Sequence record: OP292654.1
Reading direction: 5' to 3' (one strand)
DNA: 64,000 nt
The notes beneath the pieces are model-generated. The model was given only the letters and a program-made list of their open reading frames with translations. It was not told the origin of the DNA and searched no databases. Numbering within the stretch: position 1 is the stretch's first letter; each line of letters opens with the position of its first letter. The position numbers were made by a program, and so were the translations under genes. This document shows, piece by piece, positions 1-64,000 of this stretch.

Positions 1-71
1 AGAACATGGGCGAAGACGCCAACGGTGAACTCGTTATCCTGGACTACGGTCTACAAGATTAAAAAAAGTCC

Positions 72-100
72 TTGACAGGGCTTAACGATTCCGGTACTAT
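72..100 (+). promoter_or_regulatory. sigma70-type promoter
   Basis: TTGACA-N17-TACTAT preceded by A-tract/AAAAGTCC. Confidence 0.8.
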
Positions 101-191
101 GTACCACATCGACGGATGTAAAGCGTGATTATGGTACACTTCATGTCGAAGGTACTTATCTTATGAATAAAGAAAAAGGGCATTACAAAAC

Positions 192-407
192 ATGGCTAAA
201 AACACTATTACTGATATTGGCGAAGTAGAACGCAACGTGAACTACATTCAGTTCCAGATTGCTCAGGCAGAAGCACTGCTGGCTCCTTTCGCTAACAGCG
301 ATAAGCCAAAGATCTGCTACGCACATCTGCTGGACTGGAAGAAATCGTTGCAGACTGAACTGCACGAAATCCGTAAGGCTCAGCAAAAGGCACGTTACCA
401 CAAGTAA
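192..407 (+). CDS. hypothetical protein
   Basis: ORF with RBS downstream of promoter. Confidence 0.7.
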   Translation: MAKNTITDIGEVERNVNYIQFQIAQAEALLAPFANSDKPKICYAHLLDWKKSLQTELHEIRKAQQKARYHK

Positions 408-474
408 TTGCCAGCCGTTATGCCGTTAACGATGTTAGCGGCATCTTTTAAGTAAGTAATAGGGAAGACGTATC

Positions 475-717
475 ATGAAAAGTGCTACAGAACTGAAAAA
501 CCTACACAAACGAATTGAACTCTTGAAAGGTCAATTGGCGATGGTTAGTACCGAAATCAAAGAACTTGACGCTAAAGAGAACAAAACGAAAGACGAAACA
601 AAGCATCTTGCTAAGTCTCGTCAGTTACAAACCAACCTAATCTATGATATTCGTGGTCGTCAATTGGACTTCAACGATTTGAAAGAAGTGGTTATTTCTG
701 AAATCATCAACTCTTAA
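475..717 (+). CDS. hypothetical coiled-coil protein
   Basis: ORF with GGGAAG RBS. Confidence 0.7.
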   Translation: MKSATELKNLHKRIELLKGQLAMVSTEIKELDAKENKTKDETKHLAKSRQLQTNLIYDIRGRQLDFNDLKEVVISEIINS

Positions 718-729
718 CTGGAGAGAAAA

Positions 730-1206
730 ATGGCTGCTATAGCATTGTATTGTTTGCTGGGAGCTTTAGTACTGTTCATCTTGTGGATGTTGATTGTAAC
801 ATCATCTATGGGTACTGAACGTCTTAAAACCGCTCAGTTCTTAATGTCATCTTTGACTTATAACGAAGAAGCAACTATCAAGTTGAACCTTCTGATGGAT
901 AAGTATGAAGCTGGCCTATTAACTGTTCGCCGTGAACCAAAAGAACTTATCTTTACCGATAAGGAAACTGGTCAACGTGCGGGTGTGATTTGGGTTGGTA
1001 ACAAGTACTACTCTTATGGCAATCTGTACCGTTACGGTGCTAATGATAGTAAAGATTGGGCTTGTAACAAATCTGACATTAAAACTTTCAAGCGTGTGAT
1101 CAAGCTTGAAAAATCTCTGGATAACACTTCTGGTAATCAGGTTTCTCCTGACGCACCAAAACAGGCTACTAAACGTAGCTCAGATGAAGAAGTGATTCTG
1201 GACTAA
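730..1206 (+). CDS. hypothetical membrane-anchored protein
   Basis: N-terminal hydrophobic helix; GGAG RBS; terminator follows. Confidence 0.7.
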   Translation: MAAIALYCLLGALVLFILWMLIVTSSMGTERLKTAQFLMSSLTYNEEATIKLNLLMDKYEAGLLTVRREPKELIFTDKETGQRAGVIWVGNKYYSYGNLYRYGANDSKDWACNKSDIKTFKRVIKLEKSLDNTSGNQVSPDAPKQATKRSSDEEVILD

Positions 1207-1242
1207 GGGCGGCAACGCCCTATTTTAAATGAGAGGTACATC

Positions 1243-1926
1243 ATGAGTATCATTGAACGAGCAAAGCGTAATGTTTCTGTAAGTGAATTTGAAAACAATG
1301 TTGAACCAATTGAGTTATCGAAAGTTGATGTAGTATGTCCTTTTGATGAACAATATATCCTGCGTATGTGTGTATGTGCTGATGGTGAAAATCTGGTACT
1401 TCCTGATAATCTCCGTTGGATGACTCCAGTACTAGTAGAAGCCATTAACCATCAGAAGAATGCGATGGACGGCGATAAACAGTACTGCTACATTACTGTA
1501 CGCCACGGTGTTGTTAAATCTGTAACTGATGACGAATGGCATGTTGACGGTTTCAGTACTAAGGTCGCTCACGTTCCTGAACAGAACTACATTTGGACTA
1601 ACCGTATTCCGACAGAATACACCAATGTTTCTGTGAAGTTCCCTGATGATTTTGATCCACTGAAACACAATGTAAACCACTTCCTGGAACAGAACATCAC
1701 TGGAGAAGTAAAAAGTTGTAAAGAGAATGTTGTGTACTGTATGGACCCGTACATTCTTCATCGTCGTCCAAAGGTTAGTACTGGAAAGGTTCGCACGTTT
1801 ATTCGTGTATCCTTTGTACCAATCATGATCAACGATGTAAACAACACACAAAATCCAAAGTTGTTACAACAGTACACTCAAGATGGTGTACAATTTAGGA
1901 ACAAATTAGAAACATATGGCAGCTAA
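1243..1926 (+). CDS. putative 2OG-Fe(II) dioxygenase-like protein
   Basis: WHVDG (HxD) ... LHRRP (distal His) ... RTFIRVSF pattern. Confidence 0.6.
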   Translation: MSIIERAKRNVSVSEFENNVEPIELSKVDVVCPFDEQYILRMCVCADGENLVLPDNLRWMTPVLVEAINHQKNAMDGDKQYCYITVRHGVVKSVTDDEWHVDGFSTKVAHVPEQNYIWTNRIPTEYTNVSVKFPDDFDPLKHNVNHFLEQNITGEVKSCKENVVYCMDPYILHRRPKVSTGKVRTFIRVSFVPIMINDVNNTQNPKLLQQYTQDGVQFRNKLETYGS

Positions 1927-2338
1927 GATTATCTGCGGGTTTCCTGGTATTGGTAAAAGTACTGTAGTACAGAACAATGATAAAGTAATTGACTTAGATA
2001 GTTCTGGCTACAGTAAGATACAAACATTTCCATTGAACTATATTCAGGCTATTATTGATGCTGAGAATGATGGATATGAATATATACTGATCAGTACTCA
2101 TGCATCAGTTAGAAACTTGCTTCAAACACTTGGTATGAAGTATACCAATGTGTATCCTGAAATTGATTTAGGTGAAGAATATATAGAACGTTATAGAGAA
2201 CGTGGTTCTCCAGAAAGTTTTATTAACTTCCTTGAAGAAAATTGGGATGATTTCATCTTCGAATTACAGTATGATGAATCAGATTATATCGAACTTGAAC
2301 CTGGTCAATTTCTTTCAGATGTTTTGAAAAATATTTGA
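1916..2338 (+). CDS. P-loop nucleotide kinase-like protein
   Basis: N-terminal IICGFPGIGKS Walker A followed by IDLDSS. Confidence 0.65.
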   Translation: MAAKIICGFPGIGKSTVVQNNDKVIDLDSSGYSKIQTFPLNYIQAIIDAENDGYEYILISTHASVRNLLQTLGMKYTNVYPEIDLGEEYIERYRERGSPESFINFLEENWDDFIFELQYDESDYIELEPGQFLSDVLKNI

Positions 2339-2347
2339 AAAAAAGAT

Positions 2348-2375
2348 GAAACGATTCAAAAGTTTCTGGTATAAT
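2348..2375 (+). promoter_or_regulatory. GAAACG-N16-TATAAT class promoter
   Basis: GAAACG at 2348, TATAAT at 2370; repeated motif. Confidence 0.7.
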
Positions 2376-2392
2376 ATAGTACATAAGGCAGC

Positions 2393-2514
2393 GGAATCTT
2401 ACAGCAAAAATTAAACCTTTTGATGAAAACAAAACGACGGGGTTCAATTCCCCACCCACGAACATCTGCCTTATTCAAATAGTGGGAGCTTGGTGCTGGA
2501 TAAAAAGAGATTCC
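2393..2514 (+). ncRNA. CAGCAA-family element with permuted tRNA-like module
   Basis: GGAATCT/AGATTCC terminal stem, ACAGCAA, T-arm GGGG-TTCAATT-CCCC, closed acceptor-like CCCAC/GTGGG. Confidence 0.7.
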
Positions 2515-2537
2515 TGAATTTAATTAAGAAAATTTTT

Positions 2538-2565
2538 GAAACGAATCAAAAATTTGTGGTATAAT
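2538..2565 (+). promoter_or_regulatory. GAAACG-N16-TATAAT class promoter
   Basis: GAAACG at 2538, TGTGG-TATAAT at 2560. Confidence 0.7.
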
Positions 2566-2582
2566 AAAAGTATTAGCAACAC

Positions 2583-2698
2583 GAAATCTTACAGCAAACA
2601 AAACAATATTTTTTATGCGAAAAAAACGGTGCGGTTCGAATCCGCAGCAGCCATGTTGCTATGTAGGCTGTGCTTGGGGCCAGAAAAACAAAGATTTC
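2583..2698 (+). ncRNA. CAGCAA-family element with anticodon loop GCG and permuted tRNA-like module
   Basis: GAAATCTT/AAGATTTC stem; TTTTT-AT GCG AA-AAAAA; T-arm TGCGG-TTCGAAT-CCGCA; GCAGCC/GGCTGT acceptor-like stem. Confidence 0.75.
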
Positions 2699-2723
2699 AG
2701 TTTCCTCAAACAAGGATAACAAA

Positions 2724-2882
2724 ATGGCATCAGCAGAAGAAAACATGGTAATTGTTCGTAAAATCCTTAGTGGAATTGACAACAATAACCTTCCTGAAGT
2801 AATGTCTGAATTAGGTTTTGAAGTGACAAAGAGTACAGAAAAAAGTACAGAATGGTCATTGAAAGAATCTGAACAAACATAA
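2724..2882 (+). CDS. small hypothetical protein
   Basis: AAGGA RBS before ATG 2724 (track ORF start overlaps the ncRNA). Confidence 0.55.
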   Translation: MASAEENMVIVRKILSGIDNNNLPEVMSELGFEVTKSTEKSTEWSLKESEQT

Positions 2883-2884
2883 TT

Positions 2885-2956
2885 GTTCCCATCGTCTATC
2901 GGTTAGGACGCCTCCCTTTCAAGGAGGAAAGCGGAGTTCGATTCTCCGTGGGAACG
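2885..2956 (+). tRNA. trnE: tRNA-Glu(TTC)
   Basis: full cloverleaf, CCTCC-CT TTC AA-GGAGG, TTCGATT T-loop; CCA not encoded. Confidence 0.95.
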
Positions 2957-2960
2957 CTAA

Positions 2961-3066
2961 AAGAATCGTCCAGCAAACATAACTCTTTATATTTCATTTG
3001 GCGAAAAACACCTTCGGTTCGAATCCGATTTACCACTGGCTGTGGGGATAGAAAACAACGATTCTT
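2961..3066 (+). ncRNA. CAGCAA-family element with anticodon loop TTG and T-arm
   Basis: AAGAATCGT/ACGATTCTT stem; TTTC-AT TTG GC-GAAA; TCGG-TTCGAAT-CCGA; CCAC/GTGG. Confidence 0.75.
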
Positions 3067-3094
3067 GTCTTTTAATTAAACCGAATTAGCACTC

Positions 3095-3250
3095 GGATTC
3101 TGACAGCAACACATAAAATCTTAAAATCTATCAAATAATGAGATTGGATACTCGGACGTAAAACTCCCTTCGTGTCCACCTGGTAACTAGGGAGATAATA
3201 ATTAGTTATATTGAGCCGTGCTAGGTAGTTGCTCAATTAATAGAGAATCC
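3095..3250 (+). ncRNA. CAGCAA-family element, long divergent cargo
   Basis: GGATTCT/AGAATCC stem followed by GACAGCAA; about 135-nt interior without a clear T-arm. Confidence 0.5.
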
Positions 3251-3291
3251 AGCGTACAAAGTACTTAAATCCTATTGGACAGTACTTTTTT

Positions 3292-3384
3292 GGAAGATTG
3301 GCAGAGCTTGGCTTATTGTACCTGACTTGAAATCAGGCGGGGGTTAATAGCCCTCCGTGGGTTCGAATCCCACATCTTCCTCCA
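3292..3384 (+). tRNA. trnS: tRNA-Ser(TGA)
   Basis: cloverleaf with long variable arm, CCTGA-CT TGA AA-TCAGG, encoded CCA. Confidence 0.95.
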
Positions 3385-3392
3385 AAATTTAT

Positions 3393-3514
3393 GAGAAAGT
3401 AGCTCAGTTGGTAGAGCAGGTAGAAACCCAAAATTACAGTACTGTAATTTCGCAGCAACCATACTTCATCCACTTTTAATGGCCTGGTCGTTGGTTCGAG
3501 TCCAACCTTTCTCG
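3393..3514 (+). tRNA. trnK: tRNA-Lys(TTT) interrupted by a 49-nt insertion (3421-3469)
   Basis: removing 3421-3469 gives a perfect cloverleaf: GAGAAAG/CTTTCTC, GGCCA-CT TTT AA-TGGCC, GTTGG-TTCGAGT-CCAAC. Confidence 0.85.
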
Positions 3515-3516
3515 CA

Positions 3517-3577
3517 TAGAATCTAACAGCAAACATATTCTTATTCAATTGGTGAAAACAAAGATTATAGATTCTAG
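3517..3577 (+). ncRNA. CAGCAA-family minimal element (loop AA TTG GT)
   Basis: TAGAATCTA/TAGATTCTA stem, ACAGCAA, TTC-AATTGGT-GAAAAC. Confidence 0.7.
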
Positions 3578-3630
3578 TTTTTAATTTAGTTTAAAAATAC
3601 TAAATAAAGTTGAAGCCATTCAACAAACAT

Positions 3631-3727
3631 GGTAAAGTGGCAGAGCTTGGCTTATCGCAGTCGCCTGGAAAGCGGCCAGGTTAGGTAATCCCTAGCCTCG
3701 GAGGTTCAAATCCTCTCTTTACCGCCA
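3631..3727 (+). tRNA. trnS: tRNA-Ser(GGA)
   Basis: cloverleaf, long variable arm, CT GGA AA loop, encoded CCA. Confidence 0.93.
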
Positions 3728-3746
3728 ATACACACAAGGAAGAAAA

Positions 3747-3962
3747 ATGTTTTACGATTATTACTACAAAGTAGATGGTGCTTTGCGTCGTCATACTAGT
3801 GCTGAAGAATTGAATGACGAACAAGTTAGCAATATCTTCGGAGCACAAAAATCAGTAGTTCTACTTGAGCCAGTAGTTTTTGAACGTGAAGTTCAAGACG
3901 AAGAAACCAAGAAGAAAAGTACTGTTAAAGAACACGTTGGCTATATCGGCTACGTAGAATAA
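3747..3962 (+). CDS. hypothetical protein
   Basis: AAGGA RBS. Confidence 0.65.
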   Translation: MFYDYYYKVDGALRRHTSAEELNDEQVSNIFGAQKSVVLLEPVVFEREVQDEETKKKSTVKEHVGYIGYVE

Positions 3963-3969
3963 AAGAATT

Positions 3970-4028
3970 TGGAATCCTCCAGCAACCACACAAAAACTCA
4001 AACTTTTACTTTGACTATGTGGATTCCA
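3970..4028 (+). ncRNA. CAGCAA-family minimal element with Lys(TTT)-type anticodon stem-loop
   Basis: TGGAATCC/GGATTCCA stem, CCAGCAA, TCAAA-CT TTT AC-TTTGA. Confidence 0.75.
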
Positions 4029-4045
4029 GTATTAATTGAGAGATA

Positions 4046-4276
4046 ATGATTATGGATAATCAACATAAACAAATTAAAGGGTATCGAGACTTGAATCAGC
4101 AAGAAATTAATGCGATGAACGCAATTAAGGACTTGGCTGCTAAAGTGGGCGATATGATCGACGCACTTGAAGATCATCCTGATATTGATAAACGTTGGCT
4201 GGCTATAGCTAAGACTGACCTACAGAAAGGTTTCATGTCGGCAGTACGGAGCGTAGCAAAACCGGATTCATTCTAA
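4046..4276 (+). CDS. acb2: anti-CBASS cyclic-nucleotide sponge Acb2 homologue
   Basis: MDNQHKQIKGYRDL..EI..MN.IK ... RWLAIAKTDLQKGFM...R..AKPDSF closely resembles my recollection of the Acb2/Vs.4 family N- and C-terminal motifs. Confidence 0.85.
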   Translation: MIMDNQHKQIKGYRDLNQQEINAMNAIKDLAAKVGDMIDALEDHPDIDKRWLAIAKTDLQKGFMSAVRSVAKPDSF

Positions 4277-4744
4277 ATGAGCAAATACGATGTGTTATAC
4301 GAAATTGGAGAAGAATATTTCATTTCGTTATTACATACGCCGGAACGATGTAGATCAACTATTGATGGATTATCTAATACCGTGAATTTTAATGTAAATG
4401 ATCATTATTCTTCACGAGACGGGGTAATCCATTTTTATTTGTCGGACGAAAAGGAAAACACCTTTTCAGTTGTTGTTGACTTGTTAGCTAACAGGTTCAG
4501 CGTACACTACTGGAGCGATGATGACGATATTGATACTGACATATTCAAGGTCAATAAACTCCCTTACAATATTAGTGAGGAATGGCATTTCCAGTTGAGT
4601 ACTAAAGCAGAATTTCCGTTCAGTTATGAATTCATAACACGGTTACGCGAGTTCGTTAAGTACTTCGAAGATATGATGAATGTTAATCATAGCATAGACG
4701 CACTTAGGGAACATCATAACATTGTACCATATCCTTGTAGGTGA
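4277..4744 (+). CDS. hypothetical protein, EE-x-FQ-x-[ST] paralog family
   Basis: SEEWHFQLST motif shared with 9865, 10248, 17279, 17797. Confidence 0.7.
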   Translation: MSKYDVLYEIGEEYFISLLHTPERCRSTIDGLSNTVNFNVNDHYSSRDGVIHFYLSDEKENTFSVVVDLLANRFSVHYWSDDDDIDTDIFKVNKLPYNISEEWHFQLSTKAEFPFSYEFITRLREFVKYFEDMMNVNHSIDALREHHNIVPYPCR

Positions 4745-4748
4745 TATT

Positions 4749-4985
4749 ATGGAAACCATCGTAGATGAAATCCTGAATAGTGCTAATATGCACGAAGCTG
4801 TTCGTAAGTTTGTAGACGCAAACGAACGTTCAAATAATATTGATTTGTACCAAGCACTGACTTATGTGTTCTTTGAAATGGATGAAAAAGATCCTCGCTT
4901 CGAAGAACTGAACGATGTACTTGACGCAATGAGTGGTCATTGTAACAAAGCATGTTACATCGGCACTGGTGATTATGCCTGGTAA
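4749..4985 (+). CDS. hypothetical protein
   Basis: AGGTG RBS before ATG 4749. Confidence 0.65.
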   Translation: METIVDEILNSANMHEAVRKFVDANERSNNIDLYQALTYVFFEMDEKDPRFEELNDVLDAMSGHCNKACYIGTGDYAW

Positions 4986-4997
4986 CAGGCATTAAAT

Positions 4998-5070
4998 GGG
5001 AATATAATTCAGTTGGTAGAATGCTCGACCGATAATCGAGTCGTCGCTGGTTCGAGTCCAGCTATTCCCA
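4998..5070 (+). tRNA. trnI: tRNA-Ile(GAT)
   Basis: cloverleaf GGGAATA/TATTCCC, CTCGA-CC GAT AA-TCGAG. Confidence 0.9.
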
Positions 5071-5154
5071 CTAAGTAGTACTGTGAAATTATCCAACACA
5101 ATAGGTAGCACTTTGGATGAATCAGTAAGCCTATATCGTACTACAAATAAATTA

Positions 5155-5290
5155 AAGAATTCAACAGCAACTAAATGTTAACCCAAATAGCGGCCTTATG
5201 GCGTGTAGGTTCGAGTCCTACGATCTATGTCAGTACGAATAGTGATGGTGAAATAGGTAGACACGGCTATCCAATAAACGATGAATTCTT
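5155..5290 (+). ncRNA. CAGCAA-family element with circularly permuted class II (Leu-like) tRNA body
   Basis: AAGAATTCA/TGAATTCTT stem; 3' half (ATAGC, variable hairpin GCC-TTAT-GGC, GTAGG-TTCGAGT-CCTAC) precedes 5' half (GGTGAAATAGGTAGACAC D-arm, GCTAT). Confidence 0.75.
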
Positions 5291-5308
5291 GTATTAATTT
5301 GGAAAAAT

Positions 5309-5569
5309 ATGGATATTTTATACGCTAAAGTAACTGAGCTTAATGCTGGTTACGAAGGTGATCGAATAAACGCAAAAGCGTTAGACCCGGATCATTACTA
5401 CGTTGTTAGTTATGTTGATATGGGAAGTTCTAGTACTTCAATATACTTAGAAAATGACCGTAAATCATATAACTCTGTAAATTTTACTTTCTACACTATT
5501 GTTGACGGTAAACATAAAGAGTACAACATATTCAGTGACCCGAATTATAATCCGTACCTTAACCTATAA
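5309..5569 (+). CDS. hypothetical protein
   Basis: ORF with GGA RBS. Confidence 0.65.
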   Translation: MDILYAKVTELNAGYEGDRINAKALDPDHYYVVSYVDMGSSSTSIYLENDRKSYNSVNFTFYTIVDGKHKEYNIFSDPNYNPYLNL

Positions 5570-5578
5570 AGGTGATAT

Positions 5579-5719
5579 ATGTCAGGCAACGCACATAGCT
5601 CTAAACGTAACGACCATAGTTATGAAACGCTGAATCGCAATAATCCGCATCATTCGCGTCGTAATGACCATAGTTACGAAACCCTGAATCGTAATAACCC
5701 GCATCAACCTAAACGTTAA
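5579..5719 (+). CDS. 46-aa micropeptide with duplicated RNDHSYETLNRNNPH motif
   Basis: AAAGGTG RBS; 54-bp-period direct repeat differing mainly at synonymous positions. Confidence 0.65.
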   Translation: MSGNAHSSKRNDHSYETLNRNNPHHSRRNDHSYETLNRNNPHQPKR

Positions 5720-5736
5720 TGCGTTAGTAACAAATT

Positions 5737-5851
5737 TGGAATTTAACAGCAATCACTTTCTATCACGCAGCATGTCGCAGGTTCGAGTCCTGTCAGTACT
5801 AGTACTGTAGCTCAGTTGGGAGAGCAGCCGCCTAAAACGAAATAAATTCCA
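5737..5851 (+). ncRNA. CAGCAA-family element with circularly permuted tRNA-Asp-like body (anticodon ATC)
   Basis: TGGAATTTA/TAAATTCCA stem; CT ATC AC-GCAGC-ATGTC-GCAGG-TTCGAGT-CCTGT-CAGTACT then AGTACTG-TA-GCTC AGTTGGGA GAGC-A-GCCGC. Confidence 0.8.
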
Positions 5852-5974
5852 GTCTTAATCAAATTCACCAGGCGTACTATGGTGTGATACGGATAGCATG
5901 TTATCCTATAAGGTCAGAATAGAATACGTATTAGTCTCTTGAAAAGACTTCTGTAAACTCAATTTGTACTCATT

Positions 5975-6029
5975 TAGAATCTACCAGCAATTAAAACTTC
6001 TCGGATATAGAAAACAAAAATAGATTCTA
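5975..6029 (+). ncRNA. CAGCAA-family minimal element (loop CG GAT AT)
   Basis: TAGAATCTA/TAGATTCTA stem, CCAGCAA, TTCT-CGGATAT-AGAA AAC. Confidence 0.7.
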
Positions 6030-6053
6030 GCTTTAATTGAATAAAACCGGATT

Positions 6054-6115
6054 TGGAATCCAGCAGCAACCATAAATGAACTCAACTGTTAATTGAAAAC
6101 TCAAAATGGATTCCA
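6054..6115 (+). ncRNA. CAGCAA-family minimal element with Asn(GTT)-type anticodon stem-loop
   Basis: TGGAATCCA/TGGATTCCA stem, GCAGCAA, TCAA-CT GTT AA-TTGA AAAC. Confidence 0.8.
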
Positions 6116-6132
6116 GTATTTTTAAGTGAAAT

Positions 6133-6633
6133 ATGAGCAGAAAACTTGAAATTGATAATCGTGTAGTTCAGGAAATGATTTCACGAGGAAGTACTATTCA
6201 GCAAATAGCTAATACATGTAACGTATCAGCAACAACGATGAAAAAGTATTTCAAAGATTTGAGTTTAAAAACTCACACAATGATTCAACGTGAATCTTCA
6301 ATATGTTTAAAACACAATATTGAATTTTCACAACGAACAGACGGCAAACGTGTATGTATGAAATGTAATTCTGAAGGAGTTACAGAACATCGTAAACGAT
6401 TAAAGATAAAAGCCGTTGAATATCTTGGTGGTAAATGTGAACGATGCGGATATGATAAATCAATAGCTGCGTTAGACTTCCATCATAAAGACCCAAGTCA
6501 GAAAGATTTTGGAATTTCAGATGAAGGTGTTACCCGTTCATGGGAAGTTATTCAAAGTGAATTAGACAAATGTATGTTAGTTTGTGCTAATTGTCATCGA
6601 GAAATTCATGAAGAACTTAATTTAGAAAATTAA
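6133..6633 (+). CDS. HNH homing endonuclease
   Basis: GGKCERCGY...ALDFHHKDP...CMLVCANCHREIH; N-terminal HTH-like segment. Confidence 0.85.
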   Translation: MSRKLEIDNRVVQEMISRGSTIQQIANTCNVSATTMKKYFKDLSLKTHTMIQRESSICLKHNIEFSQRTDGKRVCMKCNSEGVTEHRKRLKIKAVEYLGGKCERCGYDKSIAALDFHHKDPSQKDFGISDEGVTRSWEVIQSELDKCMLVCANCHREIHEELNLEN

Positions 6634-6643
6634 GAAAAAAGAT

Positions 6644-6671
6644 GAAACGCCACAAGAAATTGTGGTATAAT
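6644..6671 (+). promoter_or_regulatory. GAAACG-N16-TATAAT class promoter
   Basis: GAAACG 6644, TGTGG-TATAAT 6666, upstream of tRNA-Asn. Confidence 0.7.
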
Positions 6672-6690
6672 ATAAGTAAGAAAAACAAAA

Positions 6691-6762
6691 GGTTGTGTCG
6701 TATAAAGGTTATTACGGAGAGCTGTTAACTCTTTTATCTTGGTTCGATTCCAAGCATAACCG
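6691..6762 (+). tRNA. trnN: tRNA-Asn(GTT)
   Basis: cloverleaf, GAGAG-CT GTT AA-CTCTT. Confidence 0.92.
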
Positions 6763-6810
6763 CAAAGTGATGTTTGGGCGGTTTGATAATATATAAATCC
6801 AAACAGAACA

Positions 6811-6856
6811 AAGAATCTTCCAGCAATTAAAACGGTTGAATAATATATAGATTCTT
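6811..6856 (+). ncRNA. CAGCAA-family minimal element
   Basis: AAGAATCT/AGATTCTT stem, CCAGCAA; short interior with only a weak hairpin. Confidence 0.6.
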
Positions 6857-6860
6857 GATT

Positions 6861-6936
6861 AGGCTCATGGTGTAATTGGCTAACACACCGGATTTTGATT
6901 CCGGCATTCTAGGTTCGAGTCCTAGTGGGCCTGCCA
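6861..6936 (+). tRNA. trnQ: tRNA-Gln(TTG)
   Basis: cloverleaf, CCGGA-TT TTG AT-TCCGG, encoded CCA. Confidence 0.95.
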
Positions 6937-7081
6937 ATTTAAAGATTTCATCACTTCCTGTGTGAAACAAGCTGGTATTTCCCCCTGCTTGTAAAATTAT
7001 CGAAAGGGAACCGAGTAGCACCTGTACAGGTCAGTTCGTAAAGAACAAGTATGTACAGTACTGACAGCGGCAGTACAACCT

Positions 7082-7154
7082 GCGAGTATCATATAGAGGC
7101 TTAATATGCTGTCCTTCCAAGTCGGTCACATCGGTTCGAATCCGATTACTCGCT
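7082..7154 (+). tRNA. trnG: tRNA-Gly(TCC)
   Basis: GCGAGTA/TACTCGC acceptor, CT TCC AA loop, one anticodon-stem mismatch. Confidence 0.88.
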
Positions 7155-7281
7155 CAGATTAAGTAAACAAACAAACAAAAAGGTAAATCCTATGATGCTA
7201 TAGAAATTCAGTACTGGTCCACCGGATAAAGTTAATTCAGAACAAAACACTAAATTAATTACTATCCAAAAGGAACATACT

Positions 7282-7608
7282 ATGTTGACCAAAGAACAAT
7301 TCATTACTGTAACAACAACCTGGAAACTTGAAAAAGAGCATACTGTACACGAGCATATTATCTATAATATTCTTCGGGGTAAGTCGGCTGATGAAGGTTT
7401 CGTGCCATTGACTGATTGGGGTCGCCTACATGCGAGTCAAAACAATCCTTGGTTTAACTATGACAATGCGATTCTTGAATTGCGTTACCGCTTGAATGAA
7501 AAGCGTTATGGTTATGAAGGTACAGTAAAACATTATTCCGAAGTTTTCGGCATTGATTTTACACCGGACTTAGTTGCTGCTATCGTCGCAGAACTTAAGA
7601 CCAAATAA
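7282..7608 (+). CDS. hypothetical protein
   Basis: AAGGA RBS. Confidence 0.7.
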   Translation: MLTKEQFITVTTTWKLEKEHTVHEHIIYNILRGKSADEGFVPLTDWGRLHASQNNPWFNYDNAILELRYRLNEKRYGYEGTVKHYSEVFGIDFTPDLVAAIVAELKTK

Positions 7609-7614
7609 CAAATT

Positions 7615-7678
7615 TAGAATCTAACAGCAAACACTATTTTATTTCACTTATCTTGAAAACCGAAAATAATAGATTCTA
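7615..7678 (+). ncRNA. CAGCAA-family minimal element with anticodon-like loop TAT
   Basis: TAGAATCTA/TAGATTCTA stem, ACAGCAA, TTCA-CT TAT CT-TGAA AAC. Confidence 0.75.
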
Positions 7679-7693
7679 GTCTTTATTCTCAAA

Positions 7694-7960
7694 ATGAGGA
7701 AAACTGATATGGCACGTGAGTTTATGCACTTTGCTTACTTCAAAGAAGTAACCAAAATGGAGCAAGCAAAATCTGGTATTAAACCACTAGAAATAGAAGA
7801 TTTTGCGAACCAAATCGAAGAAATGGTTCAAAAGATGATCGATGCTGGTGAAGATGAAGGTATGTTTCGTATAACTTTACCTGATAACTTACCGCCAGAA
7901 AAAGCAGTTGAGTTCATTGACGAAGTTATGCGTCGTCTAAATGATCGTTTCGGTGGATAA
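7694..7960 (+). CDS. hypothetical protein
   Basis: ORF in co-directional run. Confidence 0.6.
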   Translation: MRKTDMAREFMHFAYFKEVTKMEQAKSGIKPLEIEDFANQIEEMVQKMIDAGEDEGMFRITLPDNLPPEKAVEFIDEVMRRLNDRFGG

Positions 7961-8450
7961 CATGACTTCCTCTGAAATTTCTCAGGCAAGAACTGCGTTC
8001 GATATTCTCGTTAGAGATAAAGAACGCATGATTGATTTAATCAATCGTGATAAGTTACAGATTAATAGCGGTGCTAAGTTTGTAATTGAACAGTACTTAA
8101 ATGGTACACTTGAAAGTTTAGATACTTCTTTGTACTCCAATTCGGTACTGATTGCTATTGATTTACTGAAAAAAGCATTGGAAGAAAGTAAGCCAATTTA
8201 TGGTGACTTTTATCCTGAATTACGTCAACGTTACTTTGAAATATTAAATTGTCAACCAATTGAGAATTCAAACAACGCACTTACTGATAGTCATTTAGCG
8301 TGGATGTTAACTGAACTATCTAAACCAACTATGTCGGAAACAAAGAAACATCGTTGGCTTGGATACATTCAGGGTGTAATGGCTACAAAGTCTCACATTG
8401 TTGTAAACGAAGAACGTGACGCTACCCGCGACGTGTTTAAGGGGAAATGA
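7941..8450 (+). CDS. hypothetical phage protein
   Basis: C-terminal HLAWML...KKHRWLGYIQG motif recalled from phage proteins. Confidence 0.7.
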   Translation: MIVSVDNMTSSEISQARTAFDILVRDKERMIDLINRDKLQINSGAKFVIEQYLNGTLESLDTSLYSNSVLIAIDLLKKALEESKPIYGDFYPELRQRYFEILNCQPIENSNNALTDSHLAWMLTELSKPTMSETKKHRWLGYIQGVMATKSHIVVNEERDATRDVFKGK

Positions 8451-8662
8451 TGTTTAAGTACTTTGTTCGTTATGAATACACATACTTCAGGCGTGGTGCT
8501 TATTGGGAAGACAGTTCTGGTGAGCATGTAAAAGAAACTGATTCCATGATCATCAGTTCTGAAAAAGAACTAGATGAAATCTTTGAAGTACAGGATATTA
8601 TTAAGGAAAAACTTAATATGTCCCAAACATATTTTGATATTATTGCCATGAACAGGTTATAA
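8447..8662 (+). CDS. hypothetical protein
   Basis: ATGA overlap with upstream gene. Confidence 0.6.
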   Translation: MMFKYFVRYEYTYFRRGAYWEDSSGEHVKETDSMIISSEKELDEIFEVQDIIKEKLNMSQTYFDIIAMNRL

Positions 8663-8670
8663 TATCTGTT

Positions 8671-8742
8671 GGAGCCATCGTTTATCGGTTAGGATACTCC
8701 CCTGTCACGGGAGTGGGGCGGGTTCGATTCCCGCTGGTTCCG
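8671..8742 (+). tRNA. trnD: tRNA-Asp(GTC)
   Basis: cloverleaf, CTCCC-CT GTC AC-GGGAG. Confidence 0.95.
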
Positions 8743-8761
8743 CTAATTAATAAGGAAACTT

Positions 8762-9043
8762 ATGAATAAGAAAGCAAAGAAGCGTATCTTTGATGCAGTA
8801 ATGGCATCATCAGGTGAACATGTTCAAAACAATCACCGTTATCGTAATCTGGTAAAGAAAAGCATACTAATGCGTTCTCGTGGTCGTGGTCGCCGTAAGT
8901 ATAAAGGTGGCCTATGGACTGAAGCTGAAATCATTCATACAATGACTTGGCGACATAAAGAAACTTATCCCGAATGGGATGCTGAAGAAGCCGCACGTTT
9001 AGAACAAAGTGTTGGCTTGCTGTGTGGAAATCCAAATGCATAA
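8762..9043 (+). CDS. hypothetical basic protein
   Basis: TAAGGA RBS. Confidence 0.65.
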   Translation: MNKKAKKRIFDAVMASSGEHVQNNHRYRNLVKKSILMRSRGRGRRKYKGGLWTEAEIIHTMTWRHKETYPEWDAEEAARLEQSVGLLCGNPNA

Positions 9044-9556
9044 AGCAGTATTAATTTTCGAACATACTTGGTATGGCTACGATGGTGATTCTTCACGCGA
9101 AGACACTGTAGTACTGACAGCCGATAATCAAGCAGTTCTTAATCATCTTATTGAAAAAGAATGCCGTAATAAGGTGACTACCCAATATGGCGATTTTGGT
9201 CTAATGACACATCAATGCGTACTGAAAAGTACTGATACGTTTGAGACTAAATAAATGGTAACTTACGACGAGTTACAAGAAAATGGTGAATTAGTTTCAT
9301 CTGGTTCATCGCTTCATCTTTGGGATGAAGTTTATTTGTATAACGGTAAGAAATATCAAGTGATGGGTACTATTAGTGAACCTGATTACGTTGAAATAAC
9401 TGAAGTTTTATAAATAAAAATAAGAGCAGAGTACGAAAGTACACCTATAAGAAGCAACGGGTATGGTTATAGAAACCAATGTCTTAGGATACGATCTATA
9501 ATAAAGTGCCGCTTCAATGAACAGCCCCGAAGGGCTGTTTAACTATAATATAAATT

Positions 9557-9632
9557 GTTCGTGTAGCTCAGTTGGAATTAGAGCATTTGTCTACGAAACA
9601 AAGGGTCGCAGGTTCGAGTCCTGCCATGAACA
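9557..9632 (+). tRNA. trnR: tRNA-Arg(ACG)
   Basis: cloverleaf, TTTGT-CT ACG AA-ACAAA. Confidence 0.95.
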
Positions 9633-9653
9633 CTAAATCTAAGGATTAACGAA

Positions 9654-9872
9654 ATGAAAACATTGAAAGACATGGTGAAAGACAAAAAAGTCTATTTTAG
9701 CCATTATAAAGAAAATGAGTTATGGTATACTACTGAATGTGGCTTTATGTTCCCCGTTCCCGTAGCTGATACTGGTAACGCAGAATTTAAAAATGAAGAC
9801 AAAGCCACGTTCTTCATGCGTTGGATTCGTAAGCACTTAGAAATGATTGCTGCTGAGAAAGAGAATGCATGA
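9654..9872 (+). CDS. conserved hypothetical phage protein
   Basis: LWYTTECGFMFPVPV.DTGNA.F...DKA.FFMRWIRKH. Confidence 0.7.
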   Translation: MKTLKDMVKDKKVYFSHYKENELWYTTECGFMFPVPVADTGNAEFKNEDKATFFMRWIRKHLEMIAAEKENA

Positions 9873-10215
9873 TGAAAGTTGGAAGGATTATCCTGATAAA
9901 AGAGATTTTCCTTCCTCCGAGCAATGGACAAAGATACATTACGTACTTGAAGTATGCCAGAAGGTAGGCATTGAGTACTGTAGTTCATACTTCACGTATG
10001 AGTACTTTAGAAAGTACTGTTATCTACCGGATACGGGGTTTTGTTTTAACACACAATATGTGTATTTCGACGGAACTCCCCGATTTATAGATAAAGTACA
10101 TTCAGAAGAATCTTTCTTCCAGCAAAGTACAGTACATGATTATTACGATTTAACTTTCGAAGAGATCATGCTACTTAAACAGATCTATGAATTTATAGTA
10201 GGAGAGTTCCCATAA
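9865..10215 (+). CDS. hypothetical protein, EE-x-FQ-x-[ST] paralog family
   Basis: SEESFFQQSTVHD motif. Confidence 0.65.
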   Translation: MHDESWKDYPDKRDFPSSEQWTKIHYVLEVCQKVGIEYCSSYFTYEYFRKYCYLPDTGFCFNTQYVYFDGTPRFIDKVHSEESFFQQSTVHDYYDLTFEEIMLLKQIYEFIVGEFP

Positions 10216-10247
10216 AGGGTGCTCTCCTTTTTTATTTGGAGCAGTAA

Positions 10248-10682
10248 ATGGCAGCAAGGACATTAGTACAGAAATTTAAAGTCTATACTGAAGTAAATGA
10301 ACGTGACAGAGATACAATCTATGATTTTCTGTACGTTCAGAAAGCAGTTCTTTTACAAGGTAATACCTTTTCAATTGAAGCAAACATGATAGACCAACTA
10401 GCTATCACTGTAGATCAAGATGATTCAAGAACTATCGTTACTTGTCATCCTGATAATATGAGTGTTTGGGTAGGTCGTCATTATAGAGAAGCGAGTAGGT
10501 CAGGAGAATCTAATTGGAGTTCAGAACATGAATTCACAATTGATTACGATATTACTCCAGAATGGATGTTCCAGATTAGTACTCAATATGATTTGGGATT
10601 CTTAGAACATCGTTATATTAAGTACCTACGTAAACTTAATGAATTGTACGGTACTGAAGAAGAAGCTGAAGAAACAGCTTAA
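10248..10682 (+). CDS. hypothetical protein, EE-x-FQ-x-[ST] paralog family
   Basis: TPEWMFQISTQYD motif; GGAG RBS. Confidence 0.7.
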   Translation: MAARTLVQKFKVYTEVNERDRDTIYDFLYVQKAVLLQGNTFSIEANMIDQLAITVDQDDSRTIVTCHPDNMSVWVGRHYREASRSGESNWSSEHEFTIDYDITPEWMFQISTQYDLGFLEHRYIKYLRKLNELYGTEEEAEETA

Positions 10683-10690
10683 AATAAAAT

Positions 10691-10718
10691 GAAACGGCAC
10701 AAGAAATTGTGCTATAAT
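10691..10718 (+). promoter_or_regulatory. GAAACG-N16-TATAAT class promoter
   Basis: GAAACG 10691, TGTGC-TATAAT 10713, directly upstream of tRNA-Pro. Confidence 0.65.
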
Positions 10719-10793
10719 CGGAGTGTGGGCTAATTGGTTAGCCGCCTAGTTTGGGGCTAGGAGTTTATGTAGGTTCGAGTCCTATCATTCCGA
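10719..10793 (+). tRNA. trnP: tRNA-Pro(TGG)
   Basis: cloverleaf, CCTAG-TT TGG GG-CTAGG. Confidence 0.9.
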
Positions 10794-10799
10794 CTAATT

Positions 10800-10873
10800 G
10801 CTTGTTTAACTCAGTTGGTTAGAGTGCCATCTTTACACGGTGGAAGTCACAAGTTCGAATCTTGTAACAAGCA
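10800..10873 (+). tRNA. trnV: tRNA-Val(TAC)
   Basis: cloverleaf, CCATC-TT TAC AC-GGTGG. Confidence 0.93.
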
Positions 10874-10885
10874 CACAATACACTT

Positions 10886-10959
10886 CGGAGTGTAGCTCAG
10901 TCTGGTAGAGTGTTCCGTTTGGGGCGGAAAAGTCGCAGGTTCAACTCCTGTCACTCCGA
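10886..10959 (+). tRNA. trnP: tRNA-Pro(TGG), second copy
   Basis: cloverleaf, TTCCG-TT TGG GG-CGGAA. Confidence 0.93.
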
Positions 10960-11017
10960 CAAAATTTGAAAAGTAATTCATATCCAAAAGAAAAGACTAA
11001 ATACTCTAAACAAAGGA

Positions 11018-11584
11018 GTGTTTATGAAACAATTTTCAAAGGATGAATTATTAGAAGCTGCTAAATCAGCAACGACCAAAAAAGAAGTATATCTTAATTT
11101 GGGAATTACAACTATGAATGGTCGTTATACTAAGATATTAAAAGAACAATTTGAACTACATAATGTAGATTTAGATATGATAATTTTCAATAATCTTAAT
11201 ATTGAAAAAACATGTCCAGTTTGTAATAGTACGTTTATTGTATCACGTTCAGTTGATTTAACTAAGCCAAAAACAACTTGTTCATATAGTTGTGCGAATA
11301 CATATTTTAGAACAGGAACTGATCATCCAAACTTTGATTCAGATTCTACTTATGCTTACAGATTTATATGTTTTGCTAATCATGAAAAGAAATGTGTAGT
11401 ATGCGATGAACAAAATATTGTAGCAGTACATCATTATGATGAAAACCATCACAATAATGAACCATCGAATTTGGTTCCTATGTGTCCAACCCATCATAGT
11501 TATATGCATAGTAGTTTTAAACATTTAATTGAAGAACAAGTACATCAATATGTTCTTAAATGGAAAACAGAAAATGAAACGTAA
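11018..11584 (+). CDS. HNH homing endonuclease
   Basis: CPVC..CSYSCAN zinc finger; KCVVCD...VHHYDENHHNNEPSNLVPMCPTHH. Confidence 0.85.
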   Translation: MFMKQFSKDELLEAAKSATTKKEVYLNLGITTMNGRYTKILKEQFELHNVDLDMIIFNNLNIEKTCPVCNSTFIVSRSVDLTKPKTTCSYSCANTYFRTGTDHPNFDSDSTYAYRFICFANHEKKCVVCDEQNIVAVHHYDENHHNNEPSNLVPMCPTHHSYMHSSFKHLIEEQVHQYVLKWKTENET

Positions 11585-11888
11585 TAGACAAATGTTATTA
11601 AGTACTGAATCAGATACTGATATTAAAGTAACTAAAATTAAGAACCGCTGGCATGCAAGACTGTTCGTTAATGGTAAGTTAAGTGATGAAATGGCTTGTG
11701 AATTGCGATCAGATATTGGTTGGATATGCCGAGAAATGATGCGGTGGTGCGATAAGTTAGGTGCTGGTAATAAGCATACTAGTTCAGCCAGAACTCGTCA
11801 TAACAAAGATGATGCTCCACGTGGTAAAGTACTTTATTATGGTGAGATTCAAAATAATATTGCTAAGCATAAGGCGAAAAAGAAATAA
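11574..11888 (+). CDS. hypothetical protein
   Basis: ORF overlapping the HNH stop. Confidence 0.6.
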   Translation: MKRNRQMLLSTESDTDIKVTKIKNRWHARLFVNGKLSDEMACELRSDIGWICREMMRWCDKLGAGNKHTSSARTRHNKDDAPRGKVLYYGEIQNNIAKHKAKKK

Positions 11889-11901
11889 TCGAATAGTCAG
11901 T

Positions 11902-11976
11902 GGTGGCTGTGAGCGTAGTTGGTTAACGTTCCTGCCTGTGACGCAGATGACGTGGGTTCGAATCCCACCAGCCACA
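11902..11976 (+). tRNA. trnH: tRNA-His(GTG)
   Basis: G(-1)GTGGCTG/CAGCCAC acceptor, CT GTG AC loop. Confidence 0.88.
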
Positions 11977-12013
11977 CAAAACGATTGCACAACGTTTTAA
12001 ATTGTGCTAATCT

Positions 12014-12087
12014 GTACCTGTAGCTCAGTTGGTTAGAGCGTCGGTTTGAAAGTCCGAAGGTCGCGAGTTCGAATCTCGCTGGGTACA
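12014..12087 (+). tRNA. trnF: tRNA-Phe(GAA)
   Basis: cloverleaf, TT GAA AG loop. Confidence 0.92.
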
Positions 12088-12108
12088 CAAATTACTTTTA
12101 AATTGTCC

Positions 12109-12137
12109 TTGACAGGGCTACGTCTATATGATATACT
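12109..12137 (+). promoter_or_regulatory. sigma70-type promoter
   Basis: TTGACA-N17-TATACT with TG extension. Confidence 0.8.
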
Positions 12138-12168
12138 ACTGTCCTTAAATCAGAATGGGAAACCGGAA

Positions 12169-12636
12169 ATGAGCAAGATTAAAAGTACTATCAACTTAGT
12201 AAGTCTGTGGCCTCTTGAGAATCGTGTGGAAGACACGCCCGTAACGATTCTCTCGGCCTCTCAGAAAGAAGCGACTGAACAAGTCTCTGCTATTCTGGAT
12301 GCACGTACTACCACGGAACGTAACGCTGAAGGTGAAGTAACTTTCCAGTGTTATTGTAAAAGCGTAGATAAATCTGAAATCTACGAAGCGAAAATCTTTG
12401 ACATGTCAACTGCTTCTCAGCGTCTGACGGCTGAACAGATCCTGGACTTCATCGTTAATAACGGTGTTCGCCTGGTTCCAACGCCGCTGAATTGGGAAAC
12501 CAGTACTGGTGAGCCAGCCAGTTATGTAACTCATGACGTGTATGTAGGCAAGCGTCGTTATCAAGGTATGTCAGTTGTTGATGCAATTCATCAGCATCTG
12601 AATGATCCTGTAAAGGAATATAAAGACGCGGAATAA
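12169..12636 (+). CDS. hypothetical protein
   Basis: ATG 12169 downstream of promoter; terminator-like hairpin after stop. Confidence 0.7.
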   Translation: MSKIKSTINLVSLWPLENRVEDTPVTILSASQKEATEQVSAILDARTTTERNAEGEVTFQCYCKSVDKSEIYEAKIFDMSTASQRLTAEQILDFIVNNGVRLVPTPLNWETSTGEPASYVTHDVYVGKRRYQGMSVVDAIHQHLNDPVKEYKDAE

Positions 12637-12678
12637 TCGTCTACGTGGGGAACTACGGTTCCCCTAATAAGGAAAGTT

Positions 12679-12882
12679 ATGATTCTCAATCGTAAGCAAA
12701 TCGAACAACTTGCTAGAATGGCAGGTTATGAAGTAAAAGATATTTCTGGTTCAGAACCAGAAGAAGAATTCCAGTTATTCAAGGGAAGCTTGGTTGACCC
12801 TGAAAATGGAGAATTCATCGAAGGTATTATAGCATGTAGCTATGAATATCCAGATGAAATTATGGATATACTTGAGCCTTAA
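12679..12882 (+). CDS. hypothetical acidic protein
   Basis: TAAGGA RBS. Confidence 0.65.
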   Translation: MILNRKQIEQLARMAGYEVKDISGSEPEEEFQLFKGSLVDPENGEFIEGIIACSYEYPDEIMDILEP

Positions 12883-13052
12883 TATATGATGAAATTTTTC
12901 AAACAGCTATTTTGTGGGCATTATGTCAGTATGGAAGTTTGTAAAATTCATTATAAACCGAATCTTACAGAACTTGAATATCAACGCATCTGTAAGGATT
13001 GCGGTAAGAAAATTGGTAAAAGTACTATAAAATCAATCGCTAAGGTATAACC

Positions 13053-13265
13053 ATGAAAAAGAACAAAGGTTTAGAACAATTCATAGAACAAGCAATGAAT
13101 GTTGATGACGATCTGGTTCAACGTGGTCAGATACATGGTGATTTTAATCCAGAAGAAGTTGCTAAAACATTAAACCTCAACGGTGACACTATTCACCTTG
13201 AAGGTACTGTTGATGAAAAAGCTGACCAACTTCTGGACATGTTCAAGAAGTTGGACGAAAAATAA
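13053..13265 (+). CDS. hypothetical acidic protein
   Basis: TAAGGT RBS. Confidence 0.65.
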   Translation: MKKNKGLEQFIEQAMNVDDDLVQRGQIHGDFNPEEVAKTLNLNGDTIHLEGTVDEKADQLLDMFKKLDEK

Positions 13266-13277
13266 AAACAGAACTTA

Positions 13278-13351
13278 ATAGTAGTAAGTCAATTGGTAAC
13301 GACTCCCTATTAAGATTAGGAGAATGTGTGGTTCAAATCCCTCCTACTATT
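13278..13351 (+). pseudogene. degenerate tRNA-like gene, anticodon AAG
   Basis: ATAGTAG/CTACTAT acceptor, AGTC/GACT D-arm, CCTA-TT AAG AT-TAGG; T-stem largely mispaired. Confidence 0.6.
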
Positions 13352-13360
13352 AAGTACTAT

Positions 13361-13433
13361 GCCTCGTTAGCTCAGTTGGTAGAGCATCCGACTTTTAATC
13401 GGAGTGTCACTGGTTCAAGCCCAGTACGGGGTA
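13361..13433 (+). tRNA. trnK: tRNA-Lys(TTT)
   Basis: cloverleaf, TCCGA-CT TTT AA-TCGGA. Confidence 0.95.
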
Positions 13434-13450
13434 CTAACTTTGAGGTACAT

Positions 13451-13636
13451 ATGAAAAGCACAGAAGAACAATTTCTGAATTTATTATCCAAAGACATTGA
13501 TGAACATCCAGAGAACTTAGTACCAGTAAGTACTGAAATGTGGAATAGCATTAAAGAACTAACTGCTGGTGTTGAAGTTGATTTGGATTCACCTATAGAG
13601 GACGATGAAGATGAAACCGGAACAATGGATCATTGA
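13451..13636 (+). CDS. PrlF antitoxin C-terminal-domain-like peptide
   Basis: FLNLLSKDIDEHPENL...ELTAGVEVDLDSPIEDDE resembles the E. coli PrlF C-terminus (FLRFLDADIQNNPQ...KLVAGMDVNIDDEIGDDE, from memory); GAGG RBS. Confidence 0.65.
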   Translation: MKSTEEQFLNLLSKDIDEHPENLVPVSTEMWNSIKELTAGVEVDLDSPIEDDEDETGTMDH

Positions 13637-13740
13637 TGATATGCGAGCAATGCGTTCTATAAAAGAACGTACTTACGAACAACAAGCGTACCTTGAGTTA
13701 CTTCAATGGTATTGTTCAGTACTGAACGGGAAAGCATAAT

Positions 13741-14064
13741 ATGACGACGAATATCGTTTTGCTTATCGTTTCTGCTATGTTATTAGCCGCAGCGATGTTT
13801 ACGTACTTTGGTTATCTTAGGATTTCCAGTATTTTGTATGTTCGGTTGGTAGAACAACCAGAACCACCAAAACCTGGTGAATTAAAACAGTCTCCGTACC
13901 GTATAGCACGATATTGGAATACGTATCAAAACAAAGATCTGTATTACATCTATAAAGGTAATACAATGCATGTTGATAGGCGTTTCAGTACTGCTAAAGA
14001 AGCTCAAACATCACTGAATGAGTTAGAGCAGTTGGAAGGCTATACACATACTAAGGTGGTGTAA
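13741..14064 (+). CDS. single-pass membrane protein (SPY paralog trio)
   Basis: N-terminal TM helix; QSPYRI..YIYKG..FST.KEA..LNELE. Confidence 0.7.
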   Translation: MTTNIVLLIVSAMLLAAAMFTYFGYLRISSILYVRLVEQPEPPKPGELKQSPYRIARYWNTYQNKDLYYIYKGNTMHVDRRFSTAKEAQTSLNELEQLEGYTHTKVV

Positions 14065-14065
14065 A

Positions 14066-14392
14066 ATGCATCCATTACTAATCGCAGCTTTAGTTGTTTT
14101 TGGTGCGGTATGTTTGATGTACATTAATGTCAAAAGCATCGCAGCTACTATATACATCAAGACAGTACGGGTACATGAAGAAATTGATTCTGATTTACCT
14201 GAAAGTCCATATTCAATATATCCTGCTAAAACACAAGCAGGAAAAACTGGATTTACCATTTTGAAAAATGGTCGTTATATGACCATTGCTGGTAGTAGCC
14301 AATATACCGTCTATCACATATTAGAAGATGCGGTAATAGCCATGAACAAGTACGAAAAACTTGATCGTGTTCGTGTAACTAAATTGGATTGA
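14066..14392 (+). CDS. single-pass membrane protein (SPY paralog trio)
   Basis: N-terminal TM; ESPYSI..FTILKNG..LEDAV..MNKYE. Confidence 0.7.
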   Translation: MHPLLIAALVVFGAVCLMYINVKSIAATIYIKTVRVHEEIDSDLPESPYSIYPAKTQAGKTGFTILKNGRYMTIAGSSQYTVYHILEDAVIAMNKYEKLDRVRVTKLD

Positions 14393-14396
14393 TACT

Positions 14397-14711
14397 ATGA
14401 GTGACATTCAAGTACTGCTATTCTGTTGTCTCATTGCGTTTATTACCATTTGTATTGTTTACGTAATGAATAAAAAGACTGCCGCACGGTTATTCAACCA
14501 GGTAGTTAACCCTGAAGATGCGTTACCACCGAGTCCTTATGGGGTTTCTCGTGAACATGGTTCTGGCGGCTGGGGATACTGTATCACTAAAGATGGTGAA
14601 GTGATGTTCAGTGATAATAAATCCCGAATCTTTGGTTCAATTGAAGAAGTTGTTCGTGAGATCAACAAACTCGAAGGAGTTCAAGGATTCAGGAAAACTA
14701 AAATAAGGTAA
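14397..14711 (+). CDS. single-pass membrane protein (SPY paralog trio)
   Basis: N-terminal TM; PSPYGV..YCITKDG..FGSIEEVV.EINKLE. Confidence 0.7.
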   Translation: MSDIQVLLFCCLIAFITICIVYVMNKKTAARLFNQVVNPEDALPPSPYGVSREHGSGGWGYCITKDGEVMFSDNKSRIFGSIEEVVREINKLEGVQGFRKTKIR

Positions 14712-14715
14712 AATC

Positions 14716-14964
14716 ATGAAAGATTCTATTGGTGTTGTGTTCTTTGCGATTGTCGCATTTATCATAACAACAGTACAAGTATTCTTCGGTTCATTATGTA
14801 CTGGTGCGGTTATTGTTGCTCTTTGGCAGCTTTTTACCATCGGCCCAGCAGCAATGACCTTTGGATTCTTTGTATTAGGTGTGGTAAAATTTGCGGCATG
14901 GGTAACTGCTATTGCGATGACTATCATTTCAGGTGCGTTCCTAATCGGCAAACGAATATGGTAA
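14716..14964 (+). CDS. hypothetical membrane protein
   Basis: almost entirely hydrophobic; TAAGG RBS. Confidence 0.65.
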   Translation: MKDSIGVVFFAIVAFIITTVQVFFGSLCTGAVIVALWQLFTIGPAAMTFGFFVLGVVKFAAWVTAIAMTIISGAFLIGKRIW

Positions 14965-15396
14965 AGTTCAGCAAATGTCCTCTTTGTGGCTGCGAAGGGA
15001 TTCACGCATGTATGGGTGAAAACTCAGTTAACAATGGACTTGACTTGAACAATCCAGCCATGTATAATCGGTTGAAAGATGCGATAGAGCATATTCGAAA
15101 ATCTGAAGCGGAGCGTAAACATGACGACTCAAGTAGTAGCAGTTGATTACTATCATCGCTATGAAGATAGTTCTCATAAAGTACCGTTTAAAGTATTTGA
15201 GAACATTCAGGTGTTCGAAGAATATTGTCTAAAGAACAATATCCAAATTCTGAAAGGTGCGTTCGGTAGTACTTATTACGATCATGAGTACTGTTATTCT
15301 GTAAACCACGTGGAGTACGTTAAATGAAAGATGAACATCCTGACTTTTAACGAAAAACTTGATAGTACTGACACGATGTAGTACTATCATATAATT

Positions 15397-15484
15397 GGTA
15401 TGGTGGGTGAGTGGCTAAAACCACCTGACTGTAAATCAGGCGTCCGAAAGGGCTACGTAGGTTCGAATCCTACCCGTACCACCA
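15397..15484 (+). tRNA. trnY: tRNA-Tyr(GTA)
   Basis: cloverleaf with long variable arm, CCTGA-CT GTA AA-TCAGG, encoded CCA. Confidence 0.95.
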
Positions 15485-15553
15485 ATTACACTACGGCAAC
15501 TGCGAAAGCATCCGAGGCAATCAGACCCATCTTCTGTGTAGTGTTCCTATGTA

Positions 15554-15634
15554 GAGTATATAGCTTAATTATAGAGCAGCGATTTTAACAGGTAATGCTG
15601 GTCGTCAGTGTAGGTGGAACCCCTATTATACTCA
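15554..15634 (+). pseudogene. tRNA-like element with expanded (17-nt) anticodon loop and altered T-loop
   Basis: GAGTATA/TATACTC acceptor, GCTT/GAGC D-arm, GCGAT/GTCGT stem, GTAGG-TGGAACC-CCTAT. Confidence 0.6.
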
Positions 15635-15657
15635 ACTTTTAATAAAGAGAGAATATC

Positions 15658-16191
15658 ATGCCAACTATCAAGCCTATGCGTTCTGTTCTTATCTGTATCA
15701 GTCCTTCTTCTCGTATGCTAACCAGTAAAATGCTGGAAATTATTGCTACAGATTATGAAATGGGTAAAGAGATCGGTGACGTGTTCTACGAAGGTTCTGA
15801 AGTAGCACGTTGGATGCATTATGAAGGGAAACTTGATAAGATTCCAGCAGAAGTTGATATTTTAATTACTCCAACTTTTGATTGCGATGAAGTATATTAC
15901 GCTGATGTTATTCGTAATTATAATTCATATGACATTCCAAAATGGTTTGTTGCCAAATCTGAAGATCGTCGCGAATATATGCGTCAAGAAGATTTTCAGG
16001 TATGGAAAGATAATCAAAATCGCAAAGGTTCGGTAGTACAGAAACGTTCAGGTAAACCATTTAAAAGTGGTTTGTTCACTGCTACAGTGAAGACCTGTGA
16101 ACGCAATCCTTATACTGGATTGTGGGGATTCACCTTTGAAGAAGATGAATCAATCGTAGATATTAAACAGTTGAAAATTGTAGGAAGTTAA
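15658..16191 (+). CDS. hypothetical protein
   Basis: C-terminal KPFKSG...NPYTG..GFTF phage-type motif; GAGAG RBS. Confidence 0.7.
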   Translation: MPTIKPMRSVLICISPSSRMLTSKMLEIIATDYEMGKEIGDVFYEGSEVARWMHYEGKLDKIPAEVDILITPTFDCDEVYYADVIRNYNSYDIPKWFVAKSEDRREYMRQEDFQVWKDNQNRKGSVVQKRSGKPFKSGLFTATVKTCERNPYTGLWGFTFEEDESIVDIKQLKIVGS

Positions 16192-16392
16192 ATGTTCCAT
16201 GTAGTAAAATATATTGAATCAGAACGTGGCTGGGGTGGTGAAATCTGGCATCGTGGTTTTGACACGAAAGAAGAAGCTGACGCAGCCATTGCTGACTGTA
16301 ACAAAGACCTGCCTGAAGAAACGCCAGATTACTATATTGTAGCTCAGTACTTAGGTGAAATGGCAGAAATCCCAGGTGATTATAAACATTAA
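16192..16392 (+). CDS. hypothetical protein
   Basis: AGGAAG RBS, abuts upstream stop. Confidence 0.65.
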   Translation: MFHVVKYIESERGWGGEIWHRGFDTKEEADAAIADCNKDLPEETPDYYIVAQYLGEMAEIPGDYKH

Positions 16393-16404
16393 CAGGGTAT
16401 ATCA

Positions 16405-16953
16405 ATGAAACGTTTAGTAGTAGTTATGTCACTTGTTGTCATTATGACTTCAGCACTGTTATCTGGTTGTGAACCGTTTCCTTCAGATGCTCCGGTAACA
16501 TCGGCTGCTGCTGATAAACCAACTAAAACACCTGAACAAACGAAAGCACCAGCGGTTAATACTCCTACCACATCTGGTACGGAGAAACAGTCTGATGCGG
16601 CTCCTACTAAAAGTACTACAGCCAGTACTTCAGTAGATCAAGCTCCGGTTGTTGAACAAAAGGAAGTTCAAAGCACAAGTGCTGAGAATACTCCAGTAGC
16701 TAAACCGGAAGAACCTGAACCAGCAGAAGTTCAGCAAGAAGAACCAGAAGATGATTCACCTCAACTGGCTCCTAATGCTGGAAAGCTTCAGATTATCGGC
16801 TCAGCAGGTAAAGAGGTTTACTATATGAAAAAGGTTGAACAACCTGACGCTAACTGTTATGTTGTATCCAATAGTGTGACATGGGATACTTCAGTAAGTT
16901 GTGTTCCAGCAGATAATAAACCTCCTGTTACAACTGTTACAACTGGAAAATAA
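16405..16953 (+). CDS. putative lipoprotein with Pro/Thr/Ala-rich linker
   Basis: signal peptide with lipobox LLSG-C; low-complexity middle. Confidence 0.7.
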   Translation: MKRLVVVMSLVVIMTSALLSGCEPFPSDAPVTSAAADKPTKTPEQTKAPAVNTPTTSGTEKQSDAAPTKSTTASTSVDQAPVVEQKEVQSTSAENTPVAKPEEPEPAEVQQEEPEDDSPQLAPNAGKLQIIGSAGKEVYYMKKVEQPDANCYVVSNSVTWDTSVSCVPADNKPPVTTVTTGK

Positions 16954-17278
16954 AATTTACCTTCTATGTAAGTACTCTTGAATTAAATAATTAGCAGAAC
17001 AAAGTTCTGTTCATTTTAGGAGTACTTACATGAATCTATTAAGTAAAATTTGGTCTTGGATCAAATCAGTATTTGCCGCTTTAAACAAAGAGCCTGAAAA
17101 TTCAGTGCTTGATGTTGGTATCCCTGCCGATCCTAATGGCATCGATGCACCAAGTACTGATGAACCTACTGTTCAACCTGATGCTCCAGCACCAGCTACA
17201 CCAGTAGATCCAAGTCAAAACCAATCTAATTAATGATTAATGAAGGGAGCATATGCTCCCTATTTTTATAGGTACAAT

Positions 17279-17812
17279 ATGGAAGAAACCACTGTTACTA
17301 ATAATGAAGAATTTACAATAGCAGTACTTTCCGGTTTAGGTGAATTGTTGAACACATCTTTTGACTTGTATCAATACGAAATTGATCCAGATGGAACTAT
17401 ACGCCTTAGTTCTAATGAAGGATATTGTTTAGGAATTACTGATACAGAAGTTGAAGTTCGTGACATTTATGGGGATGCTTTAAACGATTCATTATCACAA
17501 CTTGGTTATGAACAAAGAAAAGTACAGTACGCCCATTATGCTGAAATTCTCAATTCAACATTAGATGAACAAACTGATCCTGCTATTCGAAATGTTATGG
17601 CATCTATGGTTAGAAACCAGGTAACATTATTAATTGGTGAACCGAAAAAACATGTTACCTATAAAAAGTATCGTTACTATGAAACTGAAGAACAATGGTT
17701 TCAACAAATGACAGTACATGATAATGTACTTCCATTTGAATGTCTTACTGATATTCGTAAAATAAAGGAAGCTGTATTAAAGGATTTAGAATCTAAATGG
17801 AAGATTCGTTAA
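17279..17812 (+). CDS. hypothetical protein, EE-x-FQ-x-[ST] paralog family
   Basis: TEEQWFQQMTVHD motif. Confidence 0.65.
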   Translation: MEETTVTNNEEFTIAVLSGLGELLNTSFDLYQYEIDPDGTIRLSSNEGYCLGITDTEVEVRDIYGDALNDSLSQLGYEQRKVQYAHYAEILNSTLDEQTDPAIRNVMASMVRNQVTLLIGEPKKHVTYKKYRYYETEEQWFQQMTVHDNVLPFECLTDIRKIKEAVLKDLESKWKIR

Positions 17813-18387
17813 TAAACAGAACTAACATTGTTAGGCGTTTCATTCGTGAAATGCCTAACATGGAAATATCAAGAGAACAGTCTAGTACTGAAAGAACAGT
17901 ACTTGAAACTGAAGAACTTGAAATAATTAGAATCATTGCTACCAATGAACTCATATTCAAAATGGTACTAGAATGTACAGTAACTGAAGAACAATATGTT
18001 GAACACAACTTTGTTGTTCCTGGTGGCGGTGGTTATAGAAAAGTACAGAATACTTATAAACAAAAAGTTGAAGTGATGAAATTCCTTGATGGAAAGTTCA
18101 GCATGGTTAATGCTGAATCTAACAGTAATTGGATAAGATTCTCATACGTTGCAAAACAGCGACCTGATGGTACTATCTATAATACTAAGGAACTTCAGAC
18201 TACATTAAATATTGGATACAAAGTACTTCCCAATTCAGAAGAATCACACTTCCAACGTATGACTACTGATGGTCTAGTACTGGAATTACCTGAATGTATT
18301 GCTATTTGGGAGATTTTAGAACGCTGTAAAGAGTTTGGTTCACTCGTACAAGCTACTCCTGATATAAAGGTACATCTGTACTTTTAA
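17797..18387 (+). CDS. hypothetical protein, EE-x-FQ-x-[ST] paralog family
   Basis: SEESHFQRMTTDG motif. Confidence 0.65.
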   Translation: MEDSLINRTNIVRRFIREMPNMEISREQSSTERTVLETEELEIIRIIATNELIFKMVLECTVTEEQYVEHNFVVPGGGGYRKVQNTYKQKVEVMKFLDGKFSMVNAESNSNWIRFSYVAKQRPDGTIYNTKELQTTLNIGYKVLPNSEESHFQRMTTDGLVLELPECIAIWEILERCKEFGSLVQATPDIKVHLYF

Positions 18388-18395
18388 AGAATCTA

Positions 18396-18472
18396 GCGTG
18401 GATGCCAGAGTCTGGTCAATTGGAACGGATTGCAAATCCGTAAAGTCGTGGGTTCAAATCCCTCTCCACGCT
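18396..18472 (+). tRNA. trnC: tRNA-Cys(GCA)
   Basis: GCGTGGA/TCCACGC, ACGGA-TT GCA AA-TCCGT. Confidence 0.9.
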
Positions 18473-18504
18473 CTAAACTGAACTGTATATATAAGGAAAT
18501 ATAT

Positions 18505-18867
18505 ATGAATGAACTACACTCACTAAAGGAAATAGCGAAGTTCTTCGATACTAACTATCATCATTTCTTACGTTATGAAGATGGAACTATTGATTATAAC
18601 GGTACTACGTACATTATGTACTTCGCAGAAGATGCTCCAGTACCATTGCTACGACTTGGATATTTTGATGATGAAGGTGATCTTCACATTCTAGTATGTG
18701 TTGTTGACTTTGGTCTATTACTAAACTTAGATGATTCAGGTGAAGACAAACTAAGTATTGTCGAGTATCGAGATATAGTGAAGGAAGAAAGGTTCGGTCT
18801 AACGTTTTATGATTGCTGTCGTTTCAATTATATTTTAACGAGAGCAGTACAGCATATGGGCTGTTAA
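18505..18867 (+). CDS. hypothetical protein
   Basis: TAAGGA RBS before ATG 18505. Confidence 0.65.
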   Translation: MNELHSLKEIAKFFDTNYHHFLRYEDGTIDYNGTTYIMYFAEDAPVPLLRLGYFDDEGDLHILVCVVDFGLLLNLDDSGEDKLSIVEYRDIVKEERFGLTFYDCCRFNYILTRAVQHMGC

Positions 18868-18934
18868 CTCAATCGGTTAGAGTAGCACTCTCTTAAAGTG
18901 AAGGTTCAGGGTTCGATTCCCTGACAGCCCACCA
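18858..18934 (+). tRNA. trnK: tRNA-Lys(CTT)
   Basis: GGGCTGT/ACAGCCC, CT CTT AA loop, encoded CCA; overlaps the end of the upstream ORF. Confidence 0.9.
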
Positions 18935-19201
18935 CTGTAAAAAGTCCTTGACGTAAGCAAGGCAACGTGTAATAATGCTTACACGTTTTAAGCGAGAGGA
19001 TAAAATCATGATCAGTCCAGAAAGGTTAGTCCAGATTGAAAGTGAATTAATGGCGTTACAACATGAGCTTCAGCAGTATATAATTGTTGATAGCTCCGTA
19101 CAGCCAGTTACCAGTCGTTATCAAAATGATGCGATAACTGCTATTAACAAAGCACGTGTAGACGTGAGTGCAATTGCTCACAACCTACGTAAGTATCCAA
19201 A

Positions 19202-19274
19202 GGTCAATTAGCTCAGTTGGTAGAGCACGACACTCATAATGTCGCTGTCACTGGTTCAAATCCAGTATTGACCA
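19202..19274 (+). tRNA. tRNA-CAT (elongator Met or Ile2)
   Basis: cloverleaf, CGACA-CT CAT AA-TGTCG. Confidence 0.9.
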
Positions 19275-19294
19275 CAAAAAACTTGAAAATATTT

Positions 19295-19322
19295 GGAACG
19301 ACTCAAAATTTTCTGGTATAAT
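19295..19322 (+). promoter_or_regulatory. GGAACG-N16-TATAAT class promoter
   Basis: GGAACG 19295, TATAAT 19317. Confidence 0.65.
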
Positions 19323-19329
19323 GATTACA

Positions 19330-19450
19330 TAAGACGGTTACTTGAATCTTCGGATTGCGTCTCGTTCCCTTGAAAGAGGTTAGTCCAGTACTGTAAAACG
19401 TCAAGCCCCATCTTCGGATGGCTGAGGCTGATAGAAAATATCAGCCGACT
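19330..19450 (+). ncRNA. candidate structured small RNA
   Basis: ORF-free, own promoter; AATC-TTCG-GATT and CATC-TTCG-GATG UUCG hairpins, GGCTGATA/TATCAGCC hairpin. Confidence 0.5.
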
Positions 19451-19472
19451 CCAAAAAAGTTTAAAAATTTTT

Positions 19473-19500
19473 GGAACGGAAACAAAAAGTGTGGTATAAT
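19473..19500 (+). promoter_or_regulatory. GGAACG-N16-TATAAT class promoter
   Basis: GGAACG 19473, TGTGG-TATAAT 19495, upstream of tRNA-Met. Confidence 0.65.
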
Positions 19501-19514
19501 AATCACATAGGAAT

Positions 19515-19589
19515 TGCGGAGTAGAGCAGCATGGTCAGCTTGCCAGGCTCATAACCTGGAGGTCGGTGGTTCAAATCCATCCTCCGCAT
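19515..19589 (+). tRNA. trnM: tRNA-Met(CAT), initiator-like
   Basis: TGCGGAG/CTCCGCA, CCAGG-CT CAT AA-CCTGG, fMet-like D-arm. Confidence 0.88.
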
Positions 19590-19670
19590 CAAACTTATAC
19601 AAAGCCAATGTGCTTCGGGGTGTATCACGTCTGCCCGAAAGCCGACTCGGTATAAGTCAGGACGTGATAA

Positions 19671-19743
19671 GGGGCTATAGCTCAGTTGGTAGAGCAACTG
19701 CCTTGCACGTAGTAGGTCTGCGGTTCAAATCCGCATAGCTCCA
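19671..19743 (+). tRNA. trnA: tRNA-Ala(TGC)
   Basis: GGGGCTA/TAGCTCC with G3:U70, CT TGC AC loop. Confidence 0.95.
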
Positions 19744-19998
19744 CTAGAAGATTGAAAAGTACGACTTACGGCTGGCTGCTGCCAGGGGTCAACACGATTG
19801 ACCATCTTCACGAAATTACGTATCGTCTAACGTTTAATCTTGCGTATTGTCCAAAGAAGGGATATAATGGATTAGATAGGATTCTGGTTCGCCCACGAGG
19901 GGTTCTGGGGATACAGGTGAAAATCCTGTTGCGTATGCCAAAAATTTGTAGTACAATGAATGTAACAAAGAAACTCAATAAACCAAAGAGGTAACACC

Positions 19999-20667
19999 AT
20001 GCAAGTTCAATTCAAAAACGCTCTGTTCGATTCCGCTCTGTTCGCTTTCGCCGTTGTTAACGGTTCAACCCTGACCATCGTTCTGGAAAACGCAGAAATC
20101 GATCTGGATTTCGACAGCGAAGCTGAAGCTCTGGAAGCTCAGGCTGAACTCGGCGAAGTACTGGACTCCGTAGGTTCCGTATCTAACGTAATCACCGACG
20201 CGGCAAACGCTGTATCCGGTCTGATTTCTGGCCTGTTCGGTACTGCGAAAGCAAAAGTGACCAAAGCAAGCACCGCGAAGTCTGCTGAAGACGTAGCAAC
20301 CACCCTGACCGACATTCTGGAGCAGGCTCTGGCTGGTCGTCCGGCTGCTACCCGCCCAGCGTCACGTTCTACCGCTTCCGAAGCGAATGACGTGTTCGGT
20401 ACTAACCGTACCTCTCGTGCTGATGCGGCTGACACTGTAGTGTCTGAACTGACCGACGCTGCCCTGCGTACCGCGATTGAAGACAAAGCAGCATCCCTGC
20501 TGGCGTCTGATGCTCGTGTCCAGGCAATGGTCGCTCAACTGCGTCGTTTCTACTCTGACGCACAGGTTGACGAAGTGATCGAAGTTCGTAAGTCTCAGGT
20601 GTTCGATTTCGCTCGTGCGAATGGCAATCTGACTCTGAACCAGATTGTTGCTCAAATCCTGCGTTAA
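19999..20667 (+). CDS. hypothetical, likely highly expressed Ala/Ser-rich protein
   Basis: GAGGT RBS; strong CTG/CGT/TTC/AAC codon bias, visibly GC-richer than neighbours. Confidence 0.8.
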   Translation: MQVQFKNALFDSALFAFAVVNGSTLTIVLENAEIDLDFDSEAEALEAQAELGEVLDSVGSVSNVITDAANAVSGLISGLFGTAKAKVTKASTAKSAEDVATTLTDILEQALAGRPAATRPASRSTASEANDVFGTNRTSRADAADTVVSELTDAALRTAIEDKAASLLASDARVQAMVAQLRRFYSDAQVDEVIEVRKSQVFDFARANGNLTLNQIVAQILR

Positions 20668-20682
20668 TTCGCAAACCAAAAC

Positions 20683-20707
20683 AAAGGGAGCCGATGGCTC
20701 CCTTTTT
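20683..20707 (+). terminator. intrinsic terminator
   Basis: AAAGGGAGCC-GAT-GGCTCCCTTTTT. Confidence 0.85.
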
Positions 20708-20721
20708 ACGTTTGAGGTTAT

Positions 20722-21261
20722 ATGAAAATAACTGAACAGTACCGAACGCTTGGCGTTCAAGAGTACTATCAAAATCCAAATACACAAGCTACATACGAAA
20801 ATCCACACCAAGATTACGTTAATGATTGCTTAATGAATTCGTTCTATCAGTACTTTACTGAAGACGCTTCAGTACTGGATCTAGCTTGCGGTAATGGACT
20901 CGTAAGTAATCTTCTTAAGCAATGCGGCGTATCTGATATTGAAGGTGCTGACAAATATATGCACGAACGATATACAGAGGAAACTGGATTTGTATGCTAT
21001 CCATATTCCTTTGAAGATATAGCCGATTTTAATTGTATCTTTGAAAAACGTTATGATGTAATTATATGTAGTTACGCATTCGATTTAGTTCCAGAATCAT
21101 ACAGGCAAAAGCTGTTGTACGCTTTAAGTACTTACACTGATACATTAATATTAATACGACCTAACTCACATATGGTTGAACCTACTATCTGGTTGGATGT
21201 TCATCAATGTAAGTTCCAGAAATCAAGAGCAATAGTATATCAAAAAGAAAGGCACTCATAA
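20722..21261 (+). CDS. class I SAM-dependent methyltransferase
   Basis: VLDLACGNG motif I; GAD; YDVIICSY. Confidence 0.8.
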   Translation: MKITEQYRTLGVQEYYQNPNTQATYENPHQDYVNDCLMNSFYQYFTEDASVLDLACGNGLVSNLLKQCGVSDIEGADKYMHERYTEETGFVCYPYSFEDIADFNCIFEKRYDVIICSYAFDLVPESYRQKLLYALSTYTDTLILIRPNSHMVEPTIWLDVHQCKFQKSRAIVYQKERHS

Positions 21262-21273
21262 GAGTGCCTTTTT
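21243..21273. terminator. bidirectional intrinsic terminator
   Basis: AAAGGCACTC-ATAA-GAGTGCCTTTTT between convergent genes. Confidence 0.8.
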
Positions 21274-21276
21274 GCG

Positions 21277-22410
21277 TTATGCGGTTACGCCAGTAATAAC
21301 AACTTTACCTGTGAAGTTCTCTGAACTTTCAAGAGTGATGTTATCTGAATTATCAATACTAACTAGTACTTGTACAAGATTACCAGCAGAATCATATACT
21401 GATAATGATGGGCTTTGTTTCAAGTGTGTGCTATATGGAATAGACATTGTAAAATCTGAACCACTAGATGACCAAACTAGAGAAGTACTGTAAACAGTTC
21501 TCACATTAGTTGGACCAACAATTATAATATCATAATCTGTATTATCAGTTTGAGTCACTGTGATGTTTCCAGAAGTATCTACGCTAACATCTGGATTATA
21601 GATAGTACCATTAATATTTTGAATCTGAACTACAACATTCGAGCCACGATTGTGAACTGTATTTGCTAATGTAAAGGTATATGTACCATCACCATTATCT
21701 GTCATTTGAGTTCCAGATACTGCGTACATAGTAACATAATCAGTATCAGCTTCACTTACAATAGGAACATCAACTTCCTTGGTATTGTATTTTGGTGATG
21801 TGATTGTAATTACTGCATTACCAGTTTCTGATACCACAACATCTGTGAATGTAAAGTTACGACCATCAAGTGTTGCTGTGTAAGTAACACCTTCGATTTC
21901 CATTGTAACAACCATTCCAGTAGTATCTAGAGAACCACTAACGGCACTAATAGTACCTGTAACAGTAGTAGTACCAATTGCGATAGTACTAACAGTTACT
22001 TCACCAATATCAATTGGGCCAATACTACATTCTGGTACATACATATCGAACATATATCTACCGTCTGCTAAACAGACTTTATTATTTTGGAAACGAATAA
22101 CGAATCCTGTTACGGACATGTCGCTATTATATCCACGAACAAAGAATGTATTGACTGGAATTTCATTTAAAAGTTCATCATCAGTTTTTGAATAATCAAG
22201 AACATCATTATTTGAATCATAACCGGTAATACGTACATATTGATAAATGACATTTGTATCATAGTCCATTAAATCAAAGATGTTTACTGAACGTTGTTTG
22301 AAAATGCGTATATTCTTTAACTTAACATTATTTTTAAGTAATGCCCCATCAACAATATAACCACATTCACCATATCTATATTCATTAACACCTGCTATTG
22401 GGTGAGCCAT
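21277..22410 (-). CDS. putative virion structural protein (Thr/Val-rich beta/Ig-like domains)
   Basis: 377 aa, GGAGG RBS, composition typical of tail/baseplate beta-sandwich proteins. Confidence 0.6.
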   Translation of the reverse strand: MAHPIAGVNEYRYGECGYIVDGALLKNNVKLKNIRIFKQRSVNIFDLMDYDTNVIYQYVRITGYDSNNDVLDYSKTDDELLNEIPVNTFFVRGYNSDMSVTGFVIRFQNNKVCLADGRYMFDMYVPECSIGPIDIGEVTVSTIAIGTTTVTGTISAVSGSLDTTGMVVTMEIEGVTYTATLDGRNFTFTDVVVSETGNAVITITSPKYNTKEVDVPIVSEADTDYVTMYAVSGTQMTDNGDGTYTFTLANTVHNRGSNVVVQIQNINGTIYNPDVSVDTSGNITVTQTDNTDYDIIIVGPTNVRTVYSTSLVWSSSGSDFTMSIPYSTHLKQSPSLSVYDSAGNLVQVLVSIDNSDNITLESSENFTGKVVITGVTA

Positions 22411-22588
22411 ATGGGTATCCTCCGAAGTTATTTCCAGTATTTATCCCGTTTTCCTTATTTTTCCTTGAATTTTCAGAGGGATTCTGGTATTATTTCGTGG
22501 AGTGCAAAAGAGCCTCCGATAATATTCCTCCTTGACGGGCAGGATAAGATTTTGTTATAATGGGGTTCAATTAATTGAGGTACAAAAT

Positions 22589-23167
22589 ATGACACGTTTA
22601 ATCATTCGTGAAGATAAAATGAAGATTCGTTTACATCACGACGAAGCTGAGTCCTTTATGGCTAAAGCAATTGCTAAGGCTGAGAAGTTCTCTAAAATCG
22701 CACCAGCAGGAAAGTCGCCTTATGGCTTCAATCATGCTCACTCTCACTTAGTGGGAATGGCTGCGGAACATGCGTCGTGGTTACTGTTCAATGAGATTGA
22801 AGCATTGACGAATCGTAATCTTAATATTGATCCTGCGTTCCAGGATGAAAAACGTGAAGGTGAATGTGATCTCTATGTAGGTGGAGTTCGCATTGAAGTA
22901 AAAGGTATTAAGTACGGTTCTTGGTTACGCTTCGGTCCATGTATTAGCTCTCGTCAGCTTCCTAAGATTCAAAAGAAAGCTGACATAGTACTATGGGCGT
23001 TGTATAACGAGAAGTGTCAGGAGTTCACTTTCGAAGGTTATAACCTCGTATCAGAAATTGCGGCAATTCCAACTATCATGACTGGTGCTGAAGGTCGTGA
23101 AAAGATTGAGAACTATCCGGTAATTAGTATTCTTAAGCCATTACAAGATCTTGCGTTAGGAGCATAA
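22589..23167 (+). CDS. putative PD-(D/E)xK nuclease-fold protein
   Basis: CDLYVGGVRIEVKG (D..EVK); GAGG RBS at ATG 22589; TTGACG promoter at 22532. Confidence 0.5.
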   Translation: MTRLIIREDKMKIRLHHDEAESFMAKAIAKAEKFSKIAPAGKSPYGFNHAHSHLVGMAAEHASWLLFNEIEALTNRNLNIDPAFQDEKREGECDLYVGGVRIEVKGIKYGSWLRFGPCISSRQLPKIQKKADIVLWALYNEKCQEFTFEGYNLVSEIAAIPTIMTGAEGREKIENYPVISILKPLQDLALGA

Positions 23168-23168
23168 A

Positions 23169-23474
23169 ATGAAATTCTGTACATTGCTTTTTATTATTCT
23201 GGTGGCGTGGATTATTACACCTGAATCAAAAGCAAGTGAGCTACATAACTATGCGTACTGTTCAGGGTACGCAGGTAAAATGTCTCAGGTATATAAGATG
23301 AAGTACTATCGCGACATGCAACAGTACTTTGATTCGAAAGTACAACAACCAGATGTAGATGCTATCACATCTGAGTACTACCAAAGTGGTGCTGAACTTG
23401 TTCGTACCGATGTTGGTATTGGTAAGAACCTAATTACGAAATGTGAAGAAGCCTATAAACGGAGGATGCCATGA
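23169..23474 (+). CDS. hypothetical secreted/periplasmic protein
   Basis: signal-peptide-like N-terminus, Cys pair. Confidence 0.65.
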   Translation: MKFCTLLFIILVAWIITPESKASELHNYAYCSGYAGKMSQVYKMKYYRDMQQYFDSKVQQPDVDAITSEYYQSGAELVRTDVGIGKNLITKCEEAYKRRMP

Positions 23475-23950
23475 CAATATTAGCATATACGTTTATGATC
23501 ATGTTTACTATTATTCATAGTTTCATGTGCGGCGGTTTTGCTTTTCGTTCAGTATATGCGTATAAAGTATCTAACTCAGTACTGGAGTTCATTAAGAACT
23601 ACTTTTGGTCTTATACTCTTACGTATAAACAAATACAAGAATCACAAACATTTATACCTGAAGTTAATGCTAAGCTAGAAAAATTATTATCACTAGCATT
23701 AATAGAGAAGGTGGGTGTAGGTTACTCTACAAGCTGGCGTGATGACGGGGCTAAAACACTTCGTATTCAAAAAGATCGTCTTTTAGATAATTCATCAGAA
23801 ACGGTACATTTTGGATTTCAACGAAGTGAAATAAATGGAACAACGTTTATACTTACTCCATCAGTGTTTTTCTTAGCACAAAAAGTGTACGAAAAACTGT
23901 TGGAAGAAGAAGAAAACGACAAAGAAGAACAGCGTAAGAATACAATATAA
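23471..23950 (+). CDS. hypothetical membrane-anchored protein
   Basis: GGAGG RBS, N-terminal TM. Confidence 0.65.
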   Translation: MTILAYTFMIMFTIIHSFMCGGFAFRSVYAYKVSNSVLEFIKNYFWSYTLTYKQIQESQTFIPEVNAKLEKLLSLALIEKVGVGYSTSWRDDGAKTLRIQKDRLLDNSSETVHFGFQRSEINGTTFILTPSVFFLAQKVYEKLLEEEENDKEEQRKNTI

Positions 23951-24020
23951 TTAGCGTATATCTGCTGTATATGGTATAATTAAGATGTAAACAAAATTTA
24001 ACTGTACGAGAGGTTCCGCT

Positions 24021-24554
24021 ATGTCATCTGTACTCGCAACTAAAATTACTAAAGCGATGATTAACCGTGCTGGTTATATCCCGCTGGAAACTATTACCGA
24101 TGAAGGTGGTTTCCTCGGCATCTTCGATGAAAGTTTTATGTACTATACTTTCAAAGATTGCCTCAAGGTTCAGGACGCGAACTTTAATAAGTGGGTTTGC
24201 TATTGGGAAGGTGTACCATTCGCAGTTGTCTGCGATGTGAAAGCAGATAAACTGGTTAATGGATTTGTTAAGATTGCTATTCTTAGCAAAACCGAAGTAC
24301 CGATTTCTGAAATTGGTGCAATGCCAGGTAACAGTAATACTACGTTTGGTCATATCGTTAACGGAAAATTCATGAACGCCAAAGCTGTTCAGAAGTTCGT
24401 TACTGAAGGTCTAAGTCGTGGTACTTCAGTTGGTGTTGATGTTCAGGTTGCTCAACCTGTTCAACGTAAAGCTGATAAAACAGTACTGAGCAACGACGAG
24501 ATTAAGAATCTCAAAGAAGCAATGGCGAAGAATTGGGGCGTAACCCTGAAATAA
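24021..24554 (+). CDS. hypothetical protein
   Basis: GAGG RBS, terminator follows. Confidence 0.7.
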   Translation: MSSVLATKITKAMINRAGYIPLETITDEGGFLGIFDESFMYYTFKDCLKVQDANFNKWVCYWEGVPFAVVCDVKADKLVNGFVKIAILSKTEVPISEIGAMPGNSNTTFGHIVNGKFMNAKAVQKFVTEGLSRGTSVGVDVQVAQPVQRKADKTVLSNDEIKNLKEAMAKNWGVTLK

Positions 24555-24595
24555 CAACAAGGGGAACTATGTTCCCCGTTTTAACTGGAGATGCT

Positions 24596-25060
24596 ATGAA
24601 GCGTTCTAATATTGTTCTCTTTACTTCCTTAGCTGCTGTAGTGGAATTGATCGTATTGGGTGTTGAATTCAATGAAAAGTTCCGTTTCGTTAACAGTACG
24701 CTGGAATTCAAATACTGGTTGGTATGTACTATCATGTACGTAGGTGCGACAATATTATCAGTGTTCCATCTGGTGACTCATGCTGATGATAGTGAGCGAA
24801 CTAAGAAACAAAACTACTTAGAAGCATTTGGAACTGAACATGTGAGCTTTTTGTTCACGTATCACTTCCTTCTGTTCGCAGTACTATGTTTCTATGTCAG
24901 TGCCTGGCCGTGGTTTATTATGGGCTGTGTTATGTTTTGGGTTCATAACTACGTTCATCGTGATAACCAGAACAACTATGCGTTAGAATACGCAATCGAA
25001 GAAGCAAAGATCGCAGCACGTAAACCTGTAGTTCTTAACAGTTCAGACGACTTATTGTAA
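24596..25060 (+). CDS. multi-pass membrane protein
   Basis: several hydrophobic helices; GGAG RBS. Confidence 0.65.
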   Translation: MKRSNIVLFTSLAAVVELIVLGVEFNEKFRFVNSTLEFKYWLVCTIMYVGATILSVFHLVTHADDSERTKKQNYLEAFGTEHVSFLFTYHFLLFAVLCFYVSAWPWFIMGCVMFWVHNYVHRDNQNNYALEYAIEEAKIAARKPVVLNSSDDLL

Positions 25061-25071
25061 GGAACAAAGCA

Positions 25072-25506
25072 ATGTCATATTCACGTACACTCAAAAATTC
25101 TCTTATCGGAGTATTCGCAATCCTTGCGATCTTCTTCTATAAATTCTGTGCTACTCAGTTCCATTTACCAACGTTCCTTTCTGGACAATGGTATACACTG
25201 ACAGCAGTACTAGTTTCGTTAATTTCACTGGCGTCATGGTGTTTGATACCATTTCACCTGTGTTTGTTATTCGAAGTCGATAAGTCATGCCGCGAAATGC
25301 GTGTATCATTATACAACGCATTAGGCGATAAACCACTTAGCATTGCGTGGCAAATCGTCGTATTCATTATGACTGGTATCTTGTTCCAATATGGTTACTA
25401 CATGGTAAGCATTGGTTTACTTGGTATTGGTTTTAATATCATGACTTTCCGTATGATGCATAATAGCATTATTCGTAAAGCATCAGTACAAGTACTAAAA
25501 ACCTAA
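25072..25506 (+). CDS. multi-pass membrane protein
   Basis: four hydrophobic helices. Confidence 0.7.
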   Translation: MSYSRTLKNSLIGVFAILAIFFYKFCATQFHLPTFLSGQWYTLTAVLVSLISLASWCLIPFHLCLLFEVDKSCREMRVSLYNALGDKPLSIAWQIVVFIMTGILFQYGYYMVSIGLLGIGFNIMTFRMMHNSIIRKASVQVLKT

Positions 25507-25516
25507 GAGGTAATTT

Positions 25517-26137
25517 ATGGCAGCATTCAATGTTGGCGAAGAAGTAGAAGTAGTAAGTACTGGCGAAACCAGTACTATTGAAGCAGTAACTAAAAATATC
25601 TGGCGTCAGGATCGTTATAAGATTTTTGGTAACAGTACTAAGTTCAAAGAAAGTGAACTGCGTCGTGTTACACAATCTGCGTATACTGGTGCTACCAGTG
25701 CTGATCTTGATGAACCAGATATTGTGTCTCAGGTAGTACTGGCAACTGTACTAATGGATCAGATGGATGATATTAATCAGGATGTAGCTAACCTGAATAG
25801 CACAATCCCTGAACCAGTAGTTCAGACTGAAGCCGTAATTCCAGAAACTGTTACTGAGAAAGTAACAAGCTACATGGAAGAACGCCAGACACAATGGGAA
25901 GCACCGGTAAGTACTGAATCGAAATCGGTTGATGTTGATACATCATACAGCCGTTCAAGTTCGGTAGATGATAGTTCATCTTCATGGCGTTCAAGTTCAG
26001 TTGATGACAGTTCATCCAGTTCTTCTCGTTGGAGTTCTTCAAGTGATGATTCAAGTTCATCTTGGAGTTCTTCAAGTTCAGATAGTTCTTCATATGACAG
26101 TGGTAGTTCATCATCGTCATCAAGTTCTGACTGGTAA
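25517..26137 (+). CDS. hypothetical protein with Ser/Asp-rich disordered tail
   Basis: GAGG RBS; C-terminal SSSSVDDSSSSW repeats. Confidence 0.7.
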   Translation: MAAFNVGEEVEVVSTGETSTIEAVTKNIWRQDRYKIFGNSTKFKESELRRVTQSAYTGATSADLDEPDIVSQVVLATVLMDQMDDINQDVANLNSTIPEPVVQTEAVIPETVTEKVTSYMEERQTQWEAPVSTESKSVDVDTSYSRSSSVDDSSSSWRSSSVDDSSSSSSRWSSSSDDSSSSWSSSSSDSSSYDSGSSSSSSSSDW

Positions 26138-26150
26138 TACGTAAAACCCG

Positions 26151-26179
26151 TTGACAGCCTGGCTGTGAGCGGGTATAAT
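26151..26179 (+). promoter_or_regulatory. sigma70-type promoter
   Basis: TTGACA-N17-TATAAT. Confidence 0.85.
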
Positions 26180-26213
26180 CGTATAATATTAAACAAGCAC
26201 TGGAGTTAGGAAA

Positions 26214-26459
26214 ATGGAACAGATTCTTGCCATCGCCCAAAATATCAAAGATACACAAGTACAAATCGAAGACATGAGTAATCGTGTCAAAGGTATGTTC
26301 GACGAAATCACAAATCGTTTTGTGGCATCTAATGGCATTCGTACATCCGAAATTGATCAACTGTACAAACAGATTGACAGTACCTTTAACGCTAAAGCAA
26401 AACTCGAAGCTCACGTTCGTTCACAAAAGAATGTGATCATGAAAACATTACTGGAGTAA
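26214..26459 (+). CDS. hypothetical coiled-coil protein
   Basis: AGGA RBS. Confidence 0.65.
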   Translation: MEQILAIAQNIKDTQVQIEDMSNRVKGMFDEITNRFVASNGIRTSEIDQLYKQIDSTFNAKAKLEAHVRSQKNVIMKTLLE

Positions 26460-26460
26460 T

Positions 26461-27174
26461 ATGTCATCGCTAATTAATCTTCTTACGAACCTAAGTTTCT
26501 CGAAATATGAGTATAACACTATTTTCGAAACTGCCCTTGAACAACTGGATCATCTGTTTCTTGTAATTGGAAATGGATATGATTATGATCCAGTACGTGG
26601 GCCAATCATTGATGGTAAAGGGTTACTTGAATCTCAGGTTCATGACTTTGATAAAGCTGTTGCTTATCATACTAAGCGTTTTAATGAAACTGCTACTCAG
26701 TATGACAAGTACTTAGCTGATTACGAAGACATGGAAGTACCTGAACGTATTCTTGAAATGGTTCGTGAAGCTAAAGAAATGTATGCGATTCCTGAATTTA
26801 AACTCATGGAAAGTGATTACTATTTCAATCCAGAAATAGTAGCTGCTGAAAGCATTGCGAAAACAAATTCAGAGAATAATAAACGTTGGGGTGGTGAACA
26901 CTGGCGTACTCCATATCCAATCAGTGAGTACTCATTCATTACTCTTGTTCGTAAGACGGATGATCCAGTACTGGTAGAGTTGGCACTCTGTACGGCAAAA
27001 GCCTGGAAAATTGTGCTTGACTACTACAAAGAAAATGGGTTATACTTGACGCAAGAACAGGTTGATAGTTCTTATAATCCTGGTGCTGTGTACTACCAAA
27101 GTATCATGCACATGGATAAAACGTATGCTGAGCTATCAGCAATCATAACTGAACTGGAGAAAGACGATGCTTAA
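26461..27174 (+). CDS. hypothetical protein
   Basis: 237-aa ORF, GGAG RBS. Confidence 0.75.
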   Translation: MSSLINLLTNLSFSKYEYNTIFETALEQLDHLFLVIGNGYDYDPVRGPIIDGKGLLESQVHDFDKAVAYHTKRFNETATQYDKYLADYEDMEVPERILEMVREAKEMYAIPEFKLMESDYYFNPEIVAAESIAKTNSENNKRWGGEHWRTPYPISEYSFITLVRKTDDPVLVELALCTAKAWKIVLDYYKENGLYLTQEQVDSSYNPGAVYYQSIMHMDKTYAELSAIITELEKDDA

Positions 27175-27288
27175 ACCACTGCTGTTAATCGCAATCATTG
27201 CCGCTGGTGCTGCCTATGGCGGTTATCAATTCGGTACTAAAGCCCCTACAATGGGTGACTGTGTGAACTCCATCCTGGGAGGCAAGTA

Positions 27289-27741
27289 ATGAGCCTTTCA
27301 CTAAGTAAGAGTTCGTTCGTTTATCGCATGACGGCTAAAGCATGGGGATTCTTTGACATTGATCCTTCGCCTTCACTGTGTGTATTCTTCTGGCAAATGG
27401 TACTCGCACCATTCATGATCCTGGTCGGTACTCTGATTGCGTTGGCTGCGGTGTGTGGTGTAGTATGGGTGCTTACCTATGCGGTAGGTGGTGTAGCAAT
27501 GCAAATGCTTCATTCATTCTTACCGGATTCATGGATTCTACCTAAAGGTGAATTCAACTGGCGTTATATCGTCGCATCACTACTGATCTGGTTCACTATT
27601 ATTGGTAGTGTTATGCTTCGCATCTACACTAACTATCGCCGTGAAGTTAAGATCGAAAACGGAACTTATAAACCTTCCGTAACGGTCGAGTTCATCAAGG
27701 CGAAGAAGCGTAAAATCTGCCCGTTCATTGATTTCAAGTAA
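27289..27741 (+). CDS. membrane protein
   Basis: SLCVFFW + TM helices + KICP C-terminus. Confidence 0.7.
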   Translation: MSLSLSKSSFVYRMTAKAWGFFDIDPSPSLCVFFWQMVLAPFMILVGTLIALAAVCGVVWVLTYAVGGVAMQMLHSFLPDSWILPKGEFNWRYIVASLLIWFTIIGSVMLRIYTNYRREVKIENGTYKPSVTVEFIKAKKRKICPFIDFK

Positions 27742-27794
27742 TTCCATTGTCCAGTACTTCAGTACTGGACATTTTTAATTGAGAGGATAATATT

Positions 27795-28361
27795 ATGTCA
27801 GATCTTGTAAAAATTGGTGATCAGATTCGCCTTAAAGACAAAAATCTATTCTGTGCGTTACATACGCAGAATACTGATATTGCTAAGGTAATTCGTGATA
27901 AGAAACTTCTTGTTTCTAAAGTTGATTCCGATGGTGCTGTTCGTGAAATTATTCTTGATGGTCAACAGCAACAACTTGGTATCTATGCTCGTGAAATACT
28001 TCTTTGCTTTGAAGTTATTCCACGATCATCTGAAGATGCAAATGAAACTTCAGTAGATGAATCTGGTTATGGTTCATTCAAAATCATTGTAACCTATCAA
28101 GATGGTAAAACCATCGAAGAAGAAGGGGTTACTGATATTACAATTAAACCTAAATCAGTTGCATATATGTACAACCGCAAGAAGTACGGATTCATTAAGT
28201 ACTCCGGTGAAGTAGCATTGGAATTGACTGATCTGAAACAGATCACAATCAGTACTCCAAATGCTGAGCGTGTATTCCATATCGAAGAAGGTGTTATCAT
28301 TCGTGAACATATCATGTATGATAATGAACGTAAGTTTAAATCATTCAGGATTGGTGGTTAA
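27795..28361 (+). CDS. hypothetical protein
   Basis: GAGG RBS. Confidence 0.75.
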   Translation: MSDLVKIGDQIRLKDKNLFCALHTQNTDIAKVIRDKKLLVSKVDSDGAVREIILDGQQQQLGIYAREILLCFEVIPRSSEDANETSVDESGYGSFKIIVTYQDGKTIEEEGVTDITIKPKSVAYMYNRKKYGFIKYSGEVALELTDLKQITISTPNAERVFHIEEGVIIREHIMYDNERKFKSFRIGG

Positions 28362-28362
28362 T

Positions 28363-28629
28363 ATGTTCTTCATTCGTGTTCAAACTGATTCTGATTATAA
28401 GTACATTCGTGAAGACCGCTGGGAGACTCCAGTACGCACTAATGTACAAAGTGATGCGAAGCTATTCGAAACGGCTTCAGACGCCGTAGAGTACGCCAGG
28501 AAGTTCATGCTGGTCAGTACTCACCATGTACATGAAGTTTTGGATTTACAAGACAATGTACACAGTACTTTACACTTCACCCCACGCCCAAATAGCAAAT
28601 GGGAGCTTGACGTGAAAAAGGTGAAGTGA
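28363..28629 (+). CDS. hypothetical protein
   Basis: GGTGG RBS before ATG 28363. Confidence 0.6.
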   Translation: MFFIRVQTDSDYKYIREDRWETPVRTNVQSDAKLFETASDAVEYARKFMLVSTHHVHEVLDLQDNVHSTLHFTPRPNSKWELDVKKVK

Positions 28630-28782
28630 TAAGATGCTCTACATCGAGGGGAAATATCCCCTCCTTTTAAGTGAGAAGAATTATGTCCTGGGGTGAAGAA
28701 TTAGTACTGATGATATTGATTATCATCCTGTTAGTTGTATCGCCTGAGATGCACATTCTGTAAAAAAAGATTCAAAAAGTCC

Positions 28783-28810
28783 TTGACACCATAAAGTGGT
28801 GTGATATACT
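28783..28810 (+). promoter_or_regulatory. sigma70-type promoter
   Basis: TTGACA-N16-TATACT with TG extension. Confidence 0.7.
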
Positions 28811-28898
28811 GGACACCTCAAGACAGGAAGCACACTCGCACTGTCTGGTACTGAAAAGTACTTAAGGGTGAAAAGTTGAAAGAAATAGAAAAAAGTAC

Positions 28899-28927
28899 TT
28901 GACAGCCGATTCGCTAGATAGTATTAT
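28899..28927 (+). promoter_or_regulatory. sigma70-type promoter
   Basis: TTGACA-N17-TATTAT. Confidence 0.75.
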
Positions 28928-28933
28928 GAAGAC

Positions 28934-30172
28934 TCTGAAGTGAACGTGAAAACGACGATAACTGACAAAGAGGATTGAACGCAGATGTAACAGATAATCT
29001 AAAACCAAACATTGATCTTAGAAAACTCTTGAATTTGCGGCTCTAAATGAGCAAAAGTCGCAGTACTACAGCGTGTAGACTGCCGTGTAGAACCCTAGCG
29101 GGAGCAGCGTCGCCCCGCGAACCGGAACTATAGGAGATCGCCATCATGAAGTAATTAACGTTTCATCCAAACTTACTTATAAATGATGCGAGTTCTTGTC
29201 TAACAGAGGTACGTTAAGCAAATACGTATGGCTCATAATGTAGAAAGAACTGACATATTGCGAATGAACTTGGGATACTATGAGATCCAAGGTGGAGATG
29301 AAGTTGGGATATTCCCGATAGAGAATCTGTGAAGCCTGTTCATGTCTGACTTCGCCCTTGAATAGTAAGGGCAACCAAATTTCGAGAATGGGATAATATT
29401 TCCGGTATAAAGAGGATAACTGTTTATAGCGTCGATACCTGAACTCGAATATACAATTCCCCGACAGATCCGTTCGGGGAATTGCGAAGAAGTAGTAAAC
29501 CCCGATGTAGCATACTGCCTGGATTGATTCCTGCCAGATAGCACTTTGGGAGATTGCGGGTAGTGTACGCCTTGTCCGATACCGCTTTGTGGGCTTAGTG
29601 CCAATTGATGGGTCGGAAGGGGTTTGCCAGTCGCATAGTATATGAGTAGAAACACGACTAACTGACCATAGTTAGATGAAGTCAACAGAGGACTTTCCCT
29701 AATCGTCTGATAGGGTACGGTGATAGACCATGCCGTGAGTGTTTCAGCATACATTATCAGTATAGCGTAGATACTGACCTCTTTCGAGAGTGCTTGATTA
29801 GCGATGTATGTCCGGTCTTTCCGAACAAAGACCAAACCAGGATTGAAGTACTACGAAGTTGTGTGCTATAATCTGTTCGGAGAGGACTAGCACATAGCGA
29901 TTCACAAACCATCGTCGAGCTTTGACATTCGCTTAGTGCTTGTGTTATTGTAAGACAGGTGGATAGTGAGCAAAATGAGTTGTCACTGCGATGTGTTCCA
30001 TAAGTCACATCTGGCCTTGACAACCAGGGAACAGCCGACTATACTGTAAAGCATAGATTCCCCGCTACCTGTGAGATGGTCTGCCCTCGTGCGGTAAAGG
30101 TGTTTCGGAGGGAGAGGTAGAAGCGAGTATCTACCATAACCCAACCCCGCCGGAGAAATCCGGCAACTTTTA
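28934..30172 (+). ncRNA. candidate giant structured ncRNA (about 1.2 kb)
   Basis: no plus-strand ORF >=60 aa; tandem promoters upstream; many hairpins; GCCGGA-GAAA-TCCGGC + T-rich end. Confidence 0.6.
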
Positions 30173-30200
30173 ATTGAACTTCATTAAGTAAGGTGTTATC

Positions 30201-30422
30201 ATGAGCAATCAAATTAAAACTCGTCTGGTTAATCTGATTAAAGTAACTGCTGCTGAGCAGTGTTTAGGTCAGCGTGATCTAGCACGTAAATTCGATCTTC
30301 ATCAGGCACGTGTTTCAAATCTGTTGGATGAACGTCTGTATATGTTCACCGTAGATGAACTGCTGAAGTGCGTAGAAGCCCTGGGCTTCAATGTTGAAAT
30401 CAACGTATCACCAAAGGGGTAA
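30201..30422 (+). CDS. XRE-family helix-turn-helix regulator
   Basis: LGQRDLARKFDLHQARVSNLL...FTVDELLKCVEALG. Confidence 0.8.
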   Translation: MSNQIKTRLVNLIKVTAAEQCLGQRDLARKFDLHQARVSNLLDERLYMFTVDELLKCVEALGFNVEINVSPKG

Positions 30423-30593
30423 TACCATGAAAGAATACATCGTTGAATACTTCCAGAAAGGTAGCTCCGTTCCTCTCAGTACTCGTCAGGGTGCTCGTTC
30501 ACCGGAAGAAGCACGTACCGCTGCGAAGCGTGAGAAAGGGAATGATATTATCATTCGTACCACTCGCGAAGCATAACAAATATTAAGAAAGAT

Positions 30594-30620
30594 AAAGGCC
30601 ATCAATTGATGGCCTTTTTT
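30594..30620 (+). terminator. intrinsic terminator
   Basis: AAAGGCCATC-AATT-GATGGCCTTTTTT. Confidence 0.85.
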
Positions 30621-30652
30621 ATTGGAAGTAAATTGTCGTACAAAATATATAC

Positions 30653-31648
30653 ATGGAGATTGCTGTGGGTCCGAAAAAACTAAACTTAGAAGAAATCCAA
30701 GATGAAGTACTGAATGAGTGCTTCGAAGATGAAAACAATGATCTTTTGGAATTGTCTGAAGATGACGATGAAGAAGGTTCAGATGATTCAGTTCCTGAAG
30801 GTGGTCTAACTCTGGATAAACTCAAAGCGGCGGTTAAATCGGAACAATATATCAGCAACGAAGAACTAGTAAAAATGGTTCAAGACGGTGTAAACGTTGA
30901 AGAAGCTAAAAACAAAATCATTCTGTTTAATAGCGGATTAGTTTACAACGAAGCGAAGAACTGTACCTGTAACATTCCTTTCCAGGATAAAGTGCAATAT
31001 GGGTTCGAAGGATTGATGAAAGCGATCTACGGATATAACGGTCAGTTCACTACACGTTTCAGTACTTACGCTACTACTACTATTCGTCAGCATATGTACC
31101 GTAATGGTAATAATGAAGTTCGTATGGTTGCGTTGCCTGAACATCTGTCACGTGATAACATTCGCATCCAAGCGTTCATTGAGCGTTACACGACTGAAAA
31201 TACTGGCTATCCAACGAATGAGCAAATCGCGGCGGGAACAGGCATTGACATTCGGGCAGTAAAGCGTATAATGAACTATAACGCCAACACATTCAGTATC
31301 GACACTCCGATGAATCGTGGTGAAGAAGGTTCAGAACAAACACTGAAAGATGTGATTACGTCTGATACCGCTGATTATGTAGTGGATGAACGTGTCATGA
31401 ACAAAGACTTCCTTACTGTGATGGATGAAATCATGGATCAGTTGGAAGAACATGAACGTGTGTTACTTGGTTTATGTCACGGTTTAGATGGTTACAAGAT
31501 GCATACCTTTGATGAAATTATTTCATCCGGTTATATTGACGGTAAAGGTAAGTTCGTAACTTCTAAAGCAACTCTATCTCGTCGTTACAATGATATGATG
31601 GACAAAGTACGTCGCATCGTTGAACGTAACAATATCAACTTTGATTAA
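30653..31648 (+). CDS. sigma70-family RNA polymerase sigma factor
   Basis: region 2 (GFEGLMKAI..RFSTYATTTIRQ), region 3 (VALPEHL, PTNEQIA, SIDTPM), region 4 (LEEHERVLLGLCHGLD..TFDEI). Confidence 0.88.
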   Translation: MEIAVGPKKLNLEEIQDEVLNECFEDENNDLLELSEDDDEEGSDDSVPEGGLTLDKLKAAVKSEQYISNEELVKMVQDGVNVEEAKNKIILFNSGLVYNEAKNCTCNIPFQDKVQYGFEGLMKAIYGYNGQFTTRFSTYATTTIRQHMYRNGNNEVRMVALPEHLSRDNIRIQAFIERYTTENTGYPTNEQIAAGTGIDIRAVKRIMNYNANTFSIDTPMNRGEEGSEQTLKDVITSDTADYVVDERVMNKDFLTVMDEIMDQLEEHERVLLGLCHGLDGYKMHTFDEIISSGYIDGKGKFVTSKATLSRRYNDMMDKVRRIVERNNINFD

Positions 31649-31659
31649 AGGTATATATT

Positions 31660-32157
31660 ATGGCTGGTGGTCGTCGCGGTTTAGTATCAAGTATCAACAA
31701 TTTCACAATTGAAGAACTTGCTAATAAAATGCTTGTTGATCCTCAACTGGAAAACAAAGTAAAGCTGTACAGTAATAACCAAAACATGAATGACAAAACT
31801 CGTGAACATGCGAAACTGTCATATGACTTGTTCCGTATCTTGCGTCGTGAACGTTGGAAAGTTCGTAAAGCAGATACAGCAGCACGTGTAGAAGCTGCTA
31901 AACAGGCAAGGCGTGAACAATGGGCTGAAAACAACCCAACGTCATTACGATTCAAAACAGTACCTCAGATTCTGGAAGCTATTGAATCTGATAAAGTAAC
32001 ACGTAATAAGGTAAGTTCCTATTTGTCTAATTCAAATAGTAATCTTTCTGAAGATTTCAAAAAGCGGTTACGCTTGGCTATGATTGCGTACTACATGAAA
32101 ACCAATCCGAATAGTCCAGTACTGACTAAACATCTGAACAAACTGATGCCGGAGTAA
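31660..32157 (+). CDS. hypothetical basic protein
   Basis: AAGGT RBS. Confidence 0.7.
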   Translation: MAGGRRGLVSSINNFTIEELANKMLVDPQLENKVKLYSNNQNMNDKTREHAKLSYDLFRILRRERWKVRKADTAARVEAAKQARREQWAENNPTSLRFKTVPQILEAIESDKVTRNKVSSYLSNSNSNLSEDFKKRLRLAMIAYYMKTNPNSPVLTKHLNKLMPE

Positions 32158-32160
32158 TAC

Positions 32161-32868
32161 ATGACACACAAAGATAAACGCTCAGTAGCTACTGATGCTC
32201 TGGAAACTCTCGGTACTATTCATACTCGCGAAGAACGTCGCGACGCAATTCACTTAGGTGTTGAACCAGTGGAAGCTGGTGAAGACCTTACCGTTGGTTC
32301 AAACATCGGTATTGGCGAAGATGGTAAAGCATATGGTTCAGATTTCAACAAGTACATTAAACCTGTTGGTATCGTCGATCCATTTCTGACTGAGAAAGTA
32401 CAGAAAGGTGAGAAGTTCTGGCTCGTAGTATATCCTCGCCAGATTACTTCACTTGCCCATGTATGGGAACACCCGGACTTCCCAAGTTCAGTTAAAGAAA
32501 AATCAGTATCTGAAATGAGCAGTGAAGAACTGATGGCAGAAATTCAGAAACGCCTGGCTCAGAACAACACTGTTAGTACTGTAGCAGAACCAGTTAATAC
32601 TGAACTTCTGGAAGCACAAAAACGTGCCAGTACTGAGCAAGCATCTATTCAATGGATCAATCAATACGCCGACAATCTCGGTATTGATTACGATGTACTG
32701 ATGGATTACGCAGATCGTTGGGTACAAGGTTATCATGACTATCTGTGTTATGGTGGACTGTTAGAAGGTGAATACGTCTCTGACGAATTCTGGAACCATT
32801 ATGATATTGTCCGTGGTCGCACCACTGATGATCGTGATCGTGGTTCATTCTTTACCTGTTCATGTTAA
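32161..32868 (+). CDS. conserved hypothetical phage protein
   Basis: RDAIHL..GIVDPFL...FWLVVYP..ITSLAHVWEHPDF. Confidence 0.75.
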   Translation: MTHKDKRSVATDALETLGTIHTREERRDAIHLGVEPVEAGEDLTVGSNIGIGEDGKAYGSDFNKYIKPVGIVDPFLTEKVQKGEKFWLVVYPRQITSLAHVWEHPDFPSSVKEKSVSEMSSEELMAEIQKRLAQNNTVSTVAEPVNTELLEAQKRASTEQASIQWINQYADNLGIDYDVLMDYADRWVQGYHDYLCYGGLLEGEYVSDEFWNHYDIVRGRTTDDRDRGSFFTCSC

Positions 32869-32909
32869 TAATTGTGGGGCATTAGCCCCACATTCTTTAG
32901 GAAACTATT

Positions 32910-33272
32910 ATGAGAAAAATTCTTTTAGGTATTGCTCTACTGAGTGCTTCATTCTTCAGTACTGCTTCTATGAATCCATCCCCAGGCGTATATAACCTGA
33001 ATTGTGTAAAAGAAGCTGATAAACCATCAGTGACAAATGTACAGGCAAACACTAATGACGGTTCATTTGTATTTGGTGCTGAGAAGTACTACAACGCAGG
33101 TGAGCAAGTTAGCGGTACAGCAATTGCCATTACCTACAAATCTCAATACACAAAGAACAGTATTCTTCTGTTGATTGATACTGTATCAAATACATCTCGC
33201 TATATGATTAGTGATGGTAAGAAGGTATTTGAAAACGGTGTTTGTATGTTCGATAATTCGGTACTTATTTGA
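32910..33272 (+). CDS. hypothetical secreted protein
   Basis: signal peptide MRKILLGIALLSASFFSTA. Confidence 0.65.
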   Translation: MRKILLGIALLSASFFSTASMNPSPGVYNLNCVKEADKPSVTNVQANTNDGSFVFGAEKYYNAGEQVSGTAIAITYKSQYTKNSILLLIDTVSNTSRYMISDGKKVFENGVCMFDNSVLI

Positions 33273-33768
33273 TAACTGAGGTAACTCATGAACCCAAGTG
33301 AAGCGAAAGCTAAACAAAAGAAAAGGTATAATGAGATAGCAGTACTAGTAGCTAACGGAAGGTTAGGTTATATTCCTGCTAATAAATCTCGTTTCAGTAA
33401 ATCAGCTTCAAATAAATTTGCTCAAGATATTAGTTTCAATTAAGGAAGTACTATGAAACAATTCTGTATAGCTTTTTTAGTAGTGCTGGTCTTTTTTGCT
33501 GGTGAAATTTTATTGCTATCCATTCACACTCCTAAACCAGAAACGTCTAAAGTAACGCCATATAGCGAGATACAAGCTAAGCAGAAGCGTTTAGAACAAG
33601 CTAAAGCTGAACTTGACGATGATTGCTCTATCGCGATGTGTAGTGCGTTTGGTGGCGGTATAGCAGGGGATACCCTAGCCATTCAATTTATGAATGGTGA
33701 TTGAAAGTCCTTGACGGGGCTGAACCATAATGATAAGATGTACTCACTATCAAGGCGAGGACATTATT

Positions 33769-34137
33769 ATGTATGAATTCAACCCTGTTATTTTAAGTGA
33801 GCGTAATATCAAAGAAACCCATACTGCTTTAAGTACGGGGAAACTGAGTTATCATGATGAACGCATTGAGCGTGAATTAACTGACGCAATTCAGATGATT
33901 ACTGATGCGTTTCATAACCGCTTAAATGGTTGGAAAGAGCGTGAGTTCTGGCGGGGCATGGTTGAAACTTTACTGGTTCAATTCAGTAAAGAAGAACCAG
34001 AAGTTACGGTAATGTTCATTCGTGGAATTACCAATAATGATGTTAATATCACATATCGTGAATTTCCATTGTTCCGTCCATTTGTATTAGTATATGGACC
34101 ATTACTTCGTCGTGCTCGTTGCTATAAAGGAGTCTAA
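33769..34137 (+). CDS. hypothetical protein
   Basis: GAGG RBS; promoter TTGACG-N17-TAAGAT at 33711. Confidence 0.65.
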   Translation: MYEFNPVILSERNIKETHTALSTGKLSYHDERIERELTDAIQMITDAFHNRLNGWKEREFWRGMVETLLVQFSKEEPEVTVMFIRGITNNDVNITYREFPLFRPFVLVYGPLLRRARCYKGV

Positions 34138-34396
34138 CATGACTATCATCCATATGTACGCTGTTGTTGACAACGATACCAATCAAGTTATTGGTAAAAA
34201 AGTTAGTCCCTTCGCACCACCAAAGATGCAAAACATCAACTACACGTTGACTTTTCCTGATGGTACTGAAGTTCAGGGTAAAGCTTTTCTGTCTAAAGCA
34301 GTGAAGTACTGGAACGTAGTTAAAGATCCTTTGTATCTGGTTCAGCCGGGTATTCAAGAGATTGAACTGAAACTGGAAGGCTTTTAAGGTGATTCT

Positions 34397-34762
34397 ATGT
34401 CAATCTTAGATGTGGATATAAATGAAACACAAATTCTGTTCGATGTTGTCAAAGGAGACGGAGAATTTGAATTTAACAGTTTAGTCTTCGTCCCAAAATA
34501 TCATTGGGAAAAAAATAACGAACTGATTGATTGTGTAACATATCAATCCGTTGGTTTTTCTGAAGGTGAAAACGATTTTGGTTATACTATTGTAGATTGT
34601 AATAGTGTAGTATGTGCTATTCATCCCAATGGTTCAGATAGTACTTCACTTTTTGATATTCAAAAGTTAATCAATATCTTAGAGGAAATGGGGTTTCAAT
34701 ATGAACCTGGTTTGATCGCGGCGTATGATAACGATTGCAACTTTTACATCAATAATTATTGA
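34397..34762 (+). CDS. hypothetical acidic protein
   Basis: TAAGGTG RBS. Confidence 0.65.
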   Translation: MSILDVDINETQILFDVVKGDGEFEFNSLVFVPKYHWEKNNELIDCVTYQSVGFSEGENDFGYTIVDCNSVVCAIHPNGSDSTSLFDIQKLINILEEMGFQYEPGLIAAYDNDCNFYINNY

Positions 34763-35058
34763 AGGCTTTATTTAATGATTACCTTAGACCCAAATAACAT
34801 ACCAGAAGGATTCACCGATAATTATTCATTTCAGTATGATACCAAAGAGTATTTTAAAAATACCGATCTGAAAAACAAATTGAATAAATTATTTGGTTCA
34901 TCTTTTAAGGCAGTTTACAGTACTGTTAAAGACTACGATCTTGATGGTGACACCATTGATTTAAGTGGTGATACTATTCTGATTTTTAATCATAAAGGTG
35001 AACTTATTAAAGTGAACAATTCTGAATGGTTGTTTATCACAAAACTTTAATAAAATCT

Positions 35059-35086
35059 GAAACGGCACGAATTTCTGTGCTATAAT
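35059..35086 (+). promoter_or_regulatory. GAAACG-N16-TATAAT class promoter
   Basis: GAAACG 35059, TGTGC-TATAAT 35081. Confidence 0.65.
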
Positions 35087-35094
35087 GTACCAAT

Positions 35095-35620
35095 ACAATT
35101 CTGTTTGATAGGGGCATCCAGCCCCTAATGTTGTAACCCTAATCCGATGAAAACGTAATTGGATAGTTGAGAAGTTCAAGCAGTTCAAAGAGCAAAAGAA
35201 ACCCGTCAGGAATCGGCATAGTTTGTACCGTCCACGGCAATGCGGCTCTATAAAGAAGTACTACAATCGTAATGTACTTCCTAGATAGACATATAAGGAT
35301 GCTACCTTACCAATAACCGATAAGGGAGAAAGCACCGATATTTGTACAATATAGATCCGTCCAAATTTTGCTGTTTTCAAGTACTAGATTTGATTGTATA
35401 GATTTAGTACTAAGCGAGCTAAGACCTCGACCGTTGTTAGAACTGAGATAAGAAGAATACCGAACAACCCGCTTCTGCACTTCTCCAAAAGTAATTCTCA
35501 ATACAATAATGCCGACGACTATCATCGTCAGGTTTCAAGCCCCCAGCGGGGGGATGAAAATGCCTCAACAAATCTCGTCAGATATGAATGAGGTAAGTTA
35601 GATTTTAATTTAGATTTTCT
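35095..35620 (+). ncRNA. candidate large ncRNA (about 0.5 kb)
   Basis: no convincing ORF; follows a stable-RNA-type promoter; hairpins such as TAGGGGC-ATCCA-GCCCCTA. Confidence 0.5.
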
Positions 35621-35643
35621 TGCTGCGAAGCGAAAGAAAATCC

Positions 35644-35672
35644 TTGACTCGCTCAGGCGAGGCGAGTATAGT
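35644..35672 (+). promoter_or_regulatory. sigma70-type promoter
   Basis: TTGACT-N17-TATAGT. Confidence 0.7.
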
Positions 35673-35727
35673 ACGATTCCATCAACGAAATTCAACTGGT
35701 TCATTATAGGAAAGAGGTACAACAATA

Positions 35728-36531
35728 ATGGGTACTATCTATTTGAAAGCGGATTTGGCTAATGTTACCGCAGAGAACATTAATCAATTCAATATCGGAC
35801 AACTGGAGTGCGATGAAGTAAACGATTTTATTCGTGCTGGTCATCGTCATCTGTTACTTCAGATCCCAACCACAGTACATGTTCAGTACTACATTCATCG
35901 CAATAGTCGTTTAACTAAAGAAGAGTGTGAACAAATTATCCGTAATAGTACTGAACTATGGGATGATATTGGTCAATTCCATGAGTACAGTGCGGAGTTC
36001 CTTATGGAGCACGGTGAAAAGTTGGCTCGTATCAATATCGAAGGTCAGCGTAATATCACTCCTGAATTCGCCCGTTTACATATGGATCGCCTGAGTATTG
36101 GTACACTACTTCAGTACCGTGAACGTATCGGTGATGTACTGGACTTCTTAGTAACTCCAGAAATTTGCGGTCGCTATCTGCGTCGTCATATGTCATGGAG
36201 TTCAAGTAAAGAATCTTTACTCCAGGCAATAGCAAACTGTGGTATTGAAGGTGAAAAACTTCAGACCATTCATCAGTTCATTAATAACTGGTATGATACT
36301 CCAGTTGACGCAGAACGTCTGGTTGCTGATTATCAGGATCAGGATCGTGCTCAGTACTCAATTGGTGTGGTTACTGACTTCTGGCGTAACAACTCACGTA
36401 AACAGAAGTATGCGAATTGGGAAGAATACGCAGAAGAATGCAAACAAACTCATGCTGATGGGTTAGCGAATACTTGGTACAGTTCATTCTTCCGTGAACC
36501 GATGGCAGATCTTCTTGGCTATAACGACTAA
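35728..36531 (+). CDS. helical-repeat protein, CxxG/W(N/D/E)E paralog family (divergent)
   Basis: GAGG RBS; ANWEEY segment similar to paralogs. Confidence 0.7.
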   Translation: MGTIYLKADLANVTAENINQFNIGQLECDEVNDFIRAGHRHLLLQIPTTVHVQYYIHRNSRLTKEECEQIIRNSTELWDDIGQFHEYSAEFLMEHGEKLARINIEGQRNITPEFARLHMDRLSIGTLLQYRERIGDVLDFLVTPEICGRYLRRHMSWSSSKESLLQAIANCGIEGEKLQTIHQFINNWYDTPVDAERLVADYQDQDRAQYSIGVVTDFWRNNSRKQKYANWEEYAEECKQTHADGLANTWYSSFFREPMADLLGYND

Positions 36532-36548
36532 CAAACAGGACAATAAAC

Positions 36549-37754
36549 ATGTTAACAGTAACGTCTGAAAAGACAAGTTTACGTGATTTGACAATCGCAG
36601 AACTTCGCCGTGTCGCTTGGGAACATATCGATCCAAGCGAATTTGTTGAGGATTTCAATGATTTGAATTTCCTCGCTCGTGTAAACTATGCGTCACGTCG
36701 CACTATTGCGAATTGGGTTGATTGGGGTTCTATCCTTTGTGTGATGAATGAACCTGCACTTGATTTCGTCATCAGTACTCGTAAACAGGTATCTCGCTCT
36801 CGTTTCTATCTAGATAGTGAAATGTGGGGTTATGAAAAGCAATATAGTCTGGAATTCCTGACTAAACATGCTAAACACCTGTATCTGAATGGTGCTCACC
36901 AGCAGAAGTGTATTACTCCTGAGTTCTTGGAGAAATTCGAAGATCATATCAATTATAGTCACTTCTTTGAACGTTTCCTTCAGACACGTGACATTGATGT
37001 ACTTCGTGAGTTCCTGATGTATAAAGATGGTTTGTTCCGTCGTTATATTATGCAATCACGTAGTATGCGTTACCTGAACCGTGAAGCACTGGAAGAACTG
37101 AATCAGCCAGTACCGGACTATTACGATACAGTGATCACTGAACAACGTATCATGTCTGGTCAGCCGTGCGATGATGGTCAGCGTTCATTCACTATTTGGC
37201 TGCGTAAGTTCCGTCGCGTTACTGGTCGTCCGAACGACTATCCAACATGGAACGAAATGTTGACTCTGATGAAATCACATCCTCGTTTGAACCAGAACGG
37301 ATATGTCGATTGGATCATGGGTCGCTGCCTGGAGAATACACCAGAGGAAGTTGCTCAGTATCCAGAACGTTTGAGCTTCAATCCTAAGCGTGTAGAACGT
37401 GATGCGTATCGGCACATCACTGGTACTGATGAAACTACTGGTGACGCAGATTTCAATATTGAATTTGCTGATGTGATTAACCCACAACCAGTACAGACTC
37501 AGGCTGAAAGTACTGAAAGTACTGAAAGTACTGGTAATTCAGAACAAGCAGAATCACCAATGGCAGCACTTGATCGGGCTATTGCTGCGATGATCGAAGG
37601 TCGTGTAACACCACAAATGGTACAGCCGATGGCAGCACCAATCACCTTCGCCAATCTTCGTATGCCTAGCTTCATGGCTTTCCAAACTGAAAGTACTGAC
37701 CACCCAGCATCATCTGACGATGGTGATTCGGGAAGTGATGAACCTGAAGCCTAA
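36549..37754 (+). CDS. helical-repeat protein, CxxG paralog family
   Basis: QPCDDG...PTWNEM; acidic disordered tail. Confidence 0.8.
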   Translation: MLTVTSEKTSLRDLTIAELRRVAWEHIDPSEFVEDFNDLNFLARVNYASRRTIANWVDWGSILCVMNEPALDFVISTRKQVSRSRFYLDSEMWGYEKQYSLEFLTKHAKHLYLNGAHQQKCITPEFLEKFEDHINYSHFFERFLQTRDIDVLREFLMYKDGLFRRYIMQSRSMRYLNREALEELNQPVPDYYDTVITEQRIMSGQPCDDGQRSFTIWLRKFRRVTGRPNDYPTWNEMLTLMKSHPRLNQNGYVDWIMGRCLENTPEEVAQYPERLSFNPKRVERDAYRHITGTDETTGDADFNIEFADVINPQPVQTQAESTESTESTGNSEQAESPMAALDRAIAAMIEGRVTPQMVQPMAAPITFANLRMPSFMAFQTESTDHPASSDDGDSGSDEPEA

Positions 37755-37762
37755 GTATCTAC

Positions 37763-37786
37763 AAGCCCAACTATGTTGGGCTTTTT
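37763..37786 (+). terminator. intrinsic terminator
   Basis: AAGCCCAAC-TAT-GTTGGGCTTTTT. Confidence 0.8.
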
Positions 37787-37810
37787 AATTGAGTAAACAA
37801 AGGAAGCAAC

Positions 37811-38335
37811 ATGGCAACAATCACCGCAATTAAAACAGTTGGCATCAATTCAATCAATGAGATTGTAGCCGCTGGACGTAACTTTGGTTTTGACAATATT
37901 ACGTGTTCCTGGTTCTCTGAGATTATCGAGGATTCAGTACAACATGGCTTTACTGTTGAAGCATATACTGAAGTATTTGAAAAAGCAAATGATGAAACTC
38001 TACGAGCAATGCTTACTTCTGCATTCCGTAATAATACATTTCTCGCACAGTTCGCTGATAAAGCTAATATTTCAGTACAGCAATTGGTTGAAGAACTTAC
38101 CAACAAGACAATCGAGAAGAAACTGTTCATCGAGATTCCATCTCTGGACGTAAGTATCGAACAACTGAATACCTTAGCAGAACATGAACTAATTTCACTG
38201 TATCATGTTGAACGTGTTAAAAGTATCGACGTAGCATTTGTTCAGAAGTATCACGAACAACTGGATATGCGTAGTCTCTTACGTGTATCAGAAAAGAACG
38301 ACGTTCGTGAAGAAGTACTGAAAATTTTAGCATAA
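37811..38335 (+). CDS. hypothetical helical protein
   Basis: AAGGA RBS. Confidence 0.7.
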   Translation: MATITAIKTVGINSINEIVAAGRNFGFDNITCSWFSEIIEDSVQHGFTVEAYTEVFEKANDETLRAMLTSAFRNNTFLAQFADKANISVQQLVEELTNKTIEKKLFIEIPSLDVSIEQLNTLAEHELISLYHVERVKSIDVAFVQKYHEQLDMRSLLRVSEKNDVREEVLKILA

Positions 38336-38351
38336 AGGAAAGTAGTATATA

Positions 38352-39146
38352 ATGGCTCATATTCAAATCACTGGTCAATTCGATATCGTAGAAGTAGCTC
38401 AGAATATCGAAGATTACCGTTTCGAATCACCAATCTCCGTAGAGGAATTCACACAACTTTTCGAGAACATGAATCCCCGTCAGTACCGTCATCTGGTATA
38501 TCAGGATGTACTTCAGAATGTACAAGAAGAAATCCCTGATGCAGTTGTAGAAGTACTTGTATCTTCAGGTTTGTATTACAATGACTTTGTATATCAGGCA
38601 AAACTGAAACCTAGTATGATCAAAAAGCTCATTGCTTCAACTGACATTGAATATGATCGCACTGGTCTTATTTCTAAACAGAATCTGTCTCTTGCACAAT
38701 TCAAAACAATTATCACTACAAGTGAATACTTCGATCCAGAAGAACTTGCTGACGCAGTAGGTGAAGCACGTAATCCTGATTGGGCGAAATTCATTGTGAA
38801 GTCATGGAATGAATTACCTGCTACTAAGGATGAAGAACTTAACGTCTTCCAGTACTATCTGTTTATTTCATTCGGTTCTCTGATTCTGTCAGATAACGAT
38901 AGTCGTAAACTGTTTGGTAAAGTTCGTCCACCTATGAGTTCTGAAGAACTACGTGCTCATGAGCCTTGTGCTGAAGGTTGGAAGCGTACACTGAAGTGGG
39001 CTGGGCGTTCTGATGTTCAGTACTCATGGAACGAGTTTATTGCTCGTCATATCATGGCAAGTACTGATGCGGTTGATTCTGCTAAGAGTGACCTGGAATG
39101 GCTGGCTGAATCCGTTGCCGATGAACTGGATTTATTCGACATGTAA
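38352..39146 (+). CDS. helical-repeat protein, CxxG paralog family
   Basis: LRAHEPCAEGWKR...YSWNEF. Confidence 0.75.
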   Translation: MAHIQITGQFDIVEVAQNIEDYRFESPISVEEFTQLFENMNPRQYRHLVYQDVLQNVQEEIPDAVVEVLVSSGLYYNDFVYQAKLKPSMIKKLIASTDIEYDRTGLISKQNLSLAQFKTIITTSEYFDPEELADAVGEARNPDWAKFIVKSWNELPATKDEELNVFQYYLFISFGSLILSDNDSRKLFGKVRPPMSSEELRAHEPCAEGWKRTLKWAGRSDVQYSWNEFIARHIMASTDAVDSAKSDLEWLAESVADELDLFDM

Positions 39147-39221
39147 TGTGTAAAAAGGGGTTGACAAACGCCAATCCCGTATATAAAATGGACTCCTATT
39201 CAACGTGAAGGGAGTCCATCA

Positions 39222-39764
39222 ATGATTAATGAAGCCATTATATATCGTAATACATGCTGTGCTTGCTGTGGTATCCCGCAGGTTTCGCCTAAGTACTTCC
39301 AAAAACTGGATGGTACATTAGTTCGGCACACGCTTGACCATGACAAACTTCGCTCACTTGGTGGTTCAAATTCAGTTGACAACCTCGTGTCCATGTGCTA
39401 CGATTGTAATCAAACTCGTGCTGATTTATTTGCTGGACTTCAGGAATATATTGACTGGTACTGGTCAGATGAACCATTACCTAAAGTCAAAAACTTCTCA
39501 TACTTACGTGAGAGGCCAAAGAGTACTGAGATCTTTGTTAAACGTGGTGCTTCCGTTAAACGTAGCGGATCGTACCTTCGTCTTAATAAAGGGTTCAAAG
39601 AATCAAAAAGCACTGATAGTACTGATAGTACTGAAAATAATATTCCAGTACTTCCGAGTCAGAATAAATCAGTTCCTACACGTATCGTAGAAATGAATGG
39701 TGTTAAGTATCAGGAATACAAACATCCATTATTCGGTACTTCACTTATCAAGATTGAGGATTAA
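39222..39764 (+). CDS. HNH endonuclease-domain protein
   Basis: CACCG...TLDHDKLRSLGGSNSVDNLVSMCYDCN; promoter TTGACA-N17-TAAAAT at 39161. Confidence 0.75.
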   Translation: MINEAIIYRNTCCACCGIPQVSPKYFQKLDGTLVRHTLDHDKLRSLGGSNSVDNLVSMCYDCNQTRADLFAGLQEYIDWYWSDEPLPKVKNFSYLRERPKSTEIFVKRGASVKRSGSYLRLNKGFKESKSTDSTDSTENNIPVLPSQNKSVPTRIVEMNGVKYQEYKHPLFGTSLIKIED

Positions 39765-39767
39765 GAT

Positions 39768-40598
39768 ATGGCTAAGATTAAGTTGCTCGTTAAAACTGAT
39801 TCGAATTTCAATGAACTGAAGCGTAAAGAAGTCCAAAATATTGATTGGTCGTCTTTTCCATTTGACGAACAGATGCAATACCTCGATGCTGAAACGTACA
39901 GCAAACTGACTATTGAAGGTCGTCAATGGGTTAATGGTCATCTGAATGATTACACTTCTAAGCCATTGGCTTTCTGGAATGTGGTTGCTGCGTTTAATGA
40001 AACTTCTGTTGCTCAACAGTTGTGGCGTACAGCAAATCTGGAAACCAAAGGTACTATGATGACGAATCATTCTGAGTGGTTCTCAGCATTTGAATTCGCC
40101 TATAAAGTCGAAACTGGTGAAGTTGATGGTGAATCGGTAACTGCGTTCGTTCATGAACATGGTGATCAATTCCAGTATGAAACCGATGGTTACTGGTTCC
40201 TCGCGAATCCGAAAATCCCGCTGGATGAATTCAACGCACCATTTGCGTTTGATGGTGTTCTGTATCCATCATTGCTTAATTACATCTATGAAGTACTGGA
40301 AGATGCTTATGAGCACGACGAGTATCCAGTACTGGTACATAACCACATGCTGAAATCGGCAGGTTATACACCTATTTGCGATCTGTCTCCTGCGTTCCTG
40401 CGTCGTCGTGATGCTTGTGACCACGGAACTCGGATTGCGAAGAAATGGATCGCAACAGTAACTAATGGTCAGAAAGACTCCATTACGTGGGATGAAGCAG
40501 TGAACTACATTCGTGCTAATCCTGAGTCATATGAAAACCATGAAATCATGGAACATCTGTGTTGGTGGTGGTCAAATGCCATCTTCGGCGGTAATTAA
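39768..40598 (+). CDS. protein of CxxG paralog family
   Basis: LRRRDACDHGTR...ITWDEAV. Confidence 0.75.
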   Translation: MAKIKLLVKTDSNFNELKRKEVQNIDWSSFPFDEQMQYLDAETYSKLTIEGRQWVNGHLNDYTSKPLAFWNVVAAFNETSVAQQLWRTANLETKGTMMTNHSEWFSAFEFAYKVETGEVDGESVTAFVHEHGDQFQYETDGYWFLANPKIPLDEFNAPFAFDGVLYPSLLNYIYEVLEDAYEHDEYPVLVHNHMLKSAGYTPICDLSPAFLRRRDACDHGTRIAKKWIATVTNGQKDSITWDEAVNYIRANPESYENHEIMEHLCWWWSNAIFGGN

Positions 40599-40924
40599 TG
40601 ACCATCTTTGGATTTGTGGTTGGTACTACATTGGTTAACAGTTTATTCCTGTTCGATTTGTACGTAACCAAATTCCAGCAACGTAAGTCATTGTGGGGTT
40701 CCACAATGACCGTTGTAGTGGGGTTATCGCCGTTAGCGTCGCTAATCCCGTTCTATACACTTGCCGTATTATGGTTCTTTGGACTAATATTCGGTAACTA
40801 CATCACCGCTTTCCAGGTAGTAGCCTCATTACTATTCTGGTTGTGGTATATTACAATGTACAGTATCAGTACTTACCTGTACTACAAATGGAAAGTACCA
40901 GATTTAAAGAAAGAGAATGAGTAA
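40598..40924 (+). CDS. membrane protein
   Basis: three hydrophobic helices. Confidence 0.65.
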   Translation: MTIFGFVVGTTLVNSLFLFDLYVTKFQQRKSLWGSTMTVVVGLSPLASLIPFYTLAVLWFFGLIFGNYITAFQVVASLLFWLWYITMYSISTYLYYKWKVPDLKKENE

Positions 40925-42107
40925 CTTTTTACGAAACTATCTTGCTGAGGCAGGTATCAGTATTAAAATTGAAACCCCTCAGCATCAACGTACCGCAATA
41001 GATTTAAACCCCGTTCCGAGGATCGAATTACCCGATATGACCAATCTATCACAATCAGTACGTGAACAAGTACAAGATATTGTTCACGCATCTCTTGAGT
41101 ATTCAAATAACCTGCGTTTCCGTGACGTAGTTCGTTATAAACTGGCTGGACGTTTCATTAACTCTCATAGTGAAACTATCTATTACGTCAGTGAGAACGA
41201 AAAAGAAGGTAAGAAAACCTATAAAGAAGTAATCCAGAAGTTCTGTGAAGAACATAATCTCGGTGCTGTAAGCATGGGATTCCAGGAACTTATCTATAGT
41301 GAAAATGAAGTACATGGTTGTATTGAATTCAACTACTGTACAGATAAGACCTTCGGGTTTACCTTCATGCTGGATGTTGCTCTGGCAGATGATTTCAAAA
41401 CTGCTATTAGCAATCGTGAGAACATCAACGATACACCTATCCTTACCCGTCTAAGTATGGATAACCGTGGGAACATGGTAGAGAATAGTATCCTGTTCAA
41501 CGCACCAAAAATCAATATGCCAGCGAATATCATGTATCCGTGGTTCGATGAAACTCCAGAAGATTTCGCACGTGCGTTCATGGCAGCATCACCCAACGTA
41601 CTAGTACTGTACGGTGATCCGGGTACGGGCAAAACTACGTTTATTAAACGTATGTTACAAGGTATCGGGTTTGAAGATGAACGTACCATTAGTGTTATCG
41701 ACACACCTGGGGTTATGAACTCACCTGAACTCGTTAACAATATCTACACATCTAAGCACAAAGATATTTTCATCTTTGAAGATGTGGACCGTCACCTTTA
41801 TTCACGTGAAGAAGGTAACGATATTATGGCGGGTCTGTTGAACGCAGCAGAAGGTCTAGCATCACCAGATGTTAAGATCATTATCAGTACTAACATCAAG
41901 AATCTGTCAGATATTGACAGTGCGTTGATTCGTCCTGGTCGTTGCTTTAAAACTCTTGAGTTCCTTAAGCTCGAAAAAGAACAGCAGTTCAATGTTCGCC
42001 AGTTCCTGGGTCTTGATGTTGAAGTATGTACCGCAGAACATCAATCACTTGCGGAAGTTATGAACGAACGTGCCACCGAAGGCATGACTGGTTCAGGTTT
42101 CATGTAA
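40917..42107 (+). CDS. AAA+ ATPase
   Basis: Walker A GDPGTGKT, Walker B IFIFEDVD, SRH IDSALIRPGR. Confidence 0.9.
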   Translation: MSNFLRNYLAEAGISIKIETPQHQRTAIDLNPVPRIELPDMTNLSQSVREQVQDIVHASLEYSNNLRFRDVVRYKLAGRFINSHSETIYYVSENEKEGKKTYKEVIQKFCEEHNLGAVSMGFQELIYSENEVHGCIEFNYCTDKTFGFTFMLDVALADDFKTAISNRENINDTPILTRLSMDNRGNMVENSILFNAPKINMPANIMYPWFDETPEDFARAFMAASPNVLVLYGDPGTGKTTFIKRMLQGIGFEDERTISVIDTPGVMNSPELVNNIYTSKHKDIFIFEDVDRHLYSREEGNDIMAGLLNAAEGLASPDVKIIISTNIKNLSDIDSALIRPGRCFKTLEFLKLEKEQQFNVRQFLGLDVEVCTAEHQSLAEVMNERATEGMTGSGFM

Positions 42108-42115
42108 TCAATCTT

Positions 42116-42140
42116 AGGGATACTTCGGTATCCCTTTTTT
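42116..42140 (+). terminator. intrinsic terminator
   Basis: AGGGATAC-TTCG-GTATCCCTTTTT. Confidence 0.85.
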
Positions 42141-43598
42141 ATAGGAAAATATAAATGGAATTTATTCTATCAGCAATTCTAATTATTGCTATCATTCCAG
42201 CAGCACTATTCTTATATGCTAATCTAAGTAATCTCGTTCAGATTATCTTTAATAATAATTTCGATGAACCTAAGTTTAAAAAGAAATGGCAGCTAAATAG
42301 CTATGCATCATATACATTAGTTGGTATTGGTATTGTGAACTTCCTTAATGTTATTTTTATTAAAAGCATTGGGTTAGATTCTTGTATTAGCGTTGCCCTT
42401 GTGGTAGGATCTTATTGGTATCTATTGATGCTAATTAAGAACTATTTTTCAAAAGAAACTGCTTGACAAGGATAACATTTCATGTTAGTATACAATGTAC
42501 TTCTAAAAGGTTTAAAGTTCGGTGAAGATATATATGAAGAAATTCCTATTCAGATCCGTGCTGAAACAGAACAGGAAGCTGATGCCTTAATCGCAGATGC
42601 TATCTATACAGTACGTTTAGATAATCTGTACTATAAAATGAAATACGTATCTAAGGTGAAATGTGATGAAACGGAGCGTAACAGCGGCGATGAATAAGTA
42701 CAAGGCTTCATGGACAACACGCCATGAGGTTAACAGTACTATTCAGCAGTTGAAAGATAAATTAGTACTTCTACAGAAGACCCGTAATAAGGAACTGCGG
42801 AATGCTAAAACTGAAACTGAGAAAGCTAAAGTACGCTCCAGGTATGACGACGAAATCAAGTATTATGATTACTTGTTGTACCTTATTAATTTAGAGTACT
42901 ATGATATTATCGGGAAACTTAAAAATGTTTAGCAAAGAAACATTCAATGAATTGAATCGCATATTAGAAGAAGATGATTTCTTTGAAATGCCCTCTGGAT
43001 TAAGCAGAGAAGAAAAGCGTCAATTCATTATTGACTGTGCCAATGGGTTAATTGAACCATCAACTAAAGGAACTAAACGTGATTTACCAGATGATAATCA
43101 AACACCTTAAAGAGATGCAAGAACGAGGAGAAGACATTGGAAATGCTATTCGTTTTTGTTCAGATAATATTGGCACATTCGACTTAACACTTCCTATATC
43201 GGAATTAGTTAACATATGTTTAACTAATAAATAAATTAGATTAAAATCATTAAAGGGATTTAAAATGATACATACTAATTTCGAAGCAGTAAAATCATGG
43301 AAGGACATTCCAATATCAAAATTGGGCGATTTGTTAAAGACACAAGGTTTTCAATTTGTAAAAACATTCAGTACGGACGAGCATCGTATTTTCGTTAATC
43401 AAGAAAATACACTCATGGTAGTGTTTGAACGTAATGTTGGAAAAGTATATAGTACTCGTAATAAAAAAGAAGTACTCCATACTTTCAATGTTATTGCTGA
43501 TTTGCCTAAATTAAATCAGGTCAAACGACCAGAATAAATTCAAAAAAAAGGGTTGACGTGAGTCAGCCCTTTTGCTATTATGAAGTCTATTAAATTAA

Positions 43599-43934
43599 TT
43601 GGAGAACATCATGGAAAAGTTTGAAGCTGGTAAACTGTTTTTGAAAATGTTGACTGAATATACTCAGGACTTCACTGTAAAATCTGATAGTGATGGTCGC
43701 TCTGAATCGTATTTTATTCAACATGTCCGTACCGGAACTCGCGTTCTCATTTCCATCTCAGGTAAACCACATTGTTATGTTGCTGATTCAGAAACTGATC
43801 TGAATTATATTGATTCAGAAACTGCTACTGCTTTAGCACTTTTCGCTCGTGATTATCTTGAAAAACAACGGGAACAATCGCTTATCAATAAAGATAATAA
43901 GCTGGTGTACAACATCACCGCACTTTATGTTTAA
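43599..43934 (+). CDS. hypothetical protein
   Basis: GGAG RBS; promoter TTGACG-N17-TATTAT at 43553. Confidence 0.7.
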   Translation: MENIMEKFEAGKLFLKMLTEYTQDFTVKSDSDGRSESYFIQHVRTGTRVLISISGKPHCYVADSETDLNYIDSETATALALFARDYLEKQREQSLINKDNKLVYNITALYV

Positions 43935-44016
43935 TTGAAAATTGAATAAAAAAGGGTTGACGAGAGTCAGCCCTTTTTGTTATACTTTTCGTACTGAAAT
44001 TTAAGAGAGAAATGAA

Positions 44017-44556
44017 ATGACCCGTATTAATCTGATACCTGTTACTGAACTTGCTGACCAACATCTTATGGCTGAATATCGTGAATTACCACGTGTGTTC
44101 GGTGCTGTACGTAAACACGTACAAGAAGGTAAACGTAAAAGTTCTTTCAAGATCAATAGCACTTATATTTTAGGTACTGGTCATGTTACATTCTTCTATG
44201 ATAAGCTTCTATTCCTTAAACAACGGCACGAAGATTTAGTTACTGAATGTTTACGCCGTGGTATCAAAATTACCAATACTGCTATTAACAGTATTAGTGA
44301 TTTGCCAGCAGAATTCTGTAATGATTATAATCCTACAGAATCCGAGATTAAGTTGTCTCGTGATCGTATTATTGAAAAACTCTTACTGAAACCAACTTGG
44401 TATAAGTATACTGATGTTGAGTTTCCTCAGTACTATATTGATATTTTGAAATCATATATCAGTACTGACAATGAATCGACTGGACAATCAATTAATATTG
44501 ACGATGAATATGAAGATGTTGAACGTCAAATTAAAGAAGAAATGAATAATTATTGA
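44017..44556 (+). CDS. denV: pyrimidine-dimer DNA glycosylase / endonuclease V
   Basis: [25 protein letters not shown]...[13 protein letters not shown], the T4 DenV signature. Confidence 0.95.
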
Positions 44557-44616
44557 TTGACAGCCCCTGAGCTATCGTGTAAGATAGCTCTATCTTAACT
44601 GAGAGGATAAAGCATC

Positions 44617-45003
44617 ATGACCGACGAAGAAATTCGTGCCAAAATCGCTGCCATTACAATTGACCTGAACAAAGCGTTCCTTCAAATTGTTGAAAAACAT
44701 GGTTTGGATAAGATGGAACGCGGTCGCTGTACTTTCACCGATGATGGTTTTCAAATGAAAATCTCAGGCGTATTCAGTGGTGGTGATAGTTCTGAAATGG
44801 CTAAACTCCGTGCTAATACGGTTGTGCTCGGTCTTAAAGATTCAGCGGTAGGTGCGGTAATCAACTTCGGTGGTGAACACTACGAACTGATCGGAATGAA
44901 GCAGAAGAACCTTGTTCTTCGTAAAGGTGAAAAGAACTACATAGCATCCATCGACAATGTGGTTGCTGCGATTAAACGAAATCATCCAGACCTGGTTCTG
45001 TAA
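44617..45003 (+). CDS. hypothetical protein
   Basis: GAGG RBS; promoter TTGACA-N17-TAAGAT at 44557. Confidence 0.7.
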   Translation: MTDEEIRAKIAAITIDLNKAFLQIVEKHGLDKMERGRCTFTDDGFQMKISGVFSGGDSSEMAKLRANTVVLGLKDSAVGAVINFGGEHYELIGMKQKNLVLRKGEKNYIASIDNVVAAIKRNHPDLVL

Positions 45004-45727
45004 TCAATAAAGCCCAACAATGTTGGGCTTTTTATTTTAGAGGATAGTACTATGGAAGATCACAACAAAGATCTATTACCGAATGGCCCGTTACTTAATG
45101 AGGAAGTATCTAAAGCTTTCTCTAAAACTGTACAGGATACATTCAATGCTCTATTTGCGAAGGGATATTCTCGTTCCGAAATAGCAGAGTATCTGTTCAC
45201 TGAAGTAAGTTCTAATGTTGCTCACGCATGTATTAAACTACGTTGTGAGCGTAATCGTAATCTCCGTTCTCCATTTGGTGAGGAATCATAATGCTCCAAA
45301 ACATAATCGACATTTCTAATGTCGTCGCACCTTTTGTTGTGTGCACATTCATTCTGTATATCTGCTGTGGCTGGATACTTGTATTCTTTAAACGTGATAC
45401 CTTAGTATCTAAGTACTTCACCAATGATATTGATATGCGTCTGTCATCAGTACTGTACGTGTTAATGGCAGTCGCTATGCTCGTAGTTCAGATGTGTACT
45501 AAACTTAAACCAGACGAACTAACCCCATTAGGATTTATGTTCTTAATGTGTTTGTGCGGAGTTGGTGGAATAGGTGGGGTTGTGTACATTATCAAAGGTC
45601 TAATCAAGTACCGTAACTCGCTCACTCCACAATAAATCTCAAAAAGGGCTTGCCATGCGGCGAGCCTTTTGCTATTATATCTGTACTGAAACGGAATCCT
45701 CCCTGTAAATTTTAAGAGAGAACTGAT

Positions 45728-46726
45728 ATGAAAGCATTAGCAGATACCATGAACAATGTGAAAGTAAAAGCTCAGTACGTTCTGGATAACACTGAAGCAG
45801 TACGTTCACAGATCAAAATCACCAGCGGAAACTTAATGCTGATCAACATTGCTAAACGCGATGGTTTGAAATGTGACTGTTGTGGTGATGACAAACTGTA
45901 CTTCACCATTCATGAACAAAATGGTTTAGTACTGGTATCTTCTCAGTTGTATAAGAAGAAACCAACTGCCATGACTATGGATCATGATACCCTGAAATCA
46001 CTGGCAGGTCCAGACACTCTGGAAAACCAGCATTTGTTGTGCGAACGCTGTAACAGTACTCGCGGTAATTTGTTCGCGGAGTATTCAGAGTTTAAAGCAT
46101 GGTTCAAAGAACAATTATCATTTGGTCGTAACCCGTACAATGCCGCACGTTCTCTGGTACAAAACTTCTGTTATCTTGATTTCAATAAGAATATTGGATC
46201 AATGAAAGACCTGGAACATTTAGCGAAAGGTTCAGTTTTTCCACCAGCACTTCGTAAATATCTCGTAGAGATGTATATGAAACAAGGTAAGTTCGTTCGC
46301 AATTCAAAAGATTCGCATAACGCATTTAACTACACCAGTGATTTACTGCTGACCCGTTACAACACGGATGCGTGGAATGACCTGATGAATGAACTGGTGG
46401 TACGTATTATCGAACGTGAGCATAAGTTCCGTATCGAGAATCCGAAAGTTAACTTCTCGGTGTACAAGACGTACAACAAAAAGAAAATGTCTGCTGAGGA
46501 TTTCCTGAATCTAATTCATAATAAGATTCAATCATCAGTATTCGAGTTGGGTAAAAACGCTGTTGCTCAACGCCGTGATGCTATCCGTAAGCAGAACATT
46601 GCCAGTACTGAACGTCAGGCAGTAGAGATGCAACAGAAGGTTCAGGAACAACATATGGTTCTGATTCCGGTTGAACTGAACTGGTGGCAGAAGATTGTTA
46701 AAGCGGTCAAAGCAATGATCGCGTAA
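45728..46726 (+). CDS. HNH endonuclease-domain protein (paralog of 39222)
   Basis: CDCCG...TMDHDTLKSLAGPDTLENQHLLCERCN. Confidence 0.7.
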   Translation: MKALADTMNNVKVKAQYVLDNTEAVRSQIKITSGNLMLINIAKRDGLKCDCCGDDKLYFTIHEQNGLVLVSSQLYKKKPTAMTMDHDTLKSLAGPDTLENQHLLCERCNSTRGNLFAEYSEFKAWFKEQLSFGRNPYNAARSLVQNFCYLDFNKNIGSMKDLEHLAKGSVFPPALRKYLVEMYMKQGKFVRNSKDSHNAFNYTSDLLLTRYNTDAWNDLMNELVVRIIEREHKFRIENPKVNFSVYKTYNKKKMSAEDFLNLIHNKIQSSVFELGKNAVAQRRDAIRKQNIASTERQAVEMQQKVQEQHMVLIPVELNWWQKIVKAVKAMIA

Positions 46727-46728
46727 AG

Positions 46729-46755
46729 AAAAGGGAGCCACAGGCTCCCTTTTTT
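46729..46755 (+). terminator. intrinsic terminator
   Basis: AAGGGAGCC-ACA-GGCTCCCTTTTTT. Confidence 0.85.
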
Positions 46756-46821
46756 CGTTTTGGGCTTGACGTAGGCTTACCAGGATGATACAATTATTCC
46801 CGTTAAGTGAGAGAGGTCAAA

Positions 46822-47592
46822 ATGTCTTTACATCGTGAAAAACTGAAATTACGTATCGCAGAAAACTTCGACGCAATGATGGATATGTTAGAATGTATCC
46901 TGAATCCGTTCAACCCTATCAAGTCTATGACTGTAACGGGTGCTAGTGGTATTGGTAAATCATACAATGTCATTAAGCGTTTAGAAGAAGCTCATGATAC
47001 TGGTTTCTGTAACTACTTTTACCTGAATGGTAAATGTACTGGTTTAGGTTTATACCAGGCGTTGTATAATGCTCGTCATATGGGTTCAGTACTGTTACTC
47101 GATGATGTTGACGTATTTGATACAGAAGACAAGCTGAACCTTCTGAAAGCATCACTGGAATCTGATGATAAGCGTATCATCACTTACATGAGTTCTTCTC
47201 AGGTACTTCGTGACGCTGGTATTCCTACTCAGTTCGAGTTCAATGGTAAAGTAGTATTCATTACGAACAAAGATCTGGTTAAGATTTCTAAAGGTCGTAG
47301 TGCTTTAGCTCCACATGTTTGTGCTCTGATGACTCGTGGTGCGTTCATTGATCTGGAAATCCACGACAATGAAAGTGTGATGATTCATATTGAGAATATC
47401 ATGCGTACTACTAACATCGTTAAGAGTCTTGGTGTTGACCAGAAAGGTGCGGATCTTATCCTTGATTTTATGTTGAAAAATTGTGATAAGCTGCGTATGC
47501 CTTCATTGCGTATGCCAGTTCAAATCAGTGGTTTATACAAACAATTTCCCGGTAAATGGGAGAAACACGCAGAGAAAATTTGTTTAGAATGA
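46822..47592 (+). CDS. P-loop NTPase (AAA-like)
   Basis: GASGIGKS Walker A, LLLDDVD Walker B, VFITN; promoter TTGACG-N17-TACAAT at 46766. Confidence 0.8.
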   Translation: MSLHREKLKLRIAENFDAMMDMLECILNPFNPIKSMTVTGASGIGKSYNVIKRLEEAHDTGFCNYFYLNGKCTGLGLYQALYNARHMGSVLLLDDVDVFDTEDKLNLLKASLESDDKRIITYMSSSQVLRDAGIPTQFEFNGKVVFITNKDLVKISKGRSALAPHVCALMTRGAFIDLEIHDNESVMIHIENIMRTTNIVKSLGVDQKGADLILDFMLKNCDKLRMPSLRMPVQISGLYKQFPGKWEKHAEKICLE

Positions 47593-48188
47593 AAATAAAC
47601 AATTTAGATGAATCAGTTACCTACCGTGACGAACACGGTAGGAAACATAATTTTGATTGGTATAATTCATGGAATGCTATGCATTCTAGAACTGAAGAAG
47701 TGTATCAATCAAAGTTTCCAACATACATTGGTTGTACTGTTTGTGAAGAATGGAACTTACTTTCTAATTATAAAAAGTTCTATGAAGATAATTATAGTAC
47801 TGGATATGTTTTAGATAAAGATTTATTAGTATTTGGTAATAAAGTATATTCACCTGATACCTGTGTATTTGTTCCTGAATATGTTAATGCGGTAATTAGT
47901 TTAAAACACAATAATACATTAATGAAAGGTGTTTATTTTGTATCTAATAAAAATATATATCATTCACGTGGGTATTTAAATGGTAAACGCATAAGCTTAG
48001 GTTATTACAAAACTGAATTAGAAGCACATCAAGCATGGCAGAAACACAAAATTATGTCAATCCATAATGTAATTGAAAAATATAAGTGCGAAGAAAAACC
48101 CTTAGAATCAGTTATAACCGCTTTACAATTGCGTATCAATATGATACAGTCCAATCTTGACAATAATACATCAACTGATAGGATTTGA
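47589..48188 (+). CDS. HNH-type homing endonuclease
   Basis: W..MHSR...YIGCTVCEEW...LDKDLLVFGNKVYSPDTCVFVP. Confidence 0.8.
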   Translation: MKINNLDESVTYRDEHGRKHNFDWYNSWNAMHSRTEEVYQSKFPTYIGCTVCEEWNLLSNYKKFYEDNYSTGYVLDKDLLVFGNKVYSPDTCVFVPEYVNAVISLKHNNTLMKGVYFVSNKNIYHSRGYLNGKRISLGYYKTELEAHQAWQKHKIMSIHNVIEKYKCEEKPLESVITALQLRINMIQSNLDNNTSTDRI

Positions 48189-48523
48189 TTATGGAAATCT
48201 ATGGTTTAATTGTGACACATTTGTGGTTGGTATCGTTGGTAGTACTGTACATTGGTTACTTGACCTATGCAGATTATTATGATAAGTTCTCAGATGAATT
48301 CATGATGGATTACAAAATTCTTTCATTAGTAACAACTGTAATATCCTTTGTGATATTCGCTGCTGCTTTACCAGATGCTGCTAAAAAAGTAAGTCCCTGG
48401 GAAATGTACGTTGGCATTAGTTGCCTATGTTCATGGATACTATCAATCGGCACTGTAGTACTGTTCGTTCGTCATTCTGGTGGCATTCGTCAGTACTTCG
48501 GACGTAAACGCAATAAGGTGTAA
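48185..48523 (+). CDS. membrane protein, ADYY..KRG paralog array #1
   Basis: YLTYADYYDKF; three TM helices; YFGRKR. Confidence 0.7.
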   Translation: MIMEIYGLIVTHLWLVSLVVLYIGYLTYADYYDKFSDEFMMDYKILSLVTTVISFVIFAAALPDAAKKVSPWEMYVGISCLCSWILSIGTVVLFVRHSGGIRQYFGRKRNKV

Positions 48524-48525
48524 CT

Positions 48526-48864
48526 ATGTATGATCTGTTAGCTCCACTCAATTTCATTTTGTGGATTGGAATCACCATAATTTATTTTGTCGGGAACTTG
48601 ACATACGCCGACTATTATACTAAACTGTCTGCCGATACACGTCAAGTGTTCAACATGATAATTGGTATTCAAGCTGGATGCTTTCTGGCTAACTTTACGT
48701 TAGTTGCCTTAGTCGAACAAAGCATTTACAAAGGCTTTCGTTATGGCTTAGGATGGTGTACTGGTTTATCCTTATTCATATACGCAATAGGTATTGGATT
48801 CGGTTTATATTATGGTTTTAAAGAACTGAAACAGTACTTTGGTAAAAAGCGGGGTAAACTATAA
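48526..48864 (+). CDS. membrane protein, paralog array #2
   Basis: NLTYADYYTKL; YFGKKRGKL. Confidence 0.7.
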   Translation: MYDLLAPLNFILWIGITIIYFVGNLTYADYYTKLSADTRQVFNMIIGIQAGCFLANFTLVALVEQSIYKGFRYGLGWCTGLSLFIYAIGIGFGLYYGFKELKQYFGKKRGKL

Positions 48865-49202
48865 TGTTTATTGAAATCTGTGTCGCTTTATCTTATTCAG
48901 TACTAGCATTCTTGATGGTAGTCTTTATTGGTTACTGGACAGGAGCTAACTACTTCTTTAAGCTGAATAAAGATTTCATACAATTTCTTTCAGCTTTTAA
49001 TGCTGTAGCTTGGTTTTTCTTTTTATTTGTTCGTGGTCTAGCTGCGATTGCACAAACACGGTCAGAAGAGTTTACATATAACCTTTCATATGGTATTGTA
49101 GGTGTTGTAAACATGGTATTGATTGGATTGTTCATAGCTGCTAATCTGTTTGAATGGTTCGAAATCTCACGTAAGTACTTCTGGTCTAAACGTGGTCGTT
49201 AA
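48864..49202 (+). CDS. membrane protein, paralog array #3
   Basis: YWTGANYFFKL; YFWSKRGR. Confidence 0.7.
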   Translation: MFIEICVALSYSVLAFLMVVFIGYWTGANYFFKLNKDFIQFLSAFNAVAWFFFLFVRGLAAIAQTRSEEFTYNLSYGIVGVVNMVLIGLFIAANLFEWFEISRKYFWSKRGR

Positions 49203-49222
49203 ACTTTAACTTCGTAAGGGTA

Positions 49223-50011
49223 GTGAAAATGATTAAACTTCAAATTGAAGACGCAACACTCGTAACTCTGGATAAAGCATTACTGCCACACGTACAATGG
49301 AAATCCATTCGTATCTGTGATCTGGAAGGTGTAGACACTGAAGTACTGAACACGTATCTGTTCAAAATGTCTAAGCCGATCATCAAATCACTGATCAAAA
49401 ACAATCGTGTGAATCCAACCAACCTCAGTGCTGAACAGTGGGTTGAGATCCTGGAAGTCGCATACTATCAGGATGGCTGGGATGTACTGGCAAACGTACA
49501 AATGCCGTACAGCGTTATTCGTGAAATCCTGGATAACAACCGTTTGGCTCGTCGTTTTGGATCACAAATCGCCCGTTCACAAGATGCGATTCCAGTTGCT
49601 GAAGCACTGAAACTTCTGGAATGGCGTGAATTCAACGATATTCTGATCAGTTCTCGCAATCCGGCGATCCGCCACTTCATGTTTACTGATGAAGGGTTAG
49701 CGATCCTGAAGTCACGCAGCGATAACATTATTCGCAATCTGCGTTACCTGACTACCGAAGAATTTGCTAAGGTAGGTCGCCAGTTCAGGAACCGTAGTAT
49801 CAGCGTTCGTGCGTTGAACCGTGCTGGTGCGTGTGATGCTGGTCAGCGTTACTGTCGCGATGTGCTGACTGAATTGAACCGCACTTCCATTACCTGGAAC
49901 GAAGCAGTTCATGAAATCCGCACGAATCCGGCTCTGCGTAAACGTACCCATCTGCTCCACTACATGGACTGGATCTACGAACGCAGCGAATACCTGGAAG
50001 AAGCAAAATAA
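49223..50011 (+). CDS. helical-repeat protein, CxxG paralog family
   Basis: LNRAGACDAGQRY...ITWNEAV. Confidence 0.75.
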   Translation: MKMIKLQIEDATLVTLDKALLPHVQWKSIRICDLEGVDTEVLNTYLFKMSKPIIKSLIKNNRVNPTNLSAEQWVEILEVAYYQDGWDVLANVQMPYSVIREILDNNRLARRFGSQIARSQDAIPVAEALKLLEWREFNDILISSRNPAIRHFMFTDEGLAILKSRSDNIIRNLRYLTTEEFAKVGRQFRNRSISVRALNRAGACDAGQRYCRDVLTELNRTSITWNEAVHEIRTNPALRKRTHLLHYMDWIYERSEYLEEAK

Positions 50012-50059
50012 AATCTAATGAACTCCCTTCGGGGAGTTCTTTATTAACTGGACTTAAAC

Positions 50060-50398
50060 ATGACAAACATATTTGAAGTACTAGAACTAATTTGTTTATT
50101 CCTGAACATCGCATCACTTGTAGTACTTGGTATTGGTTGGTTAACATGTGCTGACTATTACTTTAAAGTGGTAGATATTAATGATGGACTACCAGCATTC
50201 ATGCATGTGTTGTTTGGTGTTTCGTTAAGTTTCGCCACAATAGTAGTTGGTTCGTCATTCAATGGGATTGGTAAAGCTCCATACGTAAATCTCGGATACT
50301 TTTGTATTTGGATATTAATCGGAGTATCAATATTCGGTTATGATAAAATATCCAATCTCCGTAAGTACTTCGCAACTAAACGAGGTCGTCGCATATGA
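50060..50398 (+). CDS. membrane protein, paralog array #4
   Basis: WLTCADYYFKV; YFATKRGRR. Confidence 0.7.
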   Translation: MTNIFEVLELICLFLNIASLVVLGIGWLTCADYYFKVVDINDGLPAFMHVLFGVSLSFATIVVGSSFNGIGKAPYVNLGYFCIWILIGVSIFGYDKISNLRKYFATKRGRRI

Positions 50399-50739
50399 TC
50401 AGTAATATCTGGTTATTCGTAGAACCATACATCTATGTTCCTTCAGCCATCTATGTAGTACTGACACTGTTAGTATACATGATGTGGCTTTTCGGTACTG
50501 ACTGGTATGATCGTTTCAAAAAGTTATGGTGGAACTCACTTGACTTTATGAAAGTGTACTTCTGGTGGGCATTAGTAGTCAATGCCATTGGATTTATCTT
50601 CACTGAACATGTCATCTATGGTTGGGCAGCCTTTAACTTCTGGTGTTCACTTGTACTGATACTATATGGTATTCGGTTAGTTCATCACCTTCTACATTCA
50701 TTCAACGCCTGGTGCTTAGTAAAGCGGGGTAAACTATAA
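50395..50739 (+). CDS. membrane protein, paralog array #5
   Basis: WLFGTDWYDRF; WCLVKRGKL. Confidence 0.7.
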   Translation: MISNIWLFVEPYIYVPSAIYVVLTLLVYMMWLFGTDWYDRFKKLWWNSLDFMKVYFWWALVVNAIGFIFTEHVIYGWAAFNFWCSLVLILYGIRLVHHLLHSFNAWCLVKRGKL

Positions 50740-51089
50740 TGTATAATTTCTTTCTGACATATGGGGCAGTGCCATCATATATCATCATGGGTATGGCAGT
50801 AATAGTATTAGTACTGTGGACTCTAGGAACTGATCTCTATGACTTCTTAGAAGAAACATTTTTCGATACAGATGATGCTGTCGGTACTTGTATTCTTCAT
50901 GTAGTACTGTCAGTTATTTTCACTATACCATTTGTTTTATGGGGTGCTGAAGCTCCACCAGTTGCGTTCTTCTATGCTATCTGGACAGGTTGGCTATGTT
51001 TAGTAGTACTGGTAGTCAGTGTAATAATCTTTCTTTCTATCCTTTCCTGTATTCGGGATTGGTGCTTATCTAAACGAGGTAAAAAGTAA
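50739..51089 (+). CDS. membrane protein, paralog array #6
   Basis: WTLGTDLYDFL; WCLSKRGKK. Confidence 0.7.
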   Translation: MYNFFLTYGAVPSYIIMGMAVIVLVLWTLGTDLYDFLEETFFDTDDAVGTCILHVVLSVIFTIPFVLWGAEAPPVAFFYAIWTGWLCLVVLVVSVIIFLSILSCIRDWCLSKRGKK

Positions 51090-51487
51090 TGTTCAATCCT
51101 ATTCTTGAAAACATCGCCAGTGTATATCAGTGGTTCTGGATTGGTGTATTTGTTTTGTTCGTTGTTGATTGGTCATTCGGGTTTGATAAAGTCAGTGACG
51201 CAATGAATAAACTTTTTGATTTCTATGGTCGTTATGTACCAATTGAATCATCTGGTCCATTGGTATTACTAACTGTAGTTGGTTGCTTCTGTAAATTAAT
51301 GACTATTCCATTCGATCCCGTATTCTTTGGCCTAATGGCTAATCTATTCGGTATTCTGGTTATCGCATTCATCGTGTTTATGTCAGTATTCGCAGTACTG
51401 TATAAGGGGCTAACTACCCTGCGTAAGACTAGCATAGCACGGCGGGAAGAAAAAGCCCGTAAAAAGTCCTTGACGGACTCCGAGTGA
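51089..51487 (+). CDS. membrane protein, paralog array #7 (divergent)
   Basis: WSFGFD; three TM helices; basic C-terminus. Confidence 0.65.
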   Translation: MFNPILENIASVYQWFWIGVFVLFVVDWSFGFDKVSDAMNKLFDFYGRYVPIESSGPLVLLTVVGCFCKLMTIPFDPVFFGLMANLFGILVIAFIVFMSVFAVLYKGLTTLRKTSIARREEKARKKSLTDSE

Positions 51488-51529
51488 TCCCGTATACTAC
51501 GTATATCAACTGAACGAGAGGAAATAAAG

Positions 51530-51853
51530 ATGGACGAGAACAGCAAAGATGTAGTAGTACTGGTAGGTAAGCGTGTACTGAAAGAAGCGAAGGCTGAGTT
51601 TTCTCAGTTCACTGAATGCTCTCCAGTGTACATCGCACTCGCACTGAGCGGCCTGCTGTGGGCTTCCTGGATTGGCATCTTCCTGCTGATCATCGTGTAC
51701 TTCGGATACCTGGCGTATCAGGAATACAAAGCCGTAGAACTCGAAATTCTGTTCGATGTTGAATCGGCAAAACGCGATGAATCTCCAGTTGAATCTGCTC
51801 CGGTTCAGCCGTCTGAAACTGCTGAAGAAGTTAAACCAACTGATAAGCAGTAA
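51530..51853 (+). CDS. membrane protein
   Basis: GAGG RBS; promoter TTGACG-N17-TATACT at 51470. Confidence 0.7.
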   Translation: MDENSKDVVVLVGKRVLKEAKAEFSQFTECSPVYIALALSGLLWASWIGIFLLIIVYFGYLAYQEYKAVELEILFDVESAKRDESPVESAPVQPSETAEEVKPTDKQ

Positions 51854-52071
51854 CATCTATCCCCGTACAATGTACGGGGATCTTTTAATTAAGAGAGGTA
51901 CACAATGAATAAATCTGAAATGGATCGCATGGTACTTCAAACACTAACTTTAGCGATGGCTGGTACTGCTCAAGTACTGCGACCATCACCACGCGAGTAT
52001 TACGCTAATGAGCGTGGTAAAGTTGGTTCAAACCGTCCTAAAAAGAAAAAGAAATTCGGGAAGAAAAAGAA

Positions 52072-52737
52072 ATGAAACGTACTAAAGTAATGAACTATGA
52101 TCGTTTTCGCAAAGTACGCACCTTCTGGAAATATAGTGCTATCTTCCTTGCGGTAGGTGGTTCTATGTTTATTGCTGGATGCGACGATTCAGAAAACGTG
52201 TCTGTGTACAAAACAATCCAGGACTGCGAAAGTTCTGCCGCAAACCAGGCAGCTAAAGATCGCTGTGCTCTGGATTACCAAAACGCATTAGCACAAAACG
52301 CAAAAGTCGCACCTAAGTATTCTTCGCAGAAAGATTGTGAAGATGAATTCGGTATAGGACAATGTAACGTACAGCAAAGTACTGCTAATAATGTCAGTAC
52401 TTCTAATGGTTCCCATAGTTCCTTTATGTGGTTCCCGTTAATGTCCGGTTATAGTTCTTCACATGCGAACTATCCGAGTCAACCACTGTACAGTTCACGG
52501 AGCTATAACTCTCCGATGTATGGTAAGTTCGTAGATAGTAAAGGTACTTCATTCGGTTCCTTTACTTCTAAAGGTACTGCTAGTGTTCCTAAAAGTTCAC
52601 TCGCACCTAAAGCAGCAACTACTACCACAACAACACGTGGTGGATTTGGTGGCACTGTAAGTAAAATGAGTTCATCATCGCATAGCTCAAGTTCTTTCAG
52701 TTCTCATTCTTCTGGTTCACGTAGCTTTGGTGGATAA
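52072..52737 (+). CDS. ygiB: YgiB/DUF1190-family lipoprotein
   Basis: MKRTK...AGC lipobox, VSVY...DC...APKY.S..DC..EFG.GQC, FMWFPLMSGY, APK.ATTTTTTRGGFG, SRSFGG resemble E. coli YgiB. Confidence 0.88.
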   Translation: MKRTKVMNYDRFRKVRTFWKYSAIFLAVGGSMFIAGCDDSENVSVYKTIQDCESSAANQAAKDRCALDYQNALAQNAKVAPKYSSQKDCEDEFGIGQCNVQQSTANNVSTSNGSHSSFMWFPLMSGYSSSHANYPSQPLYSSRSYNSPMYGKFVDSKGTSFGSFTSKGTASVPKSSLAPKAATTTTTTRGGFGGTVSKMSSSSHSSSSFSSHSSGSRSFGG

Positions 52738-53254
52738 AATGAAAATGAATATCATCAGTACTAATAAGTTTCCAGAACGTGTACGTACTACATTCTATAT
52801 CAGTAAAGATAATGATGCTAGTACTGTTCTGTTCGATACAATGGGCGGTTATCGCTTTGTAAGCCTCAGCGAACGCGACCGTGAATGGCAAGATCCTTTG
52901 TCGTTCAATACCATTGAAGAAGCACAATCTAAGCTCAAAGAACTTCATGATGAAAATAAAGAAATCACATTGAAGTATAAGCTACAGATTGTAAAAATTA
53001 CTCATACTGAAACAATTAAGCATGAGTTCTATCAGACGTACCGCACTACCTCTCAACATAAAGATATTCGAATGATTAATTTATTTGAGCCATTCGAAAA
53101 GTTTTATGCTGGTAACAGTACTGGATATACTGAAGGGCAGTTGATTGGCCTTCGTCGTAATGAGTACGGTGAAGTTGGCTATAATGACTCGATGATTAAC
53201 GCTGCTTTTAAACGTTATGTTGAGTTGGTTGAATCTCTGCCATCTGTCCAATAA
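52727..53254 (+). CDS. hypothetical protein
   Basis: overlaps the ygiB stop. Confidence 0.65.
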   Translation: MVDKMKMNIISTNKFPERVRTTFYISKDNDASTVLFDTMGGYRFVSLSERDREWQDPLSFNTIEEAQSKLKELHDENKEITLKYKLQIVKITHTETIKHEFYQTYRTTSQHKDIRMINLFEPFEKFYAGNSTGYTEGQLIGLRRNEYGEVGYNDSMINAAFKRYVELVESLPSVQ

Positions 53255-53255
53255 C

Positions 53256-53285
53256 AAAAAAAACCCGCCTTGAGCGGGTTTTTTT
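53256..53285. terminator. bidirectional terminator
   Basis: A-tract-CCCGC-CTTGA-GCGGG-T-tract between convergent operons. Confidence 0.9.
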
Positions 53286-53292
53286 ATTTGCA

Positions 53293-54438
53293 TTATTCCG
53301 GTAATGATAGTGGAACAAAAGTTGTTTGTGTTGTCGTATAATCTGGAAAATAGTTACTATTACCAGATACATACATAGTCCTTCCATCATTCTTTAATAT
53401 GAATGAACAATAACCAGTAATTTCAAGTGATTCGATTTCCGATACCTGAATACCTGAAGGTAATGTCATTTTAGTATATGAACCTACATTACTTGTACTA
53501 CCAATAGATAACTGACCAGAATCATTTCTACCAGTAACATAAATTCCAGTTCCAGTTCTGAACCATGTATTCCATGCTTTAGTACTATTAATTGTAGTAT
53601 CTGTAATAGCACTTGGTAGACCATTGTTTAATGATGTATAAGCATTGACAACAGCACTTGTGCTTGTAGTATGCCCATTACCAATAGCACCATAAGCATC
53701 GTCACCAGTACTGAATACAGAACCACTCGATGAAACATATGATGATGTATACCTACCTGTAAAAATAGTATTCGGCACTATACCAGAACTAATCCACGAT
53801 GTACTGGCTGGGTTTGAGCCATATCCTATTTGACCATATTGGTTCCATCCTGCTCTATATAATATTCCAGTACTTAGATCTATAGCAAGGGAAAATACAA
53901 TACCTAAGCAAAAATCTTTTGTGTTAGTTCTGGAAACAATAAAAGATGATTGACTAACAGTGCTACCAGTACCAATGTTCCCTTGACTGTTATAACCCAT
54001 TTGATATAATGTGTTATTAGTACAAAGAACTCCAATAGCAGTACCAGCGATTTGAATCTTTTTAATGGTAAGACTGTTATTAGCAAAGTAATTCATTGCT
54101 GTTAAATTTGTCCAGGTATTAACATATACTGGATCAGAATCAGTTGTTCCTGATAGTCTTTGGTTCCCTGCATATTGCCATGTTCCAGAATTTAATTTAA
54201 CTAAACAACATTCTGAACCAGCATAAAAATCAGCAACATTAGTATTACATAGTTGCCATGTTTTGTATACCGCATTAACTGTGCCTACACCAAATTGTTT
54301 ATATGTATTATGACCAATGGCATATAAATTTCCTGAAGCGAATAAGACAAATAATGATTCAGTGGTTGCTTGTATCTTCACTATAGATCTAGGAAGAATT
54401 GTATTTCCATATTGTACTAATTGTGGAAATGGTAACAT
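53293..54438 (-). CDS. MLPFP-array protein, RCC1/BLIP-II-like beta-propeller
   Basis: repeated Y..G.N..GQ.G motifs. Confidence 0.75.
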   Translation of the reverse strand: MLPFPQLVQYGNTILPRSIVKIQATTESLFVLFASGNLYAIGHNTYKQFGVGTVNAVYKTWQLCNTNVADFYAGSECCLVKLNSGTWQYAGNQRLSGTTDSDPVYVNTWTNLTAMNYFANNSLTIKKIQIAGTAIGVLCTNNTLYQMGYNSQGNIGTGSTVSQSSFIVSRTNTKDFCLGIVFSLAIDLSTGILYRAGWNQYGQIGYGSNPASTSWISSGIVPNTIFTGRYTSSYVSSSGSVFSTGDDAYGAIGNGHTTSTSAVVNAYTSLNNGLPSAITDTTINSTKAWNTWFRTGTGIYVTGRNDSGQLSIGSTSNVGSYTKMTLPSGIQVSEIESLEITGYCSFILKNDGRTMYVSGNSNYFPDYTTTQTTFVPLSLPE

Positions 54439-54447
54439 TTTATCTCC

Positions 54448-55074
54448 TTATGATGACATTGTTATGTTGAAGCTATCTATAATACCATTAAAAGGATAAG
54501 CATTATCAGTACTGTCACCTACAGTAAATGGATTTGATTGATTCATAAAACCTAATGTCATAGTTAATGTACCAATCAATACTCCATCAACTTCACATGT
54601 CAAATTAGTACCTAATCGCTGTAATTTAATGTGATGCCATGTGTTAGGTGAAATAGTTGCTTGATTTGTGAAATGAAAACGTTGAACTGAACCAGTGGTA
54701 CTAAATCCATCCAAAGCGACTACAGAGTTATCCTGGAATGTATTATTGATAACCATCCACCATGAACCTGTACCATTATTTTGAAGATTACCACATAAAA
54801 TACGTGTACCAGTACTGCTTAACTTAATGTAAGTCTCTATAATAAAATTAGTACTATTACCAATTTGCCATATAGATGGAATACCGCTTGAGCCAACTTG
54901 TATTTTTGCTGAGGTTGGTTTAAATTGAATGGCATTATATGATTCAGTGTAAAAATCTGTTGGAGTTTTATTAATATTTGATTCAATTAATGTTCCACCA
55001 GTTTTTAATAGTGTAATAATAGTATTTTCTGACGGAACTATTGTTGTTTTAGATATAATCGGAAAAGGTAACAT
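54448..55074 (-). CDS. MLPFP-array protein, LamG/concanavalin-like
   Basis: NTWHHIKLQR...FNGIIDSFNI. Confidence 0.75.
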   Translation of the reverse strand: MLPFPIISKTTIVPSENTIITLLKTGGTLIESNINKTPTDFYTESYNAIQFKPTSAKIQVGSSGIPSIWQIGNSTNFIIETYIKLSSTGTRILCGNLQNNGTGSWWMVINNTFQDNSVVALDGFSTTGSVQRFHFTNQATISPNTWHHIKLQRLGTNLTCEVDGVLIGTLTMTLGFMNQSNPFTVGDSTDNAYPFNGIIDSFNITMSS

Positions 55075-55083
55075 ATTAAATCC

Positions 55084-55713
55084 TTAAAAATCTATTATTA
55101 TTCTAGCAAGATAGCAAACACTTGAACCAACAGTAATTGAGGTTTGATTTGATATATTAGCTGTATTTGCTATTTGTGTGTTTGTGTATGAAGTACTAGT
55201 ACCAAGTGAAAAAGTTTGCTGAACATCATTGAGATAGATTTTTTCTACACCACTCTTTCTTTCTATTTTTATTTTAATCACTTTCTGATAATCAGATGGT
55301 CTAGTGTATGGTATACTATGAACTGAATTACCACTAGAATAACCAAAAAAACCAGCTAATCGCCATGCATAGCCAGCATCACTGTACTGAAATCCAGTTA
55401 ATGTACCTGATCCTAATGCCCCAAAAGATGCGATAGAACCATACCCACTATTCACATTAGAAGCACAATAATATGTAGCTTCAATGATACAATCAGAACT
55501 ACCAATATTAAATGATGTTGTCAGTGTACCTGCTGAAGCACCACGAGTATAGCCATATGTGTTAGTTGGAACTGCTGGAATCGTACCAAATGAACCTCCT
55601 GTCCATGTGGCATTTATTGAACCATTTGATGTGTTAGCATTAAAATCATAATCTATTTTGTATCTAGGAATAACAATATTCCCATATTGACTTATACGAG
55701 GAAATGGTAACAT
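55084..55713 (-). CDS. MLPFP-array protein, concanavalin-like beta-sandwich
   Basis: ERKSG.EKIYLN; paralog of 59268. Confidence 0.7.
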   Translation of the reverse strand: MLPFPRISQYGNIVIPRYKIDYDFNANTSNGSINATWTGGSFGTIPAVPTNTYGYTRGASAGTLTTSFNIGSSDCIIEATYYCASNVNSGYGSIASFGALGSGTLTGFQYSDAGYAWRLAGFFGYSSGNSVHSIPYTRPSDYQKVIKIKIERKSGVEKIYLNDVQQTFSLGTSTSYTNTQIANTANISNQTSITVGSSVCYLARIIIDF

Positions 55714-55722
55714 GTTTTCTCC

Positions 55723-56484
55723 TTAGTTTCCATTATAGATAGTACTGGTATCAAAGTTGGAAGTCCATACTGCTTTCTTGCGTATTCTGAATCTTTCTAT
55801 ACATGATACATGAGCATTACCATTGACGAATTGATAACCATATATACCAGTTTGTAATGATACAGGATTTATAATAGTATATGTGAAAGTTTGTTTCAAT
55901 ACTCCATTTATAAAGAACCTAAAGGTTCCTGAACCATTGTAAACCAAAGCTATATGATGCCATGTCGTGCTAATAACTTCATCATTACGTGATGTTGCTG
56001 TTCTTGGTGGAGTAGTATTATTATTCCATAAACTTAAGTACAGTGACCTATCTGAATCTTGTTGAACTAATAAACGTTGAGTATAGTTAGTGCCTTGAAT
56101 TATATTAGCATTAACAAATAGATAACTCATATTAGCATAAAAGTTATTAGTGATTACTGTATCAAGTCTATGCCAATAATCCACTGTCCATGCTCCAACC
56201 CATGTTGATGATGGTATTGATGATGTATATGTAGCACCACGGAAATTCATTTTAATACCTTTCCCATATTGAAATGTATTATCGTTGTATATTGCTGGAT
56301 AAGCCCCTATAGTACCTAGAACATTATTAATTACTGTTTGTGATGCACCCGCATAATCAGTGAATCCTGATTGACTGAAGTTTTTACTATCATAAGCTGA
56401 TAACAGAGAACCATCAGTTTCATCGTACCAATGTGTCGTTGGTGCGATATTCCCATATTGTACTAATTGTGGAAATGGTAACAT
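55723..56484 (-). CDS. MLPFP-array protein, LamG-like
   Basis: WTVDYW...TTWHHIALVYNG..RFFING..IERFRI. Confidence 0.75.
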   Translation of the reverse strand: MLPFPQLVQYGNIAPTTHWYDETDGSLLSAYDSKNFSQSGFTDYAGASQTVINNVLGTIGAYPAIYNDNTFQYGKGIKMNFRGATYTSSIPSSTWVGAWTVDYWHRLDTVITNNFYANMSYLFVNANIIQGTNYTQRLLVQQDSDRSLYLSLWNNNTTPPRTATSRNDEVISTTWHHIALVYNGSGTFRFFINGVLKQTFTYTIINPVSLQTGIYGYQFVNGNAHVSCIERFRIRKKAVWTSNFDTSTIYNGN

Positions 56485-56493
56485 TTTGTCTCC

Positions 56494-57342
56494 TTATGCT
56501 ACTACTGCTATAGTATTGTTTGTAAACATGGCATATAATTTATTATTATAAAAATTCATACCAACACAAACTCTTGTATCTGAAGTTAGCGATGTTACTA
56601 ATGAACCTTCACCAGTATCAGCATTATATTTGTACAATCCATTAGCATTGCTCCACAAATAAATCCATTTGTTATACCCACAAAAAATTGGATTCGCAGT
56701 AGTATTATTCATTGTGTAAGCTGTGCTCCATGTATTAGTACTTACTGTGTATTTCATTAATCGACGTGGACTATTATTATTAATATAAACAGCACCATTG
56801 TAGTAATATCCATTTGATGTACCACCAAATCCAGGTGCTGTTAAATTTGTCCAGGATGAACCATTCCAGTAACTAAAAACTGTACCAGTACCGTTACCAC
56901 TAGGAGCATGAACCAAATAAAAAGTACTATCAGTAACTGATATTAATGTCACATTCCATGTGGAAGATGGAATAGTACCTATTTGTGTCCATGTTGTACT
57001 TGCTGGTGAATAAGAATCAAATCTGTTGCTTCCAACTCCACCACTATTATTATAACCTCCAGCCAGTACAAAATTGCCACTTGGTGTAGTAGCTATACCA
57101 GAGTTTCGTAATGTACTTACTGGTCTAGTTGTTATTTGTGACCATGTGTTAGCATCAGCATTATATCTGTACTGTGAACCAACTTGGTTAGTCATATACA
57201 TGTACTGACCGTTCCCGCAAAAACGGTTCTCAGCAGCAGCAGCACCAGGAGCCGTAGTTCCCGATGTTATTGTGCCAACAATTCCAGGATCAGGATACGC
57301 AATAGTATTCCCGTACTGGACTAATTGTGGAAAAGGTAACAT
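56494..57342 (-). CDS. MLPFP-array protein, Kelch beta-propeller
   Basis: VLAGG..FDSYSPASTTWT; KYTVSTNTWS; start corrected to the MLPFP ATG at 57342. Confidence 0.75.
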   Translation of the reverse strand: MLPFPQLVQYGNTIAYPDPGIVGTITSGTTAPGAAAAENRFCGNGQYMYMTNQVGSQYRYNADANTWSQITTRPVSTLRNSGIATTPSGNFVLAGGYNNSGGVGSNRFDSYSPASTTWTQIGTIPSSTWNVTLISVTDSTFYLVHAPSGNGTGTVFSYWNGSSWTNLTAPGFGGTSNGYYYNGAVYINNNSPRRLMKYTVSTNTWSTAYTMNNTTANPIFCGYNKWIYLWSNANGLYKYNADTGEGSLVTSLTSDTRVCVGMNFYNNKLYAMFTNNTIAVVA

Positions 57343-57353
57343 TATTATTCTCC

Positions 57354-58520
57354 TTAAGTGTATTTCGCTGGTAAAACTACTTCTTGAAATGTTGTATTTG
57401 AACCAGTACCGCCAAATGCTGTACCAATTATCCAAAGTTTTCTTGTTCCAGCACCAGTATCATATAACGCATACATTGATCTAGATGAAGCTTCACAGAA
57501 TTTTAATGAATCTATATTAACAACATCAGGCACATTTCTCAATAAATGTGGAGACTGATTTCCTGTATTACTAGTATCCAATGGCATCATATTATTTGCT
57601 GACCATCCATACATAGCCCCACTTCTTCTTATGTGCATAGCTATTGATGTTCCGGCTAGTATATAAAGTAAATTGTTAGATGAACTTCCTGAACCATTAA
57701 ACACTGCATAAGCATTTATTGTGTTATTAATGTTAGCAGTATTAACAACTCCACTAATACCACTATAATACATAATATTATCAGTACTTTTGAATATACA
57801 AAAGTTTGACCCGAATTGAATATCCGTAAATGTTTTACTTGATATTGTTGGAGTCCATGTAGTATATGTTCCAGAACCAGTATTTGATATTTGTTTCCAT
57901 CCATCATAACCAATACCAAAAGCATGTCCGGTACTATCTAAACCCATCCAAACATCATTATATCCAGTAGATAAAGGATATGAAAAAATCTTTACCAATG
58001 GAGTACTAGGAGTATTAATTCTCCAACCAGTATATCCAGTACTTGTTATTGTTGTTCCAGTCATTATACTCGATGGAACAGTAGTATAGATATTGCCATC
58101 TGAACATAAAAATGCTACATAATTATATGAGAATTTAACATCAATTACAATATTACCAGATACAGGTATCCTATCACTTATATTAGTGTAAGTACTTATT
58201 GGTGATGTTCCTAGTGATGGTGAACCCAAAGTAGCAGATCTTAATACGCCACAAAACCAAATAGTACCATCATTCTTTATAGCTATACTACTATCTGAAC
58301 CATTCATGAATACATCACGAACATCAGTTAATGTAGAATCATACCATCCTAATGATGTACTTGTACTTCCTGTTCCTAAATTTCCAGACGGATTTGTGCC
58401 ATAACCAGTCAATGTTCCATCTGAACCCAATATTGTTAAATTACTACCACCAATAACCATTTTCTTTATTGAAGCAACTGGAACAATATTCGTATTACTT
58501 ATAATCGGAAAAGGTAACAT
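57354..58520 (-). CDS. MLPFP-array protein, RCC1-like beta-propeller
   Basis: DGTLTGYGTNPSGNLG; DGTIWFCG. Confidence 0.75.
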   Translation of the reverse strand: MLPFPIISNTNIVPVASIKKMVIGGSNLTILGSDGTLTGYGTNPSGNLGTGSTSTSLGWYDSTLTDVRDVFMNGSDSSIAIKNDGTIWFCGVLRSATLGSPSLGTSPISTYTNISDRIPVSGNIVIDVKFSYNYVAFLCSDGNIYTTVPSSIMTGTTITSTGYTGWRINTPSTPLVKIFSYPLSTGYNDVWMGLDSTGHAFGIGYDGWKQISNTGSGTYTTWTPTISSKTFTDIQFGSNFCIFKSTDNIMYYSGISGVVNTANINNTINAYAVFNGSGSSSNNLLYILAGTSIAMHIRRSGAMYGWSANNMMPLDTSNTGNQSPHLLRNVPDVVNIDSLKFCEASSRSMYALYDTGAGTRKLWIIGTAFGGTGSNTTFQEVVLPAKYT

Positions 58521-58603
58521 TTATCCCCCTTTTAATTCTTATTACTGTATTTACCTATATAAACAAGAAAAGCCCGACCTAAATCGAGCCTTTATTGAGT
58601 ATA

Positions 58604-59257
58604 TCATAGTACTGCGTCTATTCTTATTCTTTGTATTTGACCCTGGAAATTAGCATTACCAGCACCACGTACATAACTAGCACCGATGGCAAATTGTGTA
58701 CCATTGCCAAATCCTGCCGGTACTGTACCACTGAATACATTTGTATTACTATCGTTATCGTGGATAATCATTGTCTTGGTAGTCGGAATCCATTCGATAG
58801 TTAAATCTCTCCAAGTACTAACTGTGTAAGAGAATTGACACCTGGTAAAAGTACCAGCACTGTCAGTACAGAATAATTGAGTACCAGTAGCATTGAACAA
58901 CGTTAGTAATATACCACCAACAATTGAACCACTAGAATAAAAATCACCAGTACTGAATACCATGTTTTCAGATGATACAGTACTCTTGAATACTATTCGC
59001 ATCTTAAAATGTAAATTACTTAATGATATGTTGCTTACCATTGGTGTAGTAAAATATGATGAACCACTGAATTGCATAACATTACCTTTAGTGGCATCAT
59101 TAACTACTGATGCTGCTCCCGTTCCTACCTTCGTAAAAACATGTCCAGCAGCATCAGTAACTGTAGTACTTCCAACAGAACTATTATTAAAATTAATATC
59201 CATTAATGCTGTCTGAACAACATTTCCGTACTGTACTAATTGTGGAAATGGTAACAT
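58604..59257 (-). CDS. MLPFP-array protein, LamG-like
   Basis: GNVMQFSG...TWRDLTIEW...NFQGQIQRIRI. Confidence 0.75.
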   Translation of the reverse strand: MLPFPQLVQYGNVVQTALMDINFNNSSVGSTTVTDAAGHVFTKVGTGAASVVNDATKGNVMQFSGSSYFTTPMVSNISLSNLHFKMRIVFKSTVSSENMVFSTGDFYSSGSIVGGILLTLFNATGTQLFCTDSAGTFTRCQFSYTVSTWRDLTIEWIPTTKTMIIHDNDSNTNVFSGTVPAGFGNGTQFAIGASYVRGAGNANFQGQIQRIRIDAVL

Positions 59258-59267
59258 TTACTTCTCC

Positions 59268-59876
59268 TTAAAAGTTTAATTTAACATTTATTAATGCCAT
59301 ACCAGTACTACCTAAATTTAATGAAGTTAATGTAGTATAGTTGATAGTATCAACAATCTGTGTATTACTATATGAAGTGCTTGTTCCAACAGCAAAGTTA
59401 GTCTGTACACCATTAACATAAAACTTAGATATTCCAGACTTTCTCTCCCATCTCAATTTAAATACCTGCTGGTAAGTACTGAAACGAGTATCTGGAATCG
59501 CGTACTGTAATGTCTGATTACCAGCATCAGCAGCGTACTGTATGCGGTTCCCATAACCACTATCACCATATCTTAAACCAGTGTTCTGATTAAATGTAGC
59601 AATAATGCTGTACCCAACTGTATTGTTATTATTGTAATACTCAGCCTCTAAGTAATAATCTCCAGTACTAATAGGTAAAGCACTTGGAAAGGTTAATGTA
59701 GCACCACCAATCCCTGTACTATATCCACTTACAGGTACTGAAATATAGGAACCACCACTTACAGTTCCAGATAACAATCCAGAACTAACCGTTGTATTGT
59801 TCGAAAATGTATACTCATATTTCGGGATATTCAGTACTGTATTGCCGTACTGTAGCATTCTTGGAAATGGTAACAT
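59268..59876 (-). CDS. MLPFP-array protein, concanavalin-like beta-sandwich
   Basis: WERKSGISKFYVNG; shares GTSTSY.NTQI with 55084. Confidence 0.7.
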   Translation of the reverse strand: MLPFPRMLQYGNTVLNIPKYEYTFSNNTTVSSGLLSGTVSGGSYISVPVSGYSTGIGGATLTFPSALPISTGDYYLEAEYYNNNNTVGYSIIATFNQNTGLRYGDSGYGNRIQYAADAGNQTLQYAIPDTRFSTYQQVFKLRWERKSGISKFYVNGVQTNFAVGTSTSYSNTQIVDTINYTTLTSLNLGSTGMALINVKLNF

Positions 59877-59885
59877 ATATACCCC

Positions 59886-60626
59886 TTAAATATTTTTAAC
59901 AAATATAGGCCACCAAAAATTGATAGCTTGAGTCCATAATGGTGCTATACTCGTAGTACAGATTTGTGAGAATTCATAATCCCCACCAGAACTTGCTGTA
60001 TCAAATCTACCGCGACCTAATGAACGTGGAGAAGTTCTTGAACCATCTGAACCCTGACATAAAGCCCAACGCCTAGTACTAGAACTATAGGTGAATCGAG
60101 GAACTTTATCTGAAGTCTGAACCGTATATCCAGAAGTAAATGAAGATGGTGTATTACTCCAAATACTATAAAAGAATCTCTCCCAATCAGTCATTGGATT
60201 ATAGTACTGTGGATCATTACTCAAAAAATTAGATACAGTACTTGTTGGTGCTCCAGTAGGTAACATGATTTTATATACTGAACCTTCTATAGTAATAGTT
60301 TGACTCTGTATTGTCAATGCTATACCACTAGAACTGTCAAATATATCTGGCCCATTATCATTTGAACCATATACCATACCTTTTTCATATACTTCCTTAT
60401 ATGAAGCAATAGCAAAAGGTTGACTTGGTATAATATAGTACTTACTGTTATAAACAAATTTAAAACATCTAAATGAACCCTGCTGTGAAACCCTAGTACC
60501 ACTAGGATTTAATGTATCCATTATGGTACTATATAAATTAGTACTGACTAATCCCACATATTGATCTGTCAGTACAGGAGGAACTACAACGTTCCCATAT
60601 TCTATTAATTGCGGAAATGGTAACAT
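59886..60626 (-). CDS. MLPFP-array protein, unknown domain (putative virion protein)
   Basis: FKFVYNSKYYIIP...WERFFY; shared N-terminal peptide. Confidence 0.65.
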   Translation of the reverse strand: MLPFPQLIEYGNVVVPPVLTDQYVGLVSTNLYSTIMDTLNPSGTRVSQQGSFRCFKFVYNSKYYIIPSQPFAIASYKEVYEKGMVYGSNDNGPDIFDSSSGIALTIQSQTITIEGSVYKIMLPTGAPTSTVSNFLSNDPQYYNPMTDWERFFYSIWSNTPSSFTSGYTVQTSDKVPRFTYSSSTRRWALCQGSDGSRTSPRSLGRGRFDTASSGGDYEFSQICTTSIAPLWTQAINFWWPIFVKNI

Positions 60627-60638
60627 ATTTTTTATCCT

Positions 60639-61565
60639 TTATGTCAATTTAAATGCTTGTGAAGTAACAGGTGATTTTCCACCTAATGTCAATATGAAGT
60701 TATCCTGTACTGAAGCAAATATATTCGCGTCAATAGCATAACCTGGTATAGTACTCAAAAATATTAAATTACTTAAATCAGATTTGTATAATGAACCAGT
60801 ATCAAATCCCATTAACGCAACCGTACCTTTAAAATATTCAATACGCCCTATCTGTGTTGAAGTACTGAACATTATATTCCAAACATTACTATCAGTACTG
60901 TACCTCATTAAATGATATGTACCTCCTGAACCTGGTGTTCCTGAACCACCCTGTACACCCATACTGTAAAAGTCTGAACCAATCATAAACGATGAACTCG
61001 CATAGGACATTGGATAAGGCGATGTAGCTAATGTACTCCAAGTATTAGAAGCAATATCATATGAATGCATTGTATTCGCAGATGCCTGTGTATAGTAATC
61101 ACCGAACAAATATAACTTCCCATTGTAGTACTGCATTGTACTATGTACCCTAGCCGCCGGTAAAGTTCCTGAACCTACTATAGCTGAACTCCAAGTTCCT
61201 GTATCAATACTATATCTGTACATGTCATTACGCTTCGTACTCAATGACGGAGTTCCAGTACTTCCACCAAAAACATATATCATGTTATTAACAGAATCAT
61301 GTGCCATTGCTGACCCACCACGAACACCCTGTGGATGCTGTAATAAAGAACTCCACGTATCAGTACTAGCTGTGTACTTCCAAAAGTCTCTGTAGTATGT
61401 AGTACTGTTAACTCCACCTAAAGCATATATGTCTCCTGATGGAGTCCTACAATATCCCATCTCAGCACGTACCGACATTGCCGAATAAGTATTTGCTTCA
61501 TAATTACCTAAGAATGTTGGTACTACAACGTTCCCGTACTCTACTAATTGTGGAAATGGTAACAT
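60639..61565 (-). CDS. MLPFP-array protein, Kelch beta-propeller
   Basis: IYALGG..YTASTDTWS; IYVFGG..YSIDTGTWS; LYLFG..YDIASNTWS. Confidence 0.8.
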   Translation of the reverse strand: MLPFPQLVEYGNVVVPTFLGNYEANTYSAMSVRAEMGYCRTPSGDIYALGGVNSTTYYRDFWKYTASTDTWSSLLQHPQGVRGGSAMAHDSVNNMIYVFGGSTGTPSLSTKRNDMYRYSIDTGTWSSAIVGSGTLPAARVHSTMQYYNGKLYLFGDYYTQASANTMHSYDIASNTWSTLATSPYPMSYASSSFMIGSDFYSMGVQGGSGTPGSGGTYHLMRYSTDSNVWNIMFSTSTQIGRIEYFKGTVALMGFDTGSLYKSDLSNLIFLSTIPGYAIDANIFASVQDNFILTLGGKSPVTSQAFKLT

Positions 61566-61575
61566 CTATTTCTCC

Positions 61576-63642
61576 TTATTGTACCTTCCATGTGTTTGTA
61601 CTCGCAGAAGAAGAACTTCCACCAATCCAGTATACCTTACCTTGATTAGTACTAGCTCCTAATACAAATCTGTCACCCATCGTAGTTCCTGAACCTACTA
61701 CACTCCATAAGTTAGAAGCTAATCTGTACGCACGTAATTGAGCACCACTCGTACTTAACTGATAGATAAATCCATTACAATATACCATCCTCGCAGTTCC
61801 TGAACCCTTAGCTGATAATAATACCCACATACTCTTACTAACTATGTATTTGTAAAACGTTGAGTTCGTTGTACAAATGTATAAATCAGTACCGTCAGTA
61901 ACCATATCTGTATTAACATCCTGTGTGCCTATATCACTAGGTACTGTAGATATTAATGTGAATGTATTCGTACCAGGATCAAATCTGTAAAAGTTATTCG
62001 AAGTACTAAATCCTGTACCACCAAATATATAGATGGACGCACCAATAGCACACATCTTAGCAAAATCCCTCGCCCCTGGCGTTCCCGTAGTACTCAATAA
62101 CGTAAACACTCCAGTACTCAAATCTACACTATGCATCGTGTTTGTAGTACTTCCACCTGTACTCGTGATTCGTCCACCAAATATGTATAACTTATCATTG
62201 TATACCGTTATACATGCCCCGTACTTCGCAATAGCACTTGCATCCATAGGAACCTGTGTCCAAGCATCTGTCGGAACATCATATATCCATATGTCACTCT
62301 GCATCGTGTTACCACTAACTAAAGCACCACCATAGACTATAAACTTGTCAGTACCATATGGACATACAGCATGACCATATCTAGCCATGTTCGGTACTGT
62401 AGTACTTATATTACTGTACGCACCACTTATAGGTGCTTCACTTGTCCATAATACCGATTGCGGTGTACTCATTAATGTCCATGTCGTCGCATTCGCCGAT
62501 AACAATGAATTAGCAGTACTACCAGTTACATAGACTTCATCCTTCACTACAGCATAAGCATTAGATGGATTGTTACATAAGTATCTAATATCCGCTGTGT
62601 CTAATCTGCTCATTGCTCCAGTACTAGCATTGATTAATGTAGTAGTAGGATTCGTCGCAATACCTGTTCCTAACAAATAACTGTTGTTCAATCCTACTGC
62701 CTTTAATCCTGAACTCGTTCCTATAAAAGTACTGTAATAATACCCACTAGATGAAATGATATTATTCGCTCCAGATGTAACAGGTATGTATGGACTCGAT
62801 ACATATGTACTAGGTGATGTTGTTCCATTACCTGCTTGATATTGCCCATTATTACCATATATACGAACACCACCATCAGTTCCCAATATCCATAAATTAT
62901 AATCATTTACAGATAACTTCTGTATTCCTACAGTACCATTGATAGTGTACTGCTGAAATGTCGTTCTTACACTGCTCGTAGTACTGTCAGCTAAGGTTCC
63001 ATATGTATTTGTACCACATCTCCAATATGTCCCGTCCAACTTCTTTATCCATGTAACGTTCTGACCAAAATAAACCTCAGAAACATTATCACCATTAGGA
63101 ATCTGTACTAACGTATAAATCGAAGCAGTACTAGTAGCATTACCTAACGCATTGTATTGATTACTTCCTATACCCCATAAATGATTGTTAACATCAATTA
63201 CATAAAAACGAGAAGGACTGTTCTCATACAAATATATCGCCTTAATTGTAGATATATCAAATGTACTAAACACTGAAGTCATATCAGTCCATGTACTTGT
63301 GTTAACTAAACCATATCCCTGACCCGCCGAGTTCGCAAAAGCATTCGTTATATTACCTGAATACCAAGCAGTATTATCCTTCTTTATAATAACAGTACTA
63401 ACATTCGAACTAGCACATAAACGTACATTAGTATTAACTCTACTCCAAGCACCACTAATAGCTGTAGTATTCCCCGTTCCAAATAAACTGTTACTTGAAC
63501 CATTAAACCCTAAAGCATACAAATCACCATTGTCATATAGGATAGTTTGGGCTGAATTGTACGTAACATTAAATTGCTTTATAAGCTTTATCTCAGGAAT
63601 AATGTTGTTCCCGTAATAAACTAATTGTGGAAAAGGTAACAT
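61576..63642 (-). CDS. MLPFP-array protein, RCC1-like + Kelch double propeller
   Basis: N-half LWGIGSNQY/YGNNGQYQAG repeats; C-half IVYGG/LYIFGG Kelch repeats; start corrected to 63642. Confidence 0.8.
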   Translation of the reverse strand: MLPFPQLVYYGNNIIPEIKLIKQFNVTYNSAQTILYDNGDLYALGFNGSSNSLFGTGNTTAISGAWSRVNTNVRLCASSNVSTVIIKKDNTAWYSGNITNAFANSAGQGYGLVNTSTWTDMTSVFSTFDISTIKAIYLYENSPSRFYVIDVNNHLWGIGSNQYNALGNATSTASIYTLVQIPNGDNVSEVYFGQNVTWIKKLDGTYWRCGTNTYGTLADSTTSSVRTTFQQYTINGTVGIQKLSVNDYNLWILGTDGGVRIYGNNGQYQAGNGTTSPSTYVSSPYIPVTSGANNIISSSGYYYSTFIGTSSGLKAVGLNNSYLLGTGIATNPTTTLINASTGAMSRLDTADIRYLCNNPSNAYAVVKDEVYVTGSTANSLLSANATTWTLMSTPQSVLWTSEAPISGAYSNISTTVPNMARYGHAVCPYGTDKFIVYGGALVSGNTMQSDIWIYDVPTDAWTQVPMDASAIAKYGACITVYNDKLYIFGGRITSTGGSTTNTMHSVDLSTGVFTLLSTTGTPGARDFAKMCAIGASIYIFGGTGFSTSNNFYRFDPGTNTFTLISTVPSDIGTQDVNTDMVTDGTDLYICTTNSTFYKYIVSKSMWVLLSAKGSGTARMVYCNGFIYQLSTSGAQLRAYRLASNLWSVVGSGTTMGDRFVLGASTNQGKVYWIGGSSSSASTNTWKVQ

Positions 63643-64000
63643 CTTTATCTCCTTATAAAAATTCTTACATGTACTATCATGCACTGATAGTACGTAGTAT
63701 ACGTATTTACCTGCATAGACAGTACTAGACACCTCTTAGAACATCATCTATAATACCCCTATAACCTCCTAGAACGCTCTGTAACGCATCGGTTTGATTC
63801 CTGTAGTATCGCTATTGCGATATCGAAAGGATTCAAACTAGCTAAAATAGCGTTCGCGATATTCTATGTATTAATATACAGTACTGTAAAAATACACAAT
63901 ATGTATAAGCTAACAGTACTATTGAATACTTTAACAGGCACGAGATACTAATGTCAATCCCTTGTATAGTACTGTACCAGTACTGAACCCCCTTCCACTA

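Follow-up and report, generated by a model that had tools for sequence, protein, structure and literature searches.

AGTACT, a highly iterated palindrome of Xanthomonas phage XbC2 and its enterobacterial RaK2-like relatives, as a possible sequence-encoded mark of phage DNA

Restriction sites are normally depleted in phage genomes, and the avoidance of palindromes is a textbook phage trait. The terminal 64 kb of Xanthomonas phage XbC2 (OP292654.1), a RaK2-like jumbo myovirus with a genome of 367.9 kb, raise the question of why one palindrome, AGTACT, is repeated there so constantly, and of what might read it. This stretch of 64,000 nt was analyzed at its full length and is referred to below as the window.

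Abundance of AGTACT in the window, the genome, and the clade

A preliminary description of the window had regarded AGTACT as strongly over-represented throughout, against a rough estimate of one copy per 3 kb. The estimate agreed with the 21.2 copies predicted from base composition, and the excess turned out to be larger than first stated, with 219 copies observed against 21–22 expected; dinucleotide shuffles of the window yielded 22.1 ± 4.5 copies and at most 35. Markov models of orders 0–3 predicted 21, 21, 44, and 96 copies, respectively, and the maximal-order expectation (184 against the 219 observed) was uninformative because the 5-mers on which it is built themselves consist of the motif. 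The array extended over early genes, the tRNA region, intergenic DNA, and minus-strand structural genes, each 4-kb bin of the window holding 9–29 copies against 1.3 expected. Across the whole XbC2 genome, where 1,105 copies were found against 122 expected and each 10-kb bin contained at least 16, AGTACT was the most over-represented of the 4,096 hexamers. The runner-up among the enriched hexamer palindromes in the window reached just 1.6-fold, 27 of the 64 hexamer palindromes had no copy there, and the genome contained zero copies of 25 hexamer palindromes and of GCGC. In the literature searched, AGTACT was not found together with RaK2, 121Q, GAP32, PBECO4, or CBB, and neither a link of AGTACT to phage palindromes nor an earlier description of this excess was found.

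The array and the sites discussed here are as follows.

1..64000, no strand assigned: AGTACT array, n = 219, mean spacing one per 290 bp
768..2098, no strand assigned: eight AGTACT (768, 1004, 1428, 1481, 1555, 1777, 1958, and 2093)
3431..3450, plus strand: 20-nt perfect palindrome AAATTAC-AGTACT-GTAATTT within the tRNA-Lys insert
5795..5806, plus strand: tandem AGTACTAGTACT at the junction of T-arm-like and D-arm-like segments
15364..15385, plus strand: two intergenic AGTACT (15364 and 15380), 16 nt apart
27748..27771, plus strand: intrinsic-terminator-like hairpin followed by a T-run, with AGTACT in each arm
33447..33452, plus strand: AGTACT between a ribosome-binding site and ATG (ggaAGTACTatg)
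37509..37532, plus strand: three AGTACT spaced 9 nt within a CDS, all three different in phage Kaldavass
53193..63642, minus strand: structural genes (RCC1-like, kelch-like), 43 of 49 copies in frame 0 (Ser-Thr)
63880..63984, no strand assigned: four AGTACT in the final 121 nt, non-coding, adjoining the terminal-repeat boundary

The eight copies between 768 and 2098 each lay exactly where they had been placed, and the previously noted occurrences in the tRNA-Lys insert, in the permuted element, near 15360, and in the terminator stem near 27750 were all confirmed. The palindrome at 3431–3450 forms an 8-bp stem in a tRNA-Lys annotated at 3393–3514 (122 nt), the tandem copies sit in a permuted tRNA-like element (approximately 5770–5830), the pair at 15364/15380 lies directly upstream of tRNA-Tyr (15397), and the hairpin at 27748–27771 has a folding energy of −15.7 kcal/mol (z −4.4). 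The layout of ribosome-binding site, AGTACT, and ATG recurs at 45046 and 17021.

An excess of this kind could be a by-product of coding constraints such as Ser-Thr or Val-Leu content, codon usage, or codon pairs, and frame 0 (AGT-ACT, Ser-Thr) indeed held more copies than either other frame, with the Ser/Thr-rich minus-strand structural genes listed above as the clearest example. However, the 186 copies within the window ORFs compared with 49.7 ± 5.8 under synonymous-codon shuffling, 26.6 under codon permutation, and 85.6 ± 7.5 under dinucleotide-preserving synonymous shuffling, and the 967 copies in the genome ORFs with 236, 140, and 389, respectively. The excess in codon-aware shuffles amounted to 3.7–7-fold, with z of 13–33 in the window and 44–70 in the genome; it thus persisted in all three shuffles under the control for codon and amino-acid composition (Ser-Thr, Val-Leu) that had been fixed beforehand. 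The frame distribution also spoke against the coding explanation, as AGTACT was enriched 3–4-fold in each of the three reading frames of the window, non-coding DNA was as dense as coding DNA there (3.3 and 3.4 per kb) and denser genome-wide (3.5 per kb in non-ORF DNA against 2.95 per kb in ORFs), and the flanks of the motif are symmetric. The claim of a genome-wide signal at the DNA level was therefore borne out by the shuffles of both window and genome, which refuted a codon or amino-acid composition artefact and left it a probability close to nil. Ser-Thr dipeptides were spelled AGT-ACT in 101 of 163 cases against 23 expected; moreover, Ser-Thr was over-represented 1.63-fold and Thr-Ser 1.01-fold, and thus the pressure on the DNA bends the protein sequence.

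The phylogenetic limits of the excess were drawn from other phages. It amounted to 6.6–14-fold in every enterobacterial RaK2-like phage sampled, and the enriched genomes comprised Kaldavass, pEa_SNUABM_12, GAP32, CBB, XaC1, EJP2, PHA46, TH47, a 121Q-like phage, a RaK2-like phage, and four IMG/VR genomes, with sigma factors down to 30% identical to that of XbC2. The excess was absent from PA5oct, Atu_ph07, XacN1, Vibrio phage 2.275.O, T4, and an E. coli sample. It is a long-held trait that defines the whole phage clade. At approximately 3 copies per kb in the phage against 0.06 per kb in E. coli, the motif is about 50-fold denser, a contrast that refers to one 50-kb E. coli sample, the stated host of XbC2 being Xanthomonas.

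Flanks, turnover, and spacing of the sites

Among 1,480 pooled AGTACT sites, taken from clade loci that are partly homologous and so not fully independent, the flanks were reverse-complement symmetric, in the form C-AGTACT-G. At position −1, C was raised 2.25-fold and G lowered to 0.5-fold; at position +1, G was raised 2.17-fold and C lowered to 0.47-fold; and T was raised at −3/−4 as was A at +3/+4. The left and right flanks contributed roughly independently, the optimum extended motif was T-T-n-C-AGTACT-G-n-A-A, and the information content was approximately zero outside positions −4 to +4. A longer hidden repeat or copies of a mobile element were rejected, there being no common flank beyond ±4, as were LexA-like inverted half-sites (ACAGTACTGT), for which no fitting A/T preference adjoined CAGTACTG. 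A sequence that reads alike on both strands, flanks included, cannot encode an orientation, and an oriented motif of the Chi, KOPS, or DUS type was likewise dismissed; E. coli Chi occurred three times here against 0.74 expected, which was not significant.

Comparison with Kaldavass, which is 87% identical to XbC2 over window positions 20000–26000, revealed that 76–78% of the AGTACT sites were retained, where hexamers on average reached 57–60%, which placed AGTACT 29th of 959. Exchange of the site with words one mismatch away amounted to 4.6% against a median of 1.9%, or 2.4-fold (rank 2 of 959). Sites specific to one genome numbered 31 in XbC2 and 22 in Kaldavass. Retention exceeded the background in all eight comparisons made (z 0.5–4.2), most clearly at 76% identity, where 56% of AGTACT was retained against a background of 23%. 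With both higher retention and faster creation, the positions therefore turn over while the density holds. The exchanges with Kaldavass fell at all six positions and included both transitions and transversions, one-mismatch neighbours at the outer positions were approximately 2-fold enriched, and none of the near-cognate words was depleted on both strands.

Coverage by the array was even. The coefficient of variation of the gaps was 0.924 against 1.03 ± 0.03 expected, gaps longer than 1 kb numbered 44 against 57.6, and 1-kb intervals devoid of AGTACT numbered 12 against 21; the trend was repeated in 14 of 15 clade loci, which are partly homologous and not fully independent. Short gaps matched expectation after self-exclusion was modelled, and the spacing showed neither helical (10–11 nt) periodicity nor clustering. 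The density peaked at the terminus: the first 600 nt of the genome are its densest 600 nt (11 copies, the runner-up having 8), CBB with the same start terminus carries 10 copies in its first 600 nt, and the last 121 nt together with the first 610 nt of XbC2 hold 15 AGTACT in 760 nt, the densest cluster of the genome.

Candidate readings of the array

We tentatively read AGTACT as a HIP1-like dispersed array of weakly selected candidate sites for a symmetric DNA-binding factor that may function as a self tag, a reading that we judge to fall slightly short of an even chance. The motif would then be a highly iterated palindrome of enterobacterial RaK2-like jumbo phages with approximately 1,100 putative recognition sites per genome, each under presumably weak selection. 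The putative reader would bind duplex DNA with two-fold symmetry, the most plausible candidate being a dimeric protein encoded by the phage, and would be expected to prefer an TTnCAGTACTGnAA oligonucleotide over a scrambled control. The array might serve as a sequence-encoded tag by which the phage machinery would handle its own chemically ordinary DNA differently from that of the host, possibly in packaging or terminus recognition, in protection of ends and of entering DNA, or in organizing replicating DNA. The enrichment, its basis in the DNA, the symmetry, the limits on the phage tree, the turnover at constant density, the even coverage, and the terminal peak are observed; we infer that a protein may read AGTACT, that this reader may be of phage origin, and that the reading may serve a purpose of this kind. 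The further-reaching idea that these jumbo phages mark their genome by sequence instead of chemistry, with a factor reading the array and steering packaging, end protection, or nuclease sparing, is speculative and unlikely. A binding-site or self-mark role had been suggested in the preliminary description; such a role, maybe linked to packaging or DNA ends, fits the symmetric flanks, the retention together with gain, the few site-free stretches, and the peak at the terminal-repeat boundary, but no single function is singled out by these data. The one obvious dimeric helix-turn-helix candidate assessed (Pfam HTH_37, window 30201–30422) was rejected as the reader on account of its phyletic range, being confined to four Mimasvirus phages. 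Among 10 window proteins and 9 others of the genome, scanned against Pfam and PHROGs, there was no restriction-enzyme-like or telling match.

A methylation mark, which had been proposed as well, was not supported, as only GATC, CCWGG, and TGCAT were found to be modified when native and amplified Kaldavass DNA were compared by nanopore sequencing (PMC11780129). More broadly, AGTACT could be the target of a modification, M.ScaI-type N4-cytosine methylation or other, serving as an epigenetic self mark: HIP1 with its orphan methyltransferases provides a precedent (PMC4390886), XbC2 encodes an N6_N4-family methyltransferase lacking an assigned specificity, and heavy methylation of RaK2 DNA has been reported (PMC3622015). 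Against this, no modification at AGTACT was reported for Kaldavass, a relative assessed by one detection method, despite 8.9-fold enrichment (46 kb sampled). In addition, the three DNA methyltransferase genes of XbC2 (families Dam, N6_N4, and C5) match the three modified motifs and therefore none need remain for AGTACT, and the heavy purging of other palindromes is that of phage DNA without general protection. We hence consider a modification target improbable. A ScaI-type restriction-modification target was discarded, since AGTACT is 9–13-fold enriched and not avoided, with no methyltransferase to spare and no modification reported.

The best-known repair bias of the very-short-patch kind has small effects. 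A phage repair or gene-conversion activity of this kind could nonetheless turn near-cognates into functionless AGTACT by neutral drive, which would equally give retention and excess gain, and the high neighbour-to-site exchange, the turnover of positions in both genomes, and the enriched outer-position neighbours agree with it. The distribution of exchanges over six positions, by transitions as well as transversions, nevertheless points to no single mismatch type and rejects a VSP-type single-mismatch repair signature, and depletion on both strands was seen for none of the near-cognate words. Pure mutation pressure would moreover be freest in non-coding DNA, yet the densities there and in ORFs are 3.5 and 2.95 per kb, and uniform mutation is not expected to produce the deficit of site-free stretches or the sharp terminus peak; HIP1, too, has been argued to be selected and not replenished via biased repair (PMC5861425). 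Neutral drive is accordingly unlikely in our view. The sites could also be acted on by a symmetric phage enzyme rather than held by a binding protein, the candidates being a T4-type topoisomerase II (4-nt stagger around GTAC) and a nicking or cutting endonuclease whose cuts would seed recombination-dependent replication or concatemer processing. The two-fold-symmetric motif with its GTAC core, the 1.9-fold enrichment of GTAC also outside AGTACT, the phage genes for topoisomerase II subunits and Mre11/Rad50-type recombination nucleases, and the density peak at the terminus generated by concatemer cutting are all consistent with such an enzyme. The same enzymes are, however, typical of T4-like phages, and T4 lacks the enrichment; we are aware of no genome that is enriched throughout in topoisomerase sites. 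Motif-linked nicks were detected from the same type of data in another phage but none were reported for Kaldavass (PMC11780129). The probability of an enzyme of this kind is thus low.

The host nucleoid-occlusion protein SlmA occurs in Enterobacterales, the hosts of the enriched clade, and the array could be imagined as a decoy for, or an activator of, this protein. Like the phage motif, the E. coli SlmA site GTGAGTACTCAC is palindromic with a central AGTACT, and it has a dimeric helix-turn-helix reader; this 12-bp palindrome needs G1, T2, purine 3, A4, G5, and pyrimidine 6 (PMC3020112). The required G-T-purine flanks are missing or counter-selected at the phage sites: at the base corresponding to position 3 these favour C and are depleted in G, and they lack any preference for G-T. 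GAGTACTC was approximately 4-fold depleted among the sites (12 against about 48), and the window held no full site, with no match to GTRAGYRCTYAC. On these flank preferences and the missing match, a SlmA site was rejected, and a role of SlmA is highly improbable.

Comparison with known systems

The clade of approximately 75 sequenced Enterobacterales jumbo phages completely purges 25 hexamer palindromes and GCGC, yet it carries one palindrome at 9–13-fold excess, which points to an undescribed interaction of the phage with its own DNA. A self-tag function of AGTACT, if real, would account for the way in which T4-related phages that lack hypermodified bases discriminate between their own and host DNA. 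Marking by sequence, if true, would be the viral equivalent of Chi and DNA-uptake sequences and would achieve by another route what the modified cytosine does in T4. The motif is identical to the recognition site of ScaI/Eco255I, a type of site usually depleted in phages, whereas XbC2 enriches AGTACT while purging 25 palindromes and GCGC. ScaI would cut the XbC2 genome approximately every 330 bp, which together with AGTACT as a pull-down bait provides a handle for experiments, and AGTACT density offers a one-line classifier of this phage clade in metagenomes.

Chi (RecBCD), DUS/USS (DNA uptake), and KOPS (FtsK) likewise consist of many weakly selected intragenic copies for self-recognition, whose density is kept while single positions turn over. 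These motifs are asymmetric and orientation-dependent and have known readers; to our knowledge, none of them is a phage-wide palindrome. The motif WACTRTGAC of phages T5, tf, and Rembedalsseter is also short and conserved in a phage group, but it is strand-specific, linked to nicks, and present in about 10 copies (PMC11780129), whereas AGTACT is palindromic, numbers about 1,100, and has no reported nicks.

The comparison with HIP1 drawn in the preliminary description proved apt. AGTACT lies far above expectation after composition and codon-usage controls, occurs in every reading frame as well as between genes, and is conserved between related genomes beyond background. HIP1 (GCGATCGC) of cyanobacteria is similarly a short palindrome, hyper-abundant genome-wide in genes (every frame) and intergenic DNA, with conservation above neutral, non-random spacing, and no peptide- or RNA-level explanation (PMC5861425, PMC4390886). 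The phage would also lend itself as a model in which the HIP1 question, 30 years old, becomes tractable, the system being far below a cyanobacterium in size and amenable to recoding and reporters. HIP1 is an octamer of cellular chromosomes, enriched 15–300-fold and methylated by two orphan methyltransferases; AGTACT, in contrast, is a viral hexamer (extended to an octamer) enriched 9–13-fold, with no modification detected in a close relative, and it is densest at the genome terminus and occurs in a genome from which other palindromes are purged to an extreme degree.

Extent of the AGTACT excess

The window matched the final 64,000 nt of the genome of Xanthomonas phage XbC2 (OP292654.1; nucleotides 303,902-367,901) with 100% identity. 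XbC2, a jumbo myovirus, belongs to the genus Mimasvirus and has a genome of 367,901 bp. Since the record puts the direct terminal repeat at the genome start (PMC11273794), the last window base adjoins the terminal-repeat boundary. The early region of the window consisted of small plus-strand ORFs with 21-23 tRNA genes in between, and two further landmarks are as follows.

30653-31648: sigma-70-like gene
from ~53.2 kb on, minus strand: structural gene block

The large terminase was annotated as two adjoining ORFs, XbC2_270 and XbC2_271 (L027:47904-50000 and L028:1-244 of the genome pieces), directly upstream of which XbC2_269 (166 aa, phrog_15898, a function-unknown family) occupied the small-terminase position of T4. 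The tRNA region directly upstream of the window includes a tRNA that the record labels 'tRNA-Pyl' (L030:12074-12147; genome 292074-292147); its CTA anticodon would make it a potential amber suppressor. The G+C content of XbC2 was 37.5% and its recorded host is Xanthomonas vesicatoria; Xanthomonas is a genus of high G+C. All relatives of XbC2 have Enterobacterales hosts, and metagenomes from tobacco, soil, rhizosphere, food fermentation and wastewater contained near relatives.

AGTACT occurred 219 times in the window, as compared with 22.1 ± 4.5 copies (maximum 35) in dinucleotide shuffles and 21.2 expected from base composition. The over-representation reported in the preliminary description was thus confirmed, and every coordinate and example listed there was correct. 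The runner-up among hexamer palindromes reached only 1.6x. Markov expectations of order 0-4 were 21, 21, 44, 96 and 184, climbing with order because the sub-words themselves consist of the motif; T followed 68% of the AGTAC 5-mers. In the whole genome, joined from eight pieces (L022, L025-L030 and the window), AGTACT ranked first among 4,096 hexamers, its 1,105 copies being 9.0x the 122 expected, and each 10-kb bin held at least 16. The extended form CAGTACTG was present in 176 copies (4.3 expected).

Meanwhile, 27 of the 64 hexamer palindromes had no copy in the window and 25 had none in the 367.9-kb genome. GCGC was missing from the genome (450 expected), from the window (shuffles predicted 64) and from the 21-kb loci of six relatives (L013-L018). 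The purging of restriction sites is unusually complete. In the window, TGCA and CTAG reached 0.30x and 0.41x of expectation, respectively. TGCAT is an unexplained modified motif in the close relative Kaldavass (PMC11780129), and its core was hence depleted as well as modified.

The excess was 6.6-14x in every enterobacterial RaK2-like jumbo phage sampled, namely Kaldavass, pEa_SNUABM_12, GAP32, CBB, XaC1, EJP2, Salmonella PHA46, TH47, a 121Q-like phage and a RaK2-like phage of Klebsiella, as well as four genomes from IMG/VR. In the 12 clade loci ranked (L013-L018 being left out), AGTACT was first or second among 4,096 hexamers. As the sigma factors of these phages are just 30-75% identical to that of XbC2, their DNA lies far beyond saturation, which implied that the trait must be under active maintenance. 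There was no excess, or even a depletion of the word, in the wider relatives PA5oct (1 copy vs 8.4 expected), Atu_ph07 (1 vs 6.7), XacN1 (0 vs 5.1) and Vibrio phage 2.275.O (3 vs 5.3), or in T4 (3 vs 8.5). Nor was any seen in one 50-kb sample of E. coli K-12 (3 vs 11.6), relative to which the phage DNA was ~50x denser in AGTACT, although this host comparison concerns a single E. coli sample whereas the stated host of XbC2 is Xanthomonas.

Coding context and symmetry of the motif

ORFs were called mechanically and compared with the annotation of the record. The window ORFs contained 186 copies of AGTACT, split by frame 101/36/49, as against 49.7 ± 5.8 upon within-gene synonymous codon shuffling (protein and codon usage kept), 26.6 upon codon permutation, and 85.6 ± 7.5 when the synonymous shuffle kept dinucleotides too. 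Genome-wide, 967 copies in ORFs were compared with 236, 140 and 389 in the synonymous, codon-permuted and dinucleotide-keeping shuffles, respectively (z 44-70). The enrichment was 3-4x in every reading frame, and the density was 3.3/kb in non-ORF DNA vs 3.4/kb in ORFs of the window (3.5/kb vs 2.95/kb in the genome). The three shuffles, the all-frame enrichment and the non-ORF density ruled out a codon or amino-acid artefact, the explanation that the preliminary description had itself set against its proposal: the excess persisted at 186 vs 26.6-85.6. The pressure is instead visible in the protein sequences, where 101 of 163 Ser-Thr dipeptides were spelt AGT-ACT (23 expected) and 73 of 126 Val-Leu dipeptides GTA-CTN (30.6 expected), Ser-Thr being over-represented 1.63x vs 1.01x for Thr-Ser.

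Across 1,480 pooled sites, and also in the window alone, the information in the flanks was confined to positions near AGTACT and was reverse-complement symmetric. In the pooled sites, position -1 favored C (2.25x) over G (0.5x) and position +1 favored G (2.17x) over C (0.47x), with T elevated at -3/-4 and A at +3/+4. In the window, 32 pairs of C and G flanks were counted (38 expected), and in relatives 162 (140 expected); the left and right flanks are roughly independent, a pattern that suits two half-sites better than it suits a mixed population of sites with an asymmetric 7-mer on one or the other strand. GTAC not within AGTACT was enriched 1.9x, and GGTACC and CGTACG had no copies. Neither helical periodicity nor clustering of the sites was found, and the flank analysis ruled out an extended repeat surrounding them. 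The region is transcribed almost wholly from one strand, yet the motif and its flanks are symmetric, which favors a two-fold-symmetric agent that recognizes duplex DNA and speaks against an RNA or translation signal.

Several individual elements of the window carried the motif. At 17021, 33447 and 45046, AGTACT sat exactly in the spacer from a Shine-Dalgarno-like GGA/AGG to ATG (e.g. ggaAGTACTatg). In a permuted tRNA-like element (5770-5830), for which ARAGORN made no tRNA call, the T-arm-like GGTTCGAGTCCTG preceded the D-arm-like GTAGCTCAGTTGGGAGAGC with AGTACTAGTACT as the junction. The 122-nt tRNA-Lys(TTT) annotated in the record at 3393-3514, likewise not reported by ARAGORN, contained a perfect 20-nt palindrome within an insert of ~48 nt, and this tRNA may be interrupted, for instance by an intron.

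Retention, spacing and the genome terminus

In an unpolarised conservation analysis over 43 kb aligned with Kaldavass at 89% identity, 76-78% of the AGTACT copies were kept, as compared with 57-60% for all hexamers (rank 29 of 959), including 22 of 23 non-coding copies. Exchange between AGTACT and its one-mismatch neighbors was 4.6% vs a median of 1.9%, ranking second of 959 after the overlapping CAGTAC. Lineage-specific sites numbered 31 in XbC2 and 22 in Kaldavass, and the differences hit all six positions, transitions and transversions alike. Each of the eight comparisons showed excess retention (z 0.5-4.2), such as those with pEa_SNUABM_12 (56% against 23%) and CBB (45% against 21%), the effect being weak with GAP32 and with one of the IMG/VR genomes. 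Less loss together with more gain is the signature expected of a weak per-site directional force; from the site-to-neighbor ratio, we infer a bias per site of roughly e^S = 6-10.

After correction for regional density and the impossibility of overlapping copies, the coefficient of variation of the gaps in the XbC2 genome was 0.924 vs 1.03 ± 0.03 (none of 2,000 simulations equally low). The gaps were more even than random because long ones are too few: those above 1 kb numbered 44 (57.6 expected) and empty 1-kb windows 12 (21 expected), while short gaps matched expectation. The same tendency was seen in 14 of 15 clade loci, which are partly homologous.

Per 10 kb, the terminal repeat and the early regions held the most copies of AGTACT (30-56), and the structural and replication core the fewest (16-30). 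The non-coding first 600 nt of the genome formed the densest 600-nt window, with 11 copies (runner-up 8), and 15 copies fell within 760 nt at the terminal-repeat boundary, four of them in the final 121 nt of the window. CBB, which starts at the homologous terminus, had 10 in its first 600 nt. The left terminus, non-coding over the first 1.7 kb (L022:1-1725), may function in packaging or in recognition of the terminus. XbC2 and CBB (L031:1-600) begin almost identically (TATCYGTTCCTGAAGTC...), and several AAATCT-type words accompanied the AGTACT cluster in the first 150 nt of XbC2.

Candidate explanations and known systems

The features to be fitted together were the symmetry, the retention with gain, the even coverage, a density nearly equal in constrained and unconstrained DNA, the limitation to one clade, the host contrast and the terminus peak. 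Most likely, as the simplest model consistent with all of them, the AGTACT sites would form a dispersed, weakly selected array recognized by a dimeric or otherwise two-fold-symmetric factor on duplex phage DNA, and could serve as a sequence-encoded self-DNA tag. Selection on many interchangeable sites predicts the observed loss and gain, although a neutral conversion drive, if biased, would mimic this pattern. The sites might also be those of a symmetric enzyme, e.g. topoisomerase II or a recombination nuclease. Given the terminus peak, the most attractive specific roles of the array would lie in packaging or recognition of the terminus, or in protecting the entering end. Among the options raised in the preliminary description, a binding site or self mark, perhaps linked to packaging, would fit the symmetry, the retention and gain, and the terminus peak, and a methylation mark was disfavored. 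Native-versus-amplified nanopore sequencing of Kaldavass detected modified GATC, CCWGG and TGCAT and no modification at AGTACT (PMC11780129), indirect evidence that also speaks against a cryptic modification, and the three methyltransferase genes of XbC2 (families Dam, N6_N4 and C5) match these three motifs in number.

A decoy for SlmA, the host nucleoid-occlusion protein, would explain the AGTACT core shared with its site GTGAGTACTCAC. SlmA, however, requires G, T and a purine ahead of the core (PMC3020112), flanks that the phage sites lack: they prefer C where the purine is needed, GAGTACTC was ~4x depleted among them, and the degenerate SlmA pattern gave no matches in the window, so that this identity was rejected. 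Enrichment of Chi was not significant. Two antitoxin-type small DNA-binding proteins were encoded in the early region (13328-13636 and 30201-30422), one with a PrlF/AbrB-like domain and the other an HTH_37 protein encoded immediately before the sigma factor gene; the latter, present only in four Mimasvirus phages, was dismissed as the reader for its narrow range. Further protein scans for a reader were uninformative.

In full-text searches of openly accessible papers, AGTACT was mentioned neither with any named clade member nor as a phage-enriched palindrome. The array would represent a seemingly undescribed case of a viral highly iterated palindrome that apparently lacks methylation and coexists with extreme palindrome purging. 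The nearest known phenomenon is HIP1 of cyanobacteria, which is over-represented, conserved and non-randomly spaced, with unknown function (PMC5861425). Apart from cognate methylation, which is apparently absent, the AGTACT array shares three of the four HIP features, namely over-representation beyond composition and codon usage, occurrence in every reading frame as well as between genes, and conservation among related genomes above background.

Follow-up and report, generated by a model that had tools for sequence, protein, structure and literature searches.

Phage CBB carries 18 copies of a promoter with a TGAAACG -35 element and a classic -10, which were found by MEME mostly upstream of DNA-synthesis genes and in one case upstream of the late sigma factor (Buttimer et al. 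2017, PMC5259590). The TGAAACG motif was also seen in phage GAP32 (PMC5259590; Abbasifar et al. 2014 cited there), and the class was named divergent RpoD-like, with no reader assigned (PMC5259590).

Bacterial extended -10 promoters with UP elements combine TGn and a perfect TATAAT with an A/T-rich tract, resemble TTGACA poorly upstream, and need no conserved -35. In phage T4, early promoters have a non-standard -35 together with an extended -10. In T4 middle promoters a good sigma-70 -10, in most cases preceded by TGn, is paired with a non-sigma-70 element, the MotA box TGCTTtA, which takes the place of the -35 at 12 ± 1 nt from the -10. They serve replication, nucleotide-metabolism and tRNA genes by AsiA/MotA sigma appropriation, and stand between the early (sigma-70) and late (gp55, TATAAATA) classes. 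The Bacillus phage SPO1 uses a cascade of gp28 and then gp33/34, and coliphage phiEco32 uses gp36: a phage sigma made early takes the place of the host's own on the host core RNAP, promoters off the host consensus are read, and a later class is then switched on. In SPO1 the departure from the host consensus affects -35 and -10 alike, whereas in phiEco32 it lies in a single extended -10-like element.

The DNA analysed here (the window; 64,000 nt of record OP292654.1) comprises the final 64 kb of the Xanthomonas jumbo phage XbC2, a Mimasvirus of the same genus as CBB and GAP32 and also kin of Rak2. A sequence-only reading had described seven copies of GRAACG-N16-TATAAT (at 2348, 2538, 6644, 10691, 19295, 19473 and 35059). 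All are present with a spacing of exactly 16 nt, while dinucleotide shuffles gave a mean of 0.07 and a maximum of 1 chance match. In line with that reading, TGG or TGC directly precedes TATAAT in 7/7 sites, forming an extended -10 (TGnTATAAT), A+T makes up 72-86% of the 29 nt upstream versus 62.5% of the genome, and the protein units of the window mostly lie behind TTGACA-type sites, of which there are ~30 on the + strand. The base before GRAACG is T in 7/7 sites. The seven sites are real promoters. Nearly identical cores occur among some sites, e.g. 6644, 10691 and record position 201685.

A PWM scan of the XbC2 genome yielded 39 sites (T-GRAACG-N16-TATAAT with TGn), all on the + strand, with 0 on the - strand and 0 in shuffled sequence. 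Their consensus reads A-tract, T-G(A/G)AAC(G/A), N10, TTTG-TG(G/C)-TATAAT, GTA. As a plain pattern, GRAACG-N16-TATAAT has 25 exact matches on the + strand (45 with ≤ 1 mismatch) and 3 on the - strand, with 3 and 0 for the reversed-pattern control; of the 58 TGnTATAAT sites on the + strand, 37 have the hexamer at N16. The strict pattern recurs in 31-32 copies each in phages Kaldavass, CBB, GAP32 and BF, on the coding strand only and at syntenic positions (controls = 0). The XbC2 class and the divergent RpoD-like ‘TGAAACG’ promoter known from CBB and GAP32 are one and the same: both have the TGAAACG -35, a classic -10, coding-strand restriction, syntenic positions and the same downstream set of DNA synthesis genes and late sigma. 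Counts differ, with 18 published versus 31-32 here under the strict pattern in CBB and GAP32, and 39 in XbC2. Our analysis adds to the published account that TGn is invariant, that the spacing is fixed at 16 nt, that tRNA and ncRNA units are also served by the class, and that it co-varies with the phage sigma across genera. The class is distinct from the canonical TTGACA class, and both occur in one genome.

Within the window, all features described below lie on the + strand. The promoter at 2348-2375 (GAAACG-N16-TATAAT with TGG, preceded by T and the A/T tract) has orthologues in Kaldavass, CBB and GAP32, the one in GAP32 with an SprT-like CDS downstream. Behind it lies a predicted transcribed unit of ~160 nt (2376-2537), the start of which is kept in four phages. 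It contains a tRNA T-arm-like module and is closed by a long-range helix; such modules lie inside the ~150-nt units behind both 2348 and 2538. The tandem promoter at 2538-2565, 190 nt downstream of 2348, precedes a unit (2566-3727) made up of a second tRNA-like module (2566-~2720), a small CDS (2724-2882), tRNA-Glu, tRNA-Ser, tRNA-Lys (with an insertion) and tRNA-Ser. This CDS is conserved, has an SD and ATG and stands ahead of tRNA-Glu, so even within the window one of the units includes a protein-coding sequence. The promoter at 6644-6671 stands 20 nt upstream of tRNA-Asn, the first of a tRNA-Asn, tRNA-Gln and tRNA-Gly cluster (6691-7155) without any CDS in between. At 10691-10718, TATAAT adjoins the first base of tRNA-Pro (1 nt) in a tRNA-Pro, tRNA-Val and tRNA-Pro cluster (10719-10960), so the expected start site falls inside that tRNA-Pro; tRNA-Val and the second tRNA-Pro are complete. 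The promoter at 19473-19500, kept in Kaldavass, CBB, GAP32 and BF, is located 15 nt upstream of tRNA-Met(CAT) in a tRNA-Met and tRNA-Ala unit (19515-19744). The promoter at 19295-19322 occurs only in XbC2 and Kaldavass, and the 150 nt after it show no conservation in the 90%-identical Kaldavass; because of this, it probably serves the tRNA-Met/Ala unit as an additional upstream promoter in tandem. The promoter at 35059-35086 precedes a large ncRNA copy (35136-35581). The downstream RNAs named in the earlier reading thus hold for 6644, 10691 and 19473, which adjoin tRNAs, for 2348 and 2538 as tRNA-like units and for 35059, but not for the unconserved sequence behind 19295.

Genome-wide, the downstream genes (taken from the deposited annotation) comprise protein genes at 25 of the 39 sites, tRNAs at 7, the large ncRNA at 5 and tRNA-like units at 2, and a CDS start lies ≤ 120 nt from 21 sites. 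The protein genes include DNA polymerase, SSB/RecA-like, primase/helicase, gyrase B, RNase H, RNR and thymidylate-synthase units, a ClpA-like ATPase and the gp55-like late sigma. The claim that the motif is found only before stable-RNA loci does not survive the scan, in which it precedes many protein genes elsewhere, and the dedicated stable-RNA regulon, apart from all protein-gene promoters, is refuted by it. What speaks for such a regulon is that 7/7 window sites precede tRNAs or RNA-like units, that 6/11 class sites versus 1/38 canonical TTGACA sites abut a tRNA in the early/tRNA region (Fisher p = 2e-4), and that RNA-driving sites are slightly richer in upstream A/T (0.77 vs 0.69; uncorrected p = 0.012). 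Against it, RNA-driving and protein-driving sites have the same GAAACG/GGAACG ratio, base at -13 and core sequence, ~20 of the 35 tRNAs lie without a class promoter within early protein operons, tRNAs and CDSs are mixed in the units behind 2538 and record position 270120, and class sites have no GC-rich discriminator as in stringently controlled stable-RNA promoters. We therefore give this model almost no credence. The idea of a separate class stands in so far as the sites are distinct from TTGACA promoters and preferentially precede tRNAs in the early/tRNA region; the class is not RNA-specific genome-wide.

The explanation that we favour, and hold to be somewhat better than an even bet, is that the seven sites belong to one 39-copy class of ‘middle’ promoters of a sigma cascade, read by a phage sigma. 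On this explanation, the class would serve operons for replication, recombination and nucleotide metabolism, the gene for the gp55-like late sigma and about one third of the stable-RNA units, among them tRNA clusters, tRNA-like units and the five-copy ~450-nt ncRNA. The RNA-only impression would arise because the protein genes of the early/tRNA region shown in the window are early ones, and the middle promoters there sit almost only before RNA genes. The early region would be transcribed by host sigma-70 RNAP from canonical TTGACA promoters, including the operon of the RpoD/RpoS-like phage sigma (30653-31648; regions 2, 3 and a divergent region 4). Core RNAP bearing this sigma would then recognise TGRAACG via an altered region 4.2 helix and TGsTATAAT via regions 3.0 and 2.4, and would turn on the ‘middle’ regulon, late sigma included, resulting in a three-step cascade. 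The sigma operon, headed by an HTH_37 regulator (30201-30422), indeed lies behind canonical promoters: TTGACA-N17-TATACT at 30017-30045, ~155 nt upstream, and further TTGACA-type sites at 29843 and 29922; no class site was found near it. The proposed scheme resembles those of SPO1 and phiEco32 in the order of events. In XbC2, for which we infer the function, the -10 is identical to the extended -10 consensus of sigma-70, which leaves the -35 as the one phage-specific element (XaC1 excepted).

Comparison of five phage lineages bears on the reader. Orthologous promoters have lineage-specific -35 elements and, in XaC1, a different -10. In phages with as little as 30-47% sigma identity the XbC2 motif is missing, and they have their own -35 at the same position before the same orthologous genes: CTTGGGACAAA in Munch, TG(G/A)GACA in 121Q and TTGAACAAAA in RaK2. 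XaC1 has TGAAACG with the -10 changed to TGTyC-TATACT-A. At the sigma residues aligned to the E. coli sigma-70 -35 recognition helix (TRERIRQIE), the Mimasvirus/Eneladusvirus group has SKATLSRRY and XaC1, with the same -35 as XbC2, has SKPTLSRRY; Munch (SRTSLHRCY) and 121Q (SRSSIHRKY) both go with a GGGACA -35, and RaK2 has VRGTLHYKF. Q437→R and H455→Y occur in XaC1 only of the two TGAAACG lineages, the one with the altered -10. A single species was the isolation host of both XbC2 and XaC1, which differ in -10, while XbC2 shares its motif with CBB, GAP32 and BF on different hosts. These sequences suggest that the changes track sigma region 4.2 and region 2.4/3.0 residues and not the host, which is new relative to earlier work, and they make the phage's own sigma factor the probable reader of the class. 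The residue-to-base mapping is not clean, because the conserved W433/W434 pair is replaced by TT in this candidate sigma and R436/Q437 are changed in 121Q and RaK2 although their -10 is still TATAAT. Pfam did not detect region 4, which was reached only by PDB alignments with Thermus sigma-A. Moreover, the co-variation over five lineages is confounded by phylogeny, and another co-diverged phage protein could be the reader.

A perfect sigma-70 extended -10 argues against a dedicated sigma reader, as it should allow the host holoenzyme to initiate unaided at these promoters, without -35 contact. The sites might then be ordinary strong host sigma-70 promoters with an extended -10 and UP-like A-tract that work as soon as infection begins, TGRAACG being a weak or non-canonical -35 (nTGAAA-N18 fits TTGACA at 4-5 of 6 positions) and the lineage versions reflecting drift or concerted evolution of promoter cassettes without a phage factor. 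TGnTATAAT is perfect in 37/39 sites, with an A-rich tract upstream; several sites have TTGAAA or TTGGAA in the N18 register, RaK2 TTGAACA and 121Q GGGACA are near TTGACA, T4 early promoters offer a precedent for the architecture, and the near-identical cores hint at cassette spread. This reading leaves unexplained the strongly conserved C and G after TGRAA (1.8 and 1.3 bits). It also sits poorly with the -35 changing in concert at at least eight orthologous promoters per lineage while spacers and flanks diverged freely. Unlike in bacterial extended -10 promoters, a different heptamer is near-invariant at the -35 position. In addition, the -10 region differs between XaC1 and XbC2 on a common host species, and a perfect-TTGACA class is kept distinct in the same genomes, so the phage ‘knows’ the host consensus. 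We consider this reading rather unlikely.

By analogy with T4 MotA/AsiA, host sigma-70 RNAP might instead be redirected by a putative phage-encoded protein, an activator or a sigma appropriator with TGRAACG at the -35 as its binding site, the phage sigma having another role. The T4-middle-like architecture (a sigma-70-type -10, often with TGn, and a phage-specific element instead of TTGACA), the replication and nucleotide-metabolism genes served and the > 400 XbC2 proteins without assigned function are consistent with this. The class also resembles T4 middle promoters in serving tRNA genes and in its proposed place between early and late classes. XbC2 differs from T4 in encoding a full RpoD-like sigma, and six-frame searches found no MotA (MotA_activ) or AsiA homologue. 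The element lies 16-17 nt from the -10, where a canonical -35 stands, and not at the distance of the MotA box, and the XaC1 -10 change is unexpected if sigma-70 still reads the -10. The HTH_37 regulator, the sole regulator beside the sigma gene, is not conserved outside the Mimasvirus/Eneladusvirus group; it and the other sigma neighbours have no homologue in XaC1, Munch, 121Q and RaK2, where the sigma has one. Because of the missing MotA/AsiA homologues and the absence of this regulator from class-bearing lineages, there is no candidate for the activator-modified host RNAP that the sequence-only reading had offered as one option, and we regard redirection as improbable; its other option, the sigma at 30653, gains comparative support. 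A database search found no infection RNA-seq run for phages of the XbC2 group, and no transcript 5′ ends, time course or in-vitro data were found for them in the literature.

The large ncRNA behind the site at 35059 belongs to a family of ~450 nt without a match in Rfam, which is ORF-free, displays base-pair covariation and has five paralogues in XbC2. Munch, 121Q, XaC1 and RaK2 carry 3-5 copies each.

The window was matched by megablast to positions 303,902-367,901 of Xanthomonas phage XbC2 (OP292654.1, 367,901 bp, genus Mimasvirus). It represents the early/tRNA region of this jumbo phage and contains numerous short hypothetical open reading frames (ORFs), an HTH regulator and a sigma-70-family protein. 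Erwinia phage Kaldavass is ~91% identical to XbC2 in the aligning part, and gene order is common to XbC2, GAP32 and CBB, with patchy identity of ~82%. Rfam detects 24 tRNAs in the window and ARAGORN 21; no RNA family besides tRNAs was found when the whole window was scanned with Rfam at gathering thresholds.

Exactly seven matches to GRAACG-N16-TATAAT lie in the window, on the + strand only (2348, 2538, 6644, 10691, 19295, 19473 and 35059), against a mean of 0.07 and a maximum of one in dinucleotide shuffles. These seven sites, first listed by a sequence-only reading, are real and non-random. The other features noted in that reading were also recovered: TGG or TGC stands before TATAAT at 7/7 sites, giving an extended -10, and the upstream tracts are A/T-rich (72-86% A+T versus 62.5% for the genome). 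In addition, a T precedes the hexamer at all seven.

The same reading held that these promoters, here called class M, precede stable-RNA loci only and form a separate RNA regulon. It named a genome-wide motif scan as a check, and sites before many protein genes as the outcome that would speak against the claim. The whole XbC2 record, reassembled from 20-kb pieces, was scanned. The + strand holds 25 exact matches to GRAACG-N16-TATAAT (45 with at most one mismatch) and the - strand 3, while the reversed-pattern control gave 3 and 0. The hexamer G[GA]A[AT][CT]N lies at exactly N16 in 37/58 TGnTATAAT sites of the + strand. All 39 sites returned by a position weight matrix (PWM) scan lie on the + strand, and shuffled sequence gave none. 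These 39 sites, including the seven in the window, read T-G(A/G)AAC(G/A), with TATAAT at 37 and TGn at all of them, and their consensus is broader than the one first proposed (A-tract, T-GRAACG, N10, TTTG-TG(G/C)-TATAAT, GTA). Downstream features were assigned from the deposited annotation, ARAGORN and our own ORF calls. A protein-coding gene follows 25 of the 39 sites, a tRNA seven (one being a tandem copy), a member of a large ncRNA family five and a tRNA-like unit two; the coding sequence (CDS) starts within 120 nt at 21/25 protein-gene sites. The motif thus stands upstream of many protein genes elsewhere in the genome and the RNA-only regulon is therefore refuted.

The protein-coding units behind class-M promoters include the gp55-like late sigma (XbC2_241) with recombination endonuclease subunits, a unit containing DNA polymerase, SSB with a RecA-like protein (tandem promoters), primase and helicase, gyrase B and topoisomerase, RNase H, a Cas4-like nuclease with RNR, DHFR with RNase HI and helicase, a clamp-loader unit, nudix hydrolase with glutaredoxin, a thymidylate-synthase unit, a ClpA-like ATPase, and NadR-like and NAPRTase genes. 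The - strand blocks of XbC2, encoding structural proteins, contain zero class-M sites. Ahead of DNA polymerase, the leader that separates the class-M promoter from a small gene contains a terminator-like hairpin with a T-run after it (record 188236-188290; L011:8236-8290). This arrangement before the DNA polymerase leader gene is shared by XbC2, XaC1, Munch, 121Q and RaK2, whose stems differ in sequence, pointing to a conserved attenuator or a 5' structure with a stabilising role.

Three promoter classes have been described in CBB (Buttimer et al. 2017, PMC5259590). The first is RpoD-like (TTGACA with UP-like elements) and clusters in the early region, where the regulator and sigma factor are encoded, and the third is a T4-like late motif. 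The 'second possible promoter' has the -35 consensus TGAAACG and a classic -10; most of its 18 copies precede DNA-synthesis genes and one the gp55-like sigma, and it is also present in GAP32 (PMC5259590). Class M of XbC2 is this divergent RpoD-like class: it shares TGAAACG/TGGAACG in the place of TTGACA at the seven window and 39 genome sites, the classic sigma-70-type -10 (TATAAT at 37/39 sites) and the targets (DNA polymerase, SSB, primase, gyrase B, RNase H, the RNR unit and XbC2_241). Strict-pattern copies number 32 in Kaldavass, 32 in CBB, 31 in GAP32 and 32 in Serratia phage BF, on the coding strand only and with controls at 0. The sites are collinear among these four phages and XbC2, and relatives carry orthologues of window sites 2348, 2538, 6644, 10691 and 19473. 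In the literature on TGAAACG promoters and Rak2-group transcriptomics, the motif was described in the CBB paper alone; the XbC2 paper gives no promoter analysis, hence the usefulness of the full class-M map of XbC2 obtained here.

The statement that protein units in the window use TTGAC promoters is fair, given the strand bias of canonical TTGACA-N16-18-TATAAT-like sites (146 on the + strand, 30 on the - strand, 41 in shuffled sequence) and the ~30 of them in the window. There is also a real local preference of class M for RNA genes, in a region with early protein genes. Within the early/tRNA region (262-341 kb), a tRNA starts 1-22 nt after the -10 at 6/11 class-M versus 1/38 canonical sites (Fisher p = 2e-4). 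Dedicated class-M units hold about 11-15 of the 35 tRNAs, the rest lying inside early protein operons. Beyond this local pattern, an RNA-gene-specific promoter class is not real. Sites driving RNA genes were rejected as a sequence subclass: they have the same core as those driving protein genes, with just weak, uncorrected trends (four tests) towards slightly higher upstream A/T and a different discriminator GC (averaging 0.33 at RNA-driving and 0.44 at CDS-driving sites over the 7 nt that follow the -10). Stringently controlled rRNA/tRNA promoters are likewise a poor parallel, as these are limited to stable-RNA genes and have a GC-rich discriminator, whereas class M serves protein genes at 25/39 sites and its RNA-driving sites lack such a discriminator. 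Temporal class best accounts for the local link to tRNAs and ncRNAs: these would be middle promoters lying inside an early region.

Sites 2348 and 2538 are each followed by a unit of ~150 nt with a tRNA T-arm-like module (GGTTCRAWTCC type) inside a long-range closing helix. The two units (window 2376-2537 and 2566-2720) are paralogous and share the conserved start ...CG(G/A)AATCTTACAGCAAA, which is kept in XbC2, Kaldavass, CBB and GAP32. The GAP32 orthologue of site 2348 lies upstream of a SprT-like CDS, and the 2538 unit includes a conserved 52-aa CDS ahead of tRNA-Glu. Single-sequence folding of four downstream units gave unremarkable z-scores (-0.4 to -1.8). A conserved ncRNA after site 19295 was ruled out, as the following interval (150 nt in XbC2, 59 nt in Kaldavass) is unrelated in sequence between the two phages and the site is missing in CBB, GAP32 and BF; 19295 appears to be a lineage-specific tandem copy. 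At site 10691 (unit 10691-10794), the first tRNA-Pro(TGG) begins 1 nt past the last base of TATAAT, so the expected start site falls inside that tRNA; the corresponding leader is 18 nt in GAP32 and Kaldavass. This XbC2 copy could be intact only via read-through from upstream. Two further units lie elsewhere in the record. At record 270120-271047 (L015:10120-11047), a class-M promoter precedes a mixed unit of tRNA-Ser(GCT) and, directly behind it, a CDS annotated as class II aminoacyl-tRNA synthetase. At record 292074-292147 (L016:12074-12147), a tRNA annotated 'tRNA-Pyl' lies 22 nt behind a class-M promoter, and its anticodon CTA would read the amber stop codon.

Site 35059 (record 338960) is predicted to drive a genuine structured RNA of ~450 nt at window 35136-35581. 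Four ORF-free paralogues were found at L003:8845-9279, L006:14714-15168, L010:15196-15680 and L014:19271-19759, behind class-M record sites 28739, 94616, 175122 and 259177, respectively, so that 5/5 XbC2 copies stand directly behind a class-M promoter. With nhmmer, full-length copies number five in XbC2, Munch and XaC1, four in 121Q and three in RaK2. In a 15-copy alignment from four genomes, nearly all copies stand directly behind their own lineage's version of the promoter, and RNAalifold predicts 94 pairs, 54 with compensatory double changes and eight poorly supported. Window 35050-35730 has no Rfam match even at E ≤ 1, and nhmmer does not relate the RNA by sequence to ncRNA001, 002 and 004 of PA5oct, which were validated by RNA-seq; the RNA is previously unclassified. 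The first copy starts with a hairpin and T-run (record 28767-28800).

The ORF at window 30653-31648 encodes a divergent group-1/2-like sigma with regions 2 and 3 (Sigma70_r3) by Pfam. Its best NCBIfam matches are RpoD_Cterm and RpoS (E ~1e-28, far under the equivalog cut-offs), and PDB alignments with Thermus sigma-A extend into region 4.2. Homologues occur in Rak2-like jumbo phages only, with identities to XbC2 of 97% (Kaldavass), 74% (GAP32, CBB), 70% (Eneladusvirus group), 47% (XaC1), 42% (Munch), 31% (121Q) and 30% (RaK2). The XbC2-type motif is present in ~32 copies where the sigma is at least 70% identical and absent (0-2 copies) from Munch, XaC1, 121Q and RaK2. These phages carry their own versions: CTTGGGACAAA ... 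TGATATAAT in Munch (25 on the + strand, 0 on the - strand), TG(G/A)GACA ... TGnTATAAT in 121Q (18 and 0), TTGAACAAAA ... TGATATAAT in RaK2 (17 and 1), and TGAAACG-N16-TATACT with a conserved TGTyC before and A after it in XaC1 (19 and 0). The same genes lie behind the versions in all five lineages, namely the late sigma, ClpA-like ATPase, SSB, primase, RNase H, the leader gene before DNA polymerase, nudix and gp261, and spacers and flanks of the orthologous promoters diverge freely.

In the sigma alignment A1, which includes E. coli sigma-70 from NC_000913.3, the -35 recognition helix reads TRERIRQIE in E. coli (-35 TTGACA), SKATLSRRY in Mimasvirus/Eneladusvirus (TGRAACG), SKPTLSRRY in XaC1 (TGAAACG), SRTSLHRCY in Munch (GGGACA), SRSSIHRKY in 121Q (GGGACA) and VRGTLHYKF in RaK2 (TGAACA). 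XaC1 is informative here: its helix is still of the Mimasvirus type and its -35 is the same, and its -10 region is altered alongside the substitutions Q437R and H455Y in the sigma. XbC2 and XaC1 share their host species of isolation, and the XbC2 motif is common to phages of Cronobacter, Pectobacterium, Serratia and Erwinia; as judged from these comparisons, the host does not seem to explain the pattern of versions.

For many independent orthologous promoters to change in concert, lineage by lineage, a phage-encoded reader would be needed, most simply the conserved RpoD-like sigma, which is the only conserved reader candidate at its locus. The HTH regulator (window 30201-30422) was ruled out as universal -35 binder because it, like the other sigma neighbours, has no homologue in XaC1, Munch, 121Q and RaK2. 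In T4 middle promoters, the MotA box TGCTTtA is centred at -30, 12 ± 1 nt from the -10, whereas class M has TGRAACG, 16 nt from the -10. T4 encodes MotA and AsiA; in contrast, a six-frame search of the whole XbC2 record matched neither family (PF09114, PF09010) at E ≤ 1. ECF-sigma promoters, with a 'GGAAC/TGAAAC' -35 and a 'CGT' -10, resemble class M in the AAC-containing -35 (TGAAAC/TGGAAC), but in resemblance only: their cognate sigmas lack region 3, whereas the class-M -10 is TGnTATAAT and the phage sigma has region 3 and best matches RpoD/RpoS. The -10 side, with TGn next to TATAAT at 7/7 window sites, is that of a perfect sigma-70 extended -10 promoter, so the host holoenzyme may well use class-M promoters too. 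The phage sigma also has TT in place of W433/W434, the 121Q and RaK2 sigmas are altered at R436/Q437 without an obvious -10 change, and the co-variation between sigma and promoter covers only five lineages and is confounded by phylogeny. Weighing these points, we consider the RpoD-like sigma the probable reader of class M, with moderate confidence. Comparative evidence for a phage-encoded reader is in itself a useful outcome. Public RNA data matching parts of the window consist of metagenome contigs only, with no infection transcriptomes.

The sigma operon has canonical TTGACA promoters in front of it (window 29843, 29922 and 30017), and the late sigma stands behind its lineage's version of class M in all five lineages, an arrangement that would fit the order host sigma-70, phage sigma, late sigma. 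We rate at slightly better than even a three-step cascade of Rak2-like phages in which sigma and middle promoters co-evolved by lineage and the stable RNAs are members of the regulon. Host sigma-70 would transcribe the phage sigma operon from the canonical promoters, the phage sigma would read ~20-40 middle promoters, and the gp55-like late sigma, itself behind a middle promoter, would follow. The -35 would have shifted from TGRAACG to TGGGACA to TTGAACA in step with the region 4.2 helix, and in XaC1 the -10 from TGsTATAAT to TGTyCTATACTA in step with regions 2.4 and 3.0. The middle regulon would include tRNA clusters, tRNA-like units and the ~450-nt structured ncRNA in three to five copies. 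The wiring of tRNA clusters and the large RNA to class M suggests that stable RNAs are made alongside replication genes and not with the earliest genes. If true, matched sigma/promoter pairs of orthogonal specificity would exist in these phages as a natural series; with naturally matched variants at hand from five lineages, the question of specificity can be tested directly, and orthogonal pairs might be obtained from them.

Directly upstream of the HTH-sigma operon, window 28630-30200 is a stretch of 1.5 kb without annotated CDS. Two strong canonical promoters, at 28783 and 28899 and equipped with UP-like tracts, stand at its beginning; an early ncRNA, or small genes missed by the annotation, may be encoded here. 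Finally, XbC2 has a GC content of 37.5% and was deposited as a Xanthomonas vesicatoria phage, yet in aligned parts it is ~91% identical to Kaldavass, an Erwinia phage, and its close relatives all infect Enterobacterales.

What the first reader, a model, noticed from the sequence alone, without database searches (positions are those of the whole stretch)
2393..7678. Thirteen-copy ncRNA family (stem-CAGCAA ... AAAC-stem) that frames tRNA parts
Seen: 13 elements at 2393, 2583, 2961, 3095, 3421 (inside tRNA-Lys), 3517, 3970, 5155, 5737, 5975, 6054, 6811 and 7615. Twelve share a 7-9 bp terminal stem whose sequence covaries (GAATCT/AGATTC, GAAATCTT/AAGATTTC, GAATCGT/ACGATTC, GAATTCA/TGAATTC, GGATTCT/AGAATCC); the 3421 copy is the opened form. 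An invariant CAGCAA lies 1-2 nt 3' of the 5' strand, most copies have a (GA)AAAC-like run before the 3' strand, and most have a GT.TT(T)AATT-like tail. The cargo varies: a bare anticodon stem-loop, a T-arm + loop-closed acceptor + D-loop remnant, or a whole permuted tRNA body. Established: bacterial YrlA-type Y RNAs have the same topology (end-paired Ro60/Rsr-binding stem plus permuted tRNA-like domain), but their stem motif is GNCGAA-type and they usually occur as 1-2 copies. Inference: a protein-recognised RNA scaffold family expanded and diversified across many tRNA identities, i.e. a possible undescribed phage tRNA-mimic system.
Basis: partly seen in the sequence, partly recalled or inferred. 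Interest (0 to 1): 0.95.

Follow-up and report, generated by a model that had tools for sequence, protein, structure and literature searches.

The report
Phage Y-RNA-like family with CAGCAA handle
The thirteen repeats are real small structured RNAs with one constant handle (a helix followed by CAGCAA) carrying different tRNA pieces, and across many unrelated phages the same RNAs sit next to, or share a genome with, a Ro60-like protein gene, so they are most likely an undescribed class of phage Y RNAs.

Summary
Twelve elements at the stated coordinates have exact 7-9 bp terminal stems with CAGCAA 1-2 nt after the 5' strand (12 found; 0.37 expected). The thirteenth is the same module, closed into a hairpin, as a 49-nt insert in tRNA-Lys.

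The window is Xanthomonas phage XbC2 (Mimasvirus). The helix (P1) covaries within the genome and between phages, while CAGCAA stays fixed.

The same module, with unrelated helix sequences, occurs in Eneladusvirus, crAss-like contigs, FelixO1, and Listeria, Bacillus, Aeromonas, Ralstonia, Sinorhizobium and T4-like phages. There it lies beside a DUF2828/DUF7788 gene. In 80 metagenomic loci the density is 2.7 hits/kb in the 300 nt upstream, against 0.02-0.11 hits/kb more than 1 kb away on either side.

XbC2 encodes this protein next to an RNA ligase, about 198 kb upstream of the cluster. An AlphaFold model of the GAP32 homologue matches only Ro60/Rsr structures over its full length.

Best reading: a new, expanded class of Y-RNA-like partners of a phage Ro60-like protein, with tRNA-derived cargo. 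They fail the YrlA tests (GNCGAA absent, 41.9 bits against the 69-bit threshold). Binding and expression are untested. A splicing or circularisation role is not excluded.

The parts
2346..2375 (+). sigma-70-like promoter with extended -10, driving element 1
   Evidence: 10/12 match, TG before the -10. The predicted start lies about 11 nt upstream of P1.
2383..2391 (+). 5' leader of element 1, complementary to 2466-2474 in the loop that closes the acceptor-like stem
   Evidence: The pairing is kept by a compensatory change in a relative (G/C in XbC2, T/A in L042).
2393..2514 (+). element 1: P1 GGAATCT/AGATTCC, CAGCAA at 2402; cargo is a T arm, a loop-closed acceptor-like stem and a mini D hairpin
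2536..2565 (+). sigma-70-like promoter with extended -10, driving element 2
   Evidence: 11/12 match
2583..2698 (+). element 2: P1 GAAATCTT/AAGATTTC, CAGCAA at 2592; same cargo type as element 1. Leader 2574-2580 pairs with 2655-2661.
2961..3066 (+). element 3: P1 AAGAATCGT/ACGATTCTT, CAGCAA at 2971; T arm plus a short closed acceptor. It starts 4 nt after tRNA-Glu.
   Evidence: 31.4 bits, E=0.00027. P1 is flipped by compensatory changes in fHe-Yen9-04.
3095..3250 (+). element 4: P1 GGATTCT/AGAATCC, CAGCAA at 3104; 156 nt, no T arm, possible pseudoknot in the cargo
   Evidence: P1 covaries in CBB, GAP32 and fHe-Yen9-04.
3393..3514 (+). tRNA-Lys(UUU)-like gene carrying the module as a 49-nt insert (3421-3469) between anticodon-stem positions 28 and 29
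   Evidence: (tRNA model, 46.1 bits, with insert). With the insert left out, ARAGORN calls a canonical tRNA-Lys.
3517..3576 (+). element 5: short form, P1 TAGAATCTA/TAGATTCTA, CAGCAA at 3527; starts right after the tRNA-Lys-like gene
   Evidence: 62.3 bits
3970..4028 (+). element 6: short form whose cargo is a Lys-UUU-like anticodon stem-loop (CAAA CTTTTAC TTTG)
   Evidence: 58.2 bits
5155..5290 (+). element 7: permuted class-II-like tRNA body (long variable arm, T arm, acceptor halves, D arm). Leader 5136-5142 pairs with 5232-5238.
5737..5851 (+). element 8: complete permuted class-I tRNA-like body (anticodon-stem 3' strand, T arm, 6-bp acceptor closed by UA, D arm, anticodon-stem 5' strand). 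The module stands where the anticodon loop would be.
   Evidence: (YrlA model, 41.9 bits, at 5770-5828)
5975..6029 (+). element 9: short form with an inner hairpin whose loop is YGGATAT
   Evidence: 62.0 bits
6054..6115 (+). element 10: short form whose cargo is an Asn-GUU-like anticodon stem-loop (TCAA CTGTTAA TTGA)
   Evidence: 69.9 bits; z = -3.5
6811..6856 (+). element 11: minimal 46-nt form between tRNA-Asn and tRNA-Gln
   Evidence: 39.5 bits
7615..7678 (+). element 12: short form between two small ORFs
   Evidence: 64.7 bits

Best explanation
The thirteen copies are members of a widespread, so far uncatalogued family of phage non-coding RNAs.

Shown here: the constant part is a handle, a 7-10 bp helix (P1) followed on its 5' strand, after 0-3 nt, by single-stranded CAGCAA and faced by an A-rich strand.

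Inferred: this handle is the binding site of the phage's Ro60-like protein of the DUF2828/DUF7788 family (XbC2_180). The arrangement mirrors canonical Y RNAs, which bind Ro60/Rsr through an end-paired stem with a GNCGAA/CGAA motif on the 5' strand.

Shown here: the variable part (cargo) is tRNA-derived. It can be a whole circularly permuted tRNA body, a T arm with a closed acceptor, a bare anticodon stem-loop, or a D-loop-like hairpin. In a sister class of genes the handle is a hairpin inserted at position 28/29 of otherwise canonical tRNAs.

Inferred, by analogy with Ro60-Y RNA particles: the RNP would use the tRNA-like cargo to recruit or occupy tRNA-recognising factors. Candidates are the RNA ligases that flank the protein gene, the Rnl1/Pnkp healing-sealing enzymes of the close relative CBB, host exonucleases, or host anticodon nucleases. 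The outcome would be protection or quality control of translation RNA during infection, as a counter-defence function.

In XbC2 the RNA genes have multiplied to 13 and moved into the tRNA cluster. Two of them have their own strong promoters.
For: (1) Real RNA helix. P1 is exact in 12 of 12 copies and far above chance. It covaries. It forms in every minimum-energy fold, with CAGCAA mostly unpaired. All copies are on the transcribed strand, and two follow extended -10 promoters.

(2) Constant motif, free helix. The same architecture with unrelated P1 sequences and invariant CAGCAA occurs in FelixO1, Listeria LP-048, Aeromonas 4_4572, Cronobacter S13, Bacillus Skywalker, Ralstonia RSP15, Sinorhizobium phiM12, crAss-like contigs and a metagenomic contig. 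A covariance model built only from Mimasvirus/Eneladusvirus copies and three from crAss-like contigs finds the other lineages at E down to 1e-6.

(3) Linkage to the protein gene. In 9 loci (87 kb) there are 27 hits on the gene strand, 0 on the opposite strand, and 1.0 expected. In 80 IMG/VR loci (792 kb) there are 151 against 17, and 65 of 80 loci are positive. Density is 2.67 hits/kb in the 300 nt upstream of the gene against 0.02-0.11 hits/kb more than 1 kb away on either side.

(4) The same genome has the protein. XbC2_180 lies at record 104031-105545 with DUF2828 (1.3e-32) and DUF7788 (2.4e-42), next to an RNA ligase.

(5) The protein has the Ro60 fold. An AlphaFold model of the GAP32 homologue has pLDDT 87.8. 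Its nine best PDB matches are all Ro60/Rsr/TROVE, over the full length: phage phiLo 9KOP at 1.5e-9, then Xenopus, human and Deinococcus. HHpred in the CBB paper supplement gave Rsr at 5.8e-35.

(6) Precedent. YrlA RNAs lie within 4 kb of Ro60 on the same strand and mimic tRNA (PMC4201824). In Thermus phage phiLo, Ro60 binds two upstream Yrl RNAs that have a 5'-3' stem and a CGAA motif (PMC12135203). The Felixounavirus homologue Bas63 gp130 counters the ppl defence system, and its authors guessed that some neighbouring 'tRNA genes' might be Y RNAs (bioRxiv 10.1101/2024.10.10.617714).
Against: No binding, expression or end-mapping data exist for any member.

In XbC2 and its jumbo relatives the RNAs lie about 198 kb from the protein gene, and none is within 5 kb of it. 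The link in this genome therefore rests on co-occurrence, not adjacency.

The defining YrlA motif GNCGAA is absent, and the Rfam YrlA model is not reached.

Pfam's TROVE model does not hit the protein, and sequence or profile searches of the PDB find no Ro60. The Ro60 relationship therefore rests on fold similarity and on HHpred from a paper.

The precise 28/29 insertion, which leaves canonical tRNAs when removed, is also what an intron would look like.

15 of 80 protein loci have no detected RNA within 5 kb, and other neighbours (an AAA ATPase, RNA ligases) could be the true partner.
Confidence: 0.72

Rival explanations
1. The module is a small intron or processing cassette. Inside tRNAs it would be cut out and the halves rejoined by the phage Pnkp/Rnl1 or Rnl2 (RtcB in the Listeria phage). 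In the permuted copies the same reaction would release or circularise the cargo, as in permuted intron-exon arrangements or the permuted tRNA genes of Cyanidioschyzon. The Ro60-like protein could be a cofactor or unrelated.
For: Six independent tRNA-like genes carry the module at the same place. They are Lys in XbC2 and in GAP32, Glu in GAP32 and CBB, and a UCA and a GAU version in fHe-Yen9-04. Each becomes a canonical ARAGORN tRNA with a perfect 5-bp anticodon stem when the insert is left out, and none is called with it. The anticodon-stem halves covary (GG+CCA/TGGCC, CG+AGC/GCTCG, CG+ACT/AGTCG). The phages encode Rnl1, Pnkp and a second RNA ligase. Listeria LP-048 has RtcB 1.3 kb from the protein gene.
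Against: No known ribozyme or intron family matches, even at E<=10. The splice-site sequences are poorly conserved. Every insert-bearing tRNA has an ordinary paralogue in the same phage, so no essential tRNA depends on removal. In the complete permuted bodies (5737, L068) the module replaces the anticodon loop, so rejoining would give no anticodon. Seven of the 12 copies have no tRNA body at all, and one natural variant has lost the body yet kept the handle. The tight linkage to a Ro60-fold gene is not predicted by this model.
Confidence: 0.12
2. The RNAs are free-standing decoys or sponges for host anticodon nucleases or other tRNA-directed defence enzymes. The handle would only stabilise the ends, and no Ro60-like partner would be needed.
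For: The displayed anticodon loops are Lys-UUU, Asn-GUU, Glu-UUC and Tyr-GUA types, which from my own knowledge are classic anticodon-nuclease targets. Orthologous copies switch anticodon identity while keeping the stem (Lys to Ile-GAU, Glu to UCA). The phages carry tRNA repair genes. Jumbo-phage tRNAs are thought to offset tRNA-cleaving defences (PMC7824862).
Against: This does not explain the invariant CAGCAA across hosts as distant as Listeria, Bacteroidales-type crAss hosts and Sinorhizobium. It does not explain the positional linkage to the DUF2828 gene. Many copies have no anticodon-like loop (5975, 6811, 7615). It is compatible with the main explanation as the downstream effect of the RNP rather than a true alternative.
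Confidence: 0.08
3. The repeats act at the DNA level, as promoter, terminator, recombination or homing-endonuclease sites or a MITE-like selfish repeat, and the RNA structure is incidental.
For: The copies are intergenic. An HNH endonuclease gene (6133-6633) lies in the cluster. The stems are near-palindromic and a T-rich tail follows them.
Against: The arm spacing varies from 46 to 156 nt. Compensatory changes keep pairing rather than sequence. There is a strict strand bias (12:1 in the window, 151:17 in 80 loci). The arms enclose T arms and tRNA-like folds. No terminator-like site on the + strand coincides with the elements.
Confidence: 0.03

Closest known systems
Bacterial/phage YrlA-type Y RNAs (Rfam RF02553; Chen et al. 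2014, PMC4201824)
   Same: The 5' and 3' ends pair into a stem. A short conserved single-stranded motif lies on the 5' side. The body is a circularly permuted tRNA-like domain in the order variable region, T arm, closed acceptor stem-loop, D arm. The gene is linked to a Ro60-fold protein and to RNA ligases.
   Different: The motif is CAGCAA (CAGCNA in Gram-positive phages), not GNCGAA. The best Rfam score is 41.9 against a threshold of 69. The partner is of the DUF2828/DUF7788 family, not Pfam TROVE. There are 3-13 copies per genome rather than 1-2. Most copies have no full tRNA-like domain. In XbC2 the RNAs are not adjacent to the protein gene.
Yrl1/Yrl2 of Thermus phage phiLo with phage Ro60 (Hu et al. 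2025, PMC12135203; PDB 9KOP, 9L5Y)
   Same: Phage-encoded. Small RNAs just upstream of the Ro60-type gene. A 5'-3' stem flanks a bulge that holds the recognition motif. The phiLo protein is the best structural match of the Mimasvirus protein model.
   Different: The phiLo motif is CGAA and has experimental binding data; here nothing is tested. phiLo has two RNAs with no tRNA pieces reported.
Circularly permuted tRNA genes (Cyanidioschyzon merolae type) and non-canonical archaeal tRNA introns
   Same: The 3' half lies upstream of the 5' half, with the acceptor halves joined by a short linker and the ends paired. There is also a class of tRNAs with a short insert at a non-canonical position (28/29).
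   Different: I did not look for a bulge-helix-bulge motif. No splicing endonuclease is listed among the annotated genes I read. The complete permuted copies lack an anticodon loop. The host is a bacteriophage.
Introns in tRNAs of Lak megaphages (Devoto et al. 2019, PMC6784885)
   Same: Phage tRNAs with enigmatic, highly conserved inserts. The published tRNA-Tyr insert contains a T-arm-like segment and a GGAAAC run.
   Different: The one published insert I read has no CAGCAA. Its position was forced to the canonical site by the prediction program. Any relationship is untested.

Membership tests
YrlA / bacterial Y RNA (RF02553) | Reaches the Rfam gathering score of the YrlA covariance model (69 bits) | tested here: not met
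   the best match is 41.9 bits at 5770-5828 (model positions 24-84 only). A 23.8-bit match at 3333-3448 spans a tRNA. No other element matches at E<=10.
YrlA / bacterial Y RNA (RF02553) | GNCGAAN0-1G motif near the 5' end (PMC4201824) | tested here: not met
   none of the 13 copies has it near the 5' end. Element 2961 alone has GGCGAA, at 3000, 40 nt in. All 13 have CAGCAA instead.
YrlA / bacterial Y RNA (RF02553) | Paired 5' and 3' ends enclosing T, acceptor-like and D stem-loops in permuted order | tested here: met
   fully met in 5737 and 5155. Elements 2393, 2583 and 2961 have a T arm, closed acceptor and reduced D. It is not met in the seven short copies.
YrlA / bacterial Y RNA (RF02553) | Encoded within about 4 kb of a Ro60 orthologue on the same strand | tested here: inconclusive
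   Not met in XbC2: the gene is at record 104031-105545, the RNAs start near record 306294, and nothing lies within 3.5 kb of the gene. Met in FelixO1, Listeria, Aeromonas, Bacillus, Ralstonia, Sinorhizobium, S13 and crAss-like contigs.
YrlA / bacterial Y RNA (RF02553) | Physically bound by the Ro60-type protein | not testable with these tools
   No binding data are available.
Ro60 / Rsr (TROVE) proteins, for the presumed partner XbC2_180 | Ring of alpha-helical (HEAT-like) repeats followed by a von Willebrand A domain | tested here: met
   Model of the GAP32 homologue: pLDDT 87.8, N-terminal helices and C-terminal alpha/beta domain. The top nine PDB matches are all Ro60/Rsr/phage Ro60, aligned over 517-575 columns with TM 0.42-0.59. 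Weak VWA_2 match in the CBB homologue CBB_183.
Ro60 / Rsr (TROVE) proteins, for the presumed partner XbC2_180 | Recognised by sequence as TROVE or Ro60 | tested here: not met
   Pfam returns only DUF2828 and DUF7788, with no TROVE. phmmer and profile searches of PDB sequences find no Ro60.
tRNA (RF00005) | Matches the tRNA covariance model or ARAGORN as one contiguous cloverleaf | tested here: not met
   Only 3393-3514 matches (46.1 bits, with the 49-nt insert), and ARAGORN does not call it. None of the 12 terminal-stem elements is called.
Known self-cleaving ribozymes, group I/II introns and other Rfam families | Any match to the 4227 Rfam models | tested here: not met
   nothing relevant at E<=10 in 2300-7800 apart from tRNA and the partial YrlA match.
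Functional permuted tRNA genes | Joining the ends gives a tRNA with a 7-nt anticodon loop | tested here: not met
   By inspection of 5737-5851 and L068:5980-6092, the module lies directly between anticodon-stem positions 31 and 39, and the stem has a central mismatch at 29:41.

The most novel reading that the evidence does not exclude
The handle is not only a binding site. Together with the Ro60-like protein and the adjacent RNA ligase it would form a phage-encoded, protein-dependent RNA cutting-and-joining system. That system would remove the handle from position 28/29 of tRNAs, amounting to protein-dependent tRNA splicing carried out by a phage in bacterial cells. It would also release or circularise the tRNA pieces framed by the permuted copies, giving the phage a set of processed tRNA fragments or spare tRNAs on demand.
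Probability: 0.1. Interest if true: 0.95.

Novelty: new variant of a known kind. Interest (0 to 1): 0.8.

Why it matters
DUF2828/DUF7788 proteins occur in at least 710 deposited phage genomes, including the model phages FelixO1 and Listeria P100/A511-type phages, and in thousands of metagenomic sequences.

One member, Bas63 gp130, has been shown by others to counter a bacterial defence system. Its RNA partners were only guessed at.

A defined RNA family with a simple signature now gives these proteins candidate ligands. The signature is a helix, CAGCAA, and a location just upstream of the gene.

The family extends Y RNAs well beyond the GNCGAA class. It explains many 'pseudo', 'undetermined' or over-long tRNA annotations in phage genomes.

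It also shows an unusual evolutionary pattern, in which one protein handle is combined with whole, partial or permuted tRNAs and is even inserted into tRNAs.

It makes the question of what phage Ro60 particles act on directly testable.

Tried and rejected
- **Rfam, gathering and E<=10.** No family explains the copies. Known ribozyme, intron and retron families are therefore rejected as far as Rfam can see.
- **ARAGORN.** None of the elements is called.
- **Fixed 19-nt pattern scan of IMG/VR.** Most of the 103 loci were chance matches without a stem. Only jumbo relatives and four loci (three named contigs) related to crAss-like phages were real.
- **First MAFFT alignment.** It put four crAss-type rows one column out of register. 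I dropped them before building the model.
- **The covariance model.** It scores the long copies poorly because of the large inserts, and it found no further member in the window.
- **tblastn of the crAss-type protein against the window and the Mimasvirus tRNA regions.** It found nothing. The Mimasvirus homologue was found through the supplement of the CBB paper and a second tblastn.
- **Sequence and profile searches of the PDB.** They did not find Ro60. Only the fold search did.
- **Two reviews I wanted (PMC10870794, PMC5062991).** Neither is held.
- **Ideas considered and dropped.** These were CRISPR-repeat mimics, type III antitoxin repeats, retron ncRNA (no reverse transcriptase is annotated in the parts of these genomes that I read, and there was no Rfam match), RNase P/RNase III/RNase E processing sites, Hfq ARN sites, and a DNA motif overlapping GANTC (not universal in P1).

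Full report
**What the window is.** Region 2300-7700 is 100% identical to Xanthomonas phage XbC2 (OP292654.1, genus Mimasvirus, 367.9 kb) and 93% identical to Erwinia phage Kaldavass. More distant relatives are GAP32, CBB, Serratia BF and Yersinia fHe-Yen9-04. Window position equals record position minus 303901. The region is the start of a tRNA cluster: ARAGORN finds 21 tRNAs between 2885 and 19744. None of the elements is annotated in any record.

**The observation.** A mechanical search found exact stems of 7-9 bp at all twelve stated places, with CAGCAA 1-2 nt after the 5' strand. No other hit passed with stem >=7 bp and offset 1-2 on the + strand. Dinucleotide shuffles of the window give 0.37 such hits on average (max 4). 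The opposite strand gives 1. Searching only for GAATC-type inverted repeats, without asking for CAGCAA, returns nine copies, and all nine have CAGCAA. Every minimum-energy fold contains the terminal helix (P1) and leaves CAGCAA largely unpaired. T-arm hairpins appear in 2393, 2583, 5155 and 5737, and a full T/acceptor/D set in 5737. The thirteenth copy is a 49-nt insert (3421-3469) in a tRNA-Lys-like gene. It has GAAAC, a 9-bp hairpin and then CAGCAA, which is the same junction with the helix closed by a loop instead of open at the RNA ends.

**Covariation.**
- Within XbC2 the helix reads GGAATCT/AGATTCC, GAAATCTT/AAGATTTC, AAGAATCGT/ACGATTCTT, GGATTCT/AGAATCC, AAGAATTCA/TGAATTCTT and TGGAATTTA/TAAATTCCA.
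- Orthologues in relatives change both strands together. For example AAGAATCG/CGATTCTT in GAP32 becomes AGGATTCG/CGAATCCT in fHe-Yen9-04.
- On an alignment of 29 short copies, 6 of 10 pairs change on both sides, 92% of cells pair, and no shuffle or slid register comes close.
- A covariance model built from these copies finds no further copy in the window.

**A sister class: the module inside tRNAs.** GAP32, CBB, fHe-Yen9-04 and Cronobacter S13 have over-long 'tRNA', 'pseudo' or 'undetermined' genes of 110-127 nt. In six that I dissected, the module lies between anticodon-stem positions 28 and 29. Leaving it out gives a tRNA that ARAGORN calls, whereas the intact sequences are not called. The six calls are Lys-UUU twice, Glu-UUC twice, one UCA and one Ile-GAU. 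The two stem halves stay complementary while their sequence changes. Orthologous genes have switched anticodon (Lys to GAU, Glu to UCA). Each has an ordinary paralogue in the same phage. This is what an intron would look like, but it is equally what a tRNA-shaped carrier of the handle would look like.

**The family is much wider than jumbo phages.**
- A pattern scan of IMG/VR turned up true copies in four loci (three named contigs of 128-175 kb) whose primase resembles crAss-like phages. Their helices are unrelated: AGAAGACT/AGTCTTCT, GGAATGC/GCATTCC, AGAATAC/GTATTCT.
- One of these copies exists in two natural forms. The 113-nt form has a permuted tRNA body. The 59-nt form has the body deleted between two GCAGC repeats while the handle is intact.
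- Directly upstream on the same strand lie a 595-aa DUF2828+DUF7788 protein and an AAA ATPase.

**The protein link.**
- The CBB genome paper's supplement lists CBB_183 as DUF2828, with HHpred best hit Deinococcus Rsr (5.8e-35). It was detected in virions and lies next to an RNA ligase.
- tblastn finds homologues in 710 phage records, including XbC2 itself. XbC2_180 (record 104031-105545) is preceded by an RNA ligase.
- An AlphaFold model of the GAP32 homologue (pLDDT 87.8) matches, as its nine best PDB hits and over its full length, only Ro60-type structures: phage phiLo Ro60, Xenopus and human Ro60, and Deinococcus Rsr. After those come isolated vWA domains.
- Sequence methods alone do not see this relationship.

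**Co-location.**
- I fetched the gene neighbourhood in eight further cultured phages. Stem-CAGCAA elements on the gene strand are present within about 3.5 kb in seven. The counts from the strict scan are FelixO1 4, Listeria LP-048 3, Aeromonas 4_4572 7, Bacillus Skywalker 4, Ralstonia RSP15 3, Sinorhizobium phiM12 2 and Cronobacter S13 1. S13 also has two insert-bearing tRNAs next to its single element.
- The eighth, Staphylococcus Alsa_4, has copies with CAGCCA/CAGCTA just downstream of the gene.
- Over nine loci the count is 27 on the gene strand, 0 on the other, and 1.0 expected. A few of the 27 are probably chance.
- In 80 IMG/VR loci found through the protein, the count is 151 against 17, and 65 loci are positive. 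Density is 2.67 per kb in the 300 nt upstream of the gene, 0.59 per kb in the 300 nt downstream, and 0.02-0.11 per kb beyond 1 kb.
- The model trained almost entirely on Mimasvirus/Eneladusvirus copies recognises the other lineages (E 1e-6 to 1e-3). On that model-fitted alignment 9 of 10 helix pairs change on both sides.
- The jumbo Mimasvirus/Eneladusvirus group is the exception. Its protein loci have no RNA nearby, and the RNAs sit in the tRNA cluster instead.

**Interpretation.** Canonical Y RNAs pair their ends, carry a short motif on the 5' strand that Ro60 contacts, and in bacteria carry a permuted tRNA-like domain. They are encoded beside Ro60, often with RtcB (PMC4201824). The Thermus phage phiLo Ro60 binds two upstream RNAs of this design through CGAA (PMC12135203). 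The present family has the same design, the same kind of neighbour (a Ro60-fold protein, RNA ligases, RtcB in Listeria phage) and the same position. It differs in having another motif and another protein subfamily. I therefore read it as the Y-RNA-like partner class of DUF2828-type phage Ro60 proteins.
- **Shown:** the RNA architecture, its conservation and covariation, the protein fold, and the genomic linkage.
- **Inferred:** binding through P1+CAGCAA, and the role of the tRNA-derived cargo in engaging tRNA-recognising enzymes or defence nucleases.

The only functional datum is from others: the Felixounavirus homologue Bas63 gp130 counters the ppl defence system, and its authors speculated that nearby 'tRNA genes' might be Y RNAs. 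I found no paper describing these RNAs. [quoted passage not shown]

**What remains open.**
- The insert-bearing tRNAs keep the splicing or circularisation reading alive, and the phages do have healing and sealing enzymes.
- The 5' leaders of elements 2393, 2583 and 5155 pair with the loop that closes the acceptor-like stem. Compensatory changes in relatives support this pairing, and I cannot explain it.
- Element 3095 has a different, possibly pseudoknotted cargo.

**Membership.** The family fails two defining YrlA tests (motif and Rfam score) and so should not be filed as YrlA. It works like a Y RNA and is best called a new variant of that kind.

Noticed in passing
window 2383-2391 with 2466-2474; 2574-2580 with 2655-2661; 5136-5142 with 5232-5238: The 5' leader just upstream of P1 is complementary to the loop that closes the acceptor-like stem inside the same element. 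In relatives the pairing is kept by compensatory changes (AAGGCAG/CTGCCTT against AAGGCAT/ATGCCTT; TAGCAAC/GTTGCTA against AAGCAAC/GTTGCTT). It would make a long-range pseudoknot, and I have no explanation for it.
   Followed up: partly
window 3095-3250: This 156-nt family member has no T arm. By eye the cargo could form an H-type pseudoknot (GGACG.../CGTGTCC with CTCCCT/AGGGAG) plus a D-arm-like hairpin. It is conserved in Kaldavass, CBB, GAP32 and fHe-Yen9-04, with covarying P1.
   Followed up: partly
L005:9013-9126 and L005:10846-10966 (Yersinia phage fHe-Yen9-04) against L004:14215-14328 and L003:14167-14293: Orthologous insert-bearing tRNA-like genes have changed anticodon while keeping the stem paired. 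The Glu-UUC type reads UCA (opal-reading) in fHe-Yen9-04, and the Lys-UUU type reads GAU.
   Followed up: partly
L068:5980-6092 against L009:3953-4011 (- strand): The same element occurs in two related crAss-like contigs, once with a permuted tRNA body (113 nt) and once with the body cleanly lost between two GCAGC repeats (59 nt). Short copies can therefore arise from long ones by deletion while the handle stays under selection.
   Followed up: yes
window 5737-5851; L068:5980-6092; L101:2777-2890 (- strand): In complete permuted bodies the 5-bp anticodon-like stem always has a mismatch at the central pair 29:41 (C.A, A.A, A.C). This is the position next to which the module is inserted in the tRNA class.
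   Followed up: no
window 6133-6633: An ORF annotated as HNH endonuclease in Kaldavass and fHe-Yen9-04 lies in the middle of the element cluster, directly after elements 5975 and 6054. FelixO1 and Ralstonia RSP15 also have HNH genes among their tRNAs and elements.
   Followed up: no
window 13278-13351 and 15554-15634: Rfam's tRNA model finds two further tRNA-like sequences (33.6 and 40.8 bits) that ARAGORN does not call.
   Followed up: no
L118 (XbC2 record 100531-109042), L115, L111, L112, L068: Recurrent neighbours of the DUF2828 gene are an RNA ligase with a PHA02142 OB domain (XbC2, CBB), RtcB (Listeria LP-048), RNA ligase 2 and an AAA/STAND-like ATPase (Aeromonas 4_4572; the ATPase also in crAss-like contigs), and a ribosome hibernation-type factor (XbC2_185 S30EA; 'ribosome associated inhibitor A' in Staphylococcus Alsa_4).
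   Followed up: partly
L115:5144-5218 and the following ~130 nt; L114:3311-3388 and L114:677-738: In Staphylococcus and Bacillus phages some copies carry CAGCCA, CAGCTA or CAGCGA instead of CAGCAA. The insert-bearing tRNAs of Mimasvirus, Eneladusvirus and S13 carry CGGCAT, CAGCAT or CAGCAC. The fifth position of the motif, and to a lesser extent the second and sixth, is therefore not absolutely fixed.
   Followed up: partly
PMC6784885, supplementary Table S6: The published intron of a Lak megaphage tRNA-Tyr contains a GGAAAC run and a T-arm-like segment (AATTGGTTCGAATCCAATT). The enigmatic Lak tRNA introns may be a related phenomenon.
   Followed up: no
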